DNA of 64,000 bases from an uncultured Chloroflexota bacterium (GTDB lineage Bacteria > Chloroflexota > Dehalococcoidia > GIF9 > AB-539-J10), in assembly GCA_903884455.1 (NCBI GenBank), contig CAISEW010000019.1:31752-95751 (forward strand), written 5' to 3'. This document shows, in pieces, positions 1 to 64,000 of the stretch (within the stretch, counting starts at the first letter, position 1; every line of letters begins with the position of its first letter). The notes below the pieces were generated by a model that saw only the letters and a program-made list of their open reading frames with translations, was not told the DNA's origin and searched no databases. The position numbers and the translations under genes are program-made.

Positions 1-885
<885 letters not shown>

Positions 886-953
886 GCAATAAATATTAGC
901 ACCTGATCCCCCCATGAAATTGGGAACACGAAATTACATTTTTCTCAAGGAGC

Positions 954-2564
954 GTGATGGTAATGTTTGAGCTAGAACAATTCGTCATAACTGCCAACAG
1001 AATCTGGCAAAAGGCACGAGATGAAAAACGGTTGACTCATAACCCCTCTGATGAGGAACTGAGAGGGCTTGTGGAAAAGGAGCCGGGGGTTAGGAAAACG
1101 ATGTATGGAAACTTTGTCGCCCAAAGTGAGCCTACTTCCAGGTCAGCAATGTTCACCAAAAACAGTGTTGATCACCCCTTTGGCGAGGATGAACTAAGGC
1201 TATTAGCTCAGTGTGAAAAGGTATTGGGTAAGGAAAGATTGATTTCCATAGACAGGATTGTGGGCAACGAAAGTAGTAACACCACAGCCAGGTTAATTGT
1301 TCCCGAGCGGTTTGCCCATGTTGCCTACGGAGGCAAGAACCTTTTTATACCCCCCAAGGGGGAAGTCAAAAAGCCAACTTACTACATCTTATTCTTCGCT
1401 GACGAGGCTTTTGAAACGAACCAGTCAAAGCCGCTCCCCGAGAAAGATATCACTATCAGATTGGCTATGCTGGATGATGGAAGGTTTGTCAAGATAATTA
1501 GGAATGGTAACTACATAGGTGAATATAAGAAGGGAGTTTTCGCCGCCGAGGATTGGGTAGCTAAGACGAAAAGGGGAGGCATCTTCTTACATGCTGGCTG
1601 TAGAGAGGATTATCTTCAATCATCACACGGGGACTATCAGATGGCGAGGACGTTACTTGTGGCATTAAGTGCCAATGGGAAAACAACTACAACCTGTAGA
1701 ATCCTGGCCAGAAAAGGGAAAGAGAAATCTTGGCTTATTCAGGACGATGGGGGGACTCTCATGCCCGATGGTTCTTTTCATGGCTTCGAAGCCGGGGGAA
1801 TATTTGTAAAAACAGAGGGTGTGAACCCCGGGGAGCAAATCGAAATATTTTACGGGCTGTTGAAACCGGAAACTGTTTGTGAAAATGTTTACGTAAACGA
1901 AGACGGAGATTTTGATCTTTACAATTTCGAAAGAACATCCAATGGCAGAGCAGTGGTATTAAGAAGAGATTTTATGCATGCCAGTCCCTATATCGATGTG
2001 GGTAGGATTGACAATCTGATTCTTATCACTAGAGGGCCACTGACTCCGGCAATATCAAAGCTAACCCGTGAGCAAGCAGCAGCCTTTATGGTTCTGGGAC
2101 AGGCAATGGAATCCTCGGCTGGTGACCCAACCCAGGCAGGGAAAATTAGAAGCGAGTTTTTCTATGACCCATTTGTCGCCGGAGACCTGGCTGAGCACGC
2201 TAATATATTTTATGAGATAATAAAAGGTATTCCTCATCTAAATTACTATTTGATAAATACTGGAGGGATAGGGGAAAAGGAACGTTACAAAGATATAAGA
2301 TTGGAATTTACCATGGCAATACTCGATTCTTTACTAAGGGGAGGTTTAGAAGATTGGCTAGATTCCCCAACAGGCTTTAAGGTGCCTAGGGCGATAAGAT
2401 ATGTAGATGATATTTACTTACATCCCGAGAAACTCTATTCAAGAATTGAATTTGAAAAAAAGCAGCGGGAACTTAACAAAATTAAATATGAATCCGTGAA
2501 AAAACTCGGGAACTCCTTACATCCTGATATAAGGAAGGTTTTTAGCCAGCCCAACATCGCATAA
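954..2564 (+). CDS. pckA: Phosphoenolpyruvate carboxykinase (ATP)-like protein
   Basis: 536 aa with a P-loop-like LSANGKTTTT and a C-terminal YLINTGGIG, resembling ATP-PEPCK kinase motifs. Start is ambiguous (GTG954, ATG957 or ATG963) after AAGGAG at 947-952. Confidence 0.65.
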   Translation: MMVMFELEQFVITANRIWQKARDEKRLTHNPSDEELRGLVEKEPGVRKTMYGNFVAQSEPTSRSAMFTKNSVDHPFGEDELRLLAQCEKVLGKERLISIDRIVGNESSNTTARLIVPERFAHVAYGGKNLFIPPKGEVKKPTYYILFFADEAFETNQSKPLPEKDITIRLAMLDDGRFVKIIRNGNYIGEYKKGVFAAEDWVAKTKRGGIFLHAGCREDYLQSSHGDYQMARTLLVALSANGKTTTTCRILARKGKEKSWLIQDDGGTLMPDGSFHGFEAGGIFVKTEGVNPGEQIEIFYGLLKPETVCENVYVNEDGDFDLYNFERTSNGRAVVLRRDFMHASPYIDVGRIDNLILITRGPLTPAISKLTREQAAAFMVLGQAMESSAGDPTQAGKIRSEFFYDPFVAGDLAEHANIFYEIIKGIPHLNYYLINTGGIGEKERYKDIRLEFTMAILDSLLRGGLEDWLDSPTGFKVPRAIRYVDDIYLHPEKLYSRIEFEKKQRELNKIKYESVKKLGNSLHPDIRKVFSQPNIA

Positions 2565-2638
2565 TAGAACTGCAAGTCTCACGCGGTTCGTGTGGAATTT
2601 TGGTGTAGGATAGCTGTGAATCATCGGGAGGGCAAGAA

Positions 2639-3007
2639 GTGATAGAGTCCGCTGAACTTTATGAAAGATTAAAAAAAGAGAAAACAGAGCTGTTAGAAAA
2701 GCTGGAACAGTTGAGAGCTCTCGGTCAACCATCAGCAGAGAGAAAGGAAGGCAGCCCATTCGGCAAAAGGGAGGAAGAAGCCGATGAAGCCTCCGAACTA
2801 GAGAAAAGACTAGTCATGGTAAAAAGGCTGGAGGAGTCTCTAAATGAAGTTGCGCATGCCTTACAAAAATATGAAGCCGGCACTTATGGATTGTGCGATT
2901 CCTGTGGGCAAGCTATAGAGCAAGCTCGCCTTGAAGCTATCCCTCAAGCAAGCTTATGTATGAAGTGTAAGGCAAGCCAGGCAAAGGATGCAAAAGGGAC
3001 AAGATAA
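2639..3007 (+). CDS. DksA/TraR-family C4 zinc-finger protein
   Basis: 122 aa with an N-terminal coiled-coil-like acidic region and a C-terminal CDSCGQAI...CMKCK (CxxC-N17-CxxC). GTG start after GGGAGGG. Confidence 0.75.
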   Translation: MIESAELYERLKKEKTELLEKLEQLRALGQPSAERKEGSPFGKREEEADEASELEKRLVMVKRLEESLNEVAHALQKYEAGTYGLCDSCGQAIEQARLEAIPQASLCMKCKASQAKDAKGTR

Positions 3008-3569
3008 TGGGTTTCCAAGTAAATTGGTGACCAGCAAAATAACGAATACCGTGGGTGAAGATAAGTCAAAAGTTTCTCCAGGCAAGTATAGAGGTGGATT
3101 AAGGTTACTTCTGATTGTCGTTGCTCTGGTGGTTATTCTTGACCAATTGAGCAAGCTGTGGATCAACGCCAATCAACCCCAAACAGAGTTGTTGCCAGGA
3201 TTTCTTGATCTACGTTACACTAAAAATTATGGTGCCATTTTTGGTTTGTTTTCCAACCACACCGAGCTTTTCATCGCTCTCGGCATAGCTGCTTCGGTCA
3301 TTATCTTGGTGTTTCTCTATTATTTTCCCCCAGCTACCACCGTAGGCATACTGTCCTTCGCTCTGATTCTGAGCGGGGCTGTGGGCAATCTCATAGACCG
3401 CATCCGTCTTGGCTACGTAATTGATTTTATCAGTATTCACGTGCAAGAACTCTTCCGCTGGCCTGCCTTCAACATCGCTGACGCAGCTTTAACAGTGGGT
3501 ATCCTTACTCTCATTTATTACTTTTATAAGTTGGGGGTATTTAGAAAAGCACATGAACACAACCACTGA
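2988..3569 (+). CDS. lspA: Lipoprotein signal peptidase (signal peptidase II); true start probably internal
   Basis: Motifs LDQLSKLWI, YTKNYGAIFGL, GNLIDRIRLGYVIDFI and FNIADAALTVG with four hydrophobic segments. The first ~35 codons overlap the preceding gene and are not LspA-like. Confidence 0.85.
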   Translation: MQKGQDNGFPSKLVTSKITNTVGEDKSKVSPGKYRGGLRLLLIVVALVVILDQLSKLWINANQPQTELLPGFLDLRYTKNYGAIFGLFSNHTELFIALGIAASVIILVFLYYFPPATTVGILSFALILSGAVGNLIDRIRLGYVIDFISIHVQELFRWPAFNIADAALTVGILTLIYYFYKLGVFRKAHEHNH

Positions 3570-4476
3570 CCCCAAAATTAAGATGTTGCAATTCACCTCA
3601 CCTGCCCCCAACATCCGCCTTGATAAGTATTTAACCGAGGTTCTTCCACAATTCTCGCGCTCTTATTTACAGAAACTAATTGAGCAAGGTTATGTTTTAG
3701 TCAACGAACAAATGACAAAAGCAAGTCAGAGGTTAAATGAAGCCGATAGGATAACAATCGAGCTTCCTCCCTTACCAGGCCGTCCTTTAGCTGAACCAAT
3801 CCCCTTAGCCATAATTTATGAAGATGCGGACATATTGGTCATAGATAAACCTGCTGGATTGACAGTTCACCCTGCCCCGGGGCATCCCAGCCACACTTTA
3901 GTCAATGCCATCTTAGCTCATTGCCCCGGCCTGACCATGAGCAACGAACTGATGCGCCCAGGCATAGTTCACAGACTAGATAAAAATACATCGGGCCTCA
4001 TAGTCATTGCCAAAAACGACTTTGCCCGAGAATATTTAGCTGCACAGTTCAAAAGCCGCACTGTAACCAAAGGATATCTTGCCCTTGTTAAAGGAAGGCT
4101 ATCCCCGGAACAGGGGATAATCGAAGCACCTATCGGGCGGGACCCTCAGAGGAAACAAAGAATGGCGATAGTAGAAGCAGGAAAAGAGGCTACTACCCAA
4201 TATCAAGTCCGAAAATACCTGGATACCTACACTTTGGTCGAAGTCACCCCCCTAACAGGGCGCACACATCAAATCAGAATACACCTGTCAGCTATCGGCT
4301 ACCCGGTCGTCGGTGACCCTATTTATGGAATAAAATCGTCCTACCTTAACAGGCAATTTATTCATGCCTACCGCCTTGGCTTTCGTCTACCATCAACTAA
4401 GCAATACCAGGAATTCACTTCGCCCTTACCAATGGACTTGGAGCAAGCTTTGGAGCACTTAGCCCAAAACGCTTAA
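3553..4476 (+). CDS. rluD: RluA/RluD-family 23S rRNA pseudouridine synthase
   Basis: N-terminal S4-like segment (RLDKYL), catalytic HRLDKNTSGLIV, and C-terminal GRTHQIRIHL. Confidence 0.85.
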   Translation: MNTTTDPKIKMLQFTSPAPNIRLDKYLTEVLPQFSRSYLQKLIEQGYVLVNEQMTKASQRLNEADRITIELPPLPGRPLAEPIPLAIIYEDADILVIDKPAGLTVHPAPGHPSHTLVNAILAHCPGLTMSNELMRPGIVHRLDKNTSGLIVIAKNDFAREYLAAQFKSRTVTKGYLALVKGRLSPEQGIIEAPIGRDPQRKQRMAIVEAGKEATTQYQVRKYLDTYTLVEVTPLTGRTHQIRIHLSAIGYPVVGDPIYGIKSSYLNRQFIHAYRLGFRLPSTKQYQEFTSPLPMDLEQALEHLAQNA

Positions 4477-4506
4477 AAGACTTGTGGAAACATGATAGAA
4501 AATCCT

Positions 4507-4557
4507 GTCATTGCCATAATTTCTTTATGTCGCTTCCCCCGACTTGTCGGGGTACAG
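4507..4557 (+). repeat. Variant copy of the GTCATTGC dispersed repeat family with an internal CCCCGAC-TTG-TCGGGG hairpin
   Basis: gtcattgccataatttctttatgtcgcttcccccgacttgtcggggtacag. It shares the gtcattgcc unit with the copy at 55110. Confidence 0.4.
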
Positions 4558-4660
4558 GTCATAATTGCCCTCTTGAAGCACCGGTTTGAATCACTGCTCA
4601 GATGAACGGGCGCAGTTTCTTGCAAGGAGAAGCCTTGTTTGATATGATTAGAAAAATAAA

Positions 4661-5344
4661 ATGGACAAACTAGAGTTAAAGGTTACTAACCGAGAGATTC
4701 TCGGTAAAAAAGTCAAGCATTTGCGCCGCCAGGGCATTACTCCGGTGCATCTTTTTGGACACGGTATCGAGTCTCTAGCACTACAGTGCGACACTGGTGA
4801 ACTTGAGCGAGTGTTAGGTCAAGCTGGGCAGACAAGGCTTATTAGCCTCAAGCTCGCTAAGGAGAAGAAGCCAAGGGCCGCTGTGGTTCGCGAATTTGAT
4901 AGAGATTGGCGGAAGGGACAATTGCTCCATGTAGATTTTTATCAGGTGAAAATGGAGGAAAAGATAAAGTTAGAGGTTCCGGTTGTCTTAGTAGGAGAGG
5001 CGCCAGCCCTGAAGTCTAAAACCACTATGCTGGAGCATGCGCTTGGGACTTTGACTATAGAGTGTTTGCCGGCAAAAATCCCCACTAGCCTGGAAGTGGA
5101 CATCAGTTCCCTCACCGAGCTAGATCAAGCAATACGCGTCAAAGATGTCACGCTGGACAAAGACATTACCGTTCTTAACAACCCAGAGTTGGTTGTGGTG
5201 AAAATTAGTTCGCGACCTGTGGAAAAGGTAGAAGAGAAGGTAGTAGAGAAGGTAGTAGAGGCAGAGGCGGAGGAGGTGGCGGAGGAAGCGGCTGAAGCTC
5301 CCAAAGAGGCTACGCGAGACGAAAAGAAATCAAAAGAAACATAA
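4661..5344 (+). CDS. rplY: 50S ribosomal protein L25 / general stress protein Ctc
   Basis: 227 aa with N-terminal L25/Ctc-type sequence (LRRQGITPVHLFGHG, LLHVDFYQV) and an acidic Lys/Glu-rich tail. Confidence 0.85.
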   Translation: MDKLELKVTNREILGKKVKHLRRQGITPVHLFGHGIESLALQCDTGELERVLGQAGQTRLISLKLAKEKKPRAAVVREFDRDWRKGQLLHVDFYQVKMEEKIKLEVPVVLVGEAPALKSKTTMLEHALGTLTIECLPAKIPTSLEVDISSLTELDQAIRVKDVTLDKDITVLNNPELVVVKISSRPVEKVEEKVVEKVVEAEAEEVAEEAAEAPKEATRDEKKSKET

Positions 5345-5504
5345 TCGTCTGACTTACTTGGCAATTGCTTCTGTATTTATAACGGATACACTGGATTTGC
5401 CGGGCTAGCAAATCCCTGATATAACACCCGAAATTAAATCAACCCTAAAAAGTCTTGCAACTTTTTGGGGACCCCGATAAAATTAATCTTACATTTACCG
5501 GATC

Positions 5505-5532
5505 CCCACGAAAATCTTGCGATTTTCGTGGG
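5505..5532 (+). promoter_or_regulatory. Perfect 12-bp-stem palindrome overlapping a candidate -35 (TTGCGA) of the tup/moa operon promoter
   Basis: cccacgaaaatc-ttgc-gattttcgtggg. TTGCGA (5515-5520), then 16 nt, then TAAATG, lying just upstream of the riboswitch. Confidence 0.4.
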
Positions 5533-5542
5533 TGGAATTAAA

Positions 5543-5662
5543 TGCTAGCTCTCTCCGAGCTGTCTTGCCTAAAGAGAATCCATGGCAAGCAGTCGGTAGG
5601 CTAAAAAGCCTCGAGGGCACAGATAGAAATGCCTGTGCCTCCCGTGCTTGGAAAGGAGGGAA
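5543..5662 (+). ncRNA. Molybdenum/tungsten cofactor (Moco/Tuco) riboswitch candidate
   Basis: CUCUCCGAGC (5551-5560). Hairpins ucuugcc...ggcaag(a) and ggcacag...cugugcc. 3' segment GCCUCCCGUGCUUGGAAAGGAGGG. These match my recollection of the conserved Moco-motif blocks. It sits directly upstream of tupABC-moaAC. Confidence 0.65.
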
Positions 5663-5683
5663 TATGGAGCTTGGTTTTTGGAC

Positions 5684-5713
5684 AGCATCGTTCTTGTAGC
5701 GGTGCTTTTTTTG
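5684..5713 (+). terminator. Intrinsic terminator (expression platform of the riboswitch)
   Basis: agcatcg-ttcttgtag-cggtgct stem (one G-U pair) followed by TTTTTTT. It lies between the aptamer and the tupA RBS. Confidence 0.6.
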
Positions 5714-5766
5714 TTCTCGCTTGCATGTCTTATACAAAAGTTTCTAGAGATAAAAGGAGATTTTCA

Positions 5767-6708
5767 ATGAAAGGAATTTTGCCTAAGATAGCTTCAACTG
5801 TTTTGGTTGTTTTGGCTTTGACATTGCTCATAACGGTTCTCGTAACGATTCCCGGCTGTGCTCCGGGTGGCAATGAAACAGGCAATCAAACGCTAAAGCT
5901 AGCAACCACTACCAGCCTTTACGACACTGGCTTGTGGGATTATCTGGAGACCATATTTGAGGAAAGATATAACGTCGACTTGCAGATAACAGCTCAGGGT
6001 ACTGGTAATGCTTTGGCGTTGGGTAAGACTGGTGATGTGGATGTGGTTGCCGTCCATGACCCCGCTCAGGAGGCAGCATTTATAGCCGGTAACTACTCTC
6101 TTAACGCAACAATAAATGGCAATTCTACGGCGCGAGTCACCTGGGCTTATAACTATTTCATCATCGTAGGCCCAGAGTCTGACCCTGCAGGCATCGGTGG
6201 AGGGAACTTGACTCCAGAACAAGCCTTCCAACAAATCCAGCAAGAGGGGGCACTTAACTCGACGGCGGTTAAATTCGTCTCTCGAGGGGATAACTCGGGA
6301 ACTCACGGCAAAGAAAAAGCCATCTGGAAAGCAGCCGGCTATAATTATACAGCGGATATCGAAGGGAATGGAACGGCCGATGGCTGGTATCTCGAAACTG
6401 GGAAAGGCATGGGGGATACACTGACTGTGGCTAACGAGAAAATGGCTTACACTCTGACAGACAAGGGAACCTTCCTGGCCTACCAAGGCGACTTGGATTT
6501 GGTAACCTTGCTAGACACAGGGGGTAGTCTGCTCAATGTCTACTCGGTGATCATCTGCAAGAACGGTCACAATCCTGGGATGGCTCAAAATCTGACAACT
6601 TTCCTCAGAGCACCTGAAATCCAGGCTTTAATCGCCGGATTTGGCGTGCCAGAATACGGACACCCACTATTCTACCCCTGGGATCCAGAGATTTGCGGGT
6701 TGCCCTAA
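5767..6708 (+). CDS. tupA: Tungstate ABC transporter substrate-binding lipoprotein (TupA-like)
   Basis: ATG 5767 preceded by AAAGGAG. Signal peptide with lipobox (TIPGC). LATTTSLYDTGLWDYL and VSRGDNSGTH resemble TupA-type anion-binding motifs. The longer ORF-track start (5629) overlaps the riboswitch. Confidence 0.75.
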   Translation: MKGILPKIASTVLVVLALTLLITVLVTIPGCAPGGNETGNQTLKLATTTSLYDTGLWDYLETIFEERYNVDLQITAQGTGNALALGKTGDVDVVAVHDPAQEAAFIAGNYSLNATINGNSTARVTWAYNYFIIVGPESDPAGIGGGNLTPEQAFQQIQQEGALNSTAVKFVSRGDNSGTHGKEKAIWKAAGYNYTADIEGNGTADGWYLETGKGMGDTLTVANEKMAYTLTDKGTFLAYQGDLDLVTLLDTGGSLLNVYSVIICKNGHNPGMAQNLTTFLRAPEIQALIAGFGVPEYGHPLFYPWDPEICGLP

Positions 6709-6725
6709 CAGATAGGAGGTGTGAC

Positions 6726-6857
6726 ATGCCGGTCATAGCAGCGATAGTGAAGTGCAAAAAGTGCGGTGCTGAGGTCAGGTCAGACTGGAAGTACTGTCCT
6801 AAGTGCGCGGACAAGATTGCCTGCATCGGCAAATACGAAGCCTGTGCCAAGAAATAG
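6726..6857 (+). CDS. Small (43 aa) zinc-ribbon protein, absent from the >=60 aa ORF track
   Basis: AGGAGG (6714-6719), 6 nt, then ATG. Sequence is MPVIAAIVKCKKCGAEVRSDWKYCPKCADKIACIGKYEACAKK, with CxxC-N10-CxxC. It fills the tupA-tupB gap exactly. Confidence 0.5.
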   Translation: MPVIAAIVKCKKCGAEVRSDWKYCPKCADKIACIGKYEACAKK

Positions 6858-6880
6858 CGTATTACAGCAGGTAGGAGCAA

Positions 6881-7567
6881 TTGACTGAAATATGGCACGC
6901 CTTTACTAAGGCTATAGAACTCATAATCTCCCTCGACCCGGAGGTAATGGAGATAGCCGGGAGGTCTTTGAGGATTTCGGGGACATCTTGTTTTCTGGCC
7001 TCTCTAATCTGCCTACCACTGGGGAGCTTAATATACTCCCATCACTTCCGTGGAAAAAGGGTTTTAATAAATATCATCCAGACGCTGTTCAGCATGCCCA
7101 CAGTTCTTGTTGGCTTGCTTGTTTTTGTGCTATTTTCCCGGGCCGGGCCACTGGGTTTCTTCGGCATATTACTCACTCCCACTGCCATGGTGATTGGCCA
7201 GATGATATTAATCACTCCCCTATTGCTTGGTTTGACCATTTCCGCGTTGAGCGGGGTGAGTAAGGAGACTGTGGATACCGCTACCTCGCTTGGTGCCAGC
7301 GGCTTTCAGACCGTCTGGCTTGTGCTGAGAGAGGCAAGATATGCTGTGCTGGCTGCAGTGATAATGGGTTTTGGCAGAGCTATCTCTGAAGTTGGATGTG
7401 CCATGATGGTTGGTGGGAATATCAGGGGATTCACCAGGGTCATTACCACAACAATATCAATGGAGACATCCAAAGGCGACTTCGAGTTGGCAATGGCGCT
7501 AGGCATAATTCTTCTATTCCTGGCACTCATCATTAACATCGTCCTGAATAGGTTGCAGCAGAGGTAA
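6881..7567 (+). CDS. tupB: Tungstate ABC transporter permease (TupB-like)
   Basis: 228 aa with about five hydrophobic segments and an ABC permease EAA-like loop (LGASGFQTVWLVLREARYA). TTG start after GTAGGAG. Confidence 0.75.
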   Translation: MTEIWHAFTKAIELIISLDPEVMEIAGRSLRISGTSCFLASLICLPLGSLIYSHHFRGKRVLINIIQTLFSMPTVLVGLLVFVLFSRAGPLGFFGILLTPTAMVIGQMILITPLLLGLTISALSGVSKETVDTATSLGASGFQTVWLVLREARYAVLAAVIMGFGRAISEVGCAMMVGGNIRGFTRVITTTISMETSKGDFELAMALGIILLFLALIINIVLNRLQQR

Positions 7568-7569
7568 CA

Positions 7570-8670
7570 ATGATGAAACCATTATCTTCAATAATCGAAG
7601 TAGTTGATTTAAGCCACAGCTATGGTGAACGAAAGGTACTACAAGACTTAAACCTAGGTATTGGCAAGGGTGAAGTTTTCGCCCTGATTGGTCCGACCGG
7701 AGCGGGCAAAACAACGCTTTTACGTATTATAGACCTGCTGGAGGTCCCTGGCGCGGGGGAAATCTATTTTGACGGCAAATGCCTCCCCCGGTCAGGAAAA
7801 CAAAGATTGGAGATACGTCGTCGGATGTCATTTATACACCAGAAGCCTCAGGTATTTAATTTGAGCGTCTACGACAACGTTGCCTGTGGCTTAAGATGGA
7901 GGGGAGAGGGAAAGAACAGGATTGCTGAGAAAGTTGACCATATCCTGGAAATGGTGGGGTTAGAAGGCTATAAGAATAGAAACGCCAGGACACTTTCTGG
8001 TGGGGAGGCGCAGAGAGTAGCTTTAGCCAGGTCCCTGGTGCTCGAACCTGAGGTGTTGTTATTGGACGAGCCGACGGCTAACCTTGACCCTGTTTCCACA
8101 GCCAAGATTGAGCAGTTAATTTCATATGTTGCCAGGCAACATAACACAACCATGATAATAGCAACGCATGATATGTCTCAAGGGCAGCAACTCGCTGACA
8201 GGATAGGGGTGCTTCTTGATGGCAGACTTGTCCAAACAGGCAATGTCACCGACATATTCCGTTCGCCCCAAAACGAACAGGTGGCTCATTTTGTCGGTAT
8301 GGAAAACATCATAGAAGGCGTAATCAGTGCCAGTAACGAAGGTATAGTCATGGTAAATATAGGTGGCAATGCCATACAAGCAGTTTCTAACCACCCCGCG
8401 GGAAAGGAAGTATATGCTTGCATCAGGCCTGAAGATATCACTTTAGCTTTATCTAGAACTCAAAGTTCGGCGAGGAATTCTTTTCAAGCCAAGGTTACCC
8501 GAGTAACATCTTTTGGCCCCCTTAGCCGGGTGGAAATAAATTGTGGCTTCCGTCTAGTAGCTTTGGTCACCAAAATATCAGCAGAAGAATTGAATTTACA
8601 AGTGGGCAGGGAAGTCTATGCTACTTTCAAAGCTACCGGGGTGCATGTTATGGAAAGGAAGACTAGCTAA
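7570..8670 (+). CDS. tupC: ABC transporter ATP-binding protein with C-terminal TOBE/Mop-like domain (TupC-like)
   Basis: Walker A GPTGAGKTT, signature LSGGEAQR, Walker B LLLDEPT. About 120 extra C-terminal residues, typical of oxyanion-transporter ATPases. Confidence 0.75.
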   Translation: MMKPLSSIIEVVDLSHSYGERKVLQDLNLGIGKGEVFALIGPTGAGKTTLLRIIDLLEVPGAGEIYFDGKCLPRSGKQRLEIRRRMSFIHQKPQVFNLSVYDNVACGLRWRGEGKNRIAEKVDHILEMVGLEGYKNRNARTLSGGEAQRVALARSLVLEPEVLLLDEPTANLDPVSTAKIEQLISYVARQHNTTMIIATHDMSQGQQLADRIGVLLDGRLVQTGNVTDIFRSPQNEQVAHFVGMENIIEGVISASNEGIVMVNIGGNAIQAVSNHPAGKEVYACIRPEDITLALSRTQSSARNSFQAKVTRVTSFGPLSRVEINCGFRLVALVTKISAEELNLQVGREVYATFKATGVHVMERKTS

Positions 8671-9656
8671 TGACTGGAATTCTTGATTCCTTCGGGCGGA
8701 GCATAAATTATCTCCGAATTTCAGTTACCGACCGCTGCAACCTGCGCTGTCTATATTGCATGCCCCCTGAAGGTGTCCCCCAGATGCCACATAGCGAGAT
8801 TCTTTCTTACGAGGAGATTCGGACTGTCGTCCGAGCGGCGGCAGAGCTGGGCATCAACAAGATAAGGCTCACTGGTGGCGAGCCCCTGGTTAGAGCTGAG
8901 TTGCCCAAGCTCATTAAGATACTTTCTCGAATAGAGGGAATTCAAGAGCTGTCTTTGACGACAAATGGGACGTTTCTCAAGAACTATGCTCTGGAACTTA
9001 AGCAAGCAGGCTTGTCTAGAGTTAATGTGAGCTTGGACACGCTTAAAGCCGATAAATTTCAACACATAACCCGTCTCGGAAAATTGAAGGATGTTCTTGA
9101 GGGCATCGAGGCAGCAAAGGAGGCTGGCTTTCATCCGGTCAAGATAAACACGGTAGTCATGCGGGGCATAAACGATGATGAGATACTAGACTTTGCCAGG
9201 ATGACCTATAAAGATGGATGGCATGTCCGCTTCATCGAACTTATGCCCTTCAAGGGTGTAGCAGAGTTTGTACCTTCCATCGAATTGCGACAACATATTA
9301 GTTTGCTTGGCAAGCTTGAACCCTGTCCCGATTCCATCGGGATAACTGGCAATGGACCTGCTATGTACTACCGTTTATCGAGAGCCAAGGGCACTATAGG
9401 TTTTATCAGTCCGCTCACCGAGGCTTCCTTTTGCTCTAGGTGTAACCGCATGCGGCTTACTCCAGATGGCAGACTACGCCCTTGCCTTCTGAGAGAAGAT
9501 GAGATTGACTTAAAAATGCCGCTACGCAATAATGCTTCGATGGAGGGGCTAAAACGTTTGATCCTGAAGGCAGTTGCTTCTAAGCCGGAGCATCATCATT
9601 TAGAGGGAGGCAATGTCAGGCTGGTGAAGCGAAAGATGTCGCAGATTGGAGGTTGA
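8670..9656 (+). CDS. moaA: GTP 3',8-cyclase MoaA (radical SAM)
   Basis: CNLRCLYCMP radical-SAM motif and C-terminal CSRCNRMRLTPDGRLRPCL. The ATG overlaps the tupC stop (TAATG). Confidence 0.9.
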   Translation: MTGILDSFGRSINYLRISVTDRCNLRCLYCMPPEGVPQMPHSEILSYEEIRTVVRAAAELGINKIRLTGGEPLVRAELPKLIKILSRIEGIQELSLTTNGTFLKNYALELKQAGLSRVNVSLDTLKADKFQHITRLGKLKDVLEGIEAAKEAGFHPVKINTVVMRGINDDEILDFARMTYKDGWHVRFIELMPFKGVAEFVPSIELRQHISLLGKLEPCPDSIGITGNGPAMYYRLSRAKGTIGFISPLTEASFCSRCNRMRLTPDGRLRPCLLREDEIDLKMPLRNNASMEGLKRLILKAVASKPEHHHLEGGNVRLVKRKMSQIGG

Positions 9657-9658
9657 GA

Positions 9659-10117
9659 ATGGATTCAGGGCAAATCCACATGATAGACGTTACCCAGAAA
9701 AGAGAAACAGAACGCCAGGCAGTAGCCAAAGGCAAGATACAGATGAAGCTGGCTACCTTAGAACTTATCCGTAAAGGGGAACTAGAAAAAGGAGATGTCT
9801 TAGCCGTAGCAAAAACGGCGGGAATCATGGCTGCCAAAGAAACTCACCGTCTTATACCTCTGTGTCACCCTCTCCAGCTCACCCACATTGCAATTGAATT
9901 TCATCTCCCTAACAATGGCAATTTTGTTGAGATCACCGCCAGCGCCAAGGGAATAGGGAAAACAGGATTTGAAATGGAAGCGCTAGTAGCAGTATCTGTA
10001 AGCGCTCTGACTATTTATGACATGTGCAAGGCAGTGGACAGAAGTATGACTATTGGAGAGATTCGCTTGGTGAGGAAGAGTGGAGGCAAAAGTGGGCTTT
10101 ACGTGGCTGGCGGATAG
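9659..10117 (+). CDS. moaC: Cyclic pyranopterin monophosphate synthase MoaC
   Basis: MIDVTQKRETERQA, IPLCHPL and DMCKAVDR motifs. ATG 9659 lies 6 nt after GGAGG; the ORF-track TTG 9653 is less likely. Confidence 0.9.
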   Translation: MDSGQIHMIDVTQKRETERQAVAKGKIQMKLATLELIRKGELEKGDVLAVAKTAGIMAAKETHRLIPLCHPLQLTHIAIEFHLPNNGNFVEITASAKGIGKTGFEMEALVAVSVSALTIYDMCKAVDRSMTIGEIRLVRKSGGKSGLYVAGG

Positions 10118-10148
10118 GATAGAAGGGCAACCTTAGACAATTCCAGCT

Positions 10149-10808
10149 TCACTTTTCTTTGCCCGTGGCGTGCATCCAGGGTTTGACAATTATTTCCTCA
10201 AGTGGAAGTCGTGGCCGAGGTGGAGGAATCTGCCCAGCAGCATAGCCTACCGGTATTACAGCCACCGGCAATAACGTATCATCCAAGCCGAACAAGCGGT
10301 TTATCTCAGCAGGGTCCTCAAATCCCCCTACCCAGCAGGTGCTTAACCCCAGCGCCGTAGCCATCAACACTAGATGCTCAATAGCAATATAGGTATTCGC
10401 CACCACCGGCGTAACCAATTGCTCGCGAGGTGGAATTGGTAAAGAGTCTATATAGGCAATAAACTCAGGATCAGCAAAAAGACCTGATGCCGTACTCGCC
10501 ACTCCTGAATCCACAGATTCTTGTCGCCTCTTCTTCCTGGCTGTGTCGGAGTATCGCTCAAAATCACCGAAGCAGACAATTACTACCGGCACTTCCTCGA
10601 TAAATCGCTGTCGCAAGCATATACGGCTGAGTTGCTTCCTGATTTCTTTGTCTCGCACTACCAGAAAGCGCCACGGCTGACGGTTGCTCGCCGATGGTGC
10701 CAGTCTGGCTGCTTCAAGCATCTGGTTCACCATATCTTCCGGGATATCATCCGGGACAAACTTACGGATACTGCGCCGCCTTTTTATTGCTTCCCAAACT
10801 GTAAACAT
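10149..10808 (-). CDS. Nitroreductase-family protein
   Basis: 219 aa. N-terminal RRSIRKF, then APSASNRQPWRF, typical of the NAD(P)H-flavin nitroreductase fold. Confidence 0.8.
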   Translation of the reverse strand: MFTVWEAIKRRRSIRKFVPDDIPEDMVNQMLEAARLAPSASNRQPWRFLVVRDKEIRKQLSRICLRQRFIEEVPVVIVCFGDFERYSDTARKKRRQESVDSGVASTASGLFADPEFIAYIDSLPIPPREQLVTPVVANTYIAIEHLVLMATALGLSTCWVGGFEDPAEINRLFGLDDTLLPVAVIPVGYAAGQIPPPRPRLPLEEIIVKPWMHATGKEK

Positions 10809-10862
10809 ACTTTTATCCTCTATTCCGATAATAAGCCGCCAATTTCCCCCCTATTGACTATG

Positions 10863-11318
10863 CTATTCATTTAATTCTTGCAGCACCATCTTAACTACTT
10901 CGGGAATTGCCTGTTCCACTTTGGGCGTGCATTTCTCGCTGAAGTTAGTAATGTCTTTTGCCTCCACAGCGAATATAGTGATCTCTTGAGGCATTGCCAA
11001 GTTGAGCATCTTCCCTAATTCCAGAGCGGTAACCAGGTTTACTTGATGAGGTGAGGAAAAGTGTTTGGTGAGGGAGAAGTCTTCAGTCCCCATACGATAT
11101 ATCTGGCCGGTATTCCCTTCCTTGGTTTGGATGGCATCAATGATAATAACTTTATCATAGCCGACAATAGAATCTAAAAGGCTAAGGCCAGCTGCACTTG
11201 TTTCAGCTACAGTTACCTGGGGGTTGTTGAGTTGGTTTGCCACCTCGTGCGCCACCTGAATCCCCACGCCATCGTCAGATAAAATAGGATTCCCTAACCC
11301 TAAAACCAGGGTTTTCAT
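10863..11318 (-). CDS. [NiFe] hydrogenase maturation endopeptidase
   Basis: 151 aa. LGLGNPILSDDGVG N-terminus and a conserved ...SPHQ... segment (HycI/HyaD/FrhD family). Immediately downstream of the large subunit. Confidence 0.8.
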   Translation of the reverse strand: MKTLVLGLGNPILSDDGVGIQVAHEVANQLNNPQVTVAETSAAGLSLLDSIVGYDKVIIIDAIQTKEGNTGQIYRMGTEDFSLTKHFSSPHQVNLVTALELGKMLNLAMPQEITIFAVEAKDITNFSEKCTPKVEQAIPEVVKMVLQELNE

Positions 11319-11337
11319 TTCGATTTGCGAAGACTTG

Positions 11338-12807
11338 TTAAGAGATGCCCTGGCTCAGTTTCTTAACCTCATTGCCCTGGGCATCATAAATGGTCACTTC
11401 CAAAGGCAGCTGCCCGGGCAAAGCGTGTGTAGCACAAGACATACATGGGTCATAGGGGCGCCATGCCATCTCAATACGGTTAAGTAATCCCTCAGTTATC
11501 TTTACTCCGGGCTTTATGAGATCTTCGGCTGCTTTCTTAATTGACATGAATAAAGGAGCATGGTTATTGGTAGTGCCCACGATCAAGTTGCACTTCTTTA
11601 TAACCCCTTTTTCGTCAGTTATGTAATGATGGGTGAGAGTGCCCCTCGGTGCCTCCACAATACCTACCCCTTCATCAGGCGTCGCCGTCGGTATGTTGCG
11701 AATATCCGGGCTGGTTATTTCCGGATCTCGGCTAAGCTCCAGCAACCTTTCAGCAGCATAAAGAAGTTCAATCAGGCGTGCCCAGTGGGTCGCCAGAGTA
11801 TAGTTAGCTGGCTTGCCTCCCAGAGTGGAGTACATCCTTTCATATTCTTGCTGGGCTAGAGGAGTTGCCATGCCATCGGCAGCATTCAGCCGGGACAGAG
11901 GTGTGGCTCGATACACTCCACTGTCTTTGCCATCAACAAAACCTTTCCAGCCAATTTTCTTGAGATAAGGAAACTTGAGATATGTCCAGGGCTCGACTCG
12001 TTCAGCTATATGTTCCAGATATTCCCGGGGAGCATACTTGCAGAACTCTTTGCCATCAGGGCCAACCACACGAACTTTACCATCATAAAAGTTGACCTTA
12101 TTGTTTTTATCGACTAAGCCCATATTATAGGACTTTTGGGTAAAGGTATCGCTCAGGATCATGTCCAAGTAGGTTTTATTCTTGAGAACAACATCGTCGA
12201 AAACTTTGAGCGTTAATTTGGCGAACTCTATCGATCCTTTGGCTATCTCCTCTATCTTGGCTCTTTCCTCTTCATTTATGGCCCTGCTCACACCGCCAGG
12301 CAGTCCAAAACAAGGGTGTATTGGACGGCCACCAACTGTCTGGATAATCCAGTGATTTTGTTTACGGGTATTGATTACAGCACCACCTAGCTCCAATCCT
12401 ACCTTGCCGATTACTCCAAGGATATTGCGTTCCGCAGGTGAAGCGTCCGGCCCCATAACAAAATCAGGTCCAGCGAGAATGTAAAAGTGGGTGGTATGGT
12501 CAGTTACGTAGAAAGCACTATAAAGGAGCTCACGCAGCTTTTTGGCAGTGCTGGTTGGTTCGACATGAAACAGGTCATCTAAGGCTTTGGTTGCTGCCAT
12601 GTGGTGGGCTTCAGGGCAAACGCCACAGATACGCTGAGTTATCTGGGGCATATCCTCAGCTATGCGGCCTTCAGAAAATTTCTCAAACCCTCTGAGTTCG
12701 GGAATCTGAAGATAGGTATTGGCTACACTGCCATCCTCATTGAGAAAGATGGTAATCTTGCCATGGCCTTCAAGACGGGTAATGGGATCAATCGTTATCT
12801 TCTTCAT
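11338..12807 (-). CDS. mvhA: [NiFe] hydrogenase large subunit, group-3 (Mvh/Vhu-like)
   Basis: RLEGHGKI, QRICGVCPEAHH (RxCGxCxxxH) and C-terminal DPCMSCATHA (DPCxxCxxH). No signal peptide or membrane partner. Linked to MvhG- and MvhD-like genes. Confidence 0.85.
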   Translation of the reverse strand: MKKITIDPITRLEGHGKITIFLNEDGSVANTYLQIPELRGFEKFSEGRIAEDMPQITQRICGVCPEAHHMAATKALDDLFHVEPTSTAKKLRELLYSAFYVTDHTTHFYILAGPDFVMGPDASPAERNILGVIGKVGLELGGAVINTRKQNHWIIQTVGGRPIHPCFGLPGGVSRAINEEERAKIEEIAKGSIEFAKLTLKVFDDVVLKNKTYLDMILSDTFTQKSYNMGLVDKNNKVNFYDGKVRVVGPDGKEFCKYAPREYLEHIAERVEPWTYLKFPYLKKIGWKGFVDGKDSGVYRATPLSRLNAADGMATPLAQQEYERMYSTLGGKPANYTLATHWARLIELLYAAERLLELSRDPEITSPDIRNIPTATPDEGVGIVEAPRGTLTHHYITDEKGVIKKCNLIVGTTNNHAPLFMSIKKAAEDLIKPGVKITEGLLNRIEMAWRPYDPCMSCATHALPGQLPLEVTIYDAQGNEVKKLSQGIS

Positions 12808-13763
12808 TTTATTCTTGCCCTCCTAAGTAGTGAATCTGGCAGACTGTAACGGTAGAAAGTGCCTGCCGGGTCAGGAATATCGTCAATTATCTTTTGAATC
12901 TCCTCAGGGTCGTTGGAGTCAATGATAGACGAGAGAGCACTCAAAAAATGAGCTCCCTGGTCAATTACTCCTTCCACTGGTCCATAACAGCCAGTGCAAC
13001 GCATATTGGCCTGAGGGCAGAGAGCACCACAGCCACCCCGAGTAGCCACGCCGTAGCACAAGAATCCCTGTTCCAGTAGACACCGTTCCGCCTCAGGGAT
13101 TTTTTCGTAAGCTCGATAGAACTTTTTGATTTTCTTTTCCTCTTTCTTACGGGGACACTCATCGCAAACAGCCTTTATCGAATGACTTATGACAGTCCCT
13201 TTCGGTGGTAACTTGCCTGTAATCAAAGCTTCGAGGGCAAGCCAGGTAGTCCTTTCCTCCGGGGGACAACCAGGAACGAAATAATCCACATCTACGGTTT
13301 GGGCTAAGGTTTTAACTGTATCATAAAGCTCAGGAAGCTCAAGCTCACCCTCAGGTACTTTAACTTTCGTCTGAGGGAAAATTTTCTTAGGATTGTCAGT
13401 TGACGGCGTTTCAATGTAGGCACGTTCGAATGTCATCTGCCGGTTGTAGAAATTGGACAGCCCGGGGATACAGCCTTCATAAGCACAAGAGCCATAGGCT
13501 ATCATTACCTTGGATTTGGCTCGCAGGAGATGGGCCATGTGCTCGTTCTCTTCATTCCGAATAGCTCCGTTGAAAAGACAGACATCTACACTTTTATCAG
13601 GCATCTTCTCTACGTCAGCATACTTGAAATCCAGGCCCACCGGCCAGAACACGATGTCGGCAACTTCAGCTAGCTTCAGTATCTTTTCATGTATAGCCAG
13701 AGTCGCAATCTCACATCCACCACAACTAGCCGCCCAATAAAGAGCTATCTTAAGTTTAGCCAT
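12804..13763 (-). CDS. mvhG: [NiFe] hydrogenase small subunit (MvhG-like) with Cys-rich C-terminal Fe-S region
   Basis: ASCGGCEIA near the N-terminus, [18 protein letters not shown], and C-terminal CDECP / [15 protein letters not shown]...RCTGCYGP. No Tat signal. Confidence 0.8.
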
Positions 13764-14199
13764 GTTTTGCCTCCTTAGAACTCTGCTTGGAAGGACCTAA
13801 CGAACTTGGCCCAAGGTTTCTTACGGTTTGAGTAAAATTATTAGTTACCTCAGCAAATCTTGCTCCTTCAGACGCGGAAACCCACTCCAGCCGAACTCTT
13901 TCTTCCTCTATCCCAAACTGTTTCAACATCTTCTTCAGCAGCGGGATACGACGCATTGTCTTGTAATTTCCTTCAATGTAGTGGCAATCGCCAGGATGGC
14001 AACCAAGAACTAACACGCCATCAGCACCAATGCTGAGTGCCTTAAGCACAAAGAGAGGATTTACCCTGCCGCTACACATCACTCTGATTACCCTTATGTT
14101 GGGAGAATACTGTATTCTGGAAGTGCCAGCCAGGTCAGCACCAGCATAAGAGCACCAATTACAGCAAAAAGCTACTATTTTTGGTTCAAAGTTATCCAT
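13756..14199 (-). CDS. mvhD: MvhD-type hydrogenase iron-sulfur subunit (copy 1)
   Basis: [18 protein letters not shown] and GCHPGDCHY, hallmark MvhD/FlpD motifs. Confidence 0.85.
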
Positions 14200-14318
14200 C
14201 TATCCTCCTAATTAAACAAAAAGGGTAGTCCTGATCCACCCTTACCTGCCAGCCTGATAACACAAGCCCGCAATGATAGCACGTCTGTCCAAAAAAAACA
14301 ACCCTCCAAATATCCACG

Positions 14319-15731
14319 TCAGTTAGAATTTCTCAACCATGTATCAATATCCGTAGCTGCTCGCCGGCCTGCCCCCATGGCGCTAATAACCGTGGCTGCC
14401 CCAGTAGCCATATCTCCCCCACACCAAACTCTGTCCTTGCTCGTCCTCCCTGTGGCCTCATCGGTCAATACGGTGCCCCACTTAGTGAGTTTAAGCCCTT
14501 TGGTTGTTGAGGGAATAATCGGATTAGGCCTTGTGCCCAGAGCAGGGATTGCCGTATCTATCTCCATTATGAACTCAGAGCCTGGCTTTTTAATGGGCCG
14601 TGGCCGGCCACTTGCATCAGGCTCACCTAGTTCCATTTCATGTAACTCCACTGCCTTGACTCTACCTCGCCCATCACCGAGGAACTTGCTGGGATTGGTC
14701 AAAAGCTTGAAAATGACTCCCTCTTCTTCGGCATTCTCTCTCTCTTCAAGTCTGGCAGGCATCTCCGCTTTGGAGCGCCGATAGATAATATAAACTTCTT
14801 CTGCTCCAAGTCTCAAAGCACATCTGGAGGCATCCATAGCTACATTTCCGGCGCCAAATACTGCCACCCGCTTCCCTACTTGTATTGGAGTATCATACTC
14901 AGGGAAGAGGTATGCTTTCATCAGGTTTGTCCGAGTAAGAAATTCATTAGCAGAATAAATACCACTCAGGTTCTCCCCGGGGATATCTAGGAACATTGGC
15001 GCCCCAGCCCCGGGAGCTAAGAAGACGGCATCAAAACCATTTTCCAGAAGCTCATCTACAGTAGCTATTTTGCCGATAACATGATCAAGCTTGATTTCCA
15101 CACCCAGTGATTTCACATAATCGACCTCACCTTGAACGATCATCTTGGGCAATCTAAACTCGGGGATGCCGTACATCAGTACCCCACCGGCCACGTGCAG
15201 TGCCTCAAAAATAGTGACTCTGTACCCAAGCTTTGCTAGGTCAGCGGCACAGGTTAGACCTGCTGGCCCAGAACCAATTATAGCCACCTTCTTACCATTG
15301 AAGCTTATTTGCCCCTTTTGCTGTTTCGTAATTTCTGGGTGAGCTCTTTCCCAATCAGCCACATATCGCTCCAATCTGCCAATAGCAATCGGGCCGCCTT
15401 TTTTGGCCAGGTTACAAGTCATCTCGCATTGTGTTTCCTGAGGGCAAACACGACCACAAATGCCGGGGAGGCTATTCTTGCTCTTAAGTATTCTTACTGC
15501 CTCGGGCATATCACCTGCCCCTATTGCCTTTATAAATTCGGGGATGTCCACATTGACCGGGCAACCCCCCTTGCAACCAGCTTTCTTGCATGCAATGCAA
15601 CGACTGGCTTCCTCCAGAGCTTTCTCGTCGGTATATCCCAGAGCTACTTCGTTGAAATTCCTCTTCCTTACTTCCGGAGCCTGCTTTGGTATCGGCACTC
15701 GGTTTAAATTCAGTTTTGATTTTTCAGCCAT
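14319..15731 (-). CDS. nfnB: NfnB/GltD/SudA-type NADPH-dependent oxidoreductase, large subunit
   Basis: 470 aa. N-terminal Cys clusters (CIACKKAGCKGGCP; CGRVCPQETQCEMTC). Two Rossmann motifs (IIGSGPAGL, VFGAGNVAMD). Paired with an NfnA-like gene directly upstream in the transcription direction. Confidence 0.8.
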   Translation of the reverse strand: MAEKSKLNLNRVPIPKQAPEVRKRNFNEVALGYTDEKALEEASRCIACKKAGCKGGCPVNVDIPEFIKAIGAGDMPEAVRILKSKNSLPGICGRVCPQETQCEMTCNLAKKGGPIAIGRLERYVADWERAHPEITKQQKGQISFNGKKVAIIGSGPAGLTCAADLAKLGYRVTIFEALHVAGGVLMYGIPEFRLPKMIVQGEVDYVKSLGVEIKLDHVIGKIATVDELLENGFDAVFLAPGAGAPMFLDIPGENLSGIYSANEFLTRTNLMKAYLFPEYDTPIQVGKRVAVFGAGNVAMDASRCALRLGAEEVYIIYRRSKAEMPARLEERENAEEEGVIFKLLTNPSKFLGDGRGRVKAVELHEMELGEPDASGRPRPIKKPGSEFIMEIDTAIPALGTRPNPIIPSTTKGLKLTKWGTVLTDEATGRTSKDRVWCGGDMATGAATVISAMGAGRRAATDIDTWLRNSN

Positions 15732-15742
15732 TTTTACACTAC

Positions 15743-16612
15743 TTAGACTCGCCTAGGTAATTCGGATAATTCTGCAAGCCGACGCAGGTTATCAGGTTGC
15801 CATAGGTCAAATGCCCGTGCCTCTTCTCTTAGATAAGCTCGTTTCCGCTTAATCAGCAGTTCCCAATCCACCAAGTGCCCATCGAATTCGGGGCCATCAA
15901 CGCAAGTGAATTTCGTTTCGCCGCCCACAGAGACTCGACAGCAACCACACATACCTGTGCCGTCAACCATTATTGGGGTCAGACCAACAATAGTCTTAAC
16001 CCCAAACGGTTTCGTTGCCTTGGAGCATTCCATCATCGTAAACACACGTCCAAATATGAATACCCTATCGAGCTTGTTACCTGATTCTAAATATTCTTTG
16101 ACGAACTGATTCGCCTGCCTATATTTCCCACGGCTTCCATCTCCCAAAACAACATGGGTTTCATCACTCACACTCCTTAATCTATCCTCCCAGAATAGAT
16201 AGGTTTTGTCTCTTGCCTCCGTTACTGAAACTACCTTGTTGCCCTTTTTCTTTAGAGCCTTCACCAGGGTTATCGCAGGGCCTACACCAAACGTACTGCA
16301 AACAGTCATAGTTTTACCATAGGATTCGATTTCCGTTGGCCTGCCCAAGGGCCCCACTACATCCATGATGCGGTCGCCTTCTCCAAGAGAGGAAAGCTTC
16401 ATGGTGCTTCTTCCCATGATGAGGAAGAGAACTTCAAGTGTCCCTCCCTTCTCGTCCCAACCAGTTAGCGACAAAGGAAACCTCTCCCCAACCTCATCTA
16501 TTCGCAATATGACAAACTGGCCTGGTTTAGCTTTTCGGGCAATTTCGGGAGCTTCTACCTTAAGATAAACTGTGTTGGGAACAAGGACCTCCCTTTTCAG
16601 TATTTTATACAT
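15743..16612 (-). CDS. nfnA: NfnA/SudB-type ferredoxin-NADP reductase-like small subunit
   Basis: Start set at MYKILKREVL (ATG 16612-16610 after GGAGG). FNR-like fold sequence. C-terminal [2Fe-2S] motif GMCGCCRVSVGGETKFTCVDGP. The 18 extra codons of the ORF-track call read through the hdrA relic. Confidence 0.8.
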   Translation of the reverse strand: MYKILKREVLVPNTVYLKVEAPEIARKAKPGQFVILRIDEVGERFPLSLTGWDEKGGTLEVLFLIMGRSTMKLSSLGEGDRIMDVVGPLGRPTEIESYGKTMTVCSTFGVGPAITLVKALKKKGNKVVSVTEARDKTYLFWEDRLRSVSDETHVVLGDGSRGKYRQANQFVKEYLESGNKLDRVFIFGRVFTMMECSKATKPFGVKTIVGLTPIMVDGTGMCGCCRVSVGGETKFTCVDGPEFDGHLVDWELLIKRKRAYLREEARAFDLWQPDNLRRLAELSELPRRV

Positions 16613-16629
16613 ATCAGCCTCCAGAACAT

Positions 16630-16802
16630 TACTTCCTTGATGAGTTCCTGCCCAGGGTCTGAGCAAATATACCGATAGTCGCGGGCAATCACTACATGAG
16701 GCAAGGTGGCAGCATATTTTGCCAGTTCCTCACATCAACCGTGCCCGCAATGTTTAACCCACAGTGACAGATGTAAACTCCAATCCTTTTCTCATTCTCC
16801 AT
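16630..16802 (-). pseudogene. Frameshifted, truncated relic of an hdrA N-terminal domain
   Basis: It keeps an RBS (GAAGGTGA) and an ATG. MENEKRIGVYICHCGLNIAGTVDV, then a 1-nt frame slip, then ELAKYAATLPHVVIARDYRYICSDPGQELIKE. By my hand alignment, about three quarters of positions are identical to residues 1-56 of the HdrA at 23012-25003. Homology stops at the nfnA RBS. Confidence 0.7.
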
Positions 16803-16990
16803 ATGCACAGTCACCTTCTAGCTGCAATCCTCTTCATAATCTAATAACACTCTCATAAAAATCTCTTTTCTTGATAAGAGAGGAGTAGGATAAGAGTGAG
16901 TTCGGCAGCCTTTCTCCCTTTCTCTAATTTCCTCTTGCCAGGGAAAGAGGCTTTCTAGTTTTGGCAATGGGTATTAATCGTTACAATTCC

Positions 16991-18685
16991 TTAACTAAAT
17001 AGAGCTTCTACCTGAGCTAAGATTTGCTCATCAGTGAAGTGGTGCATGGAAATAGCTCCTGATGGGCAGGCAGCACCGCAGGTGCCACAACCCTTGCATA
17101 CTGCTTCATTGATATGGGACACCCTCTTCCCATCTCTAGGCTGAAGCTCAATAGCCTGAAAGGGGCACAAGACTTCGCAAACTCCACAGCCTGAGCATTC
17201 ATCCTCATTGACAAATCCATTTATTGCCTCAGCCTTGACATAGCCCATTCTCAGGGGACCGGCTGCTTTTGCAGCAGCGGCGTAGGCTTGAGAAATTCCT
17301 TCAGTTATATCTGTAGGCCAGCGTGCTGAGCCACAGATATAAATTCCGTCCATGGCAAACTCTACAGGGCGGAGCTTTAAGTGTGCTTCCAGGAGGAAAC
17401 CAAACTCATCTAAGGAGACTTTAAGCATTTTGGAGATATCTTGGTTATCCTCGGCAGGGATAAGAGGAGTAGTTAAAACAAGCATATCACAGGGAAGTTC
17501 TATTTCCCTTCTCCATAATTCATGATACACCTTTATCTTTTCAACCTTTTTATCTCCGATAACTTCGGGAGGCCTTTCTAAGCTATATCTAATGAATCTA
17601 ACTCCTAACTCCATGGCTTTCCGATAATAGTTCTCGAAGTCTACACCATAAGTCATGAGGTCTCGGTGCAATATCCAGACCTTTGCCTTGGGATTTGATT
17701 CCTTAATAAGAAAGGCGTTTTTAATTGCCGTCATACAGCAGATTCTGCTGCAATAAGTTCTCTCAGGAACCCGAGCTCCCACACAATTGATCATCACAAC
17801 GTTCTGACCCAAGGATTCCCCTCTCTTCATTCGTCCCTCTAGCTCCAGTTGAGTGAGTACATTGGTCATCTTCCCATAGCCATATTGACCCGTCGGTTTT
17901 AACGCGTCAGCTCCGATGGCTACTATAATGGTACCCACATTGAATTTGTTCTCCTCTCCCTTCCCATCCAGATTGACATTGAAGTTGCCTATAAAGCCGG
18001 TTACTTGTTTTACTTTGGACGAGAGATAAGTCTTGATCTTGGGGTGGCTTTTAACTTGTTCAACAAGTGGTTTGATTAACTTCACTGCCTCTTGATTCGT
18101 GGGAAAAAGCTTATTAATACTGCGAAGAGTCCCCCCAAGTTCTGGCTCCTTCTCCACTAAATGAATATCAAAACCCTGCCTGGCCAGGTTTAAGGCTGCC
18201 TCCATTCCCACAACTCCTCCACCAATCACCAATGCCGAAGGAGCCACCTTTATTTCAATCTCCTCCAATGGCTCCAGCAACCTGGCTTTGGCCACTCCCA
18301 TCCTTATCAGGTCTTTAGCCTTTTCCGTAGCTTTCTGAGGCTCACGCATATGCACCCAGGAGCATTGGTCTCTTATGTTAACAAACTCGAAAAGATATTT
18401 GTTCAAGCCCGCTTCTTCACAAGCAGCTCGAAAGAGCGGCTCATGGGTTCTAGGAGTACAGGAAGCTACTAGGACCCGATTTAAATTGTATTCCTTTATC
18501 CCTTTCTTAATTGCTGAAATCCCTTCCTCAGAACAGGTGAATAAATTGCGTTCAGCATGCACTACGTTTGGTAGTTGTTTGGCATATTCCACAACGTCCG
18601 GGACGTTGACATATGCCCCGATATTTATGCCACAATGACAAACAAAAACTCCGATACGAGGATGAGAAAGATCTTTTTCTTCCAT
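16991..18685 (-). CDS. HdrA-like flavoprotein lacking the inserted ferredoxin domain
   Basis: 564 aa. N-terminal GVFVCHCGINIG domain, FAD motif VIGGGVVGMEAAL, NCVGAR...YCSRICCM, and a C-terminal 2x[4Fe-4S] (CSGCGVCEVLCP, CKGCGTCGAACP). The FPTxDCxxC motif is replaced by FPTNQEAV, and there is no Cys cluster in the middle. Confidence 0.8.
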   Translation of the reverse strand: MEEKDLSHPRIGVFVCHCGINIGAYVNVPDVVEYAKQLPNVVHAERNLFTCSEEGISAIKKGIKEYNLNRVLVASCTPRTHEPLFRAACEEAGLNKYLFEFVNIRDQCSWVHMREPQKATEKAKDLIRMGVAKARLLEPLEEIEIKVAPSALVIGGGVVGMEAALNLARQGFDIHLVEKEPELGGTLRSINKLFPTNQEAVKLIKPLVEQVKSHPKIKTYLSSKVKQVTGFIGNFNVNLDGKGEENKFNVGTIIVAIGADALKPTGQYGYGKMTNVLTQLELEGRMKRGESLGQNVVMINCVGARVPERTYCSRICCMTAIKNAFLIKESNPKAKVWILHRDLMTYGVDFENYYRKAMELGVRFIRYSLERPPEVIGDKKVEKIKVYHELWRREIELPCDMLVLTTPLIPAEDNQDISKMLKVSLDEFGFLLEAHLKLRPVEFAMDGIYICGSARWPTDITEGISQAYAAAAKAAGPLRMGYVKAEAINGFVNEDECSGCGVCEVLCPFQAIELQPRDGKRVSHINEAVCKGCGTCGAACPSGAISMHHFTDEQILAQVEALFS

Positions 18686-18690
18686 GGCCC

Positions 18691-21423
18691 TTACTTGCCT
18701 CCTGCTATAGCTTCAGCAGTTCTGCCTGCTGCCCCTGAGGCCTGGGTTACAGAATCCGGAATATCCCGGGGACTATGGACATAACCACAGGCAAAAATGC
18801 CCGGCCTTGTAGTATCCAGCGGTTGTACCAATTTATCTGGAACCTTTACAAAGCCATCTTCGTCTAACTCTATACCGAGTATTTTCGCCAATTCTTCGGT
18901 GATTTGAGGAACCATGGCTTGGGCAAGAACCACCAGTTCCGCCTCAAAGCACTTTACTTCTCCGCTGATGGTTTCCTCATACCTAATAATAGGGTTATCA
19001 TTCTCAGGGTTAACTTCAATCCTGCCAGGACGCCCTCTAATATAAGTCACATTGTATTCTTTTTTAGCCCTGGCAATGTATTCCTGGAACCTTTTGCCAA
19101 CAGCTCTCATATCCATGTAGAAAATGGTGGATTTTGTTCCAGGATGGTGCTCGAAAGCCAGCATTGCCTCCTTGGTGGCGTGCATACAGCAAACACTGGA
19201 ACAGTAAGCTTTATTCCTGAAATCACGAGAGCCGACACATTGGATAAAAGCTATATTTTCAGGTAACCTGCCATCCGAAGGACGCCTAAGTACTCCCATA
19301 GTGGGCCCGGAGGCAGCAGTAAATCTCTCAAATTCCATGGCAGTAATCACATTCTTTATTTTCCCATAGCCATATTCTGTCAGTGATGAAATATCGTATA
19401 AGCCAAGCCCTGAAGCGACGATTATCGCGCCTACTTCTAGTGTAATGGCCTCATCCTTCATCGTATAGACTATCGCTTTGGGTTCACATCGCCGTTCACA
19501 TTCATGACACTCTATGCACCCTTCGATTTGTCCAGCCAGACAGCGTGAAGCTTCCTCTACGGCTTCCTCTGGAGAATATCCAAAAGCCACTTCACGAAAG
19601 TTCTGCACCCTCTCTTTAACAGGTCCTTCCCTCATCTCCACCTTATTTCTGGAAGGAAAGCGCTTTTTGCACTCCTCTATCTCTTCCCGAGACAACTTCT
19701 CTGGTTCCTTTCTTGGTTCTTCACCCACAAGAGGTTGTCCCGTCAGGTATTGGTGGATAGAGCGAGCTGCTTTTTCCCCTGCTGCAATAGCATCAATTAC
19801 AAAAGCAGGCCCGGTCACCACATCGCCTCCGGCAAATATTCCTTTAATATTGGTCGCCCCTGTTTTGGTATCAATTTCTATCGTGCCTCTCTTAGAAAGT
19901 GAAACTCCTAACTCCTTGACAAAATCTGTTTCTGGAGCCTGCCCCAATGCCGCAATCACTGTATCCACGGGGATAGTAAATTCAGAACCCTTAATGGGGA
20001 TGGGGCGAGGACGACCACTGGCATCTGGTTCTCCAAGCTTCATCCGCACACACTCCATCTTGGCAAGTTTTTTGTTCTCGGTAGAGAAGCGGTTGGGAGT
20101 GGTCAGGAACTCAATCTTCACCCCTTCTTTTTCCGCTGCTGTTACTTCTTCCTCAGAAGCTGGCATCTCAGTGCGAGAACGACGATAAACGATGGTTACT
20201 TCTTTTGCTCCCAGTCGCTTCGCTGTGCGGGCACAATCGATAGCTGTATTACCTCCACCGATCACCGCGACTTTCCTTCCCACATTTACTTTTTTCCCGA
20301 GACTTATAGCACGGAGAAATCCTATCCCATCCATTACTCCGGGAATATCTTCACCCTCCACTCCAAGCTTCATACCACCGTGTGTTCCCACAGCAACGAA
20401 AATAGCATCATAGTTTTCTTTTAATTTTTTGGTGGTAATATCTTTACCAACCTGAACGCCCGTTTTTATCTCCACGCCAAGCTTCTGGATATAGCCTATC
20501 TCCTGGCGTAAAATTTCCTTGGGAAGGCGATATTCGGGTATGCCGACACGAAGCATACCTCCGGGTTCAGGAAGAGCTTCTAAGATAGTTACATTATGAC
20601 CCCTTAGGGCAAGGTCATTAGCAGCAGCAAGCCCTGCTGGACCTGCGCCTATAATCGCTACCTTTTTATCTGTTTTTGCCACTACCGGGACTTCAAGTTC
20701 TTCGATATTCCATTGGTCCCCGGGAACTCTCTTAAGGTCGCGGATACACAGTGGCTCATCTATTTGCCCGCGATTACAGACTTCCTGGCAGGGGGCATAG
20801 CATACCCGCCCAACACTTGCAGGTAGGGGATTTGTCTCTCTTATAAGCTTATAAGCTGCTTTGTATTGTCCTTCAGCAATGAGCTTGATGTACCCGGGCA
20901 CATTAGTATGGACAGGGCAAGCATCCATACAAGCCGTTTTGCACGGGCGCTCCTCTCTTTTATCTATAACACATTTCTTAGGAACAGCCTGCGGAAAGTA
21001 CAGGTATATGGCCTTTCTGTTTGCAATCCCCTGATCAAATTCGTTTGGTATAATGACGGGGCATCCTTCTACACAGAGGCCACATCCCGTACATTTGTTC
21101 CAATCAACAAAAGAGGCCTTTTTCCTGATCTTAACCTTGAACTTCCCTATTCCTCCCGCGACTTTTTCCACTTCAGAATAAGTTAAGAGTTCTATATTGT
21201 GATGGGAACTGGCCTCAATCATCTTGGGGGCAAGGATACACATGGCACAATCATTAGTGGGGAAGGTCTTATCCAGTTGTGCCATCCGCCCCCCGATGCT
21301 GGGCGACTTTTCCACCAAATATACTTTAAAGCCCATATTGGCCAGGTCAAGTGAAGCCTGAATCCCAGCTATGCCACCACCTACTACTAGTACCGATTTG
21401 CGTCCGTTTTCACTGTTACTCAT
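18691..21423 (-). CDS. HdrA-like flavoprotein with an NfnB/GltD-like module inserted (HdrL-like, 910 aa)
   Basis: It starts directly at the FAD motif VVGGGIAGIQASLD, then FPTNDCAMCIL and CTGCGLCVEGCP. About 500 aa collinear with NfnB follow (CKTACMDACP, GRVCYAPCQEVC, IIGAGPAGLAAA, VIGGGNTAIDCA, LGEPDASGRPRPI). Then CIECHECERRCEP and QCVGSRD...YCSSVCCMHA. No N-terminal or C-terminal ferredoxin domain. Confidence 0.8.
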   Translation of the reverse strand: MSNSENGRKSVLVVGGGIAGIQASLDLANMGFKVYLVEKSPSIGGRMAQLDKTFPTNDCAMCILAPKMIEASSHHNIELLTYSEVEKVAGGIGKFKVKIRKKASFVDWNKCTGCGLCVEGCPVIIPNEFDQGIANRKAIYLYFPQAVPKKCVIDKREERPCKTACMDACPVHTNVPGYIKLIAEGQYKAAYKLIRETNPLPASVGRVCYAPCQEVCNRGQIDEPLCIRDLKRVPGDQWNIEELEVPVVAKTDKKVAIIGAGPAGLAAANDLALRGHNVTILEALPEPGGMLRVGIPEYRLPKEILRQEIGYIQKLGVEIKTGVQVGKDITTKKLKENYDAIFVAVGTHGGMKLGVEGEDIPGVMDGIGFLRAISLGKKVNVGRKVAVIGGGNTAIDCARTAKRLGAKEVTIVYRRSRTEMPASEEEVTAAEKEGVKIEFLTTPNRFSTENKKLAKMECVRMKLGEPDASGRPRPIPIKGSEFTIPVDTVIAALGQAPETDFVKELGVSLSKRGTIEIDTKTGATNIKGIFAGGDVVTGPAFVIDAIAAGEKAARSIHQYLTGQPLVGEEPRKEPEKLSREEIEECKKRFPSRNKVEMREGPVKERVQNFREVAFGYSPEEAVEEASRCLAGQIEGCIECHECERRCEPKAIVYTMKDEAITLEVGAIIVASGLGLYDISSLTEYGYGKIKNVITAMEFERFTAASGPTMGVLRRPSDGRLPENIAFIQCVGSRDFRNKAYCSSVCCMHATKEAMLAFEHHPGTKSTIFYMDMRAVGKRFQEYIARAKKEYNVTYIRGRPGRIEVNPENDNPIIRYEETISGEVKCFEAELVVLAQAMVPQITEELAKILGIELDEDGFVKVPDKLVQPLDTTRPGIFACGYVHSPRDIPDSVTQASGAAGRTAEAIAGGK

Positions 21424-21441
21424 TTTTTGATAAGCCTACCT

Positions 21442-22587
21442 TCATTTTTCAATCGCATTTGCTACCAGATTTGCCAAATCCATTATCTCAATCTTTGGAG
21501 TTGATCGATGCTCCTCCCCTTTATCCATCATGGCACATCTGAAATGCGTCTGGCATTTAGGACAAGCGGTTATGAGCAACTCTGCCCCTGTTTCCGTCGC
21601 TTCACATAACCTTTCGGCCCTTAGCATATTGGAATACGAGTCGCAATTGGTAAAAGCACTGGTACCACAGCAAATGGATTCCAATCCACTGTGTCTCATC
21701 TCAACCAGTTCAATGCCAGGAATTGACTCGATCACCTTCCGCGGGGCATCATACACACCTAAATGTCTTCCTAACCGACAAGGATCCTGATAGGTGACCT
21801 TTTTCTTGATTTCCTTAAATTTCACTCCGTTTTGCCCTATCTTCTCCGCCAATAATTCAGAGATATGCAACACTTCACACCTTAAATCCACATAATTGGG
21901 ATAGTCTAGTTTAAATGTGCGATAACCCTCGGGGCAGGAAAAAACTATCTTCTTGACCCCCGCCTCTTTAATTTGAGCGGCATTGTGCTCGGCCAGTTTC
22001 TTAAATGTCTCTATATCGCCAGTCCAAAGTGCGTCATGACCGCAGCATCTCTCATTAGGAAGCAGCTTGGGCTCGATCCCCAGCAAGTTCAAGGTCTTGA
22101 GGCTTGCCTTGGTTATGTCCAGAGCATTGAATTCAATGTCTTCAAAGATTGGCGCAAAATATGGAGCACATCCCACCCAGAGAAGAACATCGCTGTTTTC
22201 TGAAACACGATACTCCTTGGAAAGCCATTCCAGTCTCTTTTGCTTGATCGTAGGGCTTGTCATAAGCCTTGCCAGAGATTGCAGTTGTCCAGAGTGGGCA
22301 CAAACTCCATGTTGCCCGTTGTCTTGGGCCATGCTCCTGGCTTTTCGTACAAAGATTGGAAAGTCAATATCACTAGGACATTCTTTTTGGCAAGTATAGC
22401 AAGTCAGGCAGGAAAAGAGCTCCCGATCTAACAACAGCTCATCCCCAAAGCCCAGAAGAGCATTCTCAATCATCTGTCGCGGAGAGAAAGATGAATCGTA
22501 TCTAGCGACGGGACATATGCTCGTACACTTGCCACATTCCAGGCAGTAGTAAGTCTTGGTTTCTTGAATAATATCCTCTAAGTTCAC
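21442..22587 (-). CDS. Soluble HdrC-HdrB fusion (HdrD-like) Fe-S protein, copy 1
   Basis: N-terminal CLECGKCTSICP and CLTCYTCQKECP. Two CCG-domain motifs (ERCCGHD, ICCGTSAF). No transmembrane segment. Confidence 0.75.
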   Translation of the reverse strand: MNLEDIIQETKTYYCLECGKCTSICPVARYDSSFSPRQMIENALLGFGDELLLDRELFSCLTCYTCQKECPSDIDFPIFVRKARSMAQDNGQHGVCAHSGQLQSLARLMTSPTIKQKRLEWLSKEYRVSENSDVLLWVGCAPYFAPIFEDIEFNALDITKASLKTLNLLGIEPKLLPNERCCGHDALWTGDIETFKKLAEHNAAQIKEAGVKKIVFSCPEGYRTFKLDYPNYVDLRCEVLHISELLAEKIGQNGVKFKEIKKKVTYQDPCRLGRHLGVYDAPRKVIESIPGIELVEMRHSGLESICCGTSAFTNCDSYSNMLRAERLCEATETGAELLITACPKCQTHFRCAMMDKGEEHRSTPKIEIMDLANLVANAIEK

Positions 22588-23012
22588 GCCAGAGCCTCCG
22601 TTTTTACTTTAAAAGGTGAAGGTCCTATCTTCTTGAGTTGCTCCACCATTTCTTTGATTATCCGAGCAAACACTACTCCTTCAGATGCAGCCACCAACTC
22701 ACGCCTGAGGCGTTCATCCTCCAGACCAAGCACATGAAGCACCTTTCTTAATTTGTCAACAGTGGCATCGCACTTCACCGGGCCATCGATATAGTGGCAA
22801 TCGCTATGATGACAACCTGCAACGAGCACTCCATCAGCGCCACCCTCAAAAGCCTTCAGTACGTATAGAGGGTTTACCATGCTACTACACATTACCCTTA
22901 CAATCCTGACATTCGGTGGATAATGAACGCGGCTTGTTCCAGCTAAATCGGCAGCAGCATAAGTGCACCAATTGCAGCAAAAAGCAACGATTTGAGGTTC
23001 GAATTCAGCCAT
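22584..23012 (-). CDS. mvhD: MvhD-type iron-sulfur subunit (copy 2)
   Basis: [18 protein letters not shown] and GCHHSDCHY. Its start overlaps the hdrA stop (ATGA). Confidence 0.85.
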   Translation of the reverse strand: MAEFEPQIVAFCCNWCTYAAADLAGTSRVHYPPNVRIVRVMCSSMVNPLYVLKAFEGGADGVLVAGCHHSDCHYIDGPVKCDATVDKLRKVLHVLGLEDERLRRELVAASEGVVFARIIKEMVEQLKKIGPSPFKVKTEALA

Positions 23013-25003
23013 CAGGACACCTCCGTCAAGGCAGCAACTTCAGCCAATATCTCATCTTGGGTGAAGTGTTTTATTGATATTGCACCTGTCGGGCAGACGA
23101 CAGCGCAGGCTCCACAACCTTTGCAGAGAGTTTCATTTATACTGGAGACCAAAGTCCCGTTCTTGCTAGCAACCTTAGGAGCATGAAAAGCGCAGATTTC
23201 TTCACAGCGTCCGCACCCATGGCAAATGCTTTCATCTACGGTTGATACGGCAGCTTCAGTTGTGATTGTGCCCTTACTTATCAATGACAAGGCTTTGGCT
23301 GCTGTTGCTTCAGCTTGCGCTACAGTATCAGGAATATCTCTCGGGCCCTCACAGCAACCAGCAATAAAAATGCCATCCGTTGGAGTAGCCACAGGGTCGA
23401 GCTTGACATGTCTCTCCAAGAAGAAGCCATCTGCCCTACGATTAAGATTAAAGATCCTGGCGACATTCTCTGCGTCGGAGCGCGCTTCCAGAGCAGAACA
23501 CAGTATAACCATGTCCACGGGAACCCGAACTAGCTTACCTAAGAGTGTATCTTCACTGATTACAACCAACTTGCCTTTCTCTTCATCGCTCAAAGCTTCA
23601 TCTGTAATCTTGGCCACCTTCCCTCGTATGAAATTCACTCCCTCCTCGGAACAGCGTTTATAGAATTCCTCATAGCCCTCTCCAAAGCAGCGCATGTCAA
23701 TGTAGAATTGATACACATCGGCTTTGCTGAGCTCTTTTGCCAGGTGAGCATATTTGAGCGCATACATGCAGCAAACTCGGGAGCAATACTCATGATAATT
23801 TTGGTCGCGACTGCCAACGCAGTGTACAAGGGCTATCCTTTCCGGCTCCCGCCCATCCTTCAATAGAATCTTACCCCCAGTTGGCCCCGCGGCGCAGGTC
23901 ATCCTTTCAAAGTGGAGCCCGGTTAGTACATTATCGTATTTCCCATATCCGTATTGAGGTATCACAGAGGGGTCAAACTGGTCGTACCCGGTAGCCACGA
24001 TTATCGTGCCCACATCAAACTCAACAATCTGATCAGTTTGCTTGAGAAGAGTCTCCGGGGTTATAGCCTGAGCTTCACAGACTTTTATACAGGCTCCGCA
24101 TTTCTTTCCATCTGATTTGATGTAAGCACAAAGGTTAGGATCTACTACTGCAAGATGGGGAATAGCTTGAGCGAAAGGAATATAAACTGCCTTTCTCTTG
24201 GCTAAGCCCATCTCAAATTCGCTATCGGTCTTCCACGGGCATTTCTCTTCACACACGTTGCAGCCAATACATTTGCTCTCATCTATATGTCTAGCCTTTT
24301 TCCTCACCTTAATCTTGAAATTGCCTATAGAGCCCGAAACCTCCTCTACCTCGCTATAGGTGAAAAGCTCAATAAAGGGATGATGCCCCACGTCAGACAT
24401 TTTGGGAGTAAGAATACATTCAGAGCAATCTAAGGTAGGGAAGGTCCTATCAAGCTGTATCATATGGCCACCAATACTGGGGTCCCTTTCTACCAGATAC
24501 ACCTTATTCTGCCCGTTGGCGATATCCAACGCTGCCTGCATCCCCGCGATGCCACCGCCAACAACCAACACGTTGGGATTAAGTGGTGCTTCCTTAACAA
24601 CAAGAGGTTCATGACGGTAAACCCGCTTCACTGCTGCCCTCACTAAATCCTTTGCCTTCTTCGTAGCCAATTCCTTGTCGTCATGAACCCAAGAGCAATG
24701 TTCCCTGATGTTGGCATGTTCATATAGGTAAGGATTTAGTCCACCGTCCGCAACAGCCTTGCGGAACGTAGGCTCGTGCATCCTCGGTGAACAGGAAGCT
24801 ACAACAACCCGATTGAGCCCCAGTTTTTTAATATCATTCTTGATGAGGTCCTGTCCCGGGTCAGAACACATATACCTGTACTCGCGGGAAATCACCACAG
24901 AGGGCAAGGTCGCTGCATATTTGGCTACCTCTTCTACATTTACTACGCCAGCGATGTTAAACCCGCAGTGGCAGATGTAAACGCCAATCCTTATCTCTTC
25001 CAT
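23012..25003 (-). CDS. hdrA: Heterodisulfide reductase subunit A (full-length architecture)
   Basis: 663 aa. N-terminal GVYICHCGFNIAG domain, VVGGGIAGMQAALD, FPTLDCSECIL, inserted ferredoxin (CIGCNVCEEKCP ... CGACIKVCEAQ), HCVGSRD...YCSRVCCMYA, and a C-terminal 2x[4Fe-4S] (CHGCGRCEEIC, CKGCGACAVVCP). Confidence 0.9.
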   Translation of the reverse strand: MEEIRIGVYICHCGFNIAGVVNVEEVAKYAATLPSVVISREYRYMCSDPGQDLIKNDIKKLGLNRVVVASCSPRMHEPTFRKAVADGGLNPYLYEHANIREHCSWVHDDKELATKKAKDLVRAAVKRVYRHEPLVVKEAPLNPNVLVVGGGIAGMQAALDIANGQNKVYLVERDPSIGGHMIQLDRTFPTLDCSECILTPKMSDVGHHPFIELFTYSEVEEVSGSIGNFKIKVRKKARHIDESKCIGCNVCEEKCPWKTDSEFEMGLAKRKAVYIPFAQAIPHLAVVDPNLCAYIKSDGKKCGACIKVCEAQAITPETLLKQTDQIVEFDVGTIIVATGYDQFDPSVIPQYGYGKYDNVLTGLHFERMTCAAGPTGGKILLKDGREPERIALVHCVGSRDQNYHEYCSRVCCMYALKYAHLAKELSKADVYQFYIDMRCFGEGYEEFYKRCSEEGVNFIRGKVAKITDEALSDEEKGKLVVISEDTLLGKLVRVPVDMVILCSALEARSDAENVARIFNLNRRADGFFLERHVKLDPVATPTDGIFIAGCCEGPRDIPDTVAQAEATAAKALSLISKGTITTEAAVSTVDESICHGCGRCEEICAFHAPKVASKNGTLVSSINETLCKGCGACAVVCPTGAISIKHFTQDEILAEVAALTEVS

Positions 25004-25015
25004 CTCATTACTCCA

Positions 25016-26167
25016 TTATCCTATTGCTTCAGCAACGAGTTCAGCGATATCTTTAACCTGCATAGTCTCTGCCTTGCCCATGGAGAGCACACTATCCCTA
25101 TAGTTGAGAAAACAGTAGGGACAAGCTATAGCTATGATATCAGCGCCTTTCCCCACAGCTTGTTCCACCCTTATGTCAGAGAACCTTTCCCCTTTCGGGG
25201 TATCCATCCAGATCCTACCACCGCCACCTCCACAACAAAGGCCATTCTCACGAGCATCAGGAAATTCTATTAATTCCACGCCGGGAATGCTTTGCAGAAT
25301 CTTCCTTGGCTCATCATAGATCTCATTGTGCCTCCCCAAATAACAGGGGTCAGAATAAATTACCTTTTTGTTTATCTTCTTAGAGAGTTTCAATTTCCCT
25401 TCGTCGATAAGTGAAGCTAGGTATTGGGTGATATGAACCACTTCAAACTTGCCTCCAAGCTCGGGATACTCGTTCTTAAAAGTGTGGTAGCAGTGCGGTG
25501 AAGAAACTACCACAGTTTTGACACCATTACTGGTAAAGAGATTAATATTGTTTTGGGCCAGACTTTGAAATGTATCTTCATGCCCGGCTTTTCTAATTGC
25601 CTCACCACAGCATTTTGCTTCAGTACCTATAAGGCCATAATCAATCCCAAGCTTATTGAAGATTGTGGCGGTAGATCGAGATACTGCTTTTACATCAGGA
25701 TCATAGGACGGAACACAGCAAGGGAAATAAAGTATTTTGGTGCCCGAAGCAAATTTTTTCACCCCTAGGTCCTTAGCCCAGTCATTTCGCTTTTCCGGTG
25801 CTTCACCAAGTGGATTACCTACACCAGCGATGTTCTTAGCCGAAATTCTCAGGGCATCAGGGACAACGCCGATACCCAGGCCAGCTACGGCTCGTCGTAT
25901 AGCCCTCATAACATCTATTATCTCGACGCCCCGGGGGCAGCGTTGCACACAAGCTCGACAAGTGACACAAGTCCAGACATCCTCACTCCCAAAATCAACT
26001 GCCCCAAGCTGAGCTTCATGCATGATGCGGCGAACGAGAAAACTTCGAACCAAATTCCAGGGACAAATACCGGTGCACAGACCACACTGGTAACACAATT
26101 TGAGTGGTTCACCACCAGCCTCGAGTATCACGTCTGTAGCTTCTTTGTAAGGACTTAGCACTTCCAT
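25016..26167 (-). CDS. Soluble HdrC-HdrB fusion (HdrD-like) Fe-S protein, copy 2
   Basis: CYQCGLCTGICP and CVTCRACVQRCP. CCG motifs (KCCGEAI, LCCGGGGG). No transmembrane segment. First gene of the minus-strand cluster. Confidence 0.75.
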   Translation of the reverse strand: MEVLSPYKEATDVILEAGGEPLKLCYQCGLCTGICPWNLVRSFLVRRIMHEAQLGAVDFGSEDVWTCVTCRACVQRCPRGVEIIDVMRAIRRAVAGLGIGVVPDALRISAKNIAGVGNPLGEAPEKRNDWAKDLGVKKFASGTKILYFPCCVPSYDPDVKAVSRSTATIFNKLGIDYGLIGTEAKCCGEAIRKAGHEDTFQSLAQNNINLFTSNGVKTVVVSSPHCYHTFKNEYPELGGKFEVVHITQYLASLIDEGKLKLSKKINKKVIYSDPCYLGRHNEIYDEPRKILQSIPGVELIEFPDARENGLCCGGGGGRIWMDTPKGERFSDIRVEQAVGKGADIIAIACPYCFLNYRDSVLSMGKAETMQVKDIAELVAEAIG

Positions 26168-26202
26168 TTTAATATTTACCTCGACTCTTCAGAATTGACC
26201 AT

Positions 26203-26244
26203 AAAAAAAGGTGGCCTCCTAAAAGCATTGTAGCCACCCTTTTC
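26203..26244 (-). terminator. Terminator-type hairpin (A-tract / GC stem / T7) about 35 nt upstream of the first hdr start codon
   Basis: Minus strand: aaaagGGTGGC-tacaatgcttttaggag-GCCACCttttttt. It could terminate nusB read-through or act as an attenuator in the hdr leader. Confidence 0.55.
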
Positions 26245-26274
26245 CCCTATAATGTAGATTTAGCACGGCTGGGT

Positions 26275-26303
26275 AGTATAACAAACCCCGCCAAAAAAAG
26301 CAA
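26275..26303 (-). promoter_or_regulatory. Candidate sigma70-type promoter P1 for the hdr cluster
   Basis: Minus strand: TTGCTT, 17 nt, TATACT. The -35 sits in the loop of a 9-bp hairpin, ccgccaaaa...ttttggcgg (26288-26314). Confidence 0.4.
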
Positions 26304-26387
26304 GATTTTGGCGGAAAATTTTTCCGAGATTTGCTCCGAGGAATATCCATCATCAGGGCCAGCGGTGCAAACTACAAAAGGACAAGG

Positions 26388-26416
26388 AAGATAACAAACC
26401 CCGGCAAGGAAGGCAA
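26388..26416 (-). promoter_or_regulatory. Paralogous promoter-like module P2 (direct repeat of P1, 113 nt upstream)
   Basis: Minus strand: TTGCCT, 17 nt, TATCTT. About 26 of 31 positions match P1 (cTTGCyTt..ttgscggggtttgtTATmyT). Confidence 0.3.
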
Positions 26417-26490
26417 GCTCCTCTGAGACATCACCATAGTTAAGAGGTTACCCAGAGAACAGACAAGGCCTCACGTCCCTGAAGGGAGCT

Positions 26491-26907
26491 TTAGTGTTTT
26501 ACACCACGTTCAGTTGTTATTGAGCCCAATACTCCGTTGATTAATCGAGGTGAAGAATCGCTTCCGAATTCCTTGGCTAACTCTATAGCCTCATTTATAG
26601 CTACCTTAAATGGAGTTTTATCATTAAATAAAATTTCAAAAATAGCCAAGCGCAAAATATTCCTATCAATGATAGACATCTGTTCTGGGGGAAAGACTGG
26701 GGCAAATTTTTTAATAAGAGCATCAAGCTCAGGTTTGTGCTGTAGCACCCCCTTCACAAGCTTCTCACTGAAGCTAAGTGCTTCTTGAGCCAGTGTTTCT
26801 CCTGCTCTTAAGCGAGCTGAAGTTTCCTCTACCTTATGCTTCGTGCAATCAAGCTCATAAAGCGCCTGGAGAGCAGCGATTCTTGCCTGTCGTCTGATGC
26901 CAGCCAT
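26491..26907 (-). CDS. nusB: Transcription antitermination factor NusB
   Basis: 138 aa. RRQARIAALQALYELD N-terminus and a typical NusB fold sequence. Confidence 0.9.
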   Translation of the reverse strand: MAGIRRQARIAALQALYELDCTKHKVEETSARLRAGETLAQEALSFSEKLVKGVLQHKPELDALIKKFAPVFPPEQMSIIDRNILRLAIFEILFNDKTPFKVAINEAIELAKEFGSDSSPRLINGVLGSITTERGVKH

Positions 26908-26992
26908 TATTTACTCACCCAGAAAAATCAAGGATTTTGTGGGGTGTAAAAGAGCGAAGCGAATTTGTCATGGGATGCTAGTTAGTCGGACC

Positions 26993-27928
26993 CTATTTAC
27001 GTGCTAGCTGTGCTATATCCTCAATTCCTGATATATTGAAAATTTGGAGTTCGGAATTGATTCGCCTGATTAAACCGCTAAGCACTCTCCCGGGACCTAT
27101 CTCATAAAAGGTGGTGACCCCACTGTGCATCATATATTCCACCGACCCTTGCCATTGGATACAATTGCGAAGTTGTTTCACTAATTCTTTTTTTATCGAA
27201 TCAACGTCGGTTAACGGCTGAGCGGTCACATTAGATATTACAGGAATGACTGGTGGTCGAAACCCAACGTTCGAGACGATTTTGCTGAATTCAGCTATGA
27301 CTGGCTCCATTAAGGCGGAATGAAAAGCCCCGCTAACCTTTAAAGGAATAAGAGCACGAGCCCCTCTTGTCTTGGCTAATTTATTAGCTTCAGCCAGAGC
27401 TTGGGTGGCACCACTAATCACAATCTGTCCAGGACAGTTTACATTGGAAATTTCGGTCCCACTATGAACGCTCACGTCTTTAACTGTTTCTTCATCCAGT
27501 CCTATTACAGCCAGCATGCTCCCAGGATTTTTTAGCCCAGCTTCATACATTAATCTCCCCCTTTCCCTGACAAGCAAAACAGCATCAGCTAAGCCCAGCA
27601 CACCAGCAGCCACCAGAGCAGTATATTCACCCAGACTATGTCCAGCAACAAAGGCAGGAGACGGAAAATCGCCGCGGCTGGCTTCTTGTAGCGCTTTAAG
27701 ACAGGCAATGCTGACAACTAGTATCGCTGGCTGGACGTTATGTGTCTTTGTCAATTCCTCCTCCGGACCTTCAAAGCATAAACGGGAGAGGGAAAAGCCT
27801 AAGGAAGCATCAGCTTCATCAAAGACTCCCTTGGCTACAGGATATTTGTTATACAGGTCCAACCCCATACCAGTGCTTTGGGAGCCCTGTCCTGGGAAAA
27901 CATAAGCTACCTTGGATAACTCAGCCAT
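26993..27928 (-). CDS. fabD: Malonyl-CoA:ACP transacylase
   Basis: FPGQGSQ, GHSLGEY active-site motif and VSGAFHS. Confidence 0.9.
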   Translation of the reverse strand: MAELSKVAYVFPGQGSQSTGMGLDLYNKYPVAKGVFDEADASLGFSLSRLCFEGPEEELTKTHNVQPAILVVSIACLKALQEASRGDFPSPAFVAGHSLGEYTALVAAGVLGLADAVLLVRERGRLMYEAGLKNPGSMLAVIGLDEETVKDVSVHSGTEISNVNCPGQIVISGATQALAEANKLAKTRGARALIPLKVSGAFHSALMEPVIAEFSKIVSNVGFRPPVIPVISNVTAQPLTDVDSIKKELVKQLRNCIQWQGSVEYMMHSGVTTFYEIGPGRVLSGLIRRINSELQIFNISGIEDIAQLARK

Positions 27929-27933
27929 ACGAA

Positions 27934-28125
27934 CTACTTCTTGGCGGGCTTGACTTCGATTACTTCTCTATCATTGTACCAGCCACAGGTAGGGCAAACA
28001 TGGTGAGCTAACTTAGGACTGTGGCAATGTGGGCACACATCCAGGGCCGGCGGAGTTAATTTAAGATGGCTGCGCCTTTTCCCCTGGCGTGCTTTAGCAG
28101 TTTTTTTCTTAGGTAGTGGTGCCAT
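27934..28125 (-). CDS. rpmF: 50S ribosomal protein L32
   Basis: 63 aa. KKKTAKARQGKRRSH, and CPHC...CPTCG zinc-ribbon form. Confidence 0.9.
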   Translation of the reverse strand: MAPLPKKKTAKARQGKRRSHLKLTPPALDVCPHCHSPKLAHHVCPTCGWYNDREVIEVKPAKK

Positions 28126-28567
28126 GTGAATTCGCCTCCTTCATTCCTGGGCAGTCCGGTCGACATAGGGGTTTCATGGGCAAATTTAACAATACATATT
28201 GCCGTATTAACTCGCCCAGGTCAAGTATATTTTTATCATCAATAGTAAACTCTTCCGATTGTTCCAACGAAGAGGGTGCTAAATCACCAGACACATCAGA
28301 TATCGGAAGAAATTCTTCCTCCGCAGTGAAACTTATAGGGCATAAGAATGCATCAAGGCAGCGACTACATATGAGTTTTACCTCAGCATTTAATTTGCAC
28401 TGGACAAAGACTCCCTTACTGATACGAATCACCTTTACCTTTCCTTCAACAAAACCTTCAACTTCCTCACCAATTATCCCACTTATATCATGGCTTTGGC
28501 TAGAGCCAACGGGCTCTTTCAGCAGATGAGTTACGTTTATCAAAGCTTTCAGAGGTTCTCTTTTCAT
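28109..28567 (-). CDS. YceD/DUF177-family protein
   Basis: 152 aa directly upstream of rpmF (the conserved yceD-rpmF pairing). CSRCLDAF ... CRPDCPG cysteine pairs. Confidence 0.8.
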   Translation of the reverse strand: MKREPLKALINVTHLLKEPVGSSQSHDISGIIGEEVEGFVEGKVKVIRISKGVFVQCKLNAEVKLICSRCLDAFLCPISFTAEEEFLPISDVSGDLAPSSLEQSEEFTIDDKNILDLGELIRQYVLLNLPMKPLCRPDCPGMKEANSHGTTT

Positions 28568-28669
28568 CTGCCATAACCTAGAAATTTAGACCAAGCACAA
28601 AGTATAATAACTATTCATAAGAGGTTCAAGTATTGGAAATAGAGAGTGATTATTTTATCACATCGAGCG

Positions 28670-28730
28670 GAATTAGATTCTTCTCTTCGCTCAGAATGAC
28701 AAGAGGCGAAGGGTTAAGGGTCAAAATGAC
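28670..28730 (-). repeat. Two tandem units of the GTCATT dispersed repeat (CT subtype)
   Basis: Minus strand: gtcattttgacccttaacccttcgcctctt + gtcattctgagcgaagagaagaatct. The second unit matches the copy at 33753 at 25 of 26 positions. Confidence 0.7.
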
Positions 28731-28751
28731 AGAAGGGAGTGCTAAACAACT

Positions 28752-29918
28752 TTGGAGATAGAAAAACTGAAGCTAAAGATAAAAGCTAGCGTCAAATCAC
28801 AAAGACAGCAGCTTATCCAGTTGAGCCTGAATATCCATGATAACCCGGAGTTGGGCTTTAAGGAAGAGAAGGCGTCGACTTGGCTTGCTAACTATCTTGA
28901 AGAGAGTGGATTTCATGTAGAACGAGGCATTGCCAGCCTGGCTACAGCCTTTCGCGCGACATATGGCCAAGTGAGCCCAAGAATTGCCTTGCTTGCTGAA
29001 TATGATGCTTTACCCAAAATAGGACATGGCTGTGGGCATAATATTATAGGTGTTTCAGCAGTTGGGGCTGCTGTGGCTAGTAAGTCTATCATTGACCAAC
29101 TAGGAGGCAGCATTGTAGTTATGGGCACTCCAGGAGAGGAAGGCCTGGGTGGCAAGATAGACATGGTGAAAGCAGGAGCTTTTAAGGAAATAGATGTGGC
29201 TATGCTGGTACATCCTAATACCAGGAACATGCCCACCGAAGAGGCACTTGCCTGCAGCACCTTGGAAGTGGAGTTTTTTGGCCGGCCAGCTCACGCTGCT
29301 GGTCAACCTCACAGGGGTATAAACGCTCTTGACGCAACGATTTTGGCTTTCACCTCGATAAATTCGCTGCGCCAGCACATAAGAGGGGATGCGCGTATCC
29401 ATGGCATAATCACTGACGGAGGTGAAGTGCCCAACATAGTGCCTGCTCACAGCGCTGCTGTGTTTTTGGTACGTGCTCTAGATTATGATTATCTTGCTGA
29501 GTTGAAGGACAAGGTTTTGAACTGTTTTACAGGAGCATCTATAGCTAGTGGAGCAAGATTAGAATATAGGTGGAGAGATAGGATTTATGCTCCGATGAAA
29601 AACAATATGACTTTAGCCGGGCTATTTAGGCAAAATTTAGAATCGCTGAGACGCCAAGTAGAAGCCTTTGACCCTCACTTTGGACTGGGCAGCACCGATA
29701 TGGGAAATGTCAGCCAAGTGGTGCCCAGTATACATGCCACAATCGCTATTGCTCCCTCTGAGGTATTGATACATACACCGGAGTTTGCTGCCGCAGCTGC
29801 CTCGCAAGCAGGACACAAAGGCTTACTGGATGCAGCCAGGGCAATGGCAATGACTGTGGCTGATATACTCCAGCCAGGAACGATTGATAAGATTAGGCAA
29901 GAGTTCCACCGTGGTTAG
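28752..29918 (+). CDS. M20-family amidohydrolase/peptidase (AbgB-like)
   Basis: 388 aa. HGCGHNIIG metal-binding motif, GTPGEE, and M20D-like dimerisation-domain sequence. TTG start. Confidence 0.8.
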   Translation: MEIEKLKLKIKASVKSQRQQLIQLSLNIHDNPELGFKEEKASTWLANYLEESGFHVERGIASLATAFRATYGQVSPRIALLAEYDALPKIGHGCGHNIIGVSAVGAAVASKSIIDQLGGSIVVMGTPGEEGLGGKIDMVKAGAFKEIDVAMLVHPNTRNMPTEEALACSTLEVEFFGRPAHAAGQPHRGINALDATILAFTSINSLRQHIRGDARIHGIITDGGEVPNIVPAHSAAVFLVRALDYDYLAELKDKVLNCFTGASIASGARLEYRWRDRIYAPMKNNMTLAGLFRQNLESLRRQVEAFDPHFGLGSTDMGNVSQVVPSIHATIAIAPSEVLIHTPEFAAAAASQAGHKGLLDAARAMAMTVADILQPGTIDKIRQEFHRG

Positions 29919-29977
29919 GGTAGGCATTTCCAATCCAAAGGCAAAAGTCGATGGTATAATTAAGGTAGAGGGACGCT

Positions 29978-30958
29978 GTGATTTTTGGGAGGGAGCAGCC
30001 ACAAGTTAAAGTAATGTCATTGCGAGTGAAACGAAGCAATCCTAACAAGAGTTATCAAGTAGTCATCATCGGTGGCGGACCGGCGGGACTCACTGCCGGG
30101 CTATATTGCGCCCGCTCGCGGTTTAATACTCTGCTTATCGAAAAGGGTGTAATTGGCGGGCAAATAACCAACGCTGAGCAAGTGGAGAATTACCCTGGCT
30201 TTCCCCAGGGTATCTCGGGCATTGAGTTAGGACAACTTATCCAGAAGCAAGCCACTAGCTATGGATTGGAAACCTTGCTTGCCGAGGTTACCAAAGTGGT
30301 GCCCAGCCCAAGGCATAATCTGGTCAGCACCAGCGAAGGCGATTTTGTCGCTGAGTCGATAATCATCGCCTCCGGCTCACAATTTCGCAAACTAGGCGTG
30401 CCTGGGGAAGATAAATTTGTGGGCAAGGGAGTTTCCTATTGTGCTACCTGTGACGGCCCTTTATTTAAAGGTAAAATAGTGGCTGTAATAGGTGGGGGCG
30501 ATGCTGCTGTCACTGAAGCTCTTTACCTGAGCAAATTTGCTTCCTCGGTTAAGGTCATTCACCGTCGCAGCCAGCTTCGAGCCGGCAAGATATTTCAGGA
30601 AAGGGCTATGGCCGAACCCAAGATAGAGTTTATTTGGGATACTGTAGTAACCCAAATTGAAGGCGCTGGGGTAGTTAAGCAAATCATGCTAAAAAACACC
30701 AAAAATGCTAAAATATCAATATTAGAGCTAGCAGGTGTTTTTGTGGCTATCGGCTCAGAGCCCAATAGTGCCCAGTGGCGGGGATTGCTGCCTTTAGACG
30801 AAGAAGGCTACATAATCACCAATGAACTCATGAAAACGAAGATTCCCGGAATATTTGCTGCTGGAGATGTCCGCCATAATTCAGCCAGACAGGCGATAAC
30901 TGCTGCTGGAGATGGCGCTAATGCTGCTATATCAGCAGCGAGATTTTTGTCATTCTGA
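29978..30958 (+). CDS. trxB: Thioredoxin-disulfide reductase; start uncertain (GTG 29978, ATG 30014 or GTG 30026)
   Basis: [11 protein letters not shown], redox-active [18 protein letters not shown] and GDVRH. The N-terminal ~20 codons are encoded by a dispersed repeat. Confidence 0.85.
30016..30042 (+). repeat. GTCATT dispersed repeat (GC subtype) inside the 5' end of the trxB ORF
   Basis: gtcattgcgagtgaaacgaagcaatcc. It translates as (M)SLRVKRSNP in the trxB frame. Confidence 0.7.
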
Positions 30959-30973
30959 GCGAGGTGAGAAATT
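30949..30973 (+). repeat. GTCATT dispersed repeat (CT subtype) spanning the trxB stop codon and the rplI RBS
   Basis: gtcattctgagcgaggtgagaaatt. The TGA of gtcatTCTGAg is the trxB stop, and GAGGTGAG serves as the SD for rplI. Confidence 0.7.
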
Positions 30974-30975
30974 TT

Positions 30976-31497
30976 ATGAAAGTTGTTTTCCTAGAAGACG
31001 TCCCCGGAAAGGGCAAGGCTGGAGAGATAAAGGAGGTGAGCAAAGGTTATGCCAAGAATTTCCTTTTGCCTCGGGGTTTAGCTTTGGTAGCCACCCCTAC
31101 GGTCATTAAGCAAGTAGAGTCCAGGCTGGAGAGGGAGAAGCTTGAGGGAAGTGTTGACCGGGAGAAACTAGTTGAACTGGCTCAGCAAATTGAGGGAAAG
31201 GAAATTCGCCTTAAAGCTCGCATAGGTGCCGGAGAGCGCTTGTTTGGCTCTATTACCGCTGCCGACGTCGCTGGAGAATTAAGTCGGGCCATAGGTTCTG
31301 TTATTGATAAAAGGAAGATAGACATAGAGAAACCTTTCCGCCAAACAGGTAGCTATGAAGTAGCCATCAAGTTAGCCAGCGACATTAAGCCGAAAATTAC
31401 GGTGGTCATCGAGGAGGAAGAGAAAGAGGCAGAGCCAGAGAAAAAGAAGGAAAGAAAGAAAAAGAACGAGAACAAGAAGGAAGAGGATAAAGAGTAG
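30976..31497 (+). CDS. rplI: 50S ribosomal protein L9
   Basis: [36 protein letters not shown], with a Lys/Glu-rich C-terminal extension. ATG lies 7 nt after GAGGTGAG. Confidence 0.9.
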
Positions 31498-31499
31498 GC

Positions 31500-32879
31500 A
31501 TGGCCGAGGAAAAATTACCACCCCATGATATTGAAGCCGAAGAGGCAGTAATCGGGTCTCTGCTTATTGACCCTGAGGCCATATTGAAAATTGCTGCTTC
31601 CCTCAAGCCCGAGGATTTTTTTTCAGAAACAAATCGGGTAATCTACCAAGCTTGTTTCTCTCTTTATCAACGTCCTAATGAAGTCATAAATCAGATTACA
31701 GTGGCTCATGAGCTAATGCGTCAGGACAAGCTGGAGCAAATTGGTGGTGCTTCCTTCTTAAGCCATTTAATAAGTAATGTGCCCACATCCCTCCATGTTG
31801 AATATTATGCTCAAATAGTATCCAATACAGCAGTGATGCGGCGGCTGATCGCCGCCGCTGGGCAAATCGCGGCCCTTGGCTACGAAGCCAGCCCAGATGT
31901 TGAGGCTAGCCTCAATGACGCTGAAGATATCCTGTTTAAAGTGCGAGCCAGACAGGGTCTTCGAGGCCTTGTTCCCATTCGTGAGCTTCTGGGTCAATAT
32001 TTTGAGGGAGGTGGGCCGGCTACTGCGCTTAGGGCAGGTGAAATACCTCACATTCTAACTGGTTTTACTGCCTTAGATGATTTTCTAGGAGGATTACAGA
32101 GGACTGACTTAATCGTTCTAGCCGCCAAAACCAGTCTGGGTAAGACCAGTTTAGCCCTAAATGTCGCTAGGAATACCGCTATTAACCAGAAGGCTTGTAT
32201 TGCGTTATTCAGTTTGGAGATGTCTCGAGACGCGGTAGTACAGAGGCTTCTAGCCAGCGAATCCGGGGTAGATTCTACCAAGGTTCGCCTTTGGCACTTT
32301 AGTGAGAAGGATGAGACAAAAATCATGCAAGCCAGCGGCGTTTTATCTGAGGCACCCATCTATGTTGATGATTCTCCCATGCTTCGGGTGGCAGATATAA
32401 GGAGCAAGGCACGGCGACTTCATTTTGAACGCGGCATCAACCTGATCATCGTGGATTATCTGCAACTGATACAAGGCGATGGCAAGAATGAAACACGAGT
32501 CCAGGAGATCAGTAACATAACTCGTGCCCTAAAGACTTTAGCCCGGGAACTGAATGTGCCTATCTTAGCCCTATCACAACTCAGTCGGGCTATAGAAGCG
32601 CGTCCCTCTCATGTACCTCAGCTTTCTGACCTGCGCGAATCTGGTAGCATTGAGCAGGATGCTGACGTGGTTATTTTCATTCACCGAGAAGATCTGAATT
32701 GTTCTCCGGAAGATTGGAGCAAGCTGCATGATATTGAGAGGGAACCTTATCCCCGCGGCATCGCTGATATTTATATAGCCAAACACCGCAATGGTCCTTT
32801 AGGACAAATCAAGCTGCGCTTCCTGGAAAGGATTGCCAAATTTGATAATGTAGAGGCTGAGCTGATTTCTGCCTCTTAA
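31500..32879 (+). CDS. dnaB: Replicative DNA helicase DnaB
   Basis: 459 aa. PPHDIEAEEAVIGSLL N-terminus, Walker A AAKTSLGKTS, Walker B IIVDYLQL and SQLSR. Confidence 0.95.
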   Translation: MAEEKLPPHDIEAEEAVIGSLLIDPEAILKIAASLKPEDFFSETNRVIYQACFSLYQRPNEVINQITVAHELMRQDKLEQIGGASFLSHLISNVPTSLHVEYYAQIVSNTAVMRRLIAAAGQIAALGYEASPDVEASLNDAEDILFKVRARQGLRGLVPIRELLGQYFEGGGPATALRAGEIPHILTGFTALDDFLGGLQRTDLIVLAAKTSLGKTSLALNVARNTAINQKACIALFSLEMSRDAVVQRLLASESGVDSTKVRLWHFSEKDETKIMQASGVLSEAPIYVDDSPMLRVADIRSKARRLHFERGINLIIVDYLQLIQGDGKNETRVQEISNITRALKTLARELNVPILALSQLSRAIEARPSHVPQLSDLRESGSIEQDADVVIFIHREDLNCSPEDWSKLHDIEREPYPRGIADIYIAKHRNGPLGQIKLRFLERIAKFDNVEAELISAS

Positions 32880-32889
32880 GGGTGAAAAA

Positions 32890-33516
32890 ATGCCTGACCG
32901 GCAATTATCAAGCTCTCAAAGGGCAACAGATTTTATCTCCTTGCCTGACTCTTTCTTTACCCAGGCGGTGCCTAAAATTCAAGACCTGGCTGAACTTAAA
33001 GTAGTGTTGTATGTGGCTTATCTTATCCTGCGAAAGCAAGATCACCCTCAATTTGTTACTTCCAAAGAACTGAAAGCTGAAAGCTGTCGGCTGTCAGCCG
33101 GGTTAGGCGAGGAGACACTTCGCCAGGCTTTGAACTCCGCTGTAGAGCACGGTACTCTATTACACTCGACCTTAAATATAAATGGCATGCTCGAGGATAT
33201 TTACTCTCTGACCGCTGAGAGCCGTCAGCCGCCGACTATCAATATTTTTGCCCTCTATGAGCAGAATATCGGCATGATAACGCCCATGATTGCTGAAGAA
33301 CTTAAGGAAGCAGAGAGGATTTATCCACCCCAGTGGATTGAAGAAGCCTTTAAGGAAGCAGTTACGCTGAATAAACGCAGTTGGAAATATATCGCCCACA
33401 TCCTGGAAAGATGGGCTAGCGAAGGTAAAGACAGTGGAGAGTATAGGAGAGACATTAAAAAGGATGGCCCAGACAAATATATCAAGGGCCGATACGGACA
33501 CCTCGTCAAAAGATAA
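32890..33516 (+). CDS. DnaD-domain replication protein
   Basis: 208 aa. C-terminal IFALYEQNIGMITPMIAEELKEAE...WIEEAFKEAV...KRSWKYIAHILERW matches the DnaD/DnaB_2 C-terminal repeat. Confidence 0.7.
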   Translation: MPDRQLSSSQRATDFISLPDSFFTQAVPKIQDLAELKVVLYVAYLILRKQDHPQFVTSKELKAESCRLSAGLGEETLRQALNSAVEHGTLLHSTLNINGMLEDIYSLTAESRQPPTINIFALYEQNIGMITPMIAEELKEAERIYPPQWIEEAFKEAVTLNKRSWKYIAHILERWASEGKDSGEYRRDIKKDGPDKYIKGRYGHLVKR

Positions 33517-34837
33517 CGTTCCGCTTCCCTTGGAAGAAAGCGCAGGTGAAATCTGCCCTATTTGCAAAGGGGCGGGCTTTGTTCATCCTGCTCTAGATTC
33601 AGGGAAAGTTGATTTCAGCCGGGTGGTACCCTGTCGCTGCAGTAAAGGGGAGCTGAGAAAGAAAAAAACAGAATATCTTGAGAAATACAGCAATTTAGGT
33701 TCTCTGTCGCAGCTTACCTTTGACAATTTATCTCCTAAAGGAAAACCTACCCGTCATTCTGAGCGAAGCGAAGAATCTCAAGAGCACTTTGCTCAGGTTT
33801 ACCAGGCTGCCAAAGTCTTTGCTGATAATCCCCAGGGTTGGCTGGTATTTTTAGGTCCCAGCGGCTCTGGTAAAACACACCTGGCTTGTGCTATTGCCAA
33901 TCATCGTCTCAGCTCAGGGGAGCCTGTATTTTACATCGGCGCTGCTGACCTCCTGGACCACCTCCGCTCCGCTTTCAGCCCCACAAGCGACACCACTTAT
34001 GACGAGCTGTTTGAGCAAGTAAAGAATGTGCCTCTATTAGTGCTTGATGACCTTACTCCGGGAAGCGCTACTACCTGGTCTAAAGAGAAGCTAGAGCAAC
34101 TCCTTCAGCATCGCTTCAATACCAGACTGACCACGGTAATCACCGCCGATGTACCGCTAGAAAGACTGGATGAACGCTTACGCGGCCACCTTGCCAATAA
34201 TGAATCCTGCCAGGTATGGACGATTGAACCAGCATCGCCCTTGGAATCCCGAGGTGGCTTAGAGTTAGAGCTATTACGAAGTATGACCTTTGATAATTTT
34301 GACCACAAGAGGATGGAACTTCCCCTGGAACAGCGGCAAAATCTGCGCCAGGCTTTCAACCTAGCAGTAGAATTCGCTCGCTCACCAGAGGGTTGGCTAA
34401 TATTTCAAGGCGTTAATGGCTGTGGTAAGACTCATCTGGCAGCAGCTATCGCTAATTATCGGCTGGCGCAAGGAAAACCAGCCTTCTTTGTGGTTGTCCC
34501 CGACCTTCTGGACCATTTACGTTCTACATTCAGTCCGGATAGCAAAATATCCTATGACGAATTTTCTGAGAAGCTTAAAGAAACTCCGTTGCTGATACTC
34601 GATGACTTCGGGGAACAATCGGCCACGCCCTGGGCTCAGGAAAAGCTATATCAATTGATAAACTACAGGTATAATGCCAGGTTACCAATGGTGGTCACTA
34701 CATGTCTCTCTTTAGACGAGATTGAAACACGAATCAGTTCACGAATGGTGGACCCGATGATAAGCTTGGTATTCAACATCACCGCTCCTGATTATCGGGG
34801 CAATGTAAAACCGACACGGCAAGCTAAACGCTACTAA
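33464..34837 (+). CDS. Tandem-duplicated DnaC/DnaI-like AAA+ helicase-loader protein with N-terminal Cys4 element
   Basis: CPICKGAGF...PCRC. Two collinear AAA+ halves: GPSGSGKTHLACAIANHRL ... LLVLDD, and GVNGCGKTHLAAAIANYRL ... LLILDD. Start is ATG 33464 or GTG 33434; both overlap the DnaD-domain gene. Confidence 0.75.
   Translation: MAQTNISRADTDTSSKDNVPLPLEESAGEICPICKGAGFVHPALDSGKVDFSRVVPCRCSKGELRKKKTEYLEKYSNLGSLSQLTFDNLSPKGKPTRHSERSEESQEHFAQVYQAAKVFADNPQGWLVFLGPSGSGKTHLACAIANHRLSSGEPVFYIGAADLLDHLRSAFSPTSDTTYDELFEQVKNVPLLVLDDLTPGSATTWSKEKLEQLLQHRFNTRLTTVITADVPLERLDERLRGHLANNESCQVWTIEPASPLESRGGLELELLRSMTFDNFDHKRMELPLEQRQNLRQAFNLAVEFARSPEGWLIFQGVNGCGKTHLAAAIANYRLAQGKPAFFVVVPDLLDHLRSTFSPDSKISYDEFSEKLKETPLLILDDFGEQSATPWAQEKLYQLINYRYNARLPMVVTTCLSLDEIETRISSRMVDPMISLVFNITAPDYRGNVKPTRQAKRY
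33753..33779 (+). repeat. GTCATT dispersed repeat (CT subtype) in frame inside the DnaC-like ORF
   Basis: gtcattctgagcgaagcgaagaatctc. It translates as RHSERSEES in the linker between the Cys4 element and the first AAA+ half. Confidence 0.75.
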
Positions 34838-35061
34838 GCTAAGCACTTCATAATTATCCTCTGCTCTTGGCTCGTTGGAGGAAAAAGTATCGCCACCATA
34901 ATCGTCATCGACACTCAAATCCTCATTATTTCCATTGGCTTTCCTCGCCCCCTTAATCAGCTTCCATCCTTGAGAAGAAATAAGAACCTATTCAAATAAG
35001 ATATGGTCTATCTCAACAAGATTACCGAACATCTTGGTTAGATTGTCAGCTACTATTGCCT

Positions 35062-35646
35062 TCATTCTCCGTCTCTACTTCCACGAACAAGTTCTTGACC
35101 AAGGCGAAATGCATCCTCGAGAGCCATAGGATGCTCCCCAATTTGAGCTTTGTTATCAATTCCCCTGACTAATAAATCACCAGAATATTTCACACCTATA
35201 GCATCAAAGAAATACTTCACCGTGAGCACTGCGCCATCAAAAAGCTTTTTACCTCGAGTAGCGCCTACCGAAATAAACACCCCCCTCCGCACTCGCTTGT
35301 CTTCCTTGCCCATGCCCAGCACGTGTCTCCTTACCCAAAGCGCCTGACATCTATCTATTACGGCCTTCGCCTGGCTGGTAATACCATAGAAGAATATCGG
35401 TGAGGCAAAAATGACGTGGTCTGCTTCCAGAAGCTTCTTGTAGAGCGATTGCATATCATCCCTAATGGCGCAATTGCCATCCTTGCGACAGGCATATATT
35501 TCCAGGCATGGTGAGATTTTGAGCTTGGAGACCAGCACCTTTTCGACCTCGGCTCCGGCCTTCCTGGCACCTTCCAGCGCTTTGTCAAGAAGGATTTCGG
35601 TATTGCTTTGCCTTCTCGGGCTGCCCATAATGCCTAATACTTTCAT
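35062..35646 (-). CDS. Flavodoxin-fold NAD(P)H-dependent FMN reductase / iron-sulfur flavoprotein-like
   Basis: 194 aa. MGSPRRQSNT FMN-binding N-terminus and a Cys cluster PCLEIYACRKDGNC, as in Isf-type proteins. Confidence 0.7.
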   Translation of the reverse strand: MKVLGIMGSPRRQSNTEILLDKALEGARKAGAEVEKVLVSKLKISPCLEIYACRKDGNCAIRDDMQSLYKKLLEADHVIFASPIFFYGITSQAKAVIDRCQALWVRRHVLGMGKEDKRVRRGVFISVGATRGKKLFDGAVLTVKYFFDAIGVKYSGDLLVRGIDNKAQIGEHPMALEDAFRLGQELVRGSRDGE

Positions 35647-35661
35647 ATTATCTTATTATCC

Positions 35662-36741
35662 TTATACACCATACTTGTCTCTCAGTATCTGCGAGAGCTC
35701 GGGCAAGAAGACAAATGCCTTTTCTACAATACCTTCCTCAACGCTGGAAACCTGGCATTCGCCTGCCTTCTTATCGGGGGTATTAATCTGCCCTATGTCT
35801 TTAAGGCAGCATCGGGCCGGTGCCACCAGTGCCTGCATGGCAATTTGGTGCAAGGACAAACCTGTACTTTCCGAGATTACCTCCCAGTAATCCGAGAGAA
35901 TCACAGCCAGTGTTTTTGGTGTCTGCGTCGCCAGAACTGTGGAGTCAGTGGGGACAATGCCCCACGAGATAATCCCGCCTTTCTTGATAAACTCAGCCAC
36001 GCTGCCAGCATATTCCTTGGGCATAAACCCAATTTGATAGGCATCGAAGGACAGAATTTCCACCCCCAACTCCAACAGGTAAGGTAAATTCACCTCAGCG
36101 CAGAGATGCAGCCCTTTGGGACCTTCCAGTCCGGCAACAAAATTATGGTAGTCTTCTTTAGCCATTTGCTCATTGTATCCCGATAGACCACTAAACACAT
36201 AACCCAGCCCCGGCTCGTCCAGCCAGACAAAGGCATTGGGATTCCGTTCCTTAAGCTCCCGATACTGAATGTTGGCTTTCTTCTGAATAAAATCAAACAA
36301 AATAGTTCTTGCCTCATCGTTATAAATGACCGGCTTGAGGTTCTCATCAAGCACCTTAAAGCCGAAGCTCACGGGACCGATGTTCTGTCCTCTGATAGCT
36401 TTATAATCTTGAAGCTCCTTAGAGAGAAACTTGTGGAATACTGCGGAATACTCGGCGGTGAGAGCAAAAGCCTCCGGGTCATCCATTTTCACGAAATATC
36501 CATCGAGTTCTTGTTCAAATCGTGCAGTGTCGAAACTAAGCCTCCCTTTGTCAAAGTCGATAGCTATACCAGGGAAATTCTGTGAGGCTTGAACATACAT
36601 ATCTTCATACAGGCTCACTTTGGGAAGCTGGGGCCAGAATGGGATATCCAGGCTCAAGGCAAGCTCTAGTGCTTGCTCAACATTCCTATGAGGCATTATT
36701 CCCATAGCGGTAGTGCTGCATCGCGCCTCAAATGCTATCAT
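35662..36741 (-). CDS. UROD/MetE-superfamily protein, possibly a short cobalamin-independent (core MetE-like) methyltransferase
   Basis: 359 aa. An HxC motif (GLHLCAE), a downstream acidic residue and a later Cys pair (APARCC) are spaced like MetE zinc ligands. Assignment is tentative. Confidence 0.35.
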   Translation of the reverse strand: MIAFEARCSTTAMGIMPHRNVEQALELALSLDIPFWPQLPKVSLYEDMYVQASQNFPGIAIDFDKGRLSFDTARFEQELDGYFVKMDDPEAFALTAEYSAVFHKFLSKELQDYKAIRGQNIGPVSFGFKVLDENLKPVIYNDEARTILFDFIQKKANIQYRELKERNPNAFVWLDEPGLGYVFSGLSGYNEQMAKEDYHNFVAGLEGPKGLHLCAEVNLPYLLELGVEILSFDAYQIGFMPKEYAGSVAEFIKKGGIISWGIVPTDSTVLATQTPKTLAVILSDYWEVISESTGLSLHQIAMQALVAPARCCLKDIGQINTPDKKAGECQVSSVEEGIVEKAFVFLPELSQILRDKYGV

Positions 36742-36935
36742 GAATTTCTAGCCTATCTTCTCACAAATATCCCTTAAATCATAGCACGAAGGCGGGAAAA
36801 ATCTTGAATGTCCTTTAAGGAATTTCTTGACACCGCAGAGAGGCGGTTCCAATCCCGTTTCGAGGATTAGGTTCTGTTCAATCTGATTGGTTTGTTACCT
36901 TTAACGAAAAAGATACGTGTTTTTTATTTCTTTTC

Positions 36936-37967
36936 TTACGACTTTTTGTTCCCCGAGAAGCCTATGCGAACTTTCCTTGGTTTGCCGTTGGTAGCAGCTG
37001 TGTTAGGTGCGACTTCTTCGACATGAGCCACTGCGGGGATTGTTTTCAACACATCAACAATGTTCATGGGCTTACGCAGGAAGACCAGAATTAAAGGCAT
37101 ATCAATCTGAGGTACAATCATTTCAGTATTGGCAACTTCGGGTAATTGGTCAAGGAAGGACACGACTTCCATGATCCTGGATATATCAAACGGAGGCAAG
37201 ATTTCCACTTCCCATTGCGGCTTGCCCGACTCTGGCTGCTCTTCCATCTGAAGTAGTTTCGAGAGTTCGGAGCTCTTTTCAACGTGGTCCGTAGCCCGGC
37301 TTGGTTCCGGGTGCTCGTCAAGTGTCTTTTTGCTCGCTTCCGCGACTATGGCATCGCTCTCTCTCGCGATTTTCACGGCTGCGGCGTCTCTCTCCTCTGC
37401 GATTTTCACGGTTACAGTGCTGCTCTCTTCCCTGGGTTCAGACAACTTATTGCCAAAATCTGCCTGTACCGCTGCTGCCTGCTGCTTAAGGCTTTCCAGT
37501 TCTTCCAGCATATAGCCGAATTGTTGATTTACAAGGTTGCGTAGTTCATTCCGGATTTTATTTTTCTCGTTCTCTATCATCAGTGCTGCTTCTTCTTCGG
37601 CTTTGGCCCTAATTGTGTTAGCCTTTTCATCAGCAAGCTCCACAGCTTCAGCTATTCTCTTTTCCGCCATCTGTCGAGCTTGCTCTTTAGCTTTATCCAT
37701 AATGGCAGCACTCTCAGCTTTAGCTTGTTCTGTGGCTTCTGTCTTGATCTGCACGGCCAGCTTGTCAGCTTCGACAATGCTCATTTCTGCAAGTCTGTTA
37801 AGCGACGCGATATGATTCTGGGACTGGGCCAGTTTATCCCGCTCCTTGATAAGCGCGTTAATGAAAGATGCTACCTGAGCCTCATCTAACCCGTTTTTCA
37901 CTCGCTTGAACTCACGCCCTCCCAGCAAAATGACATCATCTTTAACAGTATTACCTATAATATTCAT
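36936..37967 (-). CDS. DivIVA-domain-like long coiled-coil protein with a non-coil C-terminal domain
   Basis: ATG 37967 after AAGGTGGG. N-terminal FKRVKNGLDEAQVASFINAL resembles the DivIVA N-terminal motif. About 200 aa of A/E/K-rich heptad-like sequence, then a ~100 aa hydrophobic/acidic C-terminal domain. Confidence 0.5.
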   Translation of the reverse strand: MNIIGNTVKDDVILLGGREFKRVKNGLDEAQVASFINALIKERDKLAQSQNHIASLNRLAEMSIVEADKLAVQIKTEATEQAKAESAAIMDKAKEQARQMAEKRIAEAVELADEKANTIRAKAEEEAALMIENEKNKIRNELRNLVNQQFGYMLEELESLKQQAAAVQADFGNKLSEPREESSTVTVKIAEERDAAAVKIARESDAIVAEASKKTLDEHPEPSRATDHVEKSSELSKLLQMEEQPESGKPQWEVEILPPFDISRIMEVVSFLDQLPEVANTEMIVPQIDMPLILVFLRKPMNIVDVLKTIPAVAHVEEVAPNTAATNGKPRKVRIGFSGNKKS

Positions 37968-38061
37968 AATCTCACCCACCTTTTTCACAGGACTCAGTAA
38001 CGGCGGGAGTACCCATGTAACGCGTCAGTCCCGTTTCATTTCACGATATCCTGTCATATTT

Positions 38062-38532
38062 CTATATCTTGATTTCTCCCTGAAAGACCTTCCAGATTTT
38101 CTCTGAATTTCTTCTAGCTTCTTCCCAGGCTTGCTCCACGGTCTCTTTGCGTACTCTCAATGCTTCCTTCACACTGTCCTGATAAACCTGCGTAGCACTC
38201 ATTTTCACTTTTTTATGCGCTTCCTCGGCTTCCTGTTCAGCCTTTTCCAGGGCTCGCGCGGCTTTTTCCAGGGCTACTGCACACATTTTAGCGGCGTGCT
38301 CTTCAATTTCTTTAAAGGACTCCTCCGCTCGGCGTTGGCGTTCCTGATACGCCACCGCTACTTTTCTCTGAGCTTGTAGATAGGACTCATAGGCGGCTTG
38401 GGCCTGGCTCATTAACTCATCAAGAGGATCCTTCTCCTCCTTGGAGACCTCGGAGGCAAGCTCGACCATTTGTTCCCCATCTTTACTTACCTCTTTCTTG
38501 GCTTGTGGATTCTTAGTCATCGTAGTTGCCAC
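38062..38532 (-). CDS. Hypothetical coiled-coil protein
   Basis: 156 aa, A/E/K/Q-rich. GTG start 6 nt after AGGAGG. Co-directional with both neighbours. Confidence 0.5.
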   Translation of the reverse strand: MATTMTKNPQAKKEVSKDGEQMVELASEVSKEEKDPLDELMSQAQAAYESYLQAQRKVAVAYQERQRRAEESFKEIEEHAAKMCAVALEKAARALEKAEQEAEEAHKKVKMSATQVYQDSVKEALRVRKETVEQAWEEARRNSEKIWKVFQGEIKI

Positions 38533-38575
38533 GATACACCTCCTGGAATTTGTTCCTTAAAATCAATGGTATTTC

Positions 38576-38797
38576 TCACATTTCGCCCCCATGATTCTTC
38601 TGAATTTTGTTAGTCTCCGACTTAAGATTGAGTAGTTCATCCTCCGCGAACAGCCTCCACCCTTTCCTATCTCTATATTCGGCATCCTCTACGATGTTTT
38701 GCCTGATCCAGCGGAACAGCGTGCTCTTACCTATGCCAACCATCTGGCAAACTTCAGCAGTCCTATAATAGATTCGGCCATTTATTTTTACAGGCAT
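38576..38797 (-). CDS. MerR/excisionase-type helix-turn-helix DNA-binding protein
   Basis: MPVKINGRIYYRTAEVCQMVGIGKSTLFRWIRQ. Typical HTH_17/MerR N-terminal domain. 73 aa. Confidence 0.6.
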   Translation of the reverse strand: MPVKINGRIYYRTAEVCQMVGIGKSTLFRWIRQNIVEDAEYRDRKGWRLFAEDELLNLKSETNKIQKNHGGEM

Positions 38798-38985
38798 ATG
38801 CAACACCCCCTAAGACTAACTAAATATAGTCTAGGAGCCATTCGCTTTCCCGTCAATCACCCATTAGTAACCCCACTTTCGTAAGGGGACTAAGATTGTC
38901 TTACGTTCTACTAGCTTTCACGGAGGCGACCAATGACGGAAGCGACGAAGCTCAGGTGGTGAATTCAGATTATCGCCGAAATCAG

Positions 38986-39024
38986 AAGGGCTGGATTTTC
39001 CCGGTGTCGGGATATCCAGCCCTT
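38986..39024 (-). terminator. Long hairpin about 50 nt downstream of the serpin stop (terminator candidate, no clear U-tract)
   Basis: aagggctggat...atccagccctt (11 bp) enclosing an inner cccg-gtgt-cggg stem. Confidence 0.4.
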
Positions 39025-39074
39025 GTATTTTACAAATCCCTTGACAAGTTTTCCGCAATACAGGAGGCGTTTAC

Positions 39075-40355
39075 TTATGGAGCGGGATTCAGGACGCGCC
39101 CGACAAAGAGAATGGCACCCGTCTGGATGTCGCGAATCAGGAAGATGAAGGGGTGGTCTATGGTGACTTCCACAAGAGGTCCTACGGGTGCTGATGTTGT
39201 TCCGACAATCACTGCGGTGGCAGCAGCCGCCTCGGTGCCAGCTTCATTCACGGCAACAAATGCCTTGTGCACAACGTCGGATATGAACAGCTCAGGATTA
39301 GCAGTCATTCCCGAAAAATCCGCGTCACCAGGAGAAAAGGCATCTCGCATGCCCATATCGGCGAGGATATCCTTCAGGCTGAATTGCGACTCGAATTTGA
39401 ACTGGGACATCGTCAGGGCCACCTGAGCAGGCTGCAGACTGCTTATGATGCCACTGACCTGCTGAGCCTGGATTCCTGCTTCAAAAGCTTCGAATTGGCC
39501 AGCTTCAGGTAGAAGGATGACCATTGACAGTTCACTGCCATCATACGGCAGCTCAACCGCCTGGTATCCTTCCCCCTCGGTATAGCCGAACGACTCCGTC
39601 TGTTTCATCATCGGCACTGTTGCCTGCTCGCCGTCAAGAAGATAGAACGGACCGTTTGCTGTCATTTTCTTATCGAAAGGATTCTCCCAGGCAGCATTGA
39701 AGTAGATAGCATTGGTCAGCACAAGGCGGGTCAGGGCATCAATCGCGCCTGGCGGGATAAGGTCTGTAATGCGGCCTTTTGTCTGGTCACTGACCCAATC
39801 ATTGATGGTGATGCGGGACTTTTCCGTCTCCGTTATGAAGTCCAGTATTTTCAGCCCGGCCCCATAGTTCTCGGCCAGGACATCGAGGAAGGCGGGCAGG
39901 AACCCATAGTCCTTTTGCCCCCAGATGTCGTTAACAATGTTCAGCCTGAATTTCCCTCCAGCATTACCGGCAGCACCTTCACCCCTGCTGGCAAGCTCGG
40001 CATCAAGCCAGTTAAATGCCGAGTGCAACTTATCCTGTTCCAGCAAGAATTGAAGGGTATCGGCCATCTGTTGAGCAGTTTCACCACGCGCTCCGGCGTA
40101 TGCCATCGCCAGCGCCAGGGAAATGCTGTAGGGAGAGTAAAAAAGATTACCATCCTTCTCTTTAAGCTCTTGATAAAGCTTAAAGGCGAAGGCGCTGTTG
40201 CCTTCGACCAGCAATGCTTGCTCACTCGGACTGACATTCGGTGAAGTTATCCGCTCTTTATCTGATTTGAGCACCTCGGCTGCTGCCGGCTGAACAGAGG
40301 CAATCACCGGCAACAGCAACACTAAAGCTAATACGATTACCAGTATCTTCTTCAT
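39075..40355 (-). CDS. Secreted serpin (serine protease inhibitor), inhibitory-type hinge
   Basis: ATG 40355 lies 8 nt after AGGAGG. Signal peptide MKKILVIVLALVLLLPVIASVQPAAA. SPYSISLALAMAYAGARGET. Hinge NEAGTEAAAATA. C-terminal HPFIFLIRD...ILFVGRV. Confidence 0.9.
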   Translation of the reverse strand: MKKILVIVLALVLLLPVIASVQPAAAEVLKSDKERITSPNVSPSEQALLVEGNSAFAFKLYQELKEKDGNLFYSPYSISLALAMAYAGARGETAQQMADTLQFLLEQDKLHSAFNWLDAELASRGEGAAGNAGGKFRLNIVNDIWGQKDYGFLPAFLDVLAENYGAGLKILDFITETEKSRITINDWVSDQTKGRITDLIPPGAIDALTRLVLTNAIYFNAAWENPFDKKMTANGPFYLLDGEQATVPMMKQTESFGYTEGEGYQAVELPYDGSELSMVILLPEAGQFEAFEAGIQAQQVSGIISSLQPAQVALTMSQFKFESQFSLKDILADMGMRDAFSPGDADFSGMTANPELFISDVVHKAFVAVNEAGTEAAAATAVIVGTTSAPVGPLVEVTIDHPFIFLIRDIQTGAILFVGRVLNPAP

Positions 40356-40386
40356 TTCATTCACCTCCTATAAGTATTCAGACCAT

Positions 40387-42408
40387 TCATCGCTCCGGGA
40401 TACCAGGGGTGACGATTGAACCGTCTCCATATTCAACTGGAAGCTTCACTTCATTGATGTAATCTAGATTTTCCAGGTTGTTCATCTTTATCTTAGCCTG
40501 CGAGATAGTGTAGAGGACATCGTCTATGTAAAGGGACCGCTCTACTGCAAAAGGAGAGTAATAGTAGTAATAGCCTTGTTCAGGGTCGGTGATGTTCTCG
40601 ACATGGGTGATTTTGCCTCTGAGTCGGAGCCCATCGTCTATAGATATATCAAATACATACGCGCCTTGCCAGACAGGCTGGCCGTAAGCCGACGAAGGAA
40701 CTCCCTCAGGATACTGCGTTGCATTTATCTTCGCCTCTAGAACGGGTATCACCAGCAAGTTTCTTTCCTTATCAAACAGGAATGCCTTGTGATCCCACAG
40801 GACTGGTGAATCGGTCCCTCTGTCCCCTATTTCATACTTGGATATCTCCACCGGATTGTTAACATCGCTGACATCGAAGAGCGCTATCTTGATTCCCTGA
40901 TACCAGGCAAAGTCTCCCTCATCTGCCGCTACTGCCTCTTTGCCTATCCCTATGATGTGGTTTTCGTCGTACGGATGCAGGTAGCTTGAGTAGCCAGTTA
41001 TCTTCAACTCGCCAAGAACCTTGGGGGCGTCGGGGTTACTCAGGTCTATCACAAATAGAGGGTCAATGTTCCTGAAGGTTACCAGATAGCATCTTTCACC
41101 CATAAACCTGGCGGAATAGATGGTTTCCCCTTGAGCGAGGCTTTCCAGCGAGCCGGTAATGTTAAGAGCCATATTCAGAACGTACACGTTGTTTAGGGGT
41201 TTTTCGCCATGGGTTGTCGTTGCCACCCTGAAGTAGCCCTCATACTCATCCATAGAGAACTGATTTAGCACCATGCCGGGGACCTCTCCACTGGCAACAT
41301 ACTCTACTTTGTCACCTTCTATATGAATCCGGTAGATAGAGCTTTTATCAAAATCTCCTACACCCGTCCCCCACACCGGGAAGGTCAGGTAAATGTTATT
41401 CAGCGAGACATACACGTTGCTGGAGGCTCCCAGCAGGATTGTTTCATATGTTGGCTCCTGGTCATCGTTCTGCGTGTTTATGGCCATAATAGTAGTGTAC
41501 ATATAATAATAGTCAGAGACATCGGAATAGTAGATATCTGTGGCCGGTATTTCCGTCTCGTTGCCGCCAGAATAAACCTTGGGAAGGTTCAGTTCATCGT
41601 CTTGTTCATACACAGGCTCATTTATCACCACATAAGCGTAATCGCCTATCATCCGTGAACTGACGTATTGGCCATCGGCAGAGAGTTCCCTTTGCAAGCG
41701 AGGGTTTTCCCTGTCTGAGATATCATATACTTTAATAGATGTCTTGGGTGATACTATTAAGGGCATGTAAGTTTCTCCTGCAGAGCCCCACCAAATATCA
41801 TAATAAGGATAATAGGGCGTTTCTTCCTCAAACACGACCAGCCTATCTCCATTGATGAATATTCCCATCACTGTTCCCGCTACTTCAATTTTAGATAGGA
41901 CTTGAGCTTGTTCAGGTGGATACGCCTTCACGATGATAGTCTTGTTCCCCGAAACGAGGTAAATATACTCTCCGTCGGTTTTAACAATATCTGCCTCATC
42001 CACCCCAGCCACCTGGATATTGGTAGGAGAGTAGCCATTGGTAGCGGGGGCAAGGAAGACGCCTTTTCCACCTACTGACGAAAAGTCTTCCCTCCAAGTC
42101 CAATGAGATCCTGTATATTGTGCGTTCTTCTTTATAAAGTTTTGCAATTCCTCATAAGAAGCGAACCTGCTGATCTGATTCCCTCCCAGAGGCAGAAGCC
42201 TGGGATTATTCACAAAAACTCCCACAACCGCTATTAAAAGCAGAGCAGCAGTGATGGGGGCTAATACTTTTGCCCAATTCATAATAGTCCTCTCCTTAAA
42301 ATGCCCGGAGTTGAGCAAAGCCATTTTTAATGCTTGTTTATGGCCGCGAAGTTCAATCTCCGGAGTCTTCAGGTGTTCTAGTCTGTCGATAAAGTCCTCG
42401 TGTTTCAT
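40387..42408 (-). CDS. Membrane-anchored beta-propeller-domain protein, possible anti-sigma partner
   Basis: About 45 aa cytoplasmic N-terminus, one TM segment (VLAPITAALLLIAVVGVFV), and a large extracytoplasmic region. It contains RFMGERCYLVTFRNIDPLFVIDLSNPDAPKVLGELKITGYSSYLHPY, which I recall as typical of the secreted beta-propeller family (Pfam Beta_propel). Directly downstream of an ECF sigma gene. Confidence 0.65.
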   Translation of the reverse strand: MKHEDFIDRLEHLKTPEIELRGHKQALKMALLNSGHFKERTIMNWAKVLAPITAALLLIAVVGVFVNNPRLLPLGGNQISRFASYEELQNFIKKNAQYTGSHWTWREDFSSVGGKGVFLAPATNGYSPTNIQVAGVDEADIVKTDGEYIYLVSGNKTIIVKAYPPEQAQVLSKIEVAGTVMGIFINGDRLVVFEEETPYYPYYDIWWGSAGETYMPLIVSPKTSIKVYDISDRENPRLQRELSADGQYVSSRMIGDYAYVVINEPVYEQDDELNLPKVYSGGNETEIPATDIYYSDVSDYYYMYTTIMAINTQNDDQEPTYETILLGASSNVYVSLNNIYLTFPVWGTGVGDFDKSSIYRIHIEGDKVEYVASGEVPGMVLNQFSMDEYEGYFRVATTTHGEKPLNNVYVLNMALNITGSLESLAQGETIYSARFMGERCYLVTFRNIDPLFVIDLSNPDAPKVLGELKITGYSSYLHPYDENHIIGIGKEAVAADEGDFAWYQGIKIALFDVSDVNNPVEISKYEIGDRGTDSPVLWDHKAFLFDKERNLLVIPVLEAKINATQYPEGVPSSAYGQPVWQGAYVFDISIDDGLRLRGKITHVENITDPEQGYYYYYSPFAVERSLYIDDVLYTISQAKIKMNNLENLDYINEVKLPVEYGDGSIVTPGIPER

Positions 42409-42500
42409 AAACTTTACCTCCTTTTGTTACTATAAATGCAGGTGGCTGAAAAAGGTTGCATTATCTAACTCAAAAAGTCTGGTGATTTTCGTGAGGTTGT

Positions 42501-43064
42501 TTAGTCTGTTTCTCTTAATTTCTCCACTGCCCGGTGGAGCAAGGACTTTATCGTTCCCTCTTTTTTCCCGAGGATTTCAGCGATTTCGTTAATCTGTTTT
42601 TTCTCAAAAAATCTGAGAGCGATGACCTCCTGGTATTTGGCAGGGAGCCGAGCAATTTTTCCCTGAATTTCCAGAAAGTCCTGATGTTGTTTTAATTTTT
42701 CCTGCGCTTCTATTAGTTCGCTCTCAGGGTCACGGGGTGATATAAGTTCAAAACCCTGTTCCTGTAATTCCTCCAGCGATACGGATTTTTTGTATTCGGC
42801 TTTTCTAAAATACTGGTTAACCTCATTGGTGGCGATTTTATATAGCCACGGGGAAAAAGAGATATTGCGCCAGTGAAATTGCCAGAGCTTCCTCAAGGCC
42901 TTTAAAAATGTCTCTGAAGTAATATCCTGGGCAGCTTCCAGATTGGCAGTCCGCCTCAGGACATAGCCAAAGATTTTGGGATAATACTGATCGTAAAGCT
43001 TGGCGAAAGCATCGGGGGCTTTTTGTGCTTGTCTGACGAGCTCCTTTTCTTCGTTTAAATCCAT
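42501..43064 (-). CDS. ECF-type sigma-70 family RNA polymerase sigma factor
   Basis: 187 aa. Region 2 (YYPKIFGYVLRRTANLEAAQDITSETFLKAL) and region 4 HTH (INEIAEILGKKEGTIKSLLHRA). Confidence 0.85.
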   Translation of the reverse strand: MDLNEEKELVRQAQKAPDAFAKLYDQYYPKIFGYVLRRTANLEAAQDITSETFLKALRKLWQFHWRNISFSPWLYKIATNEVNQYFRKAEYKKSVSLEELQEQGFELISPRDPESELIEAQEKLKQHQDFLEIQGKIARLPAKYQEVIALRFFEKKQINEIAEILGKKEGTIKSLLHRAVEKLRETD

Positions 43065-43147
43065 ATTAGCCAGTAAAAAATAAATGTACCCCAGTAGTAT
43101 AATGCACTAGTAATAATTTAGTTTCACCAAAATCTTAGCTCATACTG

Positions 43148-43237
43148 CATCATCCCCCGCTGCACTGTCAAGCGCTTTTTTGTTCTCTCCAGATTTTCGT
43201 CAGATTGGTAAAAAGTCAGTAAAGTGGATGATAGAGG
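43148..43237 (-). promoter_or_regulatory. Conserved upstream element, copy A (5' of the ECF sigma operon)
   Basis: Collinear blocks are shared with 47861-47965. On the minus strand these are ccactt, ctttttaccaat, gaaaatct and TTGACAGTGCAGCGGGGGATGAT. Confidence 0.35.
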
Positions 43238-43376
43238 CTGGCCCCGGGTCTCAAGCCAAGACATGGTGGCAAGCTGATAGGCCAGAAAATCCTTCAGGTT
43301 TTTGAGAAAACTTACCTGTTACACACAAACCAGGCAAATGTGCAATCTCATCCTCAGGTATACTCTGGACCTCTGC

Positions 43377-43404
43377 CTGGCTGCCTAGTCGCCCAGGCAG
43401 CCAG
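43377..43404 (-). terminator. 9-bp GC-rich hairpin 15 nt after the oxidoreductase stop (terminator candidate)
   Basis: ctggctgcc-tagtcgccca-ggcagccag. No U-tract. Confidence 0.35.
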
Positions 43405-43418
43405 TGTGCCTGAAACCT

Positions 43419-45380
43419 TTATAAAGCCAGCCCGGCCCGGTATCCCTCATCGACAGCTTCCAGTATTCTCCGCGGCTTGGCAGAATTGCCTATACAGTAT
43501 ATTTCAGGGACTTTACCTTCCAGGACTTTGTATAGGCGATCATTCGCCGTGTAGCCGACGGCTATAATGACTGTGTCGGCTGGAATGGTTTCCTTCTTAC
43601 CATCAGCAGTATTTATTAGAACACTGCCTTCCCTTATCTCTTCACAGGTCGCGCTGGCCAGCAGGGTCACCTTTTTGCTCCTCAGCCCATCCATGAGCCG
43701 GCGTCTTGTCATGAAAAACATGTCACTAGCCATCCGGCTCAATACCTCTATGATGGTCACCTTTTTCCCCTGTCCCGCCAGATAGTGCCCCGTCTCACAG
43801 CCAACCATCCCCCCACCGATGATGACCACATTCTGTCCAGCCTTGACTTTGCCCGAGAGCACATCCTGAGCAGTAATCACATTTGGTTTATCAATGCCAG
43901 GTGTGTCAGGCATGGCTGGAGTGCCTCCTGTGGCTATTACAATGGCATCTGGATTCCCTTTAGTAATGATTTCAGCGGTGGCATCTGTATTAAGCTTAAC
44001 TTCCACTTCAGCTTTCTTAACCTGATTGACCAGATAATTTTTCCAGGGGAAGATATCGCCCTTAAATGGAGGTAGAGCGGCTATATTCAGTTGCCCACCC
44101 AGCTTCGCATCTTTTTCAAACAGGGTAACTTTGTGACCTCTCTGCGCTGCCACAATGGCAGCCTGCATGCCCGCCGGACCACCACCAACTACAACCACTT
44201 TCTTGGCTTTTTTCCCGGGCTTAATCTGGTATGCCCTCTCTCTGCCCAACGCGGGGTTGACGACGCAGGTTACACCCTCGCCGCGTTCATCAAAGGCCAG
44301 GCGTTCAATGCATTCCATACAGCCTATGCATGGGATAACTTCATCAAGCCTTCCTTCAGCCACCTTATTGGGCAAGTCCGGGTCGACCATAAGACGCCGG
44401 CCTATAGCTATAAGGTCAGCTTTGCCTTCCTCGAGAATCTTCTCGCCAAGCTCAAGGTCCAACCTGCCCACTGCAATTACCGGCACCTTAGTTAGCTTCT
44501 TGACCTCTTCAGCCAGAGGTACCAGAAAGCCCAGAGTATCTGGAATTGGAGCGGTGGTTATATAAGATCCAGCGCCATAAGCCGATACGTGAAGCGCTTG
44601 AGCACCCGCCTCCACCACCAGCGGTACCATCTGTTTGGTCTCCTCAATGGTAATCCCATTCTCCACTCCCCACTCCTGGGCATTGAACCTGACCCAAACA
44701 GGAAAATCTGGGCCTACTTCCCTTTTAATAGCCTGAAGTATCTCTACCAAAAATCTTGCCTTATTCTTAACCGAGCCACCATATTTATCTTTGCGCTGGT
44801 TGGTAGCTGAGGAGAGAAAGGCGGCAACAATGTACTGGTGAGCACCGTGAACCTCTACCCCATCAAAGCCAGCTTCCCTGGCACGTCTGGCAGCCGAAGC
44901 AAACCACCCTACCCTTTCCGTAATTTCCTCCACAGTTAGTTCATGAGGAGGCCCTCCCAGGATACCCATAACTCTAGTGGGCACTATCACCGGGGACGGA
45001 CTCACCTGCACTACTTTTCCATCCCAGTTCTCCAGGGTGGCATGCATTATCTGGATAGCTATCTTGGCATTGTATTTATGAGCGGCATCCGTCAATTTTC
45101 GCCATCCGGGAATAAACTTATCGTCTCCGAGAGATGCCTGATGAGACGGAGATGCCTGGGGAGACGTGGTGCATTGCAGGCTGGGAGCGCTTCCTTCAAC
45201 AATAATCAATCCTACCCCACCTCTAGCCCTTGCCTCATAGTAATCGAGCATTCTCTGACTAACAGCGCCGCCTGCTTCGGCATAGTTAGTTCCCATCGGT
45301 GGCATGACTATGCGATTCTTCAGTTGCATCTGGCCTATGTTCGTTGGCTCAAAAACTTTCTTGAATCGAGTTGCAATCAT
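43419..45380 (-). CDS. Old-yellow-enzyme family NADH:flavin oxidoreductase fused to an FAD/NAD(P) domain (2,4-dienoyl-CoA reductase-like)
   Basis: 653 aa. N-terminal OYE TIM-barrel (LKNRIVMPPMGTNY, GFDGVEVHGAHQY). Cys cluster CIGCMECI. Two Rossmann motifs (VVGGGPAGMQAA, IIGGGMVGCE). Confidence 0.8.
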   Translation of the reverse strand: MIATRFKKVFEPTNIGQMQLKNRIVMPPMGTNYAEAGGAVSQRMLDYYEARARGGVGLIIVEGSAPSLQCTTSPQASPSHQASLGDDKFIPGWRKLTDAAHKYNAKIAIQIMHATLENWDGKVVQVSPSPVIVPTRVMGILGGPPHELTVEEITERVGWFASAARRAREAGFDGVEVHGAHQYIVAAFLSSATNQRKDKYGGSVKNKARFLVEILQAIKREVGPDFPVWVRFNAQEWGVENGITIEETKQMVPLVVEAGAQALHVSAYGAGSYITTAPIPDTLGFLVPLAEEVKKLTKVPVIAVGRLDLELGEKILEEGKADLIAIGRRLMVDPDLPNKVAEGRLDEVIPCIGCMECIERLAFDERGEGVTCVVNPALGRERAYQIKPGKKAKKVVVVGGGPAGMQAAIVAAQRGHKVTLFEKDAKLGGQLNIAALPPFKGDIFPWKNYLVNQVKKAEVEVKLNTDATAEIITKGNPDAIVIATGGTPAMPDTPGIDKPNVITAQDVLSGKVKAGQNVVIIGGGMVGCETGHYLAGQGKKVTIIEVLSRMASDMFFMTRRRLMDGLRSKKVTLLASATCEEIREGSVLINTADGKKETIPADTVIIAVGYTANDRLYKVLEGKVPEIYCIGNSAKPRRILEAVDEGYRAGLAL

Positions 45381-45738
45381 CGCTGGCTCCTTCCTTTATT
45401 TAAACCGTATTCTATTTTTTCCCCAAGTTTACCACAAAACCAGAATCCACCATCCATACCTTTGGTCTCAATCTGATTTTGTACAATATTACCACACCAG
45501 CTTCAAAGCCCACGCGGGGAATTCTAGTTTGGTCTCCTCGCTAGCACTAATGGTAACCATGCGAACAATACAACAGCGAGCACAAACCTACCACTTCACC
45601 TGCATTGGCAAAAGGATATCAGTATACTATGAGTGACAGAACATGAGCCCCAGCCCTCATACTAGCCGGCATCACAAACCTGATGAGCCAAAAACACTTC
45701 AGATTGTTTTTAGAAAAGAACTATCTTTTTCTGTAATT

Positions 45739-47673
45739 TTACCGAGCATTTGTACGTTTCCGCCCCTTGCTTCCTTGAGCCTTCTTCGTTCTCAAGAAGT
45801 AGAAAAGCACCAATCCAACCACTACGACCGCCGCTATAATCCCACCAATTAGCAGCCAGTTAATTGGTGGTGGCGGAATCTTCTCAAAATTAGCCATTAT
45901 GGAATAGCAGCCCTCCATGGTAATGTTGGTTGAGGCAGCGTTGGCATCGGCAATGGTGCCCACCTCACCAGTCCAGTTGACAAACCGGTAGCCCTCCTCG
46001 GGCTCGGCAACCAGACTAACCACCATCTTGGGCTCATAGGTAAAAGTCCCCTCGCCAGGGTCAGTTACGGAACCTCCGGTGGTGCTGGAGATGGTCAGGA
46101 CACATTGCGACGGTGGCACTGCAAGCACCAGATTCCATTTGGCAAGCTCGATCTCAAGGCCTGCGGCAACCACTGTGCGGTCATCCTTAACCCCTACCGT
46201 GTGAAGGCTGCCTGCGGCGACCTGTTTGACGTCCCTCCAGTCACCAACATCACACTGCTTAAACTTGTTGTCCCCCACAGCGACCACGGTGCCATCGTCC
46301 TTAACACCCACCGTGTATCCCCAGCCTGCAGCGACCTGTTTGATGTCCCTCCAGCCGCCTACATTGCACTGCCCAAACTCGTTGTCTCCCACGGCAACTA
46401 CAGTGCCATCATTCTTAACACCCACCGTGTGAAAGTAGCCTGCGGCGACCTGGATGATGTCCCTCCAGCCGCTTACATTGCACTGCCCAAAGTAGTTGTA
46501 TCCCACAGCGACCACGGTGCCATCCGCCTTAACACCCACCGTGTGAGAGCTGCCTGCGGCGACCTGTTTGATGTCCGTCCAGTCACCTACATCACACTGC
46601 CCGTCGTAGTTTCCTCCCACGGCGACTACCGTGCCATCCACCTTAACCCCCACCGTGTGAAAGCCACCTGCGGCGACCTGTTTGATGTCCGCCCAGCTAC
46701 CCACATCGCACTGCCCGTCGTAGTTTCCTCCCACAGCGACTACCGTGCCATTTGCCTTAACACCCACCGTGTGAGAGTCGCCTGCAGCGACCTGGATGAT
46801 ATCCGTCCAGCCGCCCACATTGCACTGCCCAGAGAAATCTTCTCCCACGACGACCACGGTGCCATCAGCTTTAAGCCCTACCGTATGAGAGTAGCCTGCA
46901 GTGACCTGGACGATGCCTGTCCAGCCATCAACATTACACTGCCCAAACTCGTTGTCTCCCACGGCAACCACTGTGCCATCATTCTTAACACCCACCGTGT
47001 GAGAGCTGCCTGCGGCGACCTGTTTGATGTCCATCCAGCCACTTACATTGCACTGCCCGGATAAATACTCTCCCACAGCGACCACGGTACCATCCACTTT
47101 AACCCCTACCGTGTGAAGGCTGCCTGCAGCGACCTGTTTGATGTCAGTCCAGTAAACTGCATAGCACTGCCCAAATTCGTTGCCTCCCACGGCAACTACA
47201 GTGCCATTCGCCTTAACCCCCACCGTGTGAGAGCTGCCTGCGGCGACCTGGACGATATCCGTCCAGTCACCCACATTACACTGCCCGTAGGAGTTTCCTC
47301 CCACAGCGACTACCGTGCCATTTGCCTTAACACCCACCGTGTGAGAGTCGCCTGCAGCGACCTGGATGATATCCGTCCAGCCGCCTACATTGCACCGCCC
47401 CTCTTCCTTGTTCCCCACAACAACAACGGTGCCGTCGGTCTTAAGCCCCACCGTGTACCCCCGGCCCGCGGCGACCATGGGCTTTACCTGCTCTTGAGGT
47501 GCACTCAATACCATTGGCGAAGCAGCGCTGGGGCTATCTACTGCCGAATGAATTGAAGGATCATCTGGCAAATGCACGGTCACAGAAGCTTCCGCTGCCG
47601 ACGCAGGAAGAATCAAGCTAAAGACCAGAAAGACAGAGAGTAGAGCCAATAAGAGCATCTTCTTGTTTTTCAT
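45739..47673 (-). CDS. Surface-anchored protein with 12 RCC1-like repeats, a Listeria-Bacteroides-type repeat domain and a C-terminal TM anchor
   Basis: Signal peptide. 12 units of 38 aa (QVAAGxxHTVGVKxDGTVVAVGxNxxGQCNVxxWxDI). C-terminal GGSVTDPGEGTFTYEP...GYRFVNWTGE. Hydrophobic LLIGGIIAAVVVVGLVLFYF followed by a basic tail. Confidence 0.8.
   Translation of the reverse strand: MKNKKMLLLALLSVFLVFSLILPASAAEASVTVHLPDDPSIHSAVDSPSAASPMVLSAPQEQVKPMVAAGRGYTVGLKTDGTVVVVGNKEEGRCNVGGWTDIIQVAAGDSHTVGVKANGTVVAVGGNSYGQCNVGDWTDIVQVAAGSSHTVGVKANGTVVAVGGNEFGQCYAVYWTDIKQVAAGSLHTVGVKVDGTVVAVGEYLSGQCNVSGWMDIKQVAAGSSHTVGVKNDGTVVAVGDNEFGQCNVDGWTGIVQVTAGYSHTVGLKADGTVVVVGEDFSGQCNVGGWTDIIQVAAGDSHTVGVKANGTVVAVGGNYDGQCDVGSWADIKQVAAGGFHTVGVKVDGTVVAVGGNYDGQCDVGDWTDIKQVAAGSSHTVGVKADGTVVAVGYNYFGQCNVSGWRDIIQVAAGYFHTVGVKNDGTVVAVGDNEFGQCNVGGWRDIKQVAAGWGYTVGVKDDGTVVAVGDNKFKQCDVGDWRDVKQVAAGSLHTVGVKDDRTVVAAGLEIELAKWNLVLAVPPSQCVLTISSTTGGSVTDPGEGTFTYEPKMVVSLVAEPEEGYRFVNWTGEVGTIADANAASTNITMEGCYSIMANFEKIPPPPINWLLIGGIIAAVVVVGLVLFYFLRTKKAQGSKGRKRTNAR
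46150..47480 (-). repeat. In-frame 114-nt tandem coding repeats (12 units) of the RCC1-like protein
   Basis: 114-nt periodicity throughout. 46722-46830 and 47292-47400 (offset 570 = 5 x 114) share a 94-nt identical run and differ at 2 positions over ~105 nt. Confidence 0.85.
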
Positions 47674-47716
47674 TGCTACCTCCTATTATCCATCAAGGTT
47701 GTATAATAATCCCCCT

Positions 47717-47792
47717 GCCATTCTGAGGTCGCCTAGGGCGACTGAAGAGTCCAGAGACCCTTTCCCCTCGCTTCACCCAGGGTTGGGGTGAC
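47717..47792. repeat. GTCATT-family repeat units in the 5' leader region of the RCC1-like gene
   Basis: gccattctgaggtcgcctagggcgactgaagagtcc (plus strand, with internal palindrome gtcgcc-tag-ggcgac). Also an inverted unit, gtcaccccaaccctgggtgaagcgagg (minus strand). Confidence 0.55.
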
Positions 47793-47860
47793 AATTAAAC
47801 GGCCTCCATAGTTTAGTTTTTCCACAAAACCTCTAGATTATAGTACTATTATAGTATTAT

Positions 47861-47965
47861 ATCACTCCCTCCGCACTGTTAAGGATCCCCTCAAGATTTT
47901 TCCCGATTCCGTCACAATTTCATCCGCATTGGTAAAAAGCCATTAAATCAAGTGGTAAGGGTGAG
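47861..47965 (-). promoter_or_regulatory. Conserved upstream element, copy B (5' of the RCC1-like gene) with candidate promoter
   Basis: Minus strand: ccactt...ctttttaccaat...gaaaaatcttga...TTAACAGTGCGGAGGGAGTGA-TATAAT, followed by two more actataat repeats. Confidence 0.35.
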
Positions 47966-48011
47966 CAACAGCCCTCAAACCAACCGGTAGCAAAAAACAG
48001 CATTGAACGCT

Positions 48012-48049
48012 GTCATTGCGAGGCTGACGAAGTCAACCGAAGCAATCTC
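48012..48049 (+). repeat. GTCATT dispersed repeat (GC subtype)
   Basis: gtcattgcgaggctgacgaagtcaaccgaagcaatctc. Compare 55135-55170. Confidence 0.7.
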
Positions 48050-48122
48050 GCGGTGGGGCATGAGACTTTTGGAGCGTGAAGGAATCTCTGCCTTCACGAT
48101 TGAAATACCAAAGCATAAATAA

Positions 48123-48194
48123 CCTAAATCCGAAACATAACGTTTTGATATTTGGATTTGTTTAGAGTTTGGGAATTAGTATTTGGGATTTAGC
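48123..48194. repeat. AT-rich aaatcc/ggattt imperfect inverted repeat (long hairpin)
   Basis: cctaaatccgaaacataacg / cgttttgatatttggatttgtttag...tttgggatttagc. Same word content as the arms at 55008-55239. Confidence 0.55.
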
Positions 48195-48250
48195 CAATGA
48201 GATGCTCATTGTGGTGCTAAAGAAATTTTTGATAGCCAGAAATTCCTCAT

Positions 48251-48278
48251 TTGGGGCCCTCGGTACAAATGTTATAAT
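48251..48278 (+). promoter_or_regulatory. Candidate promoter giving a leaderless dnaE mRNA
   Basis: TTGGGG (48251-56), 16 nt, TATAAT (48273-78). The ATG at 48286 lies only 7 nt after the -10, and there is no Shine-Dalgarno sequence. Confidence 0.4.
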
Positions 48279-48285
48279 CTAGCTA

Positions 48286-51200
48286 ATGCCGCAAAAGTTT
48301 GCCCACCTTCACGTCCACACTGAATATAGCTTGCTCGATGGCATGTGCCGCATTCCTCAGCTTATTGCCCGGACCAAAGAGTTGGGCATGGACAGCCTTG
48401 CTATCACTGACCACGGCACCATGTATGGCGTCATCGATTTTTATGTGGCGGCTAAAGAAGCAGGTATAAAACCAATCATTGGCTGCGAAGTCTATGTCGC
48501 CGAGACCGATTGCCATAACCGAGAGCCAGCCCACAAAACCCACTATCATCTTACTTTACTGGTCAAGAATGAAAAGGGCTATCGCAATTTGCTCCAACTG
48601 GTTACTAAAAGTCACCTTGAGGGATTTTACTATAAGCCCAGAGTCGATAAAGAGCTTTTAAAGCTTCATCATGACGGCCTTATTGCCCTTTCCGGGTGTG
48701 CTCACGGGGAACTGGCTCGACTTATCCTCGAAGGACGAAACGACGAGCTTGCCAGGACAGCTTCGTGGTACAGGGAAGTCTTCGGCGATTACTATCTGGA
48801 GATTCAGAGGCATCCTATCCCTGAACTGGAGCAAATCAACCAGGAGCTTGTTTCGCTATCCATTAAACTCAAAATACCGCCGGTAGCCACCTTTGATGTG
48901 CATTACATTGATAAACATGACGCGCCGTCCCAGGAACTTCTTTTATGTATACAGACCAATACCTCTGTGTATAATGAAAAAAGGCTGAAGATGGCTGGCG
49001 ACTTCTTCTACCTGAAAAGCCCTGAAGAGGCGGGACAATTGTTTGCTGACTTACCTCAGGCTGTGGAGAATACTCAAGTTATTGCTGACATGTGTCAACT
49101 GGAGCTGGATTTTACCAAGCTACATCTGCCGCAGGTGGAATTGCCTCAGGGCAGGAAAGCCGACGATTTCCTGGCTGAGCTCTGCTGGCAGGGCCTGGGA
49201 AAACGTTACCCGGAGCCCGGCTCAGAGGTCAAGGAACGGCTTAGCTACGAGCTTGATGTCATCCAGAAGACAAAGTTTGCCCATTACTTCCTCGTTGTTT
49301 GGGATATAATCTCCTTTGCCAGAGAACGGGGCATCTATTTTGGTGTTCGGGGCAGTGCTGCTGCCAGCCTGGCTCTTTACTGTCTGGGCGTCACTGACGT
49401 CGACCCGCTGGCATATGAGCTTGTTTTCGAACGATTCCTTAATGTCGAGCGCCGCGAACTCCCGGATATTGACCTTGATTTTCAAGACGACCGCCGTGAT
49501 GAGGTCCTGGCCTACGTTAACCAGAAATATGGCTCCGACCACGTAGCTCAAATTATTACCTTTGGCACCATGGGAGCCAGAGCCGCGATAAGAGACACGG
49601 GGCGGGCTTTAGGCATGCCTTATGCTCAGGTCGACCGGGTAGCTCGACTCATTCCTCTGGAGCTGACCATAACTCTGGATAGAGCGCTGGAACAAAGCCG
49701 GGAGCTTTATGACATTTATCACCAGGATGCGGCAATACGTAACCTAATTGACTCGGCTAAGAAATTGGAGGGAATGGTCAGGCACTTCAGCACCCATGCC
49801 GCCGGCGTGGTTATAGCGCATGAGCCCTTAATCGAATATGTGCCACTACAACTGCTGGGTAAGGGTGAGCAGCGCACTGTTATGACTCAGTTCCACATGG
49901 GGAACATCGCCCGCCTGGGACTGTTAAAAATGGATTTCCTGGGACTATCTAATTTGACCATTTTGACTAAAGTTAAAGAAATTATTGCCCAAAATCGTGG
50001 AATCTCCCTGGATTTGCAGCATATTCCTCTCACCGATGCTAAGACTTTTGAGTTGCTGGCCTCAGGGGAAACCAAAGGCATCTTCCAACTGGAAAGCGCC
50101 GGGATGCGCCGCTATATCAAGGAACTCAAGCCCACTAACTTTAGCGATATCGCGGCTATGGTGGCGCTCTATCGCCCGGGCCCCATGGAACAAATTCCCA
50201 CCTTTATTAGAGCTAAACAGGGTATTGCCCCCATTCACTATCCCCATCCCATTCTGAAGGAGATTTTAAAAGAAACCTACGGAGTCATCGTTTATCAGGA
50301 GCAGGTAATATTTATCGCTCAAGCTCTCGCCGGCTATAGCCTGGGCCAGGCTGACATTCTTCGTAAAGCTATGGGTAAGAAGATACCTGCAGTGATGAAG
50401 AAGGAAGAGCGCAATTTCATTGCCGGAGCGAAGAAAAATAACATATCGCCGGAATTAGCCAAGGAGGTATTTTCTCTGATCGAGCCTTTCGCCGGCTATG
50501 CTTTCAACAAAGCCCACAGCGTTAGCTATGGCCTCATTGCTTACTGCACTGCCTATCTTAAGGCAAATTACCCCATTGAGTACATGGTTGCCTTGCTCGA
50601 CACTTATTCGGACAATATGGAGAAGGTCCATTCGGCGATTGCTGAATGCCGGAGGTTGGGCGTCAAAGTGCTCCCACCGGACATTAATAAGAGCCATGCT
50701 AGCTTCGCCATTGAGAAGGATGGTGAAAATAATCCCACCATCCGCTTTGGACTGGCTTCTATTAAAAATGTCGGCTTTGCCCCAATTGAGCATATCTTGT
50801 CTGGCCGGGGCACAGAGGGCGATTTTAAGTCCATAGAAGACTTCTGCTATCGAACCGACCTTCGTAACATCAATAAGAAAGTATTAGAAAGCTTGATTAA
50901 AGTCGGTGTCTTTGACTCCGTGGGCAGTCGTAAGACGCTGCTCGAGTCCCTGAATAAGATTATCTCTCTGTCTCAAACGAAACAAAGAGCCAAAGAATCG
51001 GGACAGGTTAGCATGTTTGATTTATGGGGTCAAAGCTCCCCCACCCCCCGTGTTGGCTACAAGCAAACAGAGGAAGAGGTACCCATTGAGCAAAAGCGCA
51101 TTTGGGAAAGAGAGCTGCTAGGGGTTTATTTCTCCCAACCCCTGGACTTCCTCGCCAGGGAACCATCTTCACCAGGCGTCATTTCCTGCGGCGAAATCAA

Positions 51201-51732
51201 TATGGACATGGTTGATGAAACGGTGACCGTTAGGGGGATGGTGGTCTCGGTGCGCCAGGCCCACACCAAAGATAATCGCCCCTTTGTTGTCGCTTCAATT
51301 GAAGACCTGGATGCCAGTATCGAGGTCATCGCCTGGCCCAGGCTCTACGAGAGCACCCAGGGGCTATGGCAGGAGGGCAACATTCTCAGCATCAAGGGTG
51401 TGGTGAAGGTCAGGGATGGGGAAGTGCAATTAAACTGCCAGGAGGCGATGCTCCTCCCTGTGAGGCAGGAAGTGCTAAAGGAACCCCCGCGTCGCCATGT
51501 CCTGATAGATGTCGACCAGTCGGGCGACGCCGACAAAGACGTCGAATGCCTCCATAAAATTGTGGATATCCTCAAGAGTTATCCCGGGCAGGATAGAGTT
51601 TCTCTGGCTGTTGTCAGCGATGGTGAAATAACTAACCTGGAGATGCCCAACATAACAGTAAATTACTGCCCCGAATTAGCTAGAGAATTGAGCGAGATAG
51701 TAGGCGAAAACAACTTCAGGCTTGAACTGTAG
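48286..51732 (+). CDS. dnaE: DNA polymerase III alpha subunit
   Basis: 1148 aa. PHP-domain N-terminus FAHLHVHTEYSLLDG, polymerase core (DIDLDF, FSTHAAGVVI) and a C-terminal OB-fold region. Confidence 0.95.
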   Translation: MPQKFAHLHVHTEYSLLDGMCRIPQLIARTKELGMDSLAITDHGTMYGVIDFYVAAKEAGIKPIIGCEVYVAETDCHNREPAHKTHYHLTLLVKNEKGYRNLLQLVTKSHLEGFYYKPRVDKELLKLHHDGLIALSGCAHGELARLILEGRNDELARTASWYREVFGDYYLEIQRHPIPELEQINQELVSLSIKLKIPPVATFDVHYIDKHDAPSQELLLCIQTNTSVYNEKRLKMAGDFFYLKSPEEAGQLFADLPQAVENTQVIADMCQLELDFTKLHLPQVELPQGRKADDFLAELCWQGLGKRYPEPGSEVKERLSYELDVIQKTKFAHYFLVVWDIISFARERGIYFGVRGSAAASLALYCLGVTDVDPLAYELVFERFLNVERRELPDIDLDFQDDRRDEVLAYVNQKYGSDHVAQIITFGTMGARAAIRDTGRALGMPYAQVDRVARLIPLELTITLDRALEQSRELYDIYHQDAAIRNLIDSAKKLEGMVRHFSTHAAGVVIAHEPLIEYVPLQLLGKGEQRTVMTQFHMGNIARLGLLKMDFLGLSNLTILTKVKEIIAQNRGISLDLQHIPLTDAKTFELLASGETKGIFQLESAGMRRYIKELKPTNFSDIAAMVALYRPGPMEQIPTFIRAKQGIAPIHYPHPILKEILKETYGVIVYQEQVIFIAQALAGYSLGQADILRKAMGKKIPAVMKKEERNFIAGAKKNNISPELAKEVFSLIEPFAGYAFNKAHSVSYGLIAYCTAYLKANYPIEYMVALLDTYSDNMEKVHSAIAECRRLGVKVLPPDINKSHASFAIEKDGENNPTIRFGLASIKNVGFAPIEHILSGRGTEGDFKSIEDFCYRTDLRNINKKVLESLIKVGVFDSVGSRKTLLESLNKIISLSQTKQRAKESGQVSMFDLWGQSSPTPRVGYKQTEEEVPIEQKRIWERELLGVYFSQPLDFLAREPSSPGVISCGEINMDMVDETVTVRGMVVSVRQAHTKDNRPFVVASIEDLDASIEVIAWPRLYESTQGLWQEGNILSIKGVVKVRDGEVQLNCQEAMLLPVRQEVLKEPPRRHVLIDVDQSGDADKDVECLHKIVDILKSYPGQDRVSLAVVSDGEITNLEMPNITVNYCPELARELSEIVGENNFRLEL

Positions 51733-51795
51733 GTCAAGCCTGGGCGACGAAGCAATCTAGAAAGGGAATCGCCCGGGCTGCGAGGTCGCTGGAAA

Positions 51796-51824
51796 TAGAC
51801 GCTGCCCTCATTTCTTGTTATATT
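51796..51824 (+). promoter_or_regulatory. Candidate promoter giving a leaderless or near-leaderless argJ mRNA
   Basis: TAGACG, 17 nt, TATATT (51819-24). ATG 51833 is 8 nt downstream, with no SD. Confidence 0.3.
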
Positions 51825-51832
51825 TGAATCTT

Positions 51833-53032
51833 ATGTTTGACTTAATCCCTTCAGGCAGTGTTAGCTCAGCTTCAGGATTTCTGGCTGGGGCGGTGCGTGC
51901 TGGGATAAAGAGCAAAAACGAGCTTGATTTAGCTATTCTTTGCTCCGAAGTGCCCTGCAAGGCTGCCGGCGTTTTTACTACCAACCAGATTAAATCAGCT
52001 CCAGTTGTTTTATCCCAGAGGCATATAGCCAAAGGGCGGGCGCAGGCTATAGTGGTAAATTCCGGTTGTGCCAATGCTTGCACGGGTGGGCCAGGACTGA
52101 CAGATGCCCTAGGAATGGCTAACCTGGCAGCCGCCAAGCTAAGCATATCTCCTGAGGAAGTCCTTGTCGCCAGTACCGGTGTCATTGGCGTGCCCTTGCC
52201 CATGGATAAAATCAGGGCTGGAATTCCCAAGATAAAGCCAACCAGAAGAGGAGGTCACGATTTTTGCCGGGCAATAATGACCACGGATACCAGACCCAAA
52301 GAAATGGCCGTCCAGGTAGATTTGAAAGGTACTAAGTTCACCATTGGTGGAGTGGCTAAAGGGGCGGGCATGATTCATCCCAACATGGCTACTATGCTTT
52401 GTTTTGTCGCCACCGATGCCGTGGTAAACGCTGATTTCCTGCATGCAGCATTACACACGGCGGTGGACGGCTCTTTCAACATGGTAAGTATTGATGGCGA
52501 TACCAGCCCCAGCGACTGTACATTTCTGTTGGCCAACGGCTTAGCTGGTAACGAACCTATTGACTTAGATAATGGCGCCGCCTTTCAGGAAGCCTTAACT
52601 GCAGTTTGCACTCACCTGGCTAAGTCCATGGCTCGGGACGGCGAGGGAGCCACAAAACTTATCGAAGTTATAGTAGAAAAGGCAGAAGACCGGATTTGGG
52701 CTCGCCAGGCGGCTCGGACTATCGCTGGTTCACCGCTGGTGAAAGCCGCCATCCATGGCAACGACCCTAACTGGGGGCGTATCGTGGCTGCCCTGGGGCG
52801 AAGCGGAGCCAGGGTGAGAGAAGAGAGATTGGACGTCTATTTGAACGATGTTCGTGTCATGAAGCAGGGTTCCCCTATCCCCTTCAACAAAGCGGAAATG
52901 ATATCGGCTTTGAGCAACAGCGATAATGTGCTCATAAGGCTGTGCCTCAATTTAGGAGACGGCCAGGCCACCGCCTGGGGCTGCGACCTCTCCGAGGAGT
53001 ATGTTACTATTAACAGTGCGTATACAACGTAA
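51833..53032 (+). CDS. argJ: Bifunctional ornithine acetyltransferase / N-acetylglutamate synthase
   Basis: GFLAGAVRAGIK, the autoprocessing-site region PNMATMLCF, and C-terminal YVTINSAYTT. Start set at MFDLIP. Confidence 0.9.
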   Translation: MFDLIPSGSVSSASGFLAGAVRAGIKSKNELDLAILCSEVPCKAAGVFTTNQIKSAPVVLSQRHIAKGRAQAIVVNSGCANACTGGPGLTDALGMANLAAAKLSISPEEVLVASTGVIGVPLPMDKIRAGIPKIKPTRRGGHDFCRAIMTTDTRPKEMAVQVDLKGTKFTIGGVAKGAGMIHPNMATMLCFVATDAVVNADFLHAALHTAVDGSFNMVSIDGDTSPSDCTFLLANGLAGNEPIDLDNGAAFQEALTAVCTHLAKSMARDGEGATKLIEVIVEKAEDRIWARQAARTIAGSPLVKAAIHGNDPNWGRIVAALGRSGARVREERLDVYLNDVRVMKQGSPIPFNKAEMISALSNSDNVLIRLCLNLGDGQATAWGCDLSEEYVTINSAYTT

Positions 53033-53835
53033 TGCAAAAGGAAATCAAGAAAATCATTGTAGTCAAGATTGGCGGCAGCACCCTGGGCAACCACGATACT
53101 ACCTTGGAAGACCTGGTAGAGCTTCAGAAACAGGGTAAGTCCCTGGTAGTGATTCATGGCGGCGCCAAGGTGACTTCCGAGTGGCTGGCCCGCTTGGGCA
53201 TTCCCACTAGCTTTGTAGACGGGTTGAGGGTTACCGATGCCGAGACCCTGAAGGTGGTGGCTGCGGCGCTAGGGGGTCTGGTCAACAAGGAACTGGTGGT
53301 GGCTATCCAGGCTCTGGGAGGAAAGGCAGTAGGCTTGAGCGGCTGCGACGGCAACTTGCTCTGGGCCAGCGTCAAGAGCCCCGAACTGGGCTATGTTGGC
53401 GAAATTGTTGCCGTTGACCCCACTCCTTTGAAGCTGTTGCTGAACGCCGGCTATATGCCCGTGGTCGCGCCCATAAGTTTCGGCTCGGTCGAAGGCAGGG
53501 TCATGCTGCTTAACGTTAATGGAGATACGGCGGCCGGGGAAATCGCCGCGGCCTTAGCCGCAGAGAAACTGATATTCCTGACCGACGTTGATGGTATTCA
53601 CGATAGCTCGGGGCAGGTGATTTCCAGGCTCAACCTAGCTGAGGCCAGTGATATGCTCGCCTCCGGGGTAGCTTCCGGGGGCATGATTCCTAAAGTAGAA
53701 GCCAGCCTCAGAGCCCTGACTACCACGAAGGTCGTGCGCATCATAGATGGCCGAGCCTCCCATACCTTGCTCCAGGACATCGCCAGACAGGCCCGGCAAA
53801 TTAAATCAAGAGGTACAACAATTGTCTCAGAATAA
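53032..53835 (+). CDS. argB: Acetylglutamate kinase
   Basis: IVVKIGGS, VVIHGGA, NVNGDTAAGEIA and GGMIPKV. Confidence 0.9.
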   Translation: MQKEIKKIIVVKIGGSTLGNHDTTLEDLVELQKQGKSLVVIHGGAKVTSEWLARLGIPTSFVDGLRVTDAETLKVVAAALGGLVNKELVVAIQALGGKAVGLSGCDGNLLWASVKSPELGYVGEIVAVDPTPLKLLLNAGYMPVVAPISFGSVEGRVMLLNVNGDTAAGEIAAALAAEKLIFLTDVDGIHDSSGQVISRLNLAEASDMLASGVASGGMIPKVEASLRALTTTKVVRIIDGRASHTLLQDIARQARQIKSRGTTIVSE

Positions 53836-55024
53836 TTGGCAAGAGCTAGAACAGAAGTTATTTCTCAGAACGATCAATAGGGTCCCCGTGACCTTGGTTC
53901 GCGGTAAAGGGGCTTTGGCCTGGGATGACCAGGGCAAAGAATATCTGGACTTTGTCGGCGGCTGGGCAGTAAACAGCCTGGGGCATTGCCCTCCAGTAGT
54001 AGTCAAGGCTTTAGAAAAGCAAGCTAAAACCTTGATCCAGGCGTCCAACCAGTTTTATACCATCCCGCAGATAGAGCTGGCACAGCTTTTAATTGGGCAT
54101 AGCTGTCTCGATAGAGTTTTCTTTTGCAACAGCGGCGCTGAAGCTAACGAAGGGGCAATGAAACTGGCTCGCCGGTATGGCAAGCTTCGACTCCACGGCG
54201 CCTATGAGATCCTTACTACCTATAGCTCTTTTCATGGGCGGACTCTGGCTATGACCGCCGCCACAGGACAAAGTAAGTTTCAGGAGCCCTACATTCCTCT
54301 GCCTGATGGCTTTATCAACGTGGAATATAACAATGTCGAGGCAATCAAGCGGGCAACCAGTGAGCAAACCTGCGCTGTAGTACTGGAACCAGTTCAGGGA
54401 GAAGGCGGGGTGAACATACCCGGCGATGACTATCTCCAAAAAGTGCAAGACTGGTGTCGGGAAAAGGGAATCCTTTTCATTCTGGACGAAGTCCAGACGG
54501 GCGTCGGTCGGACCGGGACCCTTTTCGCCTATGAGCAGTATGGGGTCGAGCCCGACATAATGACTTTGGCCAAGGGACTGGGCAGCGGCGTGCCCATCGG
54601 CGCTTTCTTAGCCAAGGAAGAGGCCTCCGTCTTTTCTCCAGGCGAGCACGGCTCCACCTTTGGTGGCAACCCGCTGGTTTGTGCCGCCGCTTATGCCACC
54701 CTGAAATATATTATTGACCACAAAATACCGGGAAAGGTTAAACGAGTCGGAAATTATTTCCTGACCAGGCTGGAAAGCCTGAAACAGCAGTTTGATTTTA
54801 TCACCGAGGTGAGAGGTCGGGGACTCCTCATAGCTTTGGAATTTAACCAGGAAATTGCTGAGAAGTTGGTACTGGCTTGTATTGATAGAGGCTTATTGGT
54901 TAACAACGTGAAGCCGAATGCTCTACGCTTTATGCCTCCCCTTATCATCACTGAGAAGGAGGTGGACAAGGCGATAGGCATTTTAAGAGATGTGTTGGAA
55001 GAAATGCGAAATCCTAAACACTAA
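53822..55024 (+). CDS. argD: Acetylornithine aminotransferase; start tentative (TTG 53822)
   Basis: Class-III aminotransferase motifs (FCNSGAEANEGA, DEVQTGVGRTG, TLAKGLGSG with the PLP lysine, STFGGNP). The ORF-track start 53747 overlaps argB by 89 nt. TTG 53822 follows AGAGG. Confidence 0.85.
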   Translation: MSQNNWQELEQKLFLRTINRVPVTLVRGKGALAWDDQGKEYLDFVGGWAVNSLGHCPPVVVKALEKQAKTLIQASNQFYTIPQIELAQLLIGHSCLDRVFFCNSGAEANEGAMKLARRYGKLRLHGAYEILTTYSSFHGRTLAMTAATGQSKFQEPYIPLPDGFINVEYNNVEAIKRATSEQTCAVVLEPVQGEGGVNIPGDDYLQKVQDWCREKGILFILDEVQTGVGRTGTLFAYEQYGVEPDIMTLAKGLGSGVPIGAFLAKEEASVFSPGEHGSTFGGNPLVCAAAYATLKYIIDHKIPGKVKRVGNYFLTRLESLKQQFDFITEVRGRGLLIALEFNQEIAEKLVLACIDRGLLVNNVKPNALRFMPPLIITEKEVDKAIGILRDVLEEMRNPKH

Positions 55025-55239
55025 ATACGAAATGCTAAACAATAACGAAATTCCAATGACCAAAACATGGCGACCTGGAACAATGTCCTTGCCAGGAGCC
55101 CCTCTTCCTGTCATTGCCAATCGCCTCCCTTCCTGTCATTGCGAGGAGCCGAAGGCGACGAAGCAATCTCAAGGGTTTGAATTTAGAACATTTGAACTTT
55201 GAATTTGTTTAGGATTTGGATATCAGGATTTGGGATTTC
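55008..55239. repeat. Composite ~230-nt inverted-repeat element: AT-rich aaatcc/ggattt arms flanking two GTCATTGC units
   Basis: Left arm: gaaatcctaaacactaaatacgaaatgctaaaca... (begins inside the last argD codons). Core: gtcattgccaatcgcctcccttcct + gtcattgcgaggagccgaaggcgacgaagcaatctc (55110-55170). Right arm: ...tgaatttgtttaggatttggatatcaggatttgggatttc. Confidence 0.65.
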
Positions 55240-55256
55240 TCCGAAGGAGGTTAGAA

Positions 55257-56459
55257 ATGTCAGAAAAGGTAGTATTGGCCTACAGCGGCGGTCTGGATAC
55301 CTCCGTGGCCATAAAATGGCTTGCGGAAAAATATAACTTGAAAGTCATCACCCTCACCGTGGATATCGGCAATGTCCCCGACCTTGAAGCTATCAGACAA
55401 AAAGCGCTCAAAGTCGGAGCCATAAAAGCGCTGGTAGTCGAAGCCAAAGAGACCTTTATTAAGTCGTTTGTTTTTCCCGCCCTTCAAGCCGATGCCATTT
55501 ATGAGGGGCAGTATCCCTTAGCCACAGCCCTGGGGCGTCCTCTCATCGCCCGGCTCCTGGTGGAAACAGCTAAGAAGGAAAAGGCGAGAGTGGTCGCTCA
55601 CGGCTGCACAGGCAAGGGCAATGACCAAGTGAGAATTGATGTAAGCGTAGCCGCTTTAGCCCCCGAACTAAAGGTAATAGCCCCAGCTCGGGAGTGGAAG
55701 ATGACCCGGGAGCAAACAATTAAATATGCCCAGTCCCACAAGATTCCTGTGCCCATCACCAAAGCCAGCCCTTATTCCATCGACGAGAACCTGTGGGGCC
55801 GGAGCATAGAATGCGGTGTGCTGGAAGACACCTGGAACGAACCACCCGAGGATGTCTTCCTGTGGACAAAGTCGCCTGAGAAAACACCGGCCCGGCCTGC
55901 TTATCTGGAGATTGACTTTAACAAGGGGATACCGGTAAGCCTGGATGGACGAAAGTTAGAGCCCGTTGCCCTGGTCCAGAAGGTCCATAGTCTAACTGGG
56001 AAGCATGGCGTAGGCCGGATTGACCACGTGGAAAATAGACTGGTGGGCATAAAATCGAGGGAGATTTATGAAGCACCGGCCGCCGTGGTCCTGCTGAAAG
56101 CTCATCAGGCTTTGGAAGACCTGGTACTGACCAAGGGGCAGCTCCGCTTCAAGGCCAGGGTCGCCGCTGAGTATGCCGACCTCATCTACAATGGGCTGTG
56201 GTTTACCGGTATGCGCCAGGACTTAGCCGCCTATGTGGAAAGCACGCAGAGGTACGTCACCGGCACCATAAGGGTAAAGCTCTTCAAAGGTAACTGCCAG
56301 ATAGTGGGTAGAAAATCGCCCTACTCCCTTTACGATTACAGCCTGGCTACTTACGATAAGGGCGATGCCTTCGACCAGAGTGCCTCCCTCGGTTTTATCC
56401 ACATCTGGGGCCTGCCAGTGAGGACCCAGACCAGAGTGCAGCCCGAACCACCCGAATGA
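55257..56459 (+). CDS. argG: Argininosuccinate synthase
   Basis: VVLAYSGGLDTS, HGCTGKGNDQVR and ENRLVGIKSREIYE. ATG 55257 after GAAGGAGG. Confidence 0.95.
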   Translation: MSEKVVLAYSGGLDTSVAIKWLAEKYNLKVITLTVDIGNVPDLEAIRQKALKVGAIKALVVEAKETFIKSFVFPALQADAIYEGQYPLATALGRPLIARLLVETAKKEKARVVAHGCTGKGNDQVRIDVSVAALAPELKVIAPAREWKMTREQTIKYAQSHKIPVPITKASPYSIDENLWGRSIECGVLEDTWNEPPEDVFLWTKSPEKTPARPAYLEIDFNKGIPVSLDGRKLEPVALVQKVHSLTGKHGVGRIDHVENRLVGIKSREIYEAPAAVVLLKAHQALEDLVLTKGQLRFKARVAAEYADLIYNGLWFTGMRQDLAAYVESTQRYVTGTIRVKLFKGNCQIVGRKSPYSLYDYSLATYDKGDAFDQSASLGFIHIWGLPVRTQTRVQPEPPE

Positions 56460-56460
56460 C

Positions 56461-56524
56461 GGTATTCTGGGGACATAATGCCTAATCTATAGCAGGCCCG
56501 ATTGGCGTGGCGTCCCGGGAATTC
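56461..56524. repeat. Palindromic dispersed repeat family 2, full copy (64 nt)
   Basis: ggtattctggggacataatgcctaatctatagcaggcccgattggcgtggcgtcccgggaattc. About 80 percent identical to 63665-63728. It encodes the last ~15 codons and the stop of the minus-strand radical SAM gene. Confidence 0.75.
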
Positions 56525-57504
56525 TCCGGGGAGAAAGGGTGACCTTCTCGCTCAAAATCAGGGAGATACTCTTCTGCTGCCCCCATTTCCTGCACCCAGC
56601 CGTTTTCTATTCCCAGGTCAGTTAGTAGCTGGAGGACCGCTTCATGCTCAGCAACGGTAATCTTCCGAGAAAGCAGTGGTATTCGCAGCGCCCGGTGCAT
56701 CGGCTTGTATTGAGACATTATGCTGACCGTCACCGTGGGAGAAAGCTCCCAAACAAGCCAGGTTAGCGATTCCTCACTGCCTGCCAGACCATTGGGCAGA
56801 ATAAGATGGCGCACTATCAATCCTTTTTGTGCCAAGCCAGATTCATCTACCACCAGGCCTCCAACCTGTCGATACATCTCCTTAATAGCCTGACGAGCCC
56901 GTGCTACATAATCTGGGGCGTGCGAGAACTTCTTAGCCCCCTTGTCAGAGGCATATCTCAAATCAGGCAGGTAAATACTTATGACACCGTCCATCTCTCT
57001 CAGAGAAGCGACAGAATCATAGCCACTACTGTTGTAGACCAGCGGCACTCGCAGCCCTCTGGGCACCGCTTCCACAATTGCCCGCAGGAGCTGGGGAACA
57101 AAATGGGATGGCGAAACGAAATTGATATTGTGGCAGCCCAGTTCATCCTGAAGGTAGAGCATCCTTTCCGCCAGGGTGTGGCAGTCTATTTCCTTGGACT
57201 TTTGCTTTTTCCAGTTCTGACTTATCTGGTAGTTCTGACAATAAACGCATCTCATATTACAATTGCCCAGGAAGACCGTCCCTGACCCTCTGGTCCCTGA
57301 AATAGCTGGCTCCTCACCGTGATGAGCGCACGCCGCCGAGACTATGGGCAGACGCCCTGAATGGCAATAGCCCAGCTCGTTCTGTAATCTATTGACCCGA
57401 CATTCCCTGGGGCAGATATCGCAGGAGGCTAATCGAGCCTCCAGTGCTTGCGCACGACGCTCCAATTCGCCAGAGTGGTATAGCATAACGTATCCTGGTT
57501 CCAT
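56482..57504 (-). CDS. PflX-type radical SAM protein (COG1313-like)
   Basis: 340 aa. CDICPRECRVNR N-terminal Cys motif, and CNMRCVYCQN radical-SAM CxxxCxxC. Confidence 0.8.
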   Translation of the reverse strand: MEPGYVMLYHSGELERRAQALEARLASCDICPRECRVNRLQNELGYCHSGRLPIVSAACAHHGEEPAISGTRGSGTVFLGNCNMRCVYCQNYQISQNWKKQKSKEIDCHTLAERMLYLQDELGCHNINFVSPSHFVPQLLRAIVEAVPRGLRVPLVYNSSGYDSVASLREMDGVISIYLPDLRYASDKGAKKFSHAPDYVARARQAIKEMYRQVGGLVVDESGLAQKGLIVRHLILPNGLAGSEESLTWLVWELSPTVTVSIMSQYKPMHRALRIPLLSRKITVAEHEAVLQLLTDLGIENGWVQEMGAAEEYLPDFEREGHPFSPENSRDATPIGPAID

Positions 57505-57599
57505 AGACGCTGCGAGGCCGTAACTGAACGTGGCACAACTCGCTGACTTACACTTTAGACGGCTGACATGGTGCTGTCAACTTTTCGCCCACCGAAAGC

Positions 57600-57647
57600 G
57601 GTATCCCGGGGACATAATACCTGATTGGTATGGTGTCCCTGAAATTC
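57600..57647. repeat. Palindromic dispersed repeat family 2, short copy (48 nt, lacks a 16-nt internal segment)
   Basis: ggtatcccggggacataatacctgattggtatggtgtccctgaaattc. Confidence 0.75.
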
Positions 57648-57753
57648 TCACGTGCCGCGGATTGTGCAAGGGTGACATGATGCATCACACAATCCACTCT
57701 ACTGCTAAATGCCTGGAGACATGTGCAGCAATATACTGATAGGGGCCGAGGCT

Positions 57754-58452
57754 CTAACCTTCAGCGAGTGCCAGGTTGACTGCTGCTTCGGCATGAAGCC
57801 GAGTAGTATCAAATACCGGAGCATGTATCTCACTGGGTCGGACAAGCAAGGGGAGTTCAGTGCATCCGAGCACAATACCCTCGGCACCATTATTAATCAA
57901 TTTGCTAATAATGTCGGCACAAACACGGCGAGAGGATGCCTTAATCTTGCCCTCACAGAGTTCACTGTAAATAATTTGATGGATAGTATGTATATCATCT
58001 TCTCCAGGCGCAAGCACCTCGATAGCGAAGCGGTCTCGAAGCCTCTCTTGATAGAAATGTCCTTCCATTAAAAACCGTGTACCCAGCAGTCCTATTCGGT
58101 GCAGCTCCCGTTCCCTGACGGCATCGCCAATCACATCAACAATGTGAAGTAGTGGCAGGCCAACTGTCTCTTCTACATCATCAGCAACTTTATGCATAGT
58201 ATTTGTGCAGATTACCAAGAAGTCAGCACCGGCCCGCTTAACAGCATTACCTGCATCAACCAGAATACCGGCTGTGTCATCCCAGCGGCCTTCATGTTGA
58301 GCTCTTTGAATTTCATCAAAATCCAAGTTATAAAGAACCAGGCGGGCTGAGTGAAGACCGCCCAGCCTCTGGGCAACTGACTCATTGATGATTCGATAGT
58401 ACTCCAATGTAGAATTCCAGCTCATGCCTCCGATTAATCCAATGACTTTCAT
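57754..58452 (-). CDS. Aspartate/glutamate racemase-family protein (aspartate racemase-like)
   Basis: 232 aa. IGLIGGMSWNST, and two catalytic Cys contexts (VICTNTMH, VLGCTELP). Confidence 0.85.
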   Translation of the reverse strand: MKVIGLIGGMSWNSTLEYYRIINESVAQRLGGLHSARLVLYNLDFDEIQRAQHEGRWDDTAGILVDAGNAVKRAGADFLVICTNTMHKVADDVEETVGLPLLHIVDVIGDAVRERELHRIGLLGTRFLMEGHFYQERLRDRFAIEVLAPGEDDIHTIHQIIYSELCEGKIKASSRRVCADIISKLINNGAEGIVLGCTELPLLVRPSEIHAPVFDTTRLHAEAAVNLALAEG

Positions 58453-58770
58453 AAGTCTCCTCTCTATATGTCTCAGCTCTGGTTACCAACCAAGACCCTC
58501 TGAAATCTAATATGTCTCGGGCTCGGTTTAGTCATGAATATAACATAATTTGACACAGCCCGTACTCTCATGACTCTAGCTGAACAAATTGAGTAAGCAT
58601 AAATACGAATTGTGTGTGAATGACTTGCAGTGCTCCCAAGGGCAAGAGTAAAATGACCCAGAAACAGCAGAGCACTGGGAAGCCCCCATATTCTCACATG
58701 GTTTTTGATCATATCAGTTTCTTGTGTCGAATAGTCACGGCCTACATAGCTATGGTTAGCCTCAAGGATA

Positions 58771-60213
58771 ATGAAGACAGATAAACCCGGCGAGCTTCAG
58801 GAGACCACCGCACGTCTGGGTACAGAACGCCTGAGCAAGCTGTTCCCCCGCCTAGGTGCGCCCAGCATGGTCTCAATGGTAGCCATGTCTCTCTACATCC
58901 TAGCTGATACCTTCTGGCTGGGCCGGGTCAGCTATGAGGCGATTGCCGCTATAACCATAACGTTTCCGTTCTATGGCGTGGTGGTTGCTATAGGTCTTGG
59001 CTCTGGTATTGGCGCCAACGCGTTAGCATCGCGGCGATTCGGTGAAAGAAACATTGAAGCGACCAACCAGGTAGCCGGCCAGGTTTTTCCTCTGACCGCT
59101 ATCTTCGGGGTCGTTTTCATCATTGCCAGTGTTTTCTTTGCTAAGCCGTTAGCCGCTCTACTCGGGGCCCCGCCTCAGATCATCGATATGACGGCGGAGT
59201 ACCTGGTCTTCTTCGGCTGGGGAATACCATTTATTCTCTTTCGATTCATGACACGTAACGTTTTCCATGCGGCTGGGGATGTCATCAAGCCGATGATTTT
59301 CATCGTTGCTGGCTCTGTGCTCAATGCTGTCCTCGACCCATTCTTGATCTTCGGCTGGGGGCCTTTCCCGGAGATGGGCATCGGTGGGGCTGCCCTCGCC
59401 ACGACGATATCGGGTGGACTCGCTGCTGCAATTGGTTGCTATTATCTGCTGGGGAATAAATCTATTTATCGTTTGAAGCTGCGTCACCTCAAGCCTGACC
59501 TGTCCATCATAGCTCAGATCTATCGTGTGGGGCTGCCCGAGATGCTGATGGACCTTACGGAATCCGTCGTGTTCGTCATATTCAACCAAGTTGTCGCAGG
59601 TTTTGGTTCGGTGGCACTGGCGGCCCTGGGCATCGCATTCCGTGTTGCCGACCTCGCCTTTATCCCTGTTATCGGCCTTGCCCATGCTCTTTTGCCGATT
59701 GTTGGCTTCTGTTTTGGGGCACGCCTCTGGGGGCGCTTGTGGGCGGCAGTCAGGCAAGGCTCGCTCGCTGTTGTGGTGGTATTGACTGTTGTCACTGCAT
59801 TGCTGGAGATTTTCGCTCCACAGGTAATCGCCATCTTCAACAATAGCCCCGAGTTGTTGGCTATTGCCGTACCGGGAATGCGCATTTTCATCGCGGTCCT
59901 CATTCTGGTTGGTCCAGCCATCATGTTTATCATCACCTTCCAGGGACTATCCAAGGGGTGGACAGCCGTTTCTCTTTCCCTGGCGCGTCAGCTAGGTCTC
60001 CTCCTTCCTGCCCTGCTCATTCTGCCTCGCTTAATGGGGCTGAACGGAGCCTGGCTGTCTCTTCCGATTTCAGACGCCGGCGGTGCCATTGTCGCCGGGT
60101 TGTGGCTTTACCGTGAGTACCGGCTACAGAAGCGCAGCGGCATCTGGGATAGTGCCCCAGTCAGCGAGCCCATCCTGGAGTCCGTGCCTACGGACCCGCC
60201 TGCGCCTGATTGA
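58771..60213 (+). CDS. MATE-family efflux transporter
   Basis: 480 aa with about 12 hydrophobic segments and MATE-like duplicated halves. The last codons and the stop derive from a family-2 repeat half. Confidence 0.85.
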   Translation: MKTDKPGELQETTARLGTERLSKLFPRLGAPSMVSMVAMSLYILADTFWLGRVSYEAIAAITITFPFYGVVVAIGLGSGIGANALASRRFGERNIEATNQVAGQVFPLTAIFGVVFIIASVFFAKPLAALLGAPPQIIDMTAEYLVFFGWGIPFILFRFMTRNVFHAAGDVIKPMIFIVAGSVLNAVLDPFLIFGWGPFPEMGIGGAALATTISGGLAAAIGCYYLLGNKSIYRLKLRHLKPDLSIIAQIYRVGLPEMLMDLTESVVFVIFNQVVAGFGSVALAALGIAFRVADLAFIPVIGLAHALLPIVGFCFGARLWGRLWAAVRQGSLAVVVVLTVVTALLEIFAPQVIAIFNNSPELLAIAVPGMRIFIAVLILVGPAIMFIITFQGLSKGWTAVSLSLARQLGLLLPALLILPRLMGLNGAWLSLPISDAGGAIVAGLWLYREYRLQKRSGIWDSAPVSEPILESVPTDPPAPD

Positions 60214-60232
60214 CATGGTGTCCCGGGGATTC
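60205..60232. repeat. Palindromic dispersed repeat family 2, right-half copy
   Basis: cctgattgacatggtgtcccggggattc. It contains the MATE stop codon (cct gat TGA). Confidence 0.6.
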
Positions 60233-60250
60233 GACCCAGCTAGTAGCTGG

Positions 60251-60595
60251 CTATGTTAGTCTCATGGTGATAAACGCCGCTGCTAAATAGGCTGCAACAT
60301 TCACTAGAAGTGACACCACCAAGCCCAAACGAGGCAGAAGAAAAATCACGCCAACGACATAAAGCACCCAGGCAGGCAACAGTACCAGCATACTCTTAGC
60401 ATAAGAAACAGCCGCCCCTGTTCCGCCAGCAAGATATATGGTGCACAGAGTTATTAGGGTAGTACTGGGCAAGAAAGCAATGAAAACAGCAAGCTCACTT
60501 TTTCCTTGACTTCCAAAATAGGTTACGACCGAGACTACAAGTCCGCCGATCACAAAGTATGCTACCAGTAACTTGAGGTCCACGGTGTTTTCCAA
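60251..60595 (-). CDS. Small integral membrane protein (DUF3147/GlpM-like)
   Basis: 114 aa with four hydrophobic segments. TTG start. Confidence 0.5.
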   Translation of the reverse strand: MENTVDLKLLVAYFVIGGLVVSVVTYFGSQGKSELAVFIAFLPSTTLITLCTIYLAGGTGAAVSYAKSMLVLLPAWVLYVVGVIFLLPRLGLVVSLLVNVAAYLAAAFITMRLT

Positions 60596-60691
60596 GTTTG
60601 AGGGTGATTATATCATATAGCCTGGCAAACATGACGGCACAAATTGCCCAATTGCAACAGAGAGCAGTAATGTTTGTTAATACGGGACTGA

Positions 60692-61585
60692 CTAGTCATG
60701 AGCCAAGATATCCCTGACCTGCACGGCGAAAGCCTCGCTCTTAGCATCTCCGGTGACAAGCTGAATCTGCTTTGCCGAGGATACGCCCAGTCCCAGTTCA
60801 GCGGCCCGTGCAATCTGCTCTTGTGCAAAGATAGACCCGCGGCTGACTTCTGGTGTCGTCCCCAATAGACGCAGAATCGCTACCCCCACCGCATCGATGG
60901 CCACTCGGTCGGTGCCAGCAAGCATAACCTTGGCTTCCACTTTGGTGCCGCGGTCGGGTCCACCGTCAACAAAAGCCTCTACTCCATCCAGGACTACTAA
61001 GTCAGGCGAATAAGCGGTATTAATCTCGGCAATCATTTGCCGCTGGTGCCGCGATGAATGAAGTTCCCCCATATAGGGATAGCCTCTCAAGGGGAGAAGT
61101 CCTACCGAGTTCTTCAAAGAGAGTGTGAAATGGCCGCCGTAGGCATGAGTTTTGAGACAGCAGGTCTGGACAATTGATTCTGCCTCGAGATAAATCCGCG
61201 GAAAATGAAAACCCTGGCTCCAATGACTTTCTCTAGGCTCTATTTTGCTCCAGCCTTCGGGACCCACCTCTTCCAGATTGACGATGTTGAAGACCAGCTC
61301 TTGAGCTAGCTTGAAAATCCCCTTCTTCGCCATAACAGCCTGGGTGCTATTGCCTGGTCCGCTTCGCTCAGCCAGGATGATTTGCTTTGCTCCCATCTGC
61401 TGAAGAGCCAGAATCAAAGACCGTAGTGTGTCGTTATGCGTTGAACCCGGTGCCGGGTCAGCCGTGTTGAAATTAGGTTTCAGAACTACGGATTTGCCAC
61501 GAAAAGATTTTAAACCGAGAAGGTCTATTGCTTGCCTGACACCTTCACCTCGGTTCTTGGTGCTTACCAGCGCCACGTTTGTCAT
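60692..61585 (-). CDS. DUF362-domain protein
   Basis: 297 aa. VVLKPNFNTADPAPGSTHNDTLRSLI and later LKTHAYGG..TLSLKN, typical of DUF362. Confidence 0.75.
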   Translation of the reverse strand: MTNVALVSTKNRGEGVRQAIDLLGLKSFRGKSVVLKPNFNTADPAPGSTHNDTLRSLILALQQMGAKQIILAERSGPGNSTQAVMAKKGIFKLAQELVFNIVNLEEVGPEGWSKIEPRESHWSQGFHFPRIYLEAESIVQTCCLKTHAYGGHFTLSLKNSVGLLPLRGYPYMGELHSSRHQRQMIAEINTAYSPDLVVLDGVEAFVDGGPDRGTKVEAKVMLAGTDRVAIDAVGVAILRLLGTTPEVSRGSIFAQEQIARAAELGLGVSSAKQIQLVTGDAKSEAFAVQVRDILAHD

Positions 61586-61777
61586 ACCAGCTTCCTCCGT
61601 CTATCGAGCATAGCCTAATTATAGCTGATATACGCCGGTTCGACCAAGCTGATAAGTCTAGTGCGCCAATTATGAGCTACTACATACATCATGAAACTCC
61701 CACATTATCTGACGATACTTTAAATACTGGGCGACAGGGGATATAATTCGGTATCGCTTAGTATAAGAGATTAACCG

Positions 61778-62692
61778 ATGGCTCTCGATGAAATAGCAGG
61801 ACTCATTTGCTCCAAGCTAGAGGAAGGAGGTTATCGCGGTATAGTGCTGCCCATCGAGCATGTCGCCCAACTCAAAAATGAGATAAAAGAGCGCCTCAGC
61901 CAGAAAGAAATAGACGCCGGATTGTATGACAAATACCTGAACTATTTTAAGTTCGATGTTGCTGCCAGTCTTCCGAGGATTCGTTCAATCATAATAACCG
62001 CAGCTCCGCAGCCTCAGCGCAAGGTCACCTTCCACCTAAATGGGCAGACCTATGTGGTCATAATCCCTCCTACTTACTATGCTGACACAGATGACCAAAT
62101 CAAGGACATAATCGAGAACGTTCTCAATGTTGATGGCTACCAGCTTCACCGAGCTGCCTTGCCGTTGAAATTGTTGGCTGTATACTGCGGAATGGCGAAG
62201 TACGGGAAGAACAACATCACCTACATAGAAGGTCTGGGGAGCTTTGTGCGACTCAGAGCCTATCTTTCAGACATGCCGACTGGCAGAGGTGACTGGCTGG
62301 AACCGCAGGTAATGAAAGAATGTGATAAGTGCAAGGCATGTCTTAATGGATGTCCTACCGGAGCGATTGTACCGGATCGCTTCTTGATTCATGCGGAGAG
62401 GTGTATTACCTTCCACAACGAATCGAGTGAAGAGTTTCCCGAATGGATAGATCCGGCCTGGCACAATAGCCTTATAGGCTGCATGAAGTGCCAGATTGTC
62501 TGCCCGGTGAACAAGCGTTATATCAAGTGGGTGGAAGAGGGAGAAGATTTCACTGAAGCCGAGACCGAGTTAATCCTGAGTGGAGTACCACTTGATCACA
62601 TCCCGCCTGAAACAACCCACAAACTCAATCGTTGCTATATGCTGGATTACCTGGATGTGCTGCCAAGGAACTTGCGTGCCCTCTTGAAGTGA
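61778..62692 (+). CDS. QueG-like 4Fe-4S protein (epoxyqueuosine reductase/reductive-dehalogenase superfamily)
   Basis: 304 aa. CDKCKACLNGCPTGAI and CMKCQIVCPVN ferredoxin motifs, with ERCITFHNE between them. No Tat signal. Confidence 0.55.
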   Translation: MALDEIAGLICSKLEEGGYRGIVLPIEHVAQLKNEIKERLSQKEIDAGLYDKYLNYFKFDVAASLPRIRSIIITAAPQPQRKVTFHLNGQTYVVIIPPTYYADTDDQIKDIIENVLNVDGYQLHRAALPLKLLAVYCGMAKYGKNNITYIEGLGSFVRLRAYLSDMPTGRGDWLEPQVMKECDKCKACLNGCPTGAIVPDRFLIHAERCITFHNESSEEFPEWIDPAWHNSLIGCMKCQIVCPVNKRYIKWVEEGEDFTEAETELILSGVPLDHIPPETTHKLNRCYMLDYLDVLPRNLRALLK

Positions 62693-62903
62693 TTATTCGC
62701 AATATCATGGTTTTGTTGTTTCCATCTGAGTGCCCTGTTATTCCTCTCCGCTGTGCCAGATTACACGCTAGCAGTACACTGATTGCTCAAAGTCAGGGAT
62801 GTTGGGTAACAATACAGGCTTCTGTTACTTAACTGCACATATGGCCTGTTGTTGTCAGTTGAATGTGACGGGCAACTAAAAAGTCGCGAAATAGCAAACC
62901 TGC

Positions 62904-63593
62904 TCACTTGCGTTTCTTAAGCGTAATCTTCATCCAGATATCTGTTAGCGCCATCTGGTAATTGTCTTTGAATGCCGTTTGCTCTAGTACATCCTTAATT
63001 ACAGTCTGGTATTCTTCCCTGGTGAAACCATGTAGTGTAGAGACTCTGGGTCCAAGTCGGCCAACGAAGAACCCGTATTCTTCGTTCAATTTTCTTCTAT
63101 CAGCTGGGTTGTGGAAAACCTCAGGGCACCCATCGTATATCCAGGCTTCCTTGCCGGTTTTTAGAACACGATAGCATTCATCAAACACCAGGCGGGGTGC
63201 CTTCCAATGGTGCGAAGCGCCCGTGCTAATCACAAGGTCTATTGAATTATCCTTGAAAGGGAGTTTGGCCGCATTGCCAAACACAAATCGCACATTATCA
63301 ACGCCTTTGGCATGGCGTCTGGCAATCTTGCCCATTTGCCTGCTGAGATCGATGCCATAGACCTGGAGGCCGGGTGACCTCCTGGCAATCTCTATTGACA
63401 AATGGCCTGGTCCCGAACCTAAATCAAGGATAGTCCCCTTTCCCATCTTTGCCACTATATCATTAGCTATCTTTGTTTCCGGCTTTCGCAGAACTTTTGC
63501 CACTGTCGCATTGTAGAATATGGCACCAGGGGTTGGGATTGATTCAGGTTTCCTCAGTAAATCCTTGATGAATCTTGTTAGAGACATGGTCAT
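62904..63593 (-). CDS. Class I SAM-dependent methyltransferase
   Basis: 229 aa. Motif I ILDLGSGPGHL, GIDLS, and post-II DLVIS. Confidence 0.8.
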   Translation of the reverse strand: MTMSLTRFIKDLLRKPESIPTPGAIFYNATVAKVLRKPETKIANDIVAKMGKGTILDLGSGPGHLSIEIARRSPGLQVYGIDLSRQMGKIARRHAKGVDNVRFVFGNAAKLPFKDNSIDLVISTGASHHWKAPRLVFDECYRVLKTGKEAWIYDGCPEVFHNPADRRKLNEEYGFFVGRLGPRVSTLHGFTREEYQTVIKDVLEQTAFKDNYQMALTDIWMKITLKKRK

Positions 63594-63664
63594 TCCTCGA
63601 GCAAGATGTCGCTGAAATCACGCCACAGTGGGAGGTCCATTTCACCCATCTTAACATATCCTTT

Positions 63665-63728
63665 GGTATCCCGGGGACATAATACCTGATTTGTAGTAGG
63701 CCTGATTGGTACGGTGTCCCAGGAATTC
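63665..63728. repeat. Palindromic dispersed repeat family 2, full copy (64 nt)
   Basis: ggtatcccggggacataatacctgatttgtagtaggcctgattggtacggtgtcccaggaattc. The left tcccggggaca and right tgtcccagga are inverted. Confidence 0.75.
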
Positions 63729-63729
63729 G

Positions 63730-64000
63730 TTAAGAGTCATCCTCGCACCATTCTATAATATCGGTTGACCAGACGGTGCTCACGGCTTTTTCCAGTACCG
63801 CCTGGCGTGGGTCAGGTATATCAAGCAACATCCGCAAGATGCGGTCGTCAAATTGGCTCAGGAACGGGCACCGTTTACGCAATGAGAGTATTGTAGTTCT
63901 GGCTCCGCCATAGACCAGATAGTCAAGTGACCGGGCATGGGGCTCAATATGCTCCCGCACATGACCGCAAACCCGCACCAGAAACTGCTCTATCTGCTTT
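63730..64000 (-). CDS. Hypothetical protein, C-terminal part (5' end beyond the window)
   Basis: The minus-strand frame is open to nt 64000 and ends ...DIPDPRQAVLEKAV...EWCEDDS. No family assigned with confidence. Confidence 0.4.
   Translation of the reverse strand, partial: KQIEQFLVRVCGHVREHIEPHARSLDYLVYGGARTTILSLRKRCPFLSQFDDRILRMLLDIPDPRQAVLEKAVSTVWSTDIIEWCEDDS

What the first reader, a model, noticed from the sequence alone, without database searches (positions are those of the whole stretch)
10863..26167. 15-kb co-directional Hdr/Mvh/Nfn supercluster: a possible multi-branch electron-bifurcating system with an unknown disulfide substrate
Seen in sequence: thirteen minus-strand genes with mostly overlapping or very short gaps. 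In transcription order they are HdrCB fusion, full HdrA, MvhD, a second HdrCB fusion, a 910-aa HdrA with an NfnB-like insert, a 564-aa HdrA-like protein, an hdrA relic, NfnA, NfnB, MvhD, MvhG, MvhA and the hydrogenase protease. Established: MvhADG-HdrABC performs flavin-based electron bifurcation in methanogens, coupling H2 to ferredoxin and CoM-S-S-CoB. NfnAB is a bifurcating NADH/ferredoxin:NADP oxidoreductase. Inference: in a bacterium with no methanogenesis genes in view, three different HdrA flavoproteins, two CCG-domain modules, an NAD(P)H module and a cytoplasmic hydrogenase in one locus suggest one or two megacomplexes. These would link H2, NAD(P)H and ferredoxin to an unidentified thiol/disulfide (or other CCG-site) substrate. 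The window contains no HdrE membrane anchor and no DsrC, MetF/MetV or FlxABCD partner, so none of the known bacterial Hdr-like contexts explains it.
Basis: partly seen in the sequence, partly recalled or inferred. Interest (0 to 1): 0.72.

Follow-up and report, generated by a model that had tools for sequence, protein, structure and literature searches.

The report
Hydrogenase-linked Hdr electron-bifurcation gene array
An uncultured Dehalococcoidia bacterium carries a tightly packed, widely conserved gene array for a cytoplasmic hydrogenase, two heterodisulfide-reductase-like electron-splitting modules (one made of two complementary half-proteins with a built-in NADPH port) and an Nfn transhydrogenase; every part is a known kind, but the high-potential substrate has never been identified.

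Summary
Window 10863-26167 (minus strand) holds 12 intact genes and one hdrA relic, exactly as listed. The organism is a Dehalococcoidia MAG, and more than 30 related MAG contigs share this gene order.

- The "three HdrA flavoproteins" are really two functional units. One is a canonical HdrA1. The other is a probable obligate heterodimer of the 910-aa HdrL and the 564-aa HdrA3. Their domain and cysteine losses are complementary, the two genes are adjacent across several phyla, and they are fused in two phyla.
- The "NfnB-like" insert is a GltD/StnC-type NADP(H) module (Lys cluster ligand), so it is probably not a second bifurcation site.
- The relic is the scar of a 3.4-kb deletion of a third HdrA-MvhD-HdrCB module that relatives still carry.
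- Both HdrCB proteins lack one cysteine of the canonical HdrB signature and resemble EtfD/BamD. The acceptor may therefore be a protein such as ETF rather than a disulfide.

This context is not unprecedented. GltD-inserted HdrA ("HdrL", "type III HdrA"), including clusters with mvhADG, and tandem HdrA heterodimers have been described, but only as genomic predictions. I found no biochemical characterisation. The direction of electron flow and the acceptor remain inferred.

The parts
25016..26167 (-). HdrCB1: fusion of an HdrC-like part (two CxxCxxCxxxC motifs) and an HdrB-like part (two CCG domains). Probable high-potential exit of module 1.
   Evidence: Pfam CCG 4e-32 plus Fer4 families. The best NCBIfam match is TfrB; the HdrB model scores only 34 bits against a cutoff of 345. 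Cysteine map. The best solved-structure match is EtfD 9ojn, 201 bits. Aligned ligands are C151, C186, C187, S223(!), H225, C226 and C275, C311, C312, C349, C352. The 'SPHC' motif is conserved in 20 of 20 orthologues.
23012..25003 (-). HdrA1: canonical four-domain HdrA (N-terminal domain, FAD/TrxR domain, inserted ferredoxin domain, C-terminal ferredoxin domain).
   Evidence: Aligns end to end with HdrA of 5ODC, 737 bits. It keeps Cys194/Cys197 ('LDCSECILTPK') and Lys409. NCBIfam HdrA2 model E=5e-249.
22584..23012 (-). MvhD1: [2Fe-2S] adaptor of module 1.
   Evidence: PF02662 FlpD E=3.5e-50. Overlaps hdrA1 by 1 nt and hdrCB2 by 4 nt.
21442..22587 (-). HdrCB2: second HdrC/HdrB fusion. Probable high-potential exit of module 2.
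   Evidence: CCG 2e-27. Ligands aligned to EtfD are C140, C181, C182, C218, E220, G221(!) and C270, C306, C307, C342, C345. The 'CPEG' motif is present in 39 of 43 orthologues. This gene precedes hdrL in 27 of 39 loci.
18691..21423 (-). HdrL (type III HdrA, truncated form). It has an FAD/TrxR core with the Cys59/Cys62 pair, and an inserted ferredoxin domain split by a ~480-aa GltD/StnC-like NADP(H)-FAD-2x[4Fe-4S] module. It has no N-terminal domain and no C-terminal ferredoxin domain.
   Evidence: Matches 5ODC HdrA residues 145-291 and 291-568 only. The insert is closest to 9bov_A (annotated 'molybdopterin oxidoreductase', StnC-like in length and alignment register), StnC (8oh5_C) and the NfnA chain of a Bfu-type NfnABC (9n5u_A). 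PRK12771 scores 559.7 bits, above its cutoff. The proximal-cluster ligand is Lys ('LKR'), as in StnC K170. The NADPH-type fingerprint GGGNTA...YRRS is present.
16991..18685 (-). HdrA3: the complementary HdrA half. [quoted passage not shown] It lacks the inserted ferredoxin domain and both Cys194 and Cys197.
   Evidence: Matches 5ODC residues 2-236 and 308-650; the motif 'NQEAVKLIKPL' replaces 'NDCSICILAPK'. None of 58 orthologues has Cys or Sec at this site. The gene lies 5 nt after hdrL. It directly follows the truncated HdrL in 39 loci. The two are fused into one ORF in L037 and in L054/L055.
16636..16802 (-). hdrA relic: the first ~55 codons of a third-module hdrA, carrying a 1-nt frameshift. 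The deletion breakpoint lies between 16636 and 16635.
   Evidence: Searches show the sequence. In blastn, window 17100-16636 is colinear with L047:3039-3504, and window 16635-16503 then jumps to L047:6927-7059 and L063:6508-6640. The junction shows only ~3 nt of microhomology.
15743..16612 (-). NfnA (small subunit; FAD, [2Fe-2S], NAD(H) site). The true start is the ATG at 16612.
   Evidence: PRK06222 353 bits, cutoff 220. The start follows.
14319..15731 (-). NfnB (large subunit; bifurcating FAD, two [4Fe-4S] clusters, NADPH site).
   Evidence: TIGR01316 572 bits, cutoff 472. It has the Glu ligand 'LER' typical of NfnB.
14221..14243 (-). Terminator-like hairpin plus T-run in the 119-nt nfnB-mvhD2 gap. 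It may mark an operon boundary or attenuator.
   Evidence: 8-bp stem followed by TTTGTTT. The number of such sites in the region is no higher than in shuffled sequence, so this is weak evidence.
13756..14199 (-). MvhD2: [2Fe-2S] adaptor linking the hydrogenase to HdrA.
   Evidence: FlpD E=4e-58. It lies directly after hdrA3 in lineages without nfnAB (L020, L023, L024, L027, L030, L037, L064; after a gap of about 1.4 kb in L061).
12804..13763 (-). MvhG: [NiFe]-hydrogenase small subunit.
   Evidence: VhuG model E=8e-74; Oxidored_q6.
11338..12807 (-). MvhA: group-3c-like [NiFe]-hydrogenase large subunit.
   Evidence: The best solved-structure match is MvhA 5odc_F, 384 bits. VhuA model E=2e-119. 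The motifs are L1 RICGVCPEAHH and L2 DPCMSCATH, followed by a 28-residue C-terminal tail that the protease would remove.
10863..11318 (-). Hydrogenase maturation endopeptidase.
   Evidence: TIGR00072 118 bits, cutoff 47.
10149..10808 (-). Nitroreductase-family flavoprotein, possibly the last gene of the mvh transcription unit. Whether it belongs to the system is uncertain.
   Evidence: PF00881 1e-34. The gap to the protease gene is 54 nt. The same neighbour is found at 90-92% identity in L002-L004.

Best explanation
The locus encodes a cytoplasmic, Mvh-type (group 3c-like) [NiFe]-hydrogenase together with two Hdr-type flavin-based electron-bifurcating modules and a separate NfnAB transhydrogenase. 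The host is a Dehalococcoidia bacterium.

Module 1 (HdrCB1-HdrA1-MvhD1) is a canonical homodimeric HdrA unit with an ordinary ferredoxin exit.

Module 2 (HdrCB2-HdrL-HdrA3, served by MvhD2-MvhG-MvhA) is an asymmetric unit.
- HdrL supplies the flavin next to the Cys59/Cys62 pair, and the inserted ferredoxin domain.
- Only the heterodimer can therefore assemble one complete HdrA wiring.
- In HdrL the ferredoxin exit is extended, and probably capped, by a GltD/StnC-like module with FAD, two [4Fe-4S] clusters and an NADP(H) site. This arm therefore communicates with NADP(H) instead of, or in addition to, free ferredoxin.

[quoted passage not shown] One branch then goes through the TrxR-domain cluster to HdrCB2 and a high-potential acceptor. 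The other goes through the Cys pair, the N-domain cluster, the inserted-ferredoxin clusters and the GltD clusters and FAD to NADP+.

NfnAB then equilibrates NADPH, NADH and ferredoxin. The high-potential acceptor is unknown. The altered CCG sites make a protein partner (ETF-like) or a non-CoM/CoB thiol system as likely as a small disulfide.

Shown: gene content, domain and ligand complementarity, synteny, the fusions and the deletion scar. Inferred: physical complexes, direction of electron flow and the acceptor.
For: - Family and domain assignments.
- Complementarity against the 5ODC HdrA structure. HdrL spans residues 145-568 and keeps Cys194/Cys197. HdrA3 spans residues 2-236 and 308-650 and has lost both cysteines. 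All three HdrA proteins keep Lys409.
- Conservation. Every truncated HdrL orthologue keeps 'NDC[AS]MC' and none of 58 HdrA3 orthologues has Cys at that site.
- Synteny. Of 59 GltD-inserted HdrA genes with room downstream, 39 are followed directly by HdrA3. Nineteen of the other 20 are full-length ~990-aa forms that have their own N-terminal domain (and, where the sequence was inspected, their own C-terminal ferredoxin domain), most of them followed by MvhD. The remaining one, L051, is a rearranged locus.
- Gene fusions of HdrL and HdrA3 in Ignavibacteria (L037) and WOR-3 (L054/L055), with Sec at the Cys197 position in the latter.
- The minimal arrangement HdrCB-HdrL-HdrA3-MvhD-MvhG-MvhA-protease, without Nfn, occurs in L023 and in part in L037, L061 and L072.
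- The insert has Lys where NfnB has Glu. Structure-based work on StnC shows that this type of FAD does not bifurcate (PMC10482914). The NADPH-type fingerprint is present.
- Precedents in the literature. Complementary tandem or fused HdrA heterodimers were proposed for ANME (PMC9012536) and seen in the BamE structure, where one FAD bifurcates next to a Cys59-Cys62 pair and the second FAD is structural (bioRxiv 10.64898/2026.04.10.717634). The GltD insert was predicted to block the ferredoxin site in type III HdrA, whose cluster in Bathyarchaeota includes mvhADG (PMC12054007).
- Tight or overlapping gene spacing.
Against: - There is no expression, protein or activity data for any member of this locus type.
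- HdrA3 keeps the FAD-binding motif and the Lys409 equivalent, so a second active flavin cannot be excluded.
- Sending low-potential electrons to NADP+ wastes driving force. The opposite assignment, with NAD(P)H as the mid-potential donor and H+/H2 as the low-potential couple, is thermodynamically neater and has been proposed for the archaeal homologues (PMC12054007).
- In the Desulfobacterota loci the same HdrL-HdrA3 pair sits next to an AOR/BamB-like tungsten enzyme with no hydrogenase. The pair is therefore a general module, and its partners, and perhaps the direction of flow, differ by context.
- Promoter and terminator hits are at chance level, so the operon structure is unproven.
- It cannot be told which MvhD serves which module.
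- The sequence is a MAG contig. The closest relative's contig (L001) breaks at the hdrA3-nfnA junction.
Confidence: 0.6

Rival explanations
1. The architecture is the same but the roles are reversed. NAD(P)H, entering through the GltD module, is the mid-potential donor to the bifurcating flavin. Protons are the low-potential acceptor, with H2 evolved by MvhAG via MvhD, and HdrCB reduces the high-potential acceptor. The enzyme could also run as the reverse confurcation. It would let a fermenter dispose of NAD(P)H electrons as H2.
For: The redox potentials fit: NAD(P)H at -320 mV lies between H+/H2 at -414 mV and a disulfide or ETF-type acceptor. The same hypothesis was put forward for type III HdrA with mvhADG in Bathyarchaeota (PMC12054007). 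In the Desulfobacterota loci HdrL-HdrA3 has no other obvious donor module. Dehalococcoidia MAGs are generally described as fermenters or acetogens (PMC3971608, PMC11650866).
Against: [quoted passage not shown] A continuous supply of oxidised acceptor would be needed, and none is in view.
Confidence: 0.3
2. All thirteen gene products, including NfnAB and both Hdr modules, form one megacomplex with several bifurcation sites. In it the HdrL insert acts as an NfnB that pairs with NfnA.
For: All genes point the same way and are closely packed. nfnAB lies between hdrA3 and mvhD2 in many Dehalococcoidia. A hierarchical coupling of two bifurcation modules has a precedent in BCRII (10.64898/2026.04.10.717634).
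Against: - nfnAB is absent from the same position in L020, L023, L024, L027, L030, L037, L061 and L064.
- nfnAB encodes a complete, bona fide NfnAB pair scoring above curated cutoffs.
- The HdrL insert scores below the NfnB cutoff (395 against 472 bits) and carries Lys, not the Glu of NfnB.
- The modules vary in number from two to four between close relatives, and one has been deleted here. That is hard to reconcile with a fixed stoichiometric megacomplex.
- There is a 119-nt gap with a terminator-like hairpin after nfnB.
Confidence: 0.08
3. The terminal CCG proteins are electron-transfer ends, not disulfide reductases. They would hand the high-potential electrons to a protein carrier such as ETF, as BamD and EtfD do. 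On this view the 'unknown disulfide' does not exist.
For: - HdrCB1 and HdrCB2 match EtfD (9ojn) far better than methanogen HdrB: 201 and 104 bits against 33 bits or less.
- Each lacks one Cys of the N-terminal CxxC.
- HdrCB1 keeps the His that completes coordination of the non-catalytic cluster in EtfD (PMC13083937).
- These deviations are conserved in orthologues.
- BamD, an HdrBC fusion with a modified distal cluster, was seen bound to ETF in cells (10.64898/2026.04.10.717634).
Against: - Both proteins keep the 'CC' doublet in both CCG domains, which EtfD has lost in its first domain.
- HdrCB1 has an extra Cys150 that could compensate.
- Four HdrCB2 orthologues have a full CxxC.
- No etf genes lie in the window.
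- Other bacterial HdrB-like proteins with imperfect motifs are thought to act on DsrC or lipoate-binding proteins (PMC5947623 discusses DsrC).
Confidence: 0.3
4. The array is a decaying or redundant set of paralogues. The relic would show that the locus is being lost and that only a canonical Mvh-Hdr remains functional.
For: One module has been deleted and its remnant is frameshifted. Module number varies among relatives.
Against: All 12 remaining genes are intact, with every cofactor-binding motif present. They are 80-99% identical to orthologues across many MAGs. The HdrL-HdrA3 pair is conserved across phyla.
Confidence: 0.04

Closest known systems
MvhADG-HdrABC of hydrogenotrophic methanogens (structure 5ODC and later cryo-EM entries)
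   Same: MvhA, MvhG and MvhD are present, and HdrA1 has four domains and aligns end to end with 5ODC HdrA (737 bits). It keeps the Cys194/Cys197 pair and Lys409. The MvhA motifs and a maturation protease are present.
   Different: The host is a bacterium (Dehalococcoidia). HdrB and HdrC are fused, and the N-terminal CCG site lacks one Cys. The HdrB model scores 34 bits against a cutoff of 345. There is a second module built from HdrL and HdrA3, and nothing in view relates to CoM-S-S-CoB.
HdrL / 'type III HdrA' (GltD- or NfnB-inserted HdrA): D. autotrophicum HdrL1-3 and its tandem hdrL/hdrA locus VIII (PMC2702500); S. fumaroxidans HdrABC/HdrL (PMC5947623); ANME-1 HdrA9-11 (PMC9012536); Bathyarchaeota type III HdrA with mvhADG (PMC12054007)
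   Same: The insert sits at the same point, inside the inserted ferredoxin domain. MvhD and, in some cases, MvhAG are neighbours. Relatives of the window protein were retrieved from Desulfobacterota and Bathyarchaeota.
   Different: The published cases are genomic or proteomic predictions only. Here the truncated form is shown to be strictly paired with a Cys-less HdrA3, and it sits in a 2-4 module array with NfnAB. The fingerprint looks NADPH-type, whereas PMC12054007 argued for NADH.
BamE/BamDEF of class II benzoyl-CoA reductase (bioRxiv 10.64898/2026.04.10.717634) and the fused two-HdrA proteins of Moorella-type HdrABC-MvhD-MetFV
   Same: Two HdrA-like halves form one asymmetric unit. A Cys59-Cys62 pair lies next to the bifurcating FAD at the N-terminus of the first half, and HdrL has the same numbering. 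An MvhD-like adaptor and an HdrBC-fusion exit with a modified cluster are also shared.
   Different: Here the two halves are separate polypeptides. There is no tungsten BamB/BamC partner and no BamGHI, although Desulfobacterota relatives of the pair do sit next to an AOR-type enzyme. Both halves keep the Lys, whereas the structural FAD of BamE has Gln.
NfnAB and StnABC transhydrogenases
   Same: The window encodes a bona fide NfnAB pair scoring above curated cutoffs. The HdrL insert shares the GltD fold, the two [4Fe-4S] motifs and the NADPH fingerprint.
   Different: The insert carries the Lys ligand of StnC, whose FAD does not bifurcate (PMC10482914), not the Glu of NfnB. It has no NfnA-type partner in lineages that lack nfnAB.
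EtfD (mycobacterial ETF:menaquinone oxidoreductase, 9ojn; PMC13083937)
   Same: It is the best solved-structure match for both HdrCB proteins. The second CCG domain is fully conserved, and HdrCB1 shares the His of the C-x-H-C motif.
   Different: HdrCB1 and HdrCB2 are soluble, with no transmembrane or haem domain. They keep the CC doublet in the first CCG domain. No ETF is encoded nearby.

Membership tests
Mvh-type (group 3c) [NiFe]-hydrogenase | Large subunit with N-terminal RxCGxC and C-terminal DPCxxC nickel ligands; closest relatives are MvhA/VhuA; a small subunit, MvhD and a maturation protease are encoded alongside | tested here: met
   RICGVCPEAHH and DPCMSCATH plus a cleavable tail. 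The best solved-structure match is MvhA 5odc_F, 384 bits. VhuA, VhuG and VhuD are the best NCBIfam models, though all score below their equivalog cutoffs. The protease model TIGR00072 scores above its cutoff. No HydDB classifier was available.
Methanogen-type HdrABC (CoM-S-S-CoB reductase) | HdrA with four domains, the Cys194/Cys197 pair and Lys409 | tested here: met
   Met by HdrA1 only. HdrL and HdrA3 each lack two of these features.
Methanogen-type HdrABC (CoM-S-S-CoB reductase) | HdrB with two complete CCG signatures (C...CC...CxxC twice, 10 Cys) for two noncubane [4Fe-4S] clusters | tested here: not met
   In the N-terminal CxxC, HdrCB1 has S223 in place of the first Cys and HdrCB2 has G221 in place of the second. 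The HdrB models score 27-34 bits against cutoffs of 345-450.
Methanogen-type HdrABC (CoM-S-S-CoB reductase) | Presence of the CoM/CoB/Mcr pathway that supplies the heterodisulfide | not testable with these tools
   None is present in the 64-kb window, and the organism is a Dehalococcoidia MAG. The whole genome could not be read.
HdrL / type III HdrA | A GltD/NfnB-like FAD-NAD(P)H module with two [4Fe-4S] motifs, inserted within the inserted ferredoxin domain of an HdrA | tested here: met
   The HdrA match breaks at 5ODC residue 291 on both sides of the insert. PRK12771 scores 559.7 bits, above its cutoff of 516. Cys motifs and the GxGxxA/YRRS fingerprint.
Heterodimeric (tandem or fused) HdrA | Complementary distribution of the N-terminal cluster domain and the Cys197 ligand between two adjacent or fused HdrA paralogues | tested here: met
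   Fusions occur in L037 and L054/L055.
Heterodimeric (tandem or fused) HdrA | Physical heterodimer sharing one [4Fe-4S] cluster | not testable with these tools
   No multimer prediction or experiment was available.
NfnAB transhydrogenase (genes 14319-16612) | An NfnA (PyrK-like; FAD, [2Fe-2S]) plus NfnB (GltD-like) pair scoring above curated cutoffs; Glu ligand on the proximal cluster | tested here: met
   PRK06222 scores 353 bits (cutoff 220) and TIGR01316 scores 572 bits (cutoff 472). 'LER' is present in all 20 NfnB sequences examined in the related loci.
NfnB (applied to the HdrL insert) | Score above the NfnB cutoff; Glu ligand; NfnA partner | tested here: not met
   TIGR01316 scores 395 bits, below the cutoff of 472. 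Lys replaces Glu in all inserts. The insert-bearing protein occurs without nfnA in several lineages.
Known bacterial Hdr partners (FlxABCD, MetFV, DsrC, HdrE, ETF) | Partner genes adjacent to hdr | tested here: not met
   The rest of the window is housekeeping: DnaK, PEPCK, tupABC, moaAC, NusB, FabD, TrxB-like, DnaB, DnaE, argJBD and others. This holds only for the 64-kb window.
Class II benzoyl-CoA reductase (BamB-I) | AOR-family tungsten subunit BamB with BamC next to the HdrA-like genes | tested here: not met
   Absent from the window. An AOR plus Fer4_11 pair does follow HdrL-HdrA3 in Desulfobacterota loci L067 and L044.

The most novel reading that the evidence does not exclude
The HdrL/HdrA3 heterodimer with MvhADG and HdrCB would be a new class of bifurcating hydrogenase. 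It would reduce NADP+ with trace H2 and be driven by co-reduction of a high-potential protein carrier (ETF-like) rather than a disulfide. The GltD cassette would act as a portable switch that converts the ferredoxin exit of any HdrA into a pyridine-nucleotide port. It would be moved between paralogues by recombination, as the presence or absence of the insert in orthologous HdrA1 at 82-86% identity suggests.
Probability: 0.2. Interest if true: 0.7.

Novelty: new variant of a known kind. Interest (0 to 1): 0.45.

Why it matters
Hdr-like gene clusters are among the most common unexplained redox systems in anaerobic bacteria and archaea, and their substrates outside methanogens are mostly unknown. 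This locus gives a clean, widely conserved case with specific hypotheses that can be tested:
- which two proteins pair up;
- which cysteine bridges them;
- that the pyridine-nucleotide module is of the non-bifurcating type;
- that the CCG end looks more like an ETF-interacting protein than a disulfide reductase.

Dehalococcoidia are abundant in sediments, peat and aquifers. How they couple H2, NAD(P)H and ferredoxin therefore bears on subsurface carbon and hydrogen cycling. However, the ideas are extensions of published genomic predictions, and nothing here overturns current understanding.

Tried and rejected
- Selenocysteine read-through as an explanation of the relic or of the short HdrA3 was rejected. 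All window genes end at ordinary stops with complete C-termini, and the relic is colinear with a deleted module in relatives. Sec does occur at the Cys197 position, but only in the WOR-3 loci.
- Assembly collapse between hdrA paralogues as the cause of the relic is judged unlikely, because the junction has only ~3 nt of microhomology. It is not fully excluded, because L001 breaks there.
- Promoter and terminator scans gave hit numbers equal to shuffled sequence. Only the hairpin after nfnB is worth noting.
- I looked for a conserved extra partner gene that might reveal the substrate and found nothing informative. L004 has a sigma-54 regulator and a cNMP-binding protein. L003 has a polyferredoxin-MvhD fusion. 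Only the Desulfobacterota loci gave a partner, an AOR-type enzyme.
- Rfam and tRNA scans of the window found only a Moco/tungsten riboswitch outside the locus.
- Structure prediction was not run. Only single chains can be predicted and no coordinates are returned, so it could not test the heterodimer.
- The large protein-database searches were not used, because the 78 genome loci already answered the questions about distribution.

Full report
**Observation.** The minus strand of window 10863-26167 carries 12 intact ORFs at exactly the coordinates given. Pfam and NCBIfam identify them, in order of transcription, as follows:
- HdrCB1: two 4Fe-4S motifs plus two CCG domains.
- HdrA1: full-length HdrA.
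- MvhD1.
- HdrCB2.
- A 910-aa HdrA interrupted by a GltD/NfnB-like module.
- A 564-aa HdrA-like protein.
- NfnA and NfnB, both above curated cutoffs.
- MvhD2, MvhG and MvhA.
- A hydrogenase maturation protease.

The 378-nt gap contains about 55 codons of an HdrA N-terminal domain with a 1-nt frameshift. The true nfnA start is the ATG at 16612. Gene spacing is -8 to +19 nt apart from the 378-nt and 119-nt gaps.

**Organism and conservation.** A scan of species-representative genomes with the 910-aa protein returned 78 loci. The closest, at 82-99% identity, are Dehalococcoidia/Chloroflexota MAGs from soils, peat, sediments and aquifers. Mapping 16 window proteins onto these loci shows the same order in many MAGs: HdrCB1-HdrA1-MvhD1-HdrCB2-HdrL-HdrA3-(...)-NfnA-NfnB-MvhD2-MvhG-MvhA-protease-nitroreductase. 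The array is also plastic. Relatives carry two to four Hdr modules. nfnAB is missing between hdrA3 and mvhD2 in several lineages (L020, L023, L024, L027, L030, L037, L061, L064). The simplest form is HdrCB-HdrL-HdrA3-MvhD-MvhG-MvhA-protease.

**The relic.** Ten loci carry a third module, HdrA-MvhD-HdrCB, between hdrA3 and nfnA. In blastn, window 17100-16636 is colinear with the end of hdrA3, the spacer and the first ~160 nt of that third hdrA (L047:3039-3504, L005:14326-14791). Window 16635-16503 then continues directly in the sequence just upstream of, and inside, nfnA (L047:6927-7059, L063:6508-6640). The relic is therefore the scar of a ~3.4-kb deletion. The junction (ATCAAG|GAAGTAATG) shows only ~3 nt of microhomology. 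That argues for a real illegitimate-recombination event rather than a repeat collapse, although the contig of the closest relative ends at this spot (L001).

**Two HdrA units, not three.** I aligned the three proteins to the solved HdrA of 5ODC.
- HdrA1 aligns end to end and keeps the Cys194/Cys197 pair ('LDCSECILTPK') and Lys409.
- The 910-aa protein (HdrL) covers only residues 145-568. It has no N-terminal cluster domain and no C-terminal ferredoxin domain. It keeps the Cys pair (C59/C62), and its inserted ferredoxin domain is split at residue 291 by the ~480-aa insert.
- The 564-aa protein (HdrA3) covers residues 2-236 and 308-650. It has the N-terminal and C-terminal domains but no inserted ferredoxin domain, and the Cys pair is replaced by 'NQEAVKLIKPL'.

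In the methanogen enzyme the N-terminal cluster of one HdrA takes its fourth ligand, Cys197, from the partner chain. Complementary loss of the N-domain and Cys197 in tandem HdrA genes was proposed to mark obligate heterodimers in ANME archaea (PMC9012536). Here the pattern is exact and conserved:
- All truncated HdrL orthologues keep NDC[AS]MC, and none of 58 HdrA3 orthologues has Cys or Sec at that site.
- 39 of 59 GltD-inserted HdrA genes with sequence available downstream are followed directly by HdrA3.
- Nineteen of the other 20 are ~990-aa full-length forms with their own N-terminal domain; the one read in full (L002) also has its own C-terminal ferredoxin domain. Most of them are followed by MvhD. 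The remaining one, L051, is a rearranged locus.
- In Ignavibacteria (L037) and WOR-3 (L054/L055) HdrL and HdrA3 are fused into one reading frame. The WOR-3 protein has TGA (Sec) at the Cys197 position.

The recently described BamE of class II benzoyl-CoA reductase is a fused HdrA dimer. One of its FADs bifurcates next to a Cys59-Cys62 pair and the second FAD is structural (bioRxiv 10.64898/2026.04.10.717634). It gives a structural precedent. The HdrL-HdrA3 heterodimer is inferred, not shown.

**The insert.** It belongs to the GltD/NfnB/SudA superfamily but scores below the NfnB cutoff (395 against 472 bits) and above the PRK12771 cutoff. Its best solved relatives are 9bov_A (annotated 'molybdopterin oxidoreductase', and StnC-like in length and alignment register), StnC (8oh5_C) and the NfnA chain of a Bfu-type NfnABC (9n5u_A). 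At the position of the non-cysteine ligand of the FAD-proximal cluster, the window's true NfnB has Glu ('LER') whereas the insert has Lys ('LKR'), like StnC K170. The split holds in all inserts and all NfnB copies in the loci. Structure-function work on Stn concluded that this FAD does not bifurcate and simply shuttles electrons between NADPH and the cluster chain (PMC10482914). The dinucleotide fingerprint (GGGNTA...YRRS) matches the NADPH site of the neighbouring NfnB. The insert is therefore best read as an NADP(H) port wired in series with the inserted-ferredoxin clusters. A 2025 survey of archaeal HdrA ('type III HdrA', PMC12054007) reached a similar view from predicted structures. It noted that the insert may block ferredoxin access and that the Bathyarchaeota cluster includes mvhADG. 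A relative of that cluster is among my loci (L072). In close relatives the orthologue of HdrA1 itself carries the same kind of insert (L002 and eight others). Its flanks are 82-86% identical to the insert-less window HdrA1 in L002, L005 and L016, and 69-74% identical in the other six; insert-less orthologues range from 82% to 99%. The cassette is thus gained, lost or exchanged on short evolutionary timescales.

**The CCG end.** Both HdrCB proteins have two cubane motifs and two CCG domains. They match methanogen HdrB only weakly (33 bits or less) and match mycobacterial EtfD (9ojn) well, at 201 and 104 bits. Aligned to the EtfD ligands, the second CCG domain is complete in both. In the first CCG domain HdrCB1 reads S-P-H-C and HdrCB2 reads C-P-E-G where HdrB has C-x-x-C. 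These deviations are conserved in 20 of 20 and 39 of 43 orthologues. In EtfD the equivalent His completes the coordination of a non-catalytic cluster, and the protein takes electrons from ETF (PMC13083937). BamD, an HdrBC fusion with a modified distal cluster, was seen bound to ETF in cells (10.64898/2026.04.10.717634). Membership in the CoM-S-S-CoB reductase family is therefore not met. Neither option can be decided from sequence.

**The hydrogenase and Nfn.** MvhA is closest to MvhA of 5ODC (384 bits). It has both nickel-ligand motifs and a cleavable tail, and MvhG, MvhD and a protease are encoded alongside it. NfnAB is a complete, bona fide pair. Its variable presence and the hairpin-containing 119-nt gap after nfnB (weak evidence) suggest an independent enzyme that was inserted into an ancestral hdrA3-mvhD2 junction.

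**Mechanism.** The best-supported model is two Hdr-type bifurcating complexes that share, or alternate on, one Mvh hydrogenase, plus a free NfnAB.
- Module 1 is canonical and should reduce ferredoxin.
- In module 2 only the HdrL/HdrA3 heterodimer can build a complete wiring. [quoted passage not shown]
- The bifurcating FAD is next to the Cys pair. By analogy with BamE this is the HdrL flavin.
- The high-potential branch goes through the TrxR-domain cluster to HdrCB2.
- The low-potential branch goes through the Cys pair, the HdrA3 N-domain cluster, the HdrL inserted-ferredoxin clusters and the GltD module to NADP+.

At environmental H2 levels NADP+ reduction by H2 is roughly at equilibrium or endergonic, so coupling it to a high-potential acceptor would make sense. 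The main rival keeps the architecture but makes NAD(P)H the mid-potential donor and H+/H2 the low-potential couple (PMC12054007). It fits the redox potentials better and fits the structural roles of the two ferredoxin domains worse. In Desulfobacterota the same pair sits next to an HdrC-like protein, an AOR-family tungsten enzyme and an Fe-S protein. HdrL/HdrA3 therefore appears to be a portable module used with different partners.

**Comparison with what is known, and novelty.** All building blocks are known kinds. GltD-inserted HdrA has been named HdrL since 2009, including a tandem hdrL/hdrA locus (PMC2702500). It was detected in the S. fumaroxidans proteome under sulfate-reducing conditions (PMC5947623). 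It has since been catalogued in ANME-1 and Bathyarchaeota (PMC9012536, PMC12054007). I found no biochemical or structural characterisation of any such complex. This analysis adds five points:
- the strict pairing rule between the truncated HdrL and the Cys-less HdrA3, with gene fusions as support;
- the Lys/Glu distinction, which argues against a second bifurcation site;
- the EtfD/BamD-like CCG sites;
- the origin of the relic in a deletion;
- the modular gain and loss within the array.

I rate the locus a new variant of a known kind, of moderate interest.

Noticed in passing
window 5541-5674 (+), with 5629-10117: A Moco/tungsten riboswitch (RF01055, 74 bits) lies upstream of a tungstate-type ABC transporter (TupA-like, TupB-like, WtpC-like), followed by moaA and moaC. 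The annotated tupA-like ORF start overlaps the riboswitch, so the true start is probably further downstream.
   Followed up: partly
window 10149-10808 (-): A nitroreductase-family gene lies 54 nt downstream of the hydrogenase protease. The same neighbour is conserved at 90-92% identity in L002-L004, so it may be co-transcribed with mvhDGA.
   Followed up: partly
L067 14634-18266; L044 14582-18083: In Desulfobacterota the HdrL-HdrA3 pair is followed by an HdrC-like Fer4_8 protein, a small ORF, an AOR-family tungsten enzyme (646-660 aa) and a Fer4_11 Fe-S protein. This is a BamB/BamC-like context with no hydrogenase.
   Followed up: partly
L054 ~10160 and ~17723; L055: In-frame TGA (selenocysteine) at the Cys197-equivalent position of both the HdrL-HdrA3 fusion and a second HdrA in a WOR-3 genome.
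   Followed up: partly
L002 5026-8409 (also L005, L009, L014, L016, L020, L025, L026, L061): The orthologue of the window's HdrA1 carries a GltD-like insert (~1100 aa in L002, with N- and C-terminal domains intact). In L002, L005 and L016 the flanks are 76-86% identical to the insert-less window protein. The domain cassette is therefore present or absent between fairly close relatives.
   Followed up: partly
L003 14515-15708: A 397-aa fusion of polyferredoxin motifs with two FlpD/MvhD domains sits between hdrA3 and nfnA in one relative.
   Followed up: no
L004 18-1382 and 5618-6301: A sigma-54-dependent response regulator lies upstream of the hdr array, and a cNMP-binding protein with a rubredoxin-like N-terminus lies inside it. 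These are possible regulators.
   Followed up: no
nfnA across loci: NfnA occurs in two versions in the clade. One is 76-93% identical to the window protein and the other 45-54% identical, while the adjacent NfnB stays at 68-95%. This suggests replacement or recombination of nfnA alone.
   Followed up: no
L001 end (13013-13128): The 99%-identical MAG contig ends 116 nt after hdrA3, at the deletion-prone junction. This may reflect strain heterogeneity at this spot.
   Followed up: no
window 39075-47673 (-): A run of unusual genes: a serpin, a beta-propeller protein, an ECF-type sigma factor, a 653-aa OYE/2,4-dienoyl-CoA-reductase-like flavoenzyme and an RCC1-repeat protein with G+C up to 55%.
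   Followed up: no
window 28752-29918 (+), 35662-36741 (-), 36936-37988 (-), 38062-38532 (-): ORFs of 156-388 aa with no Pfam match at E<=1e-12.
   Followed up: no
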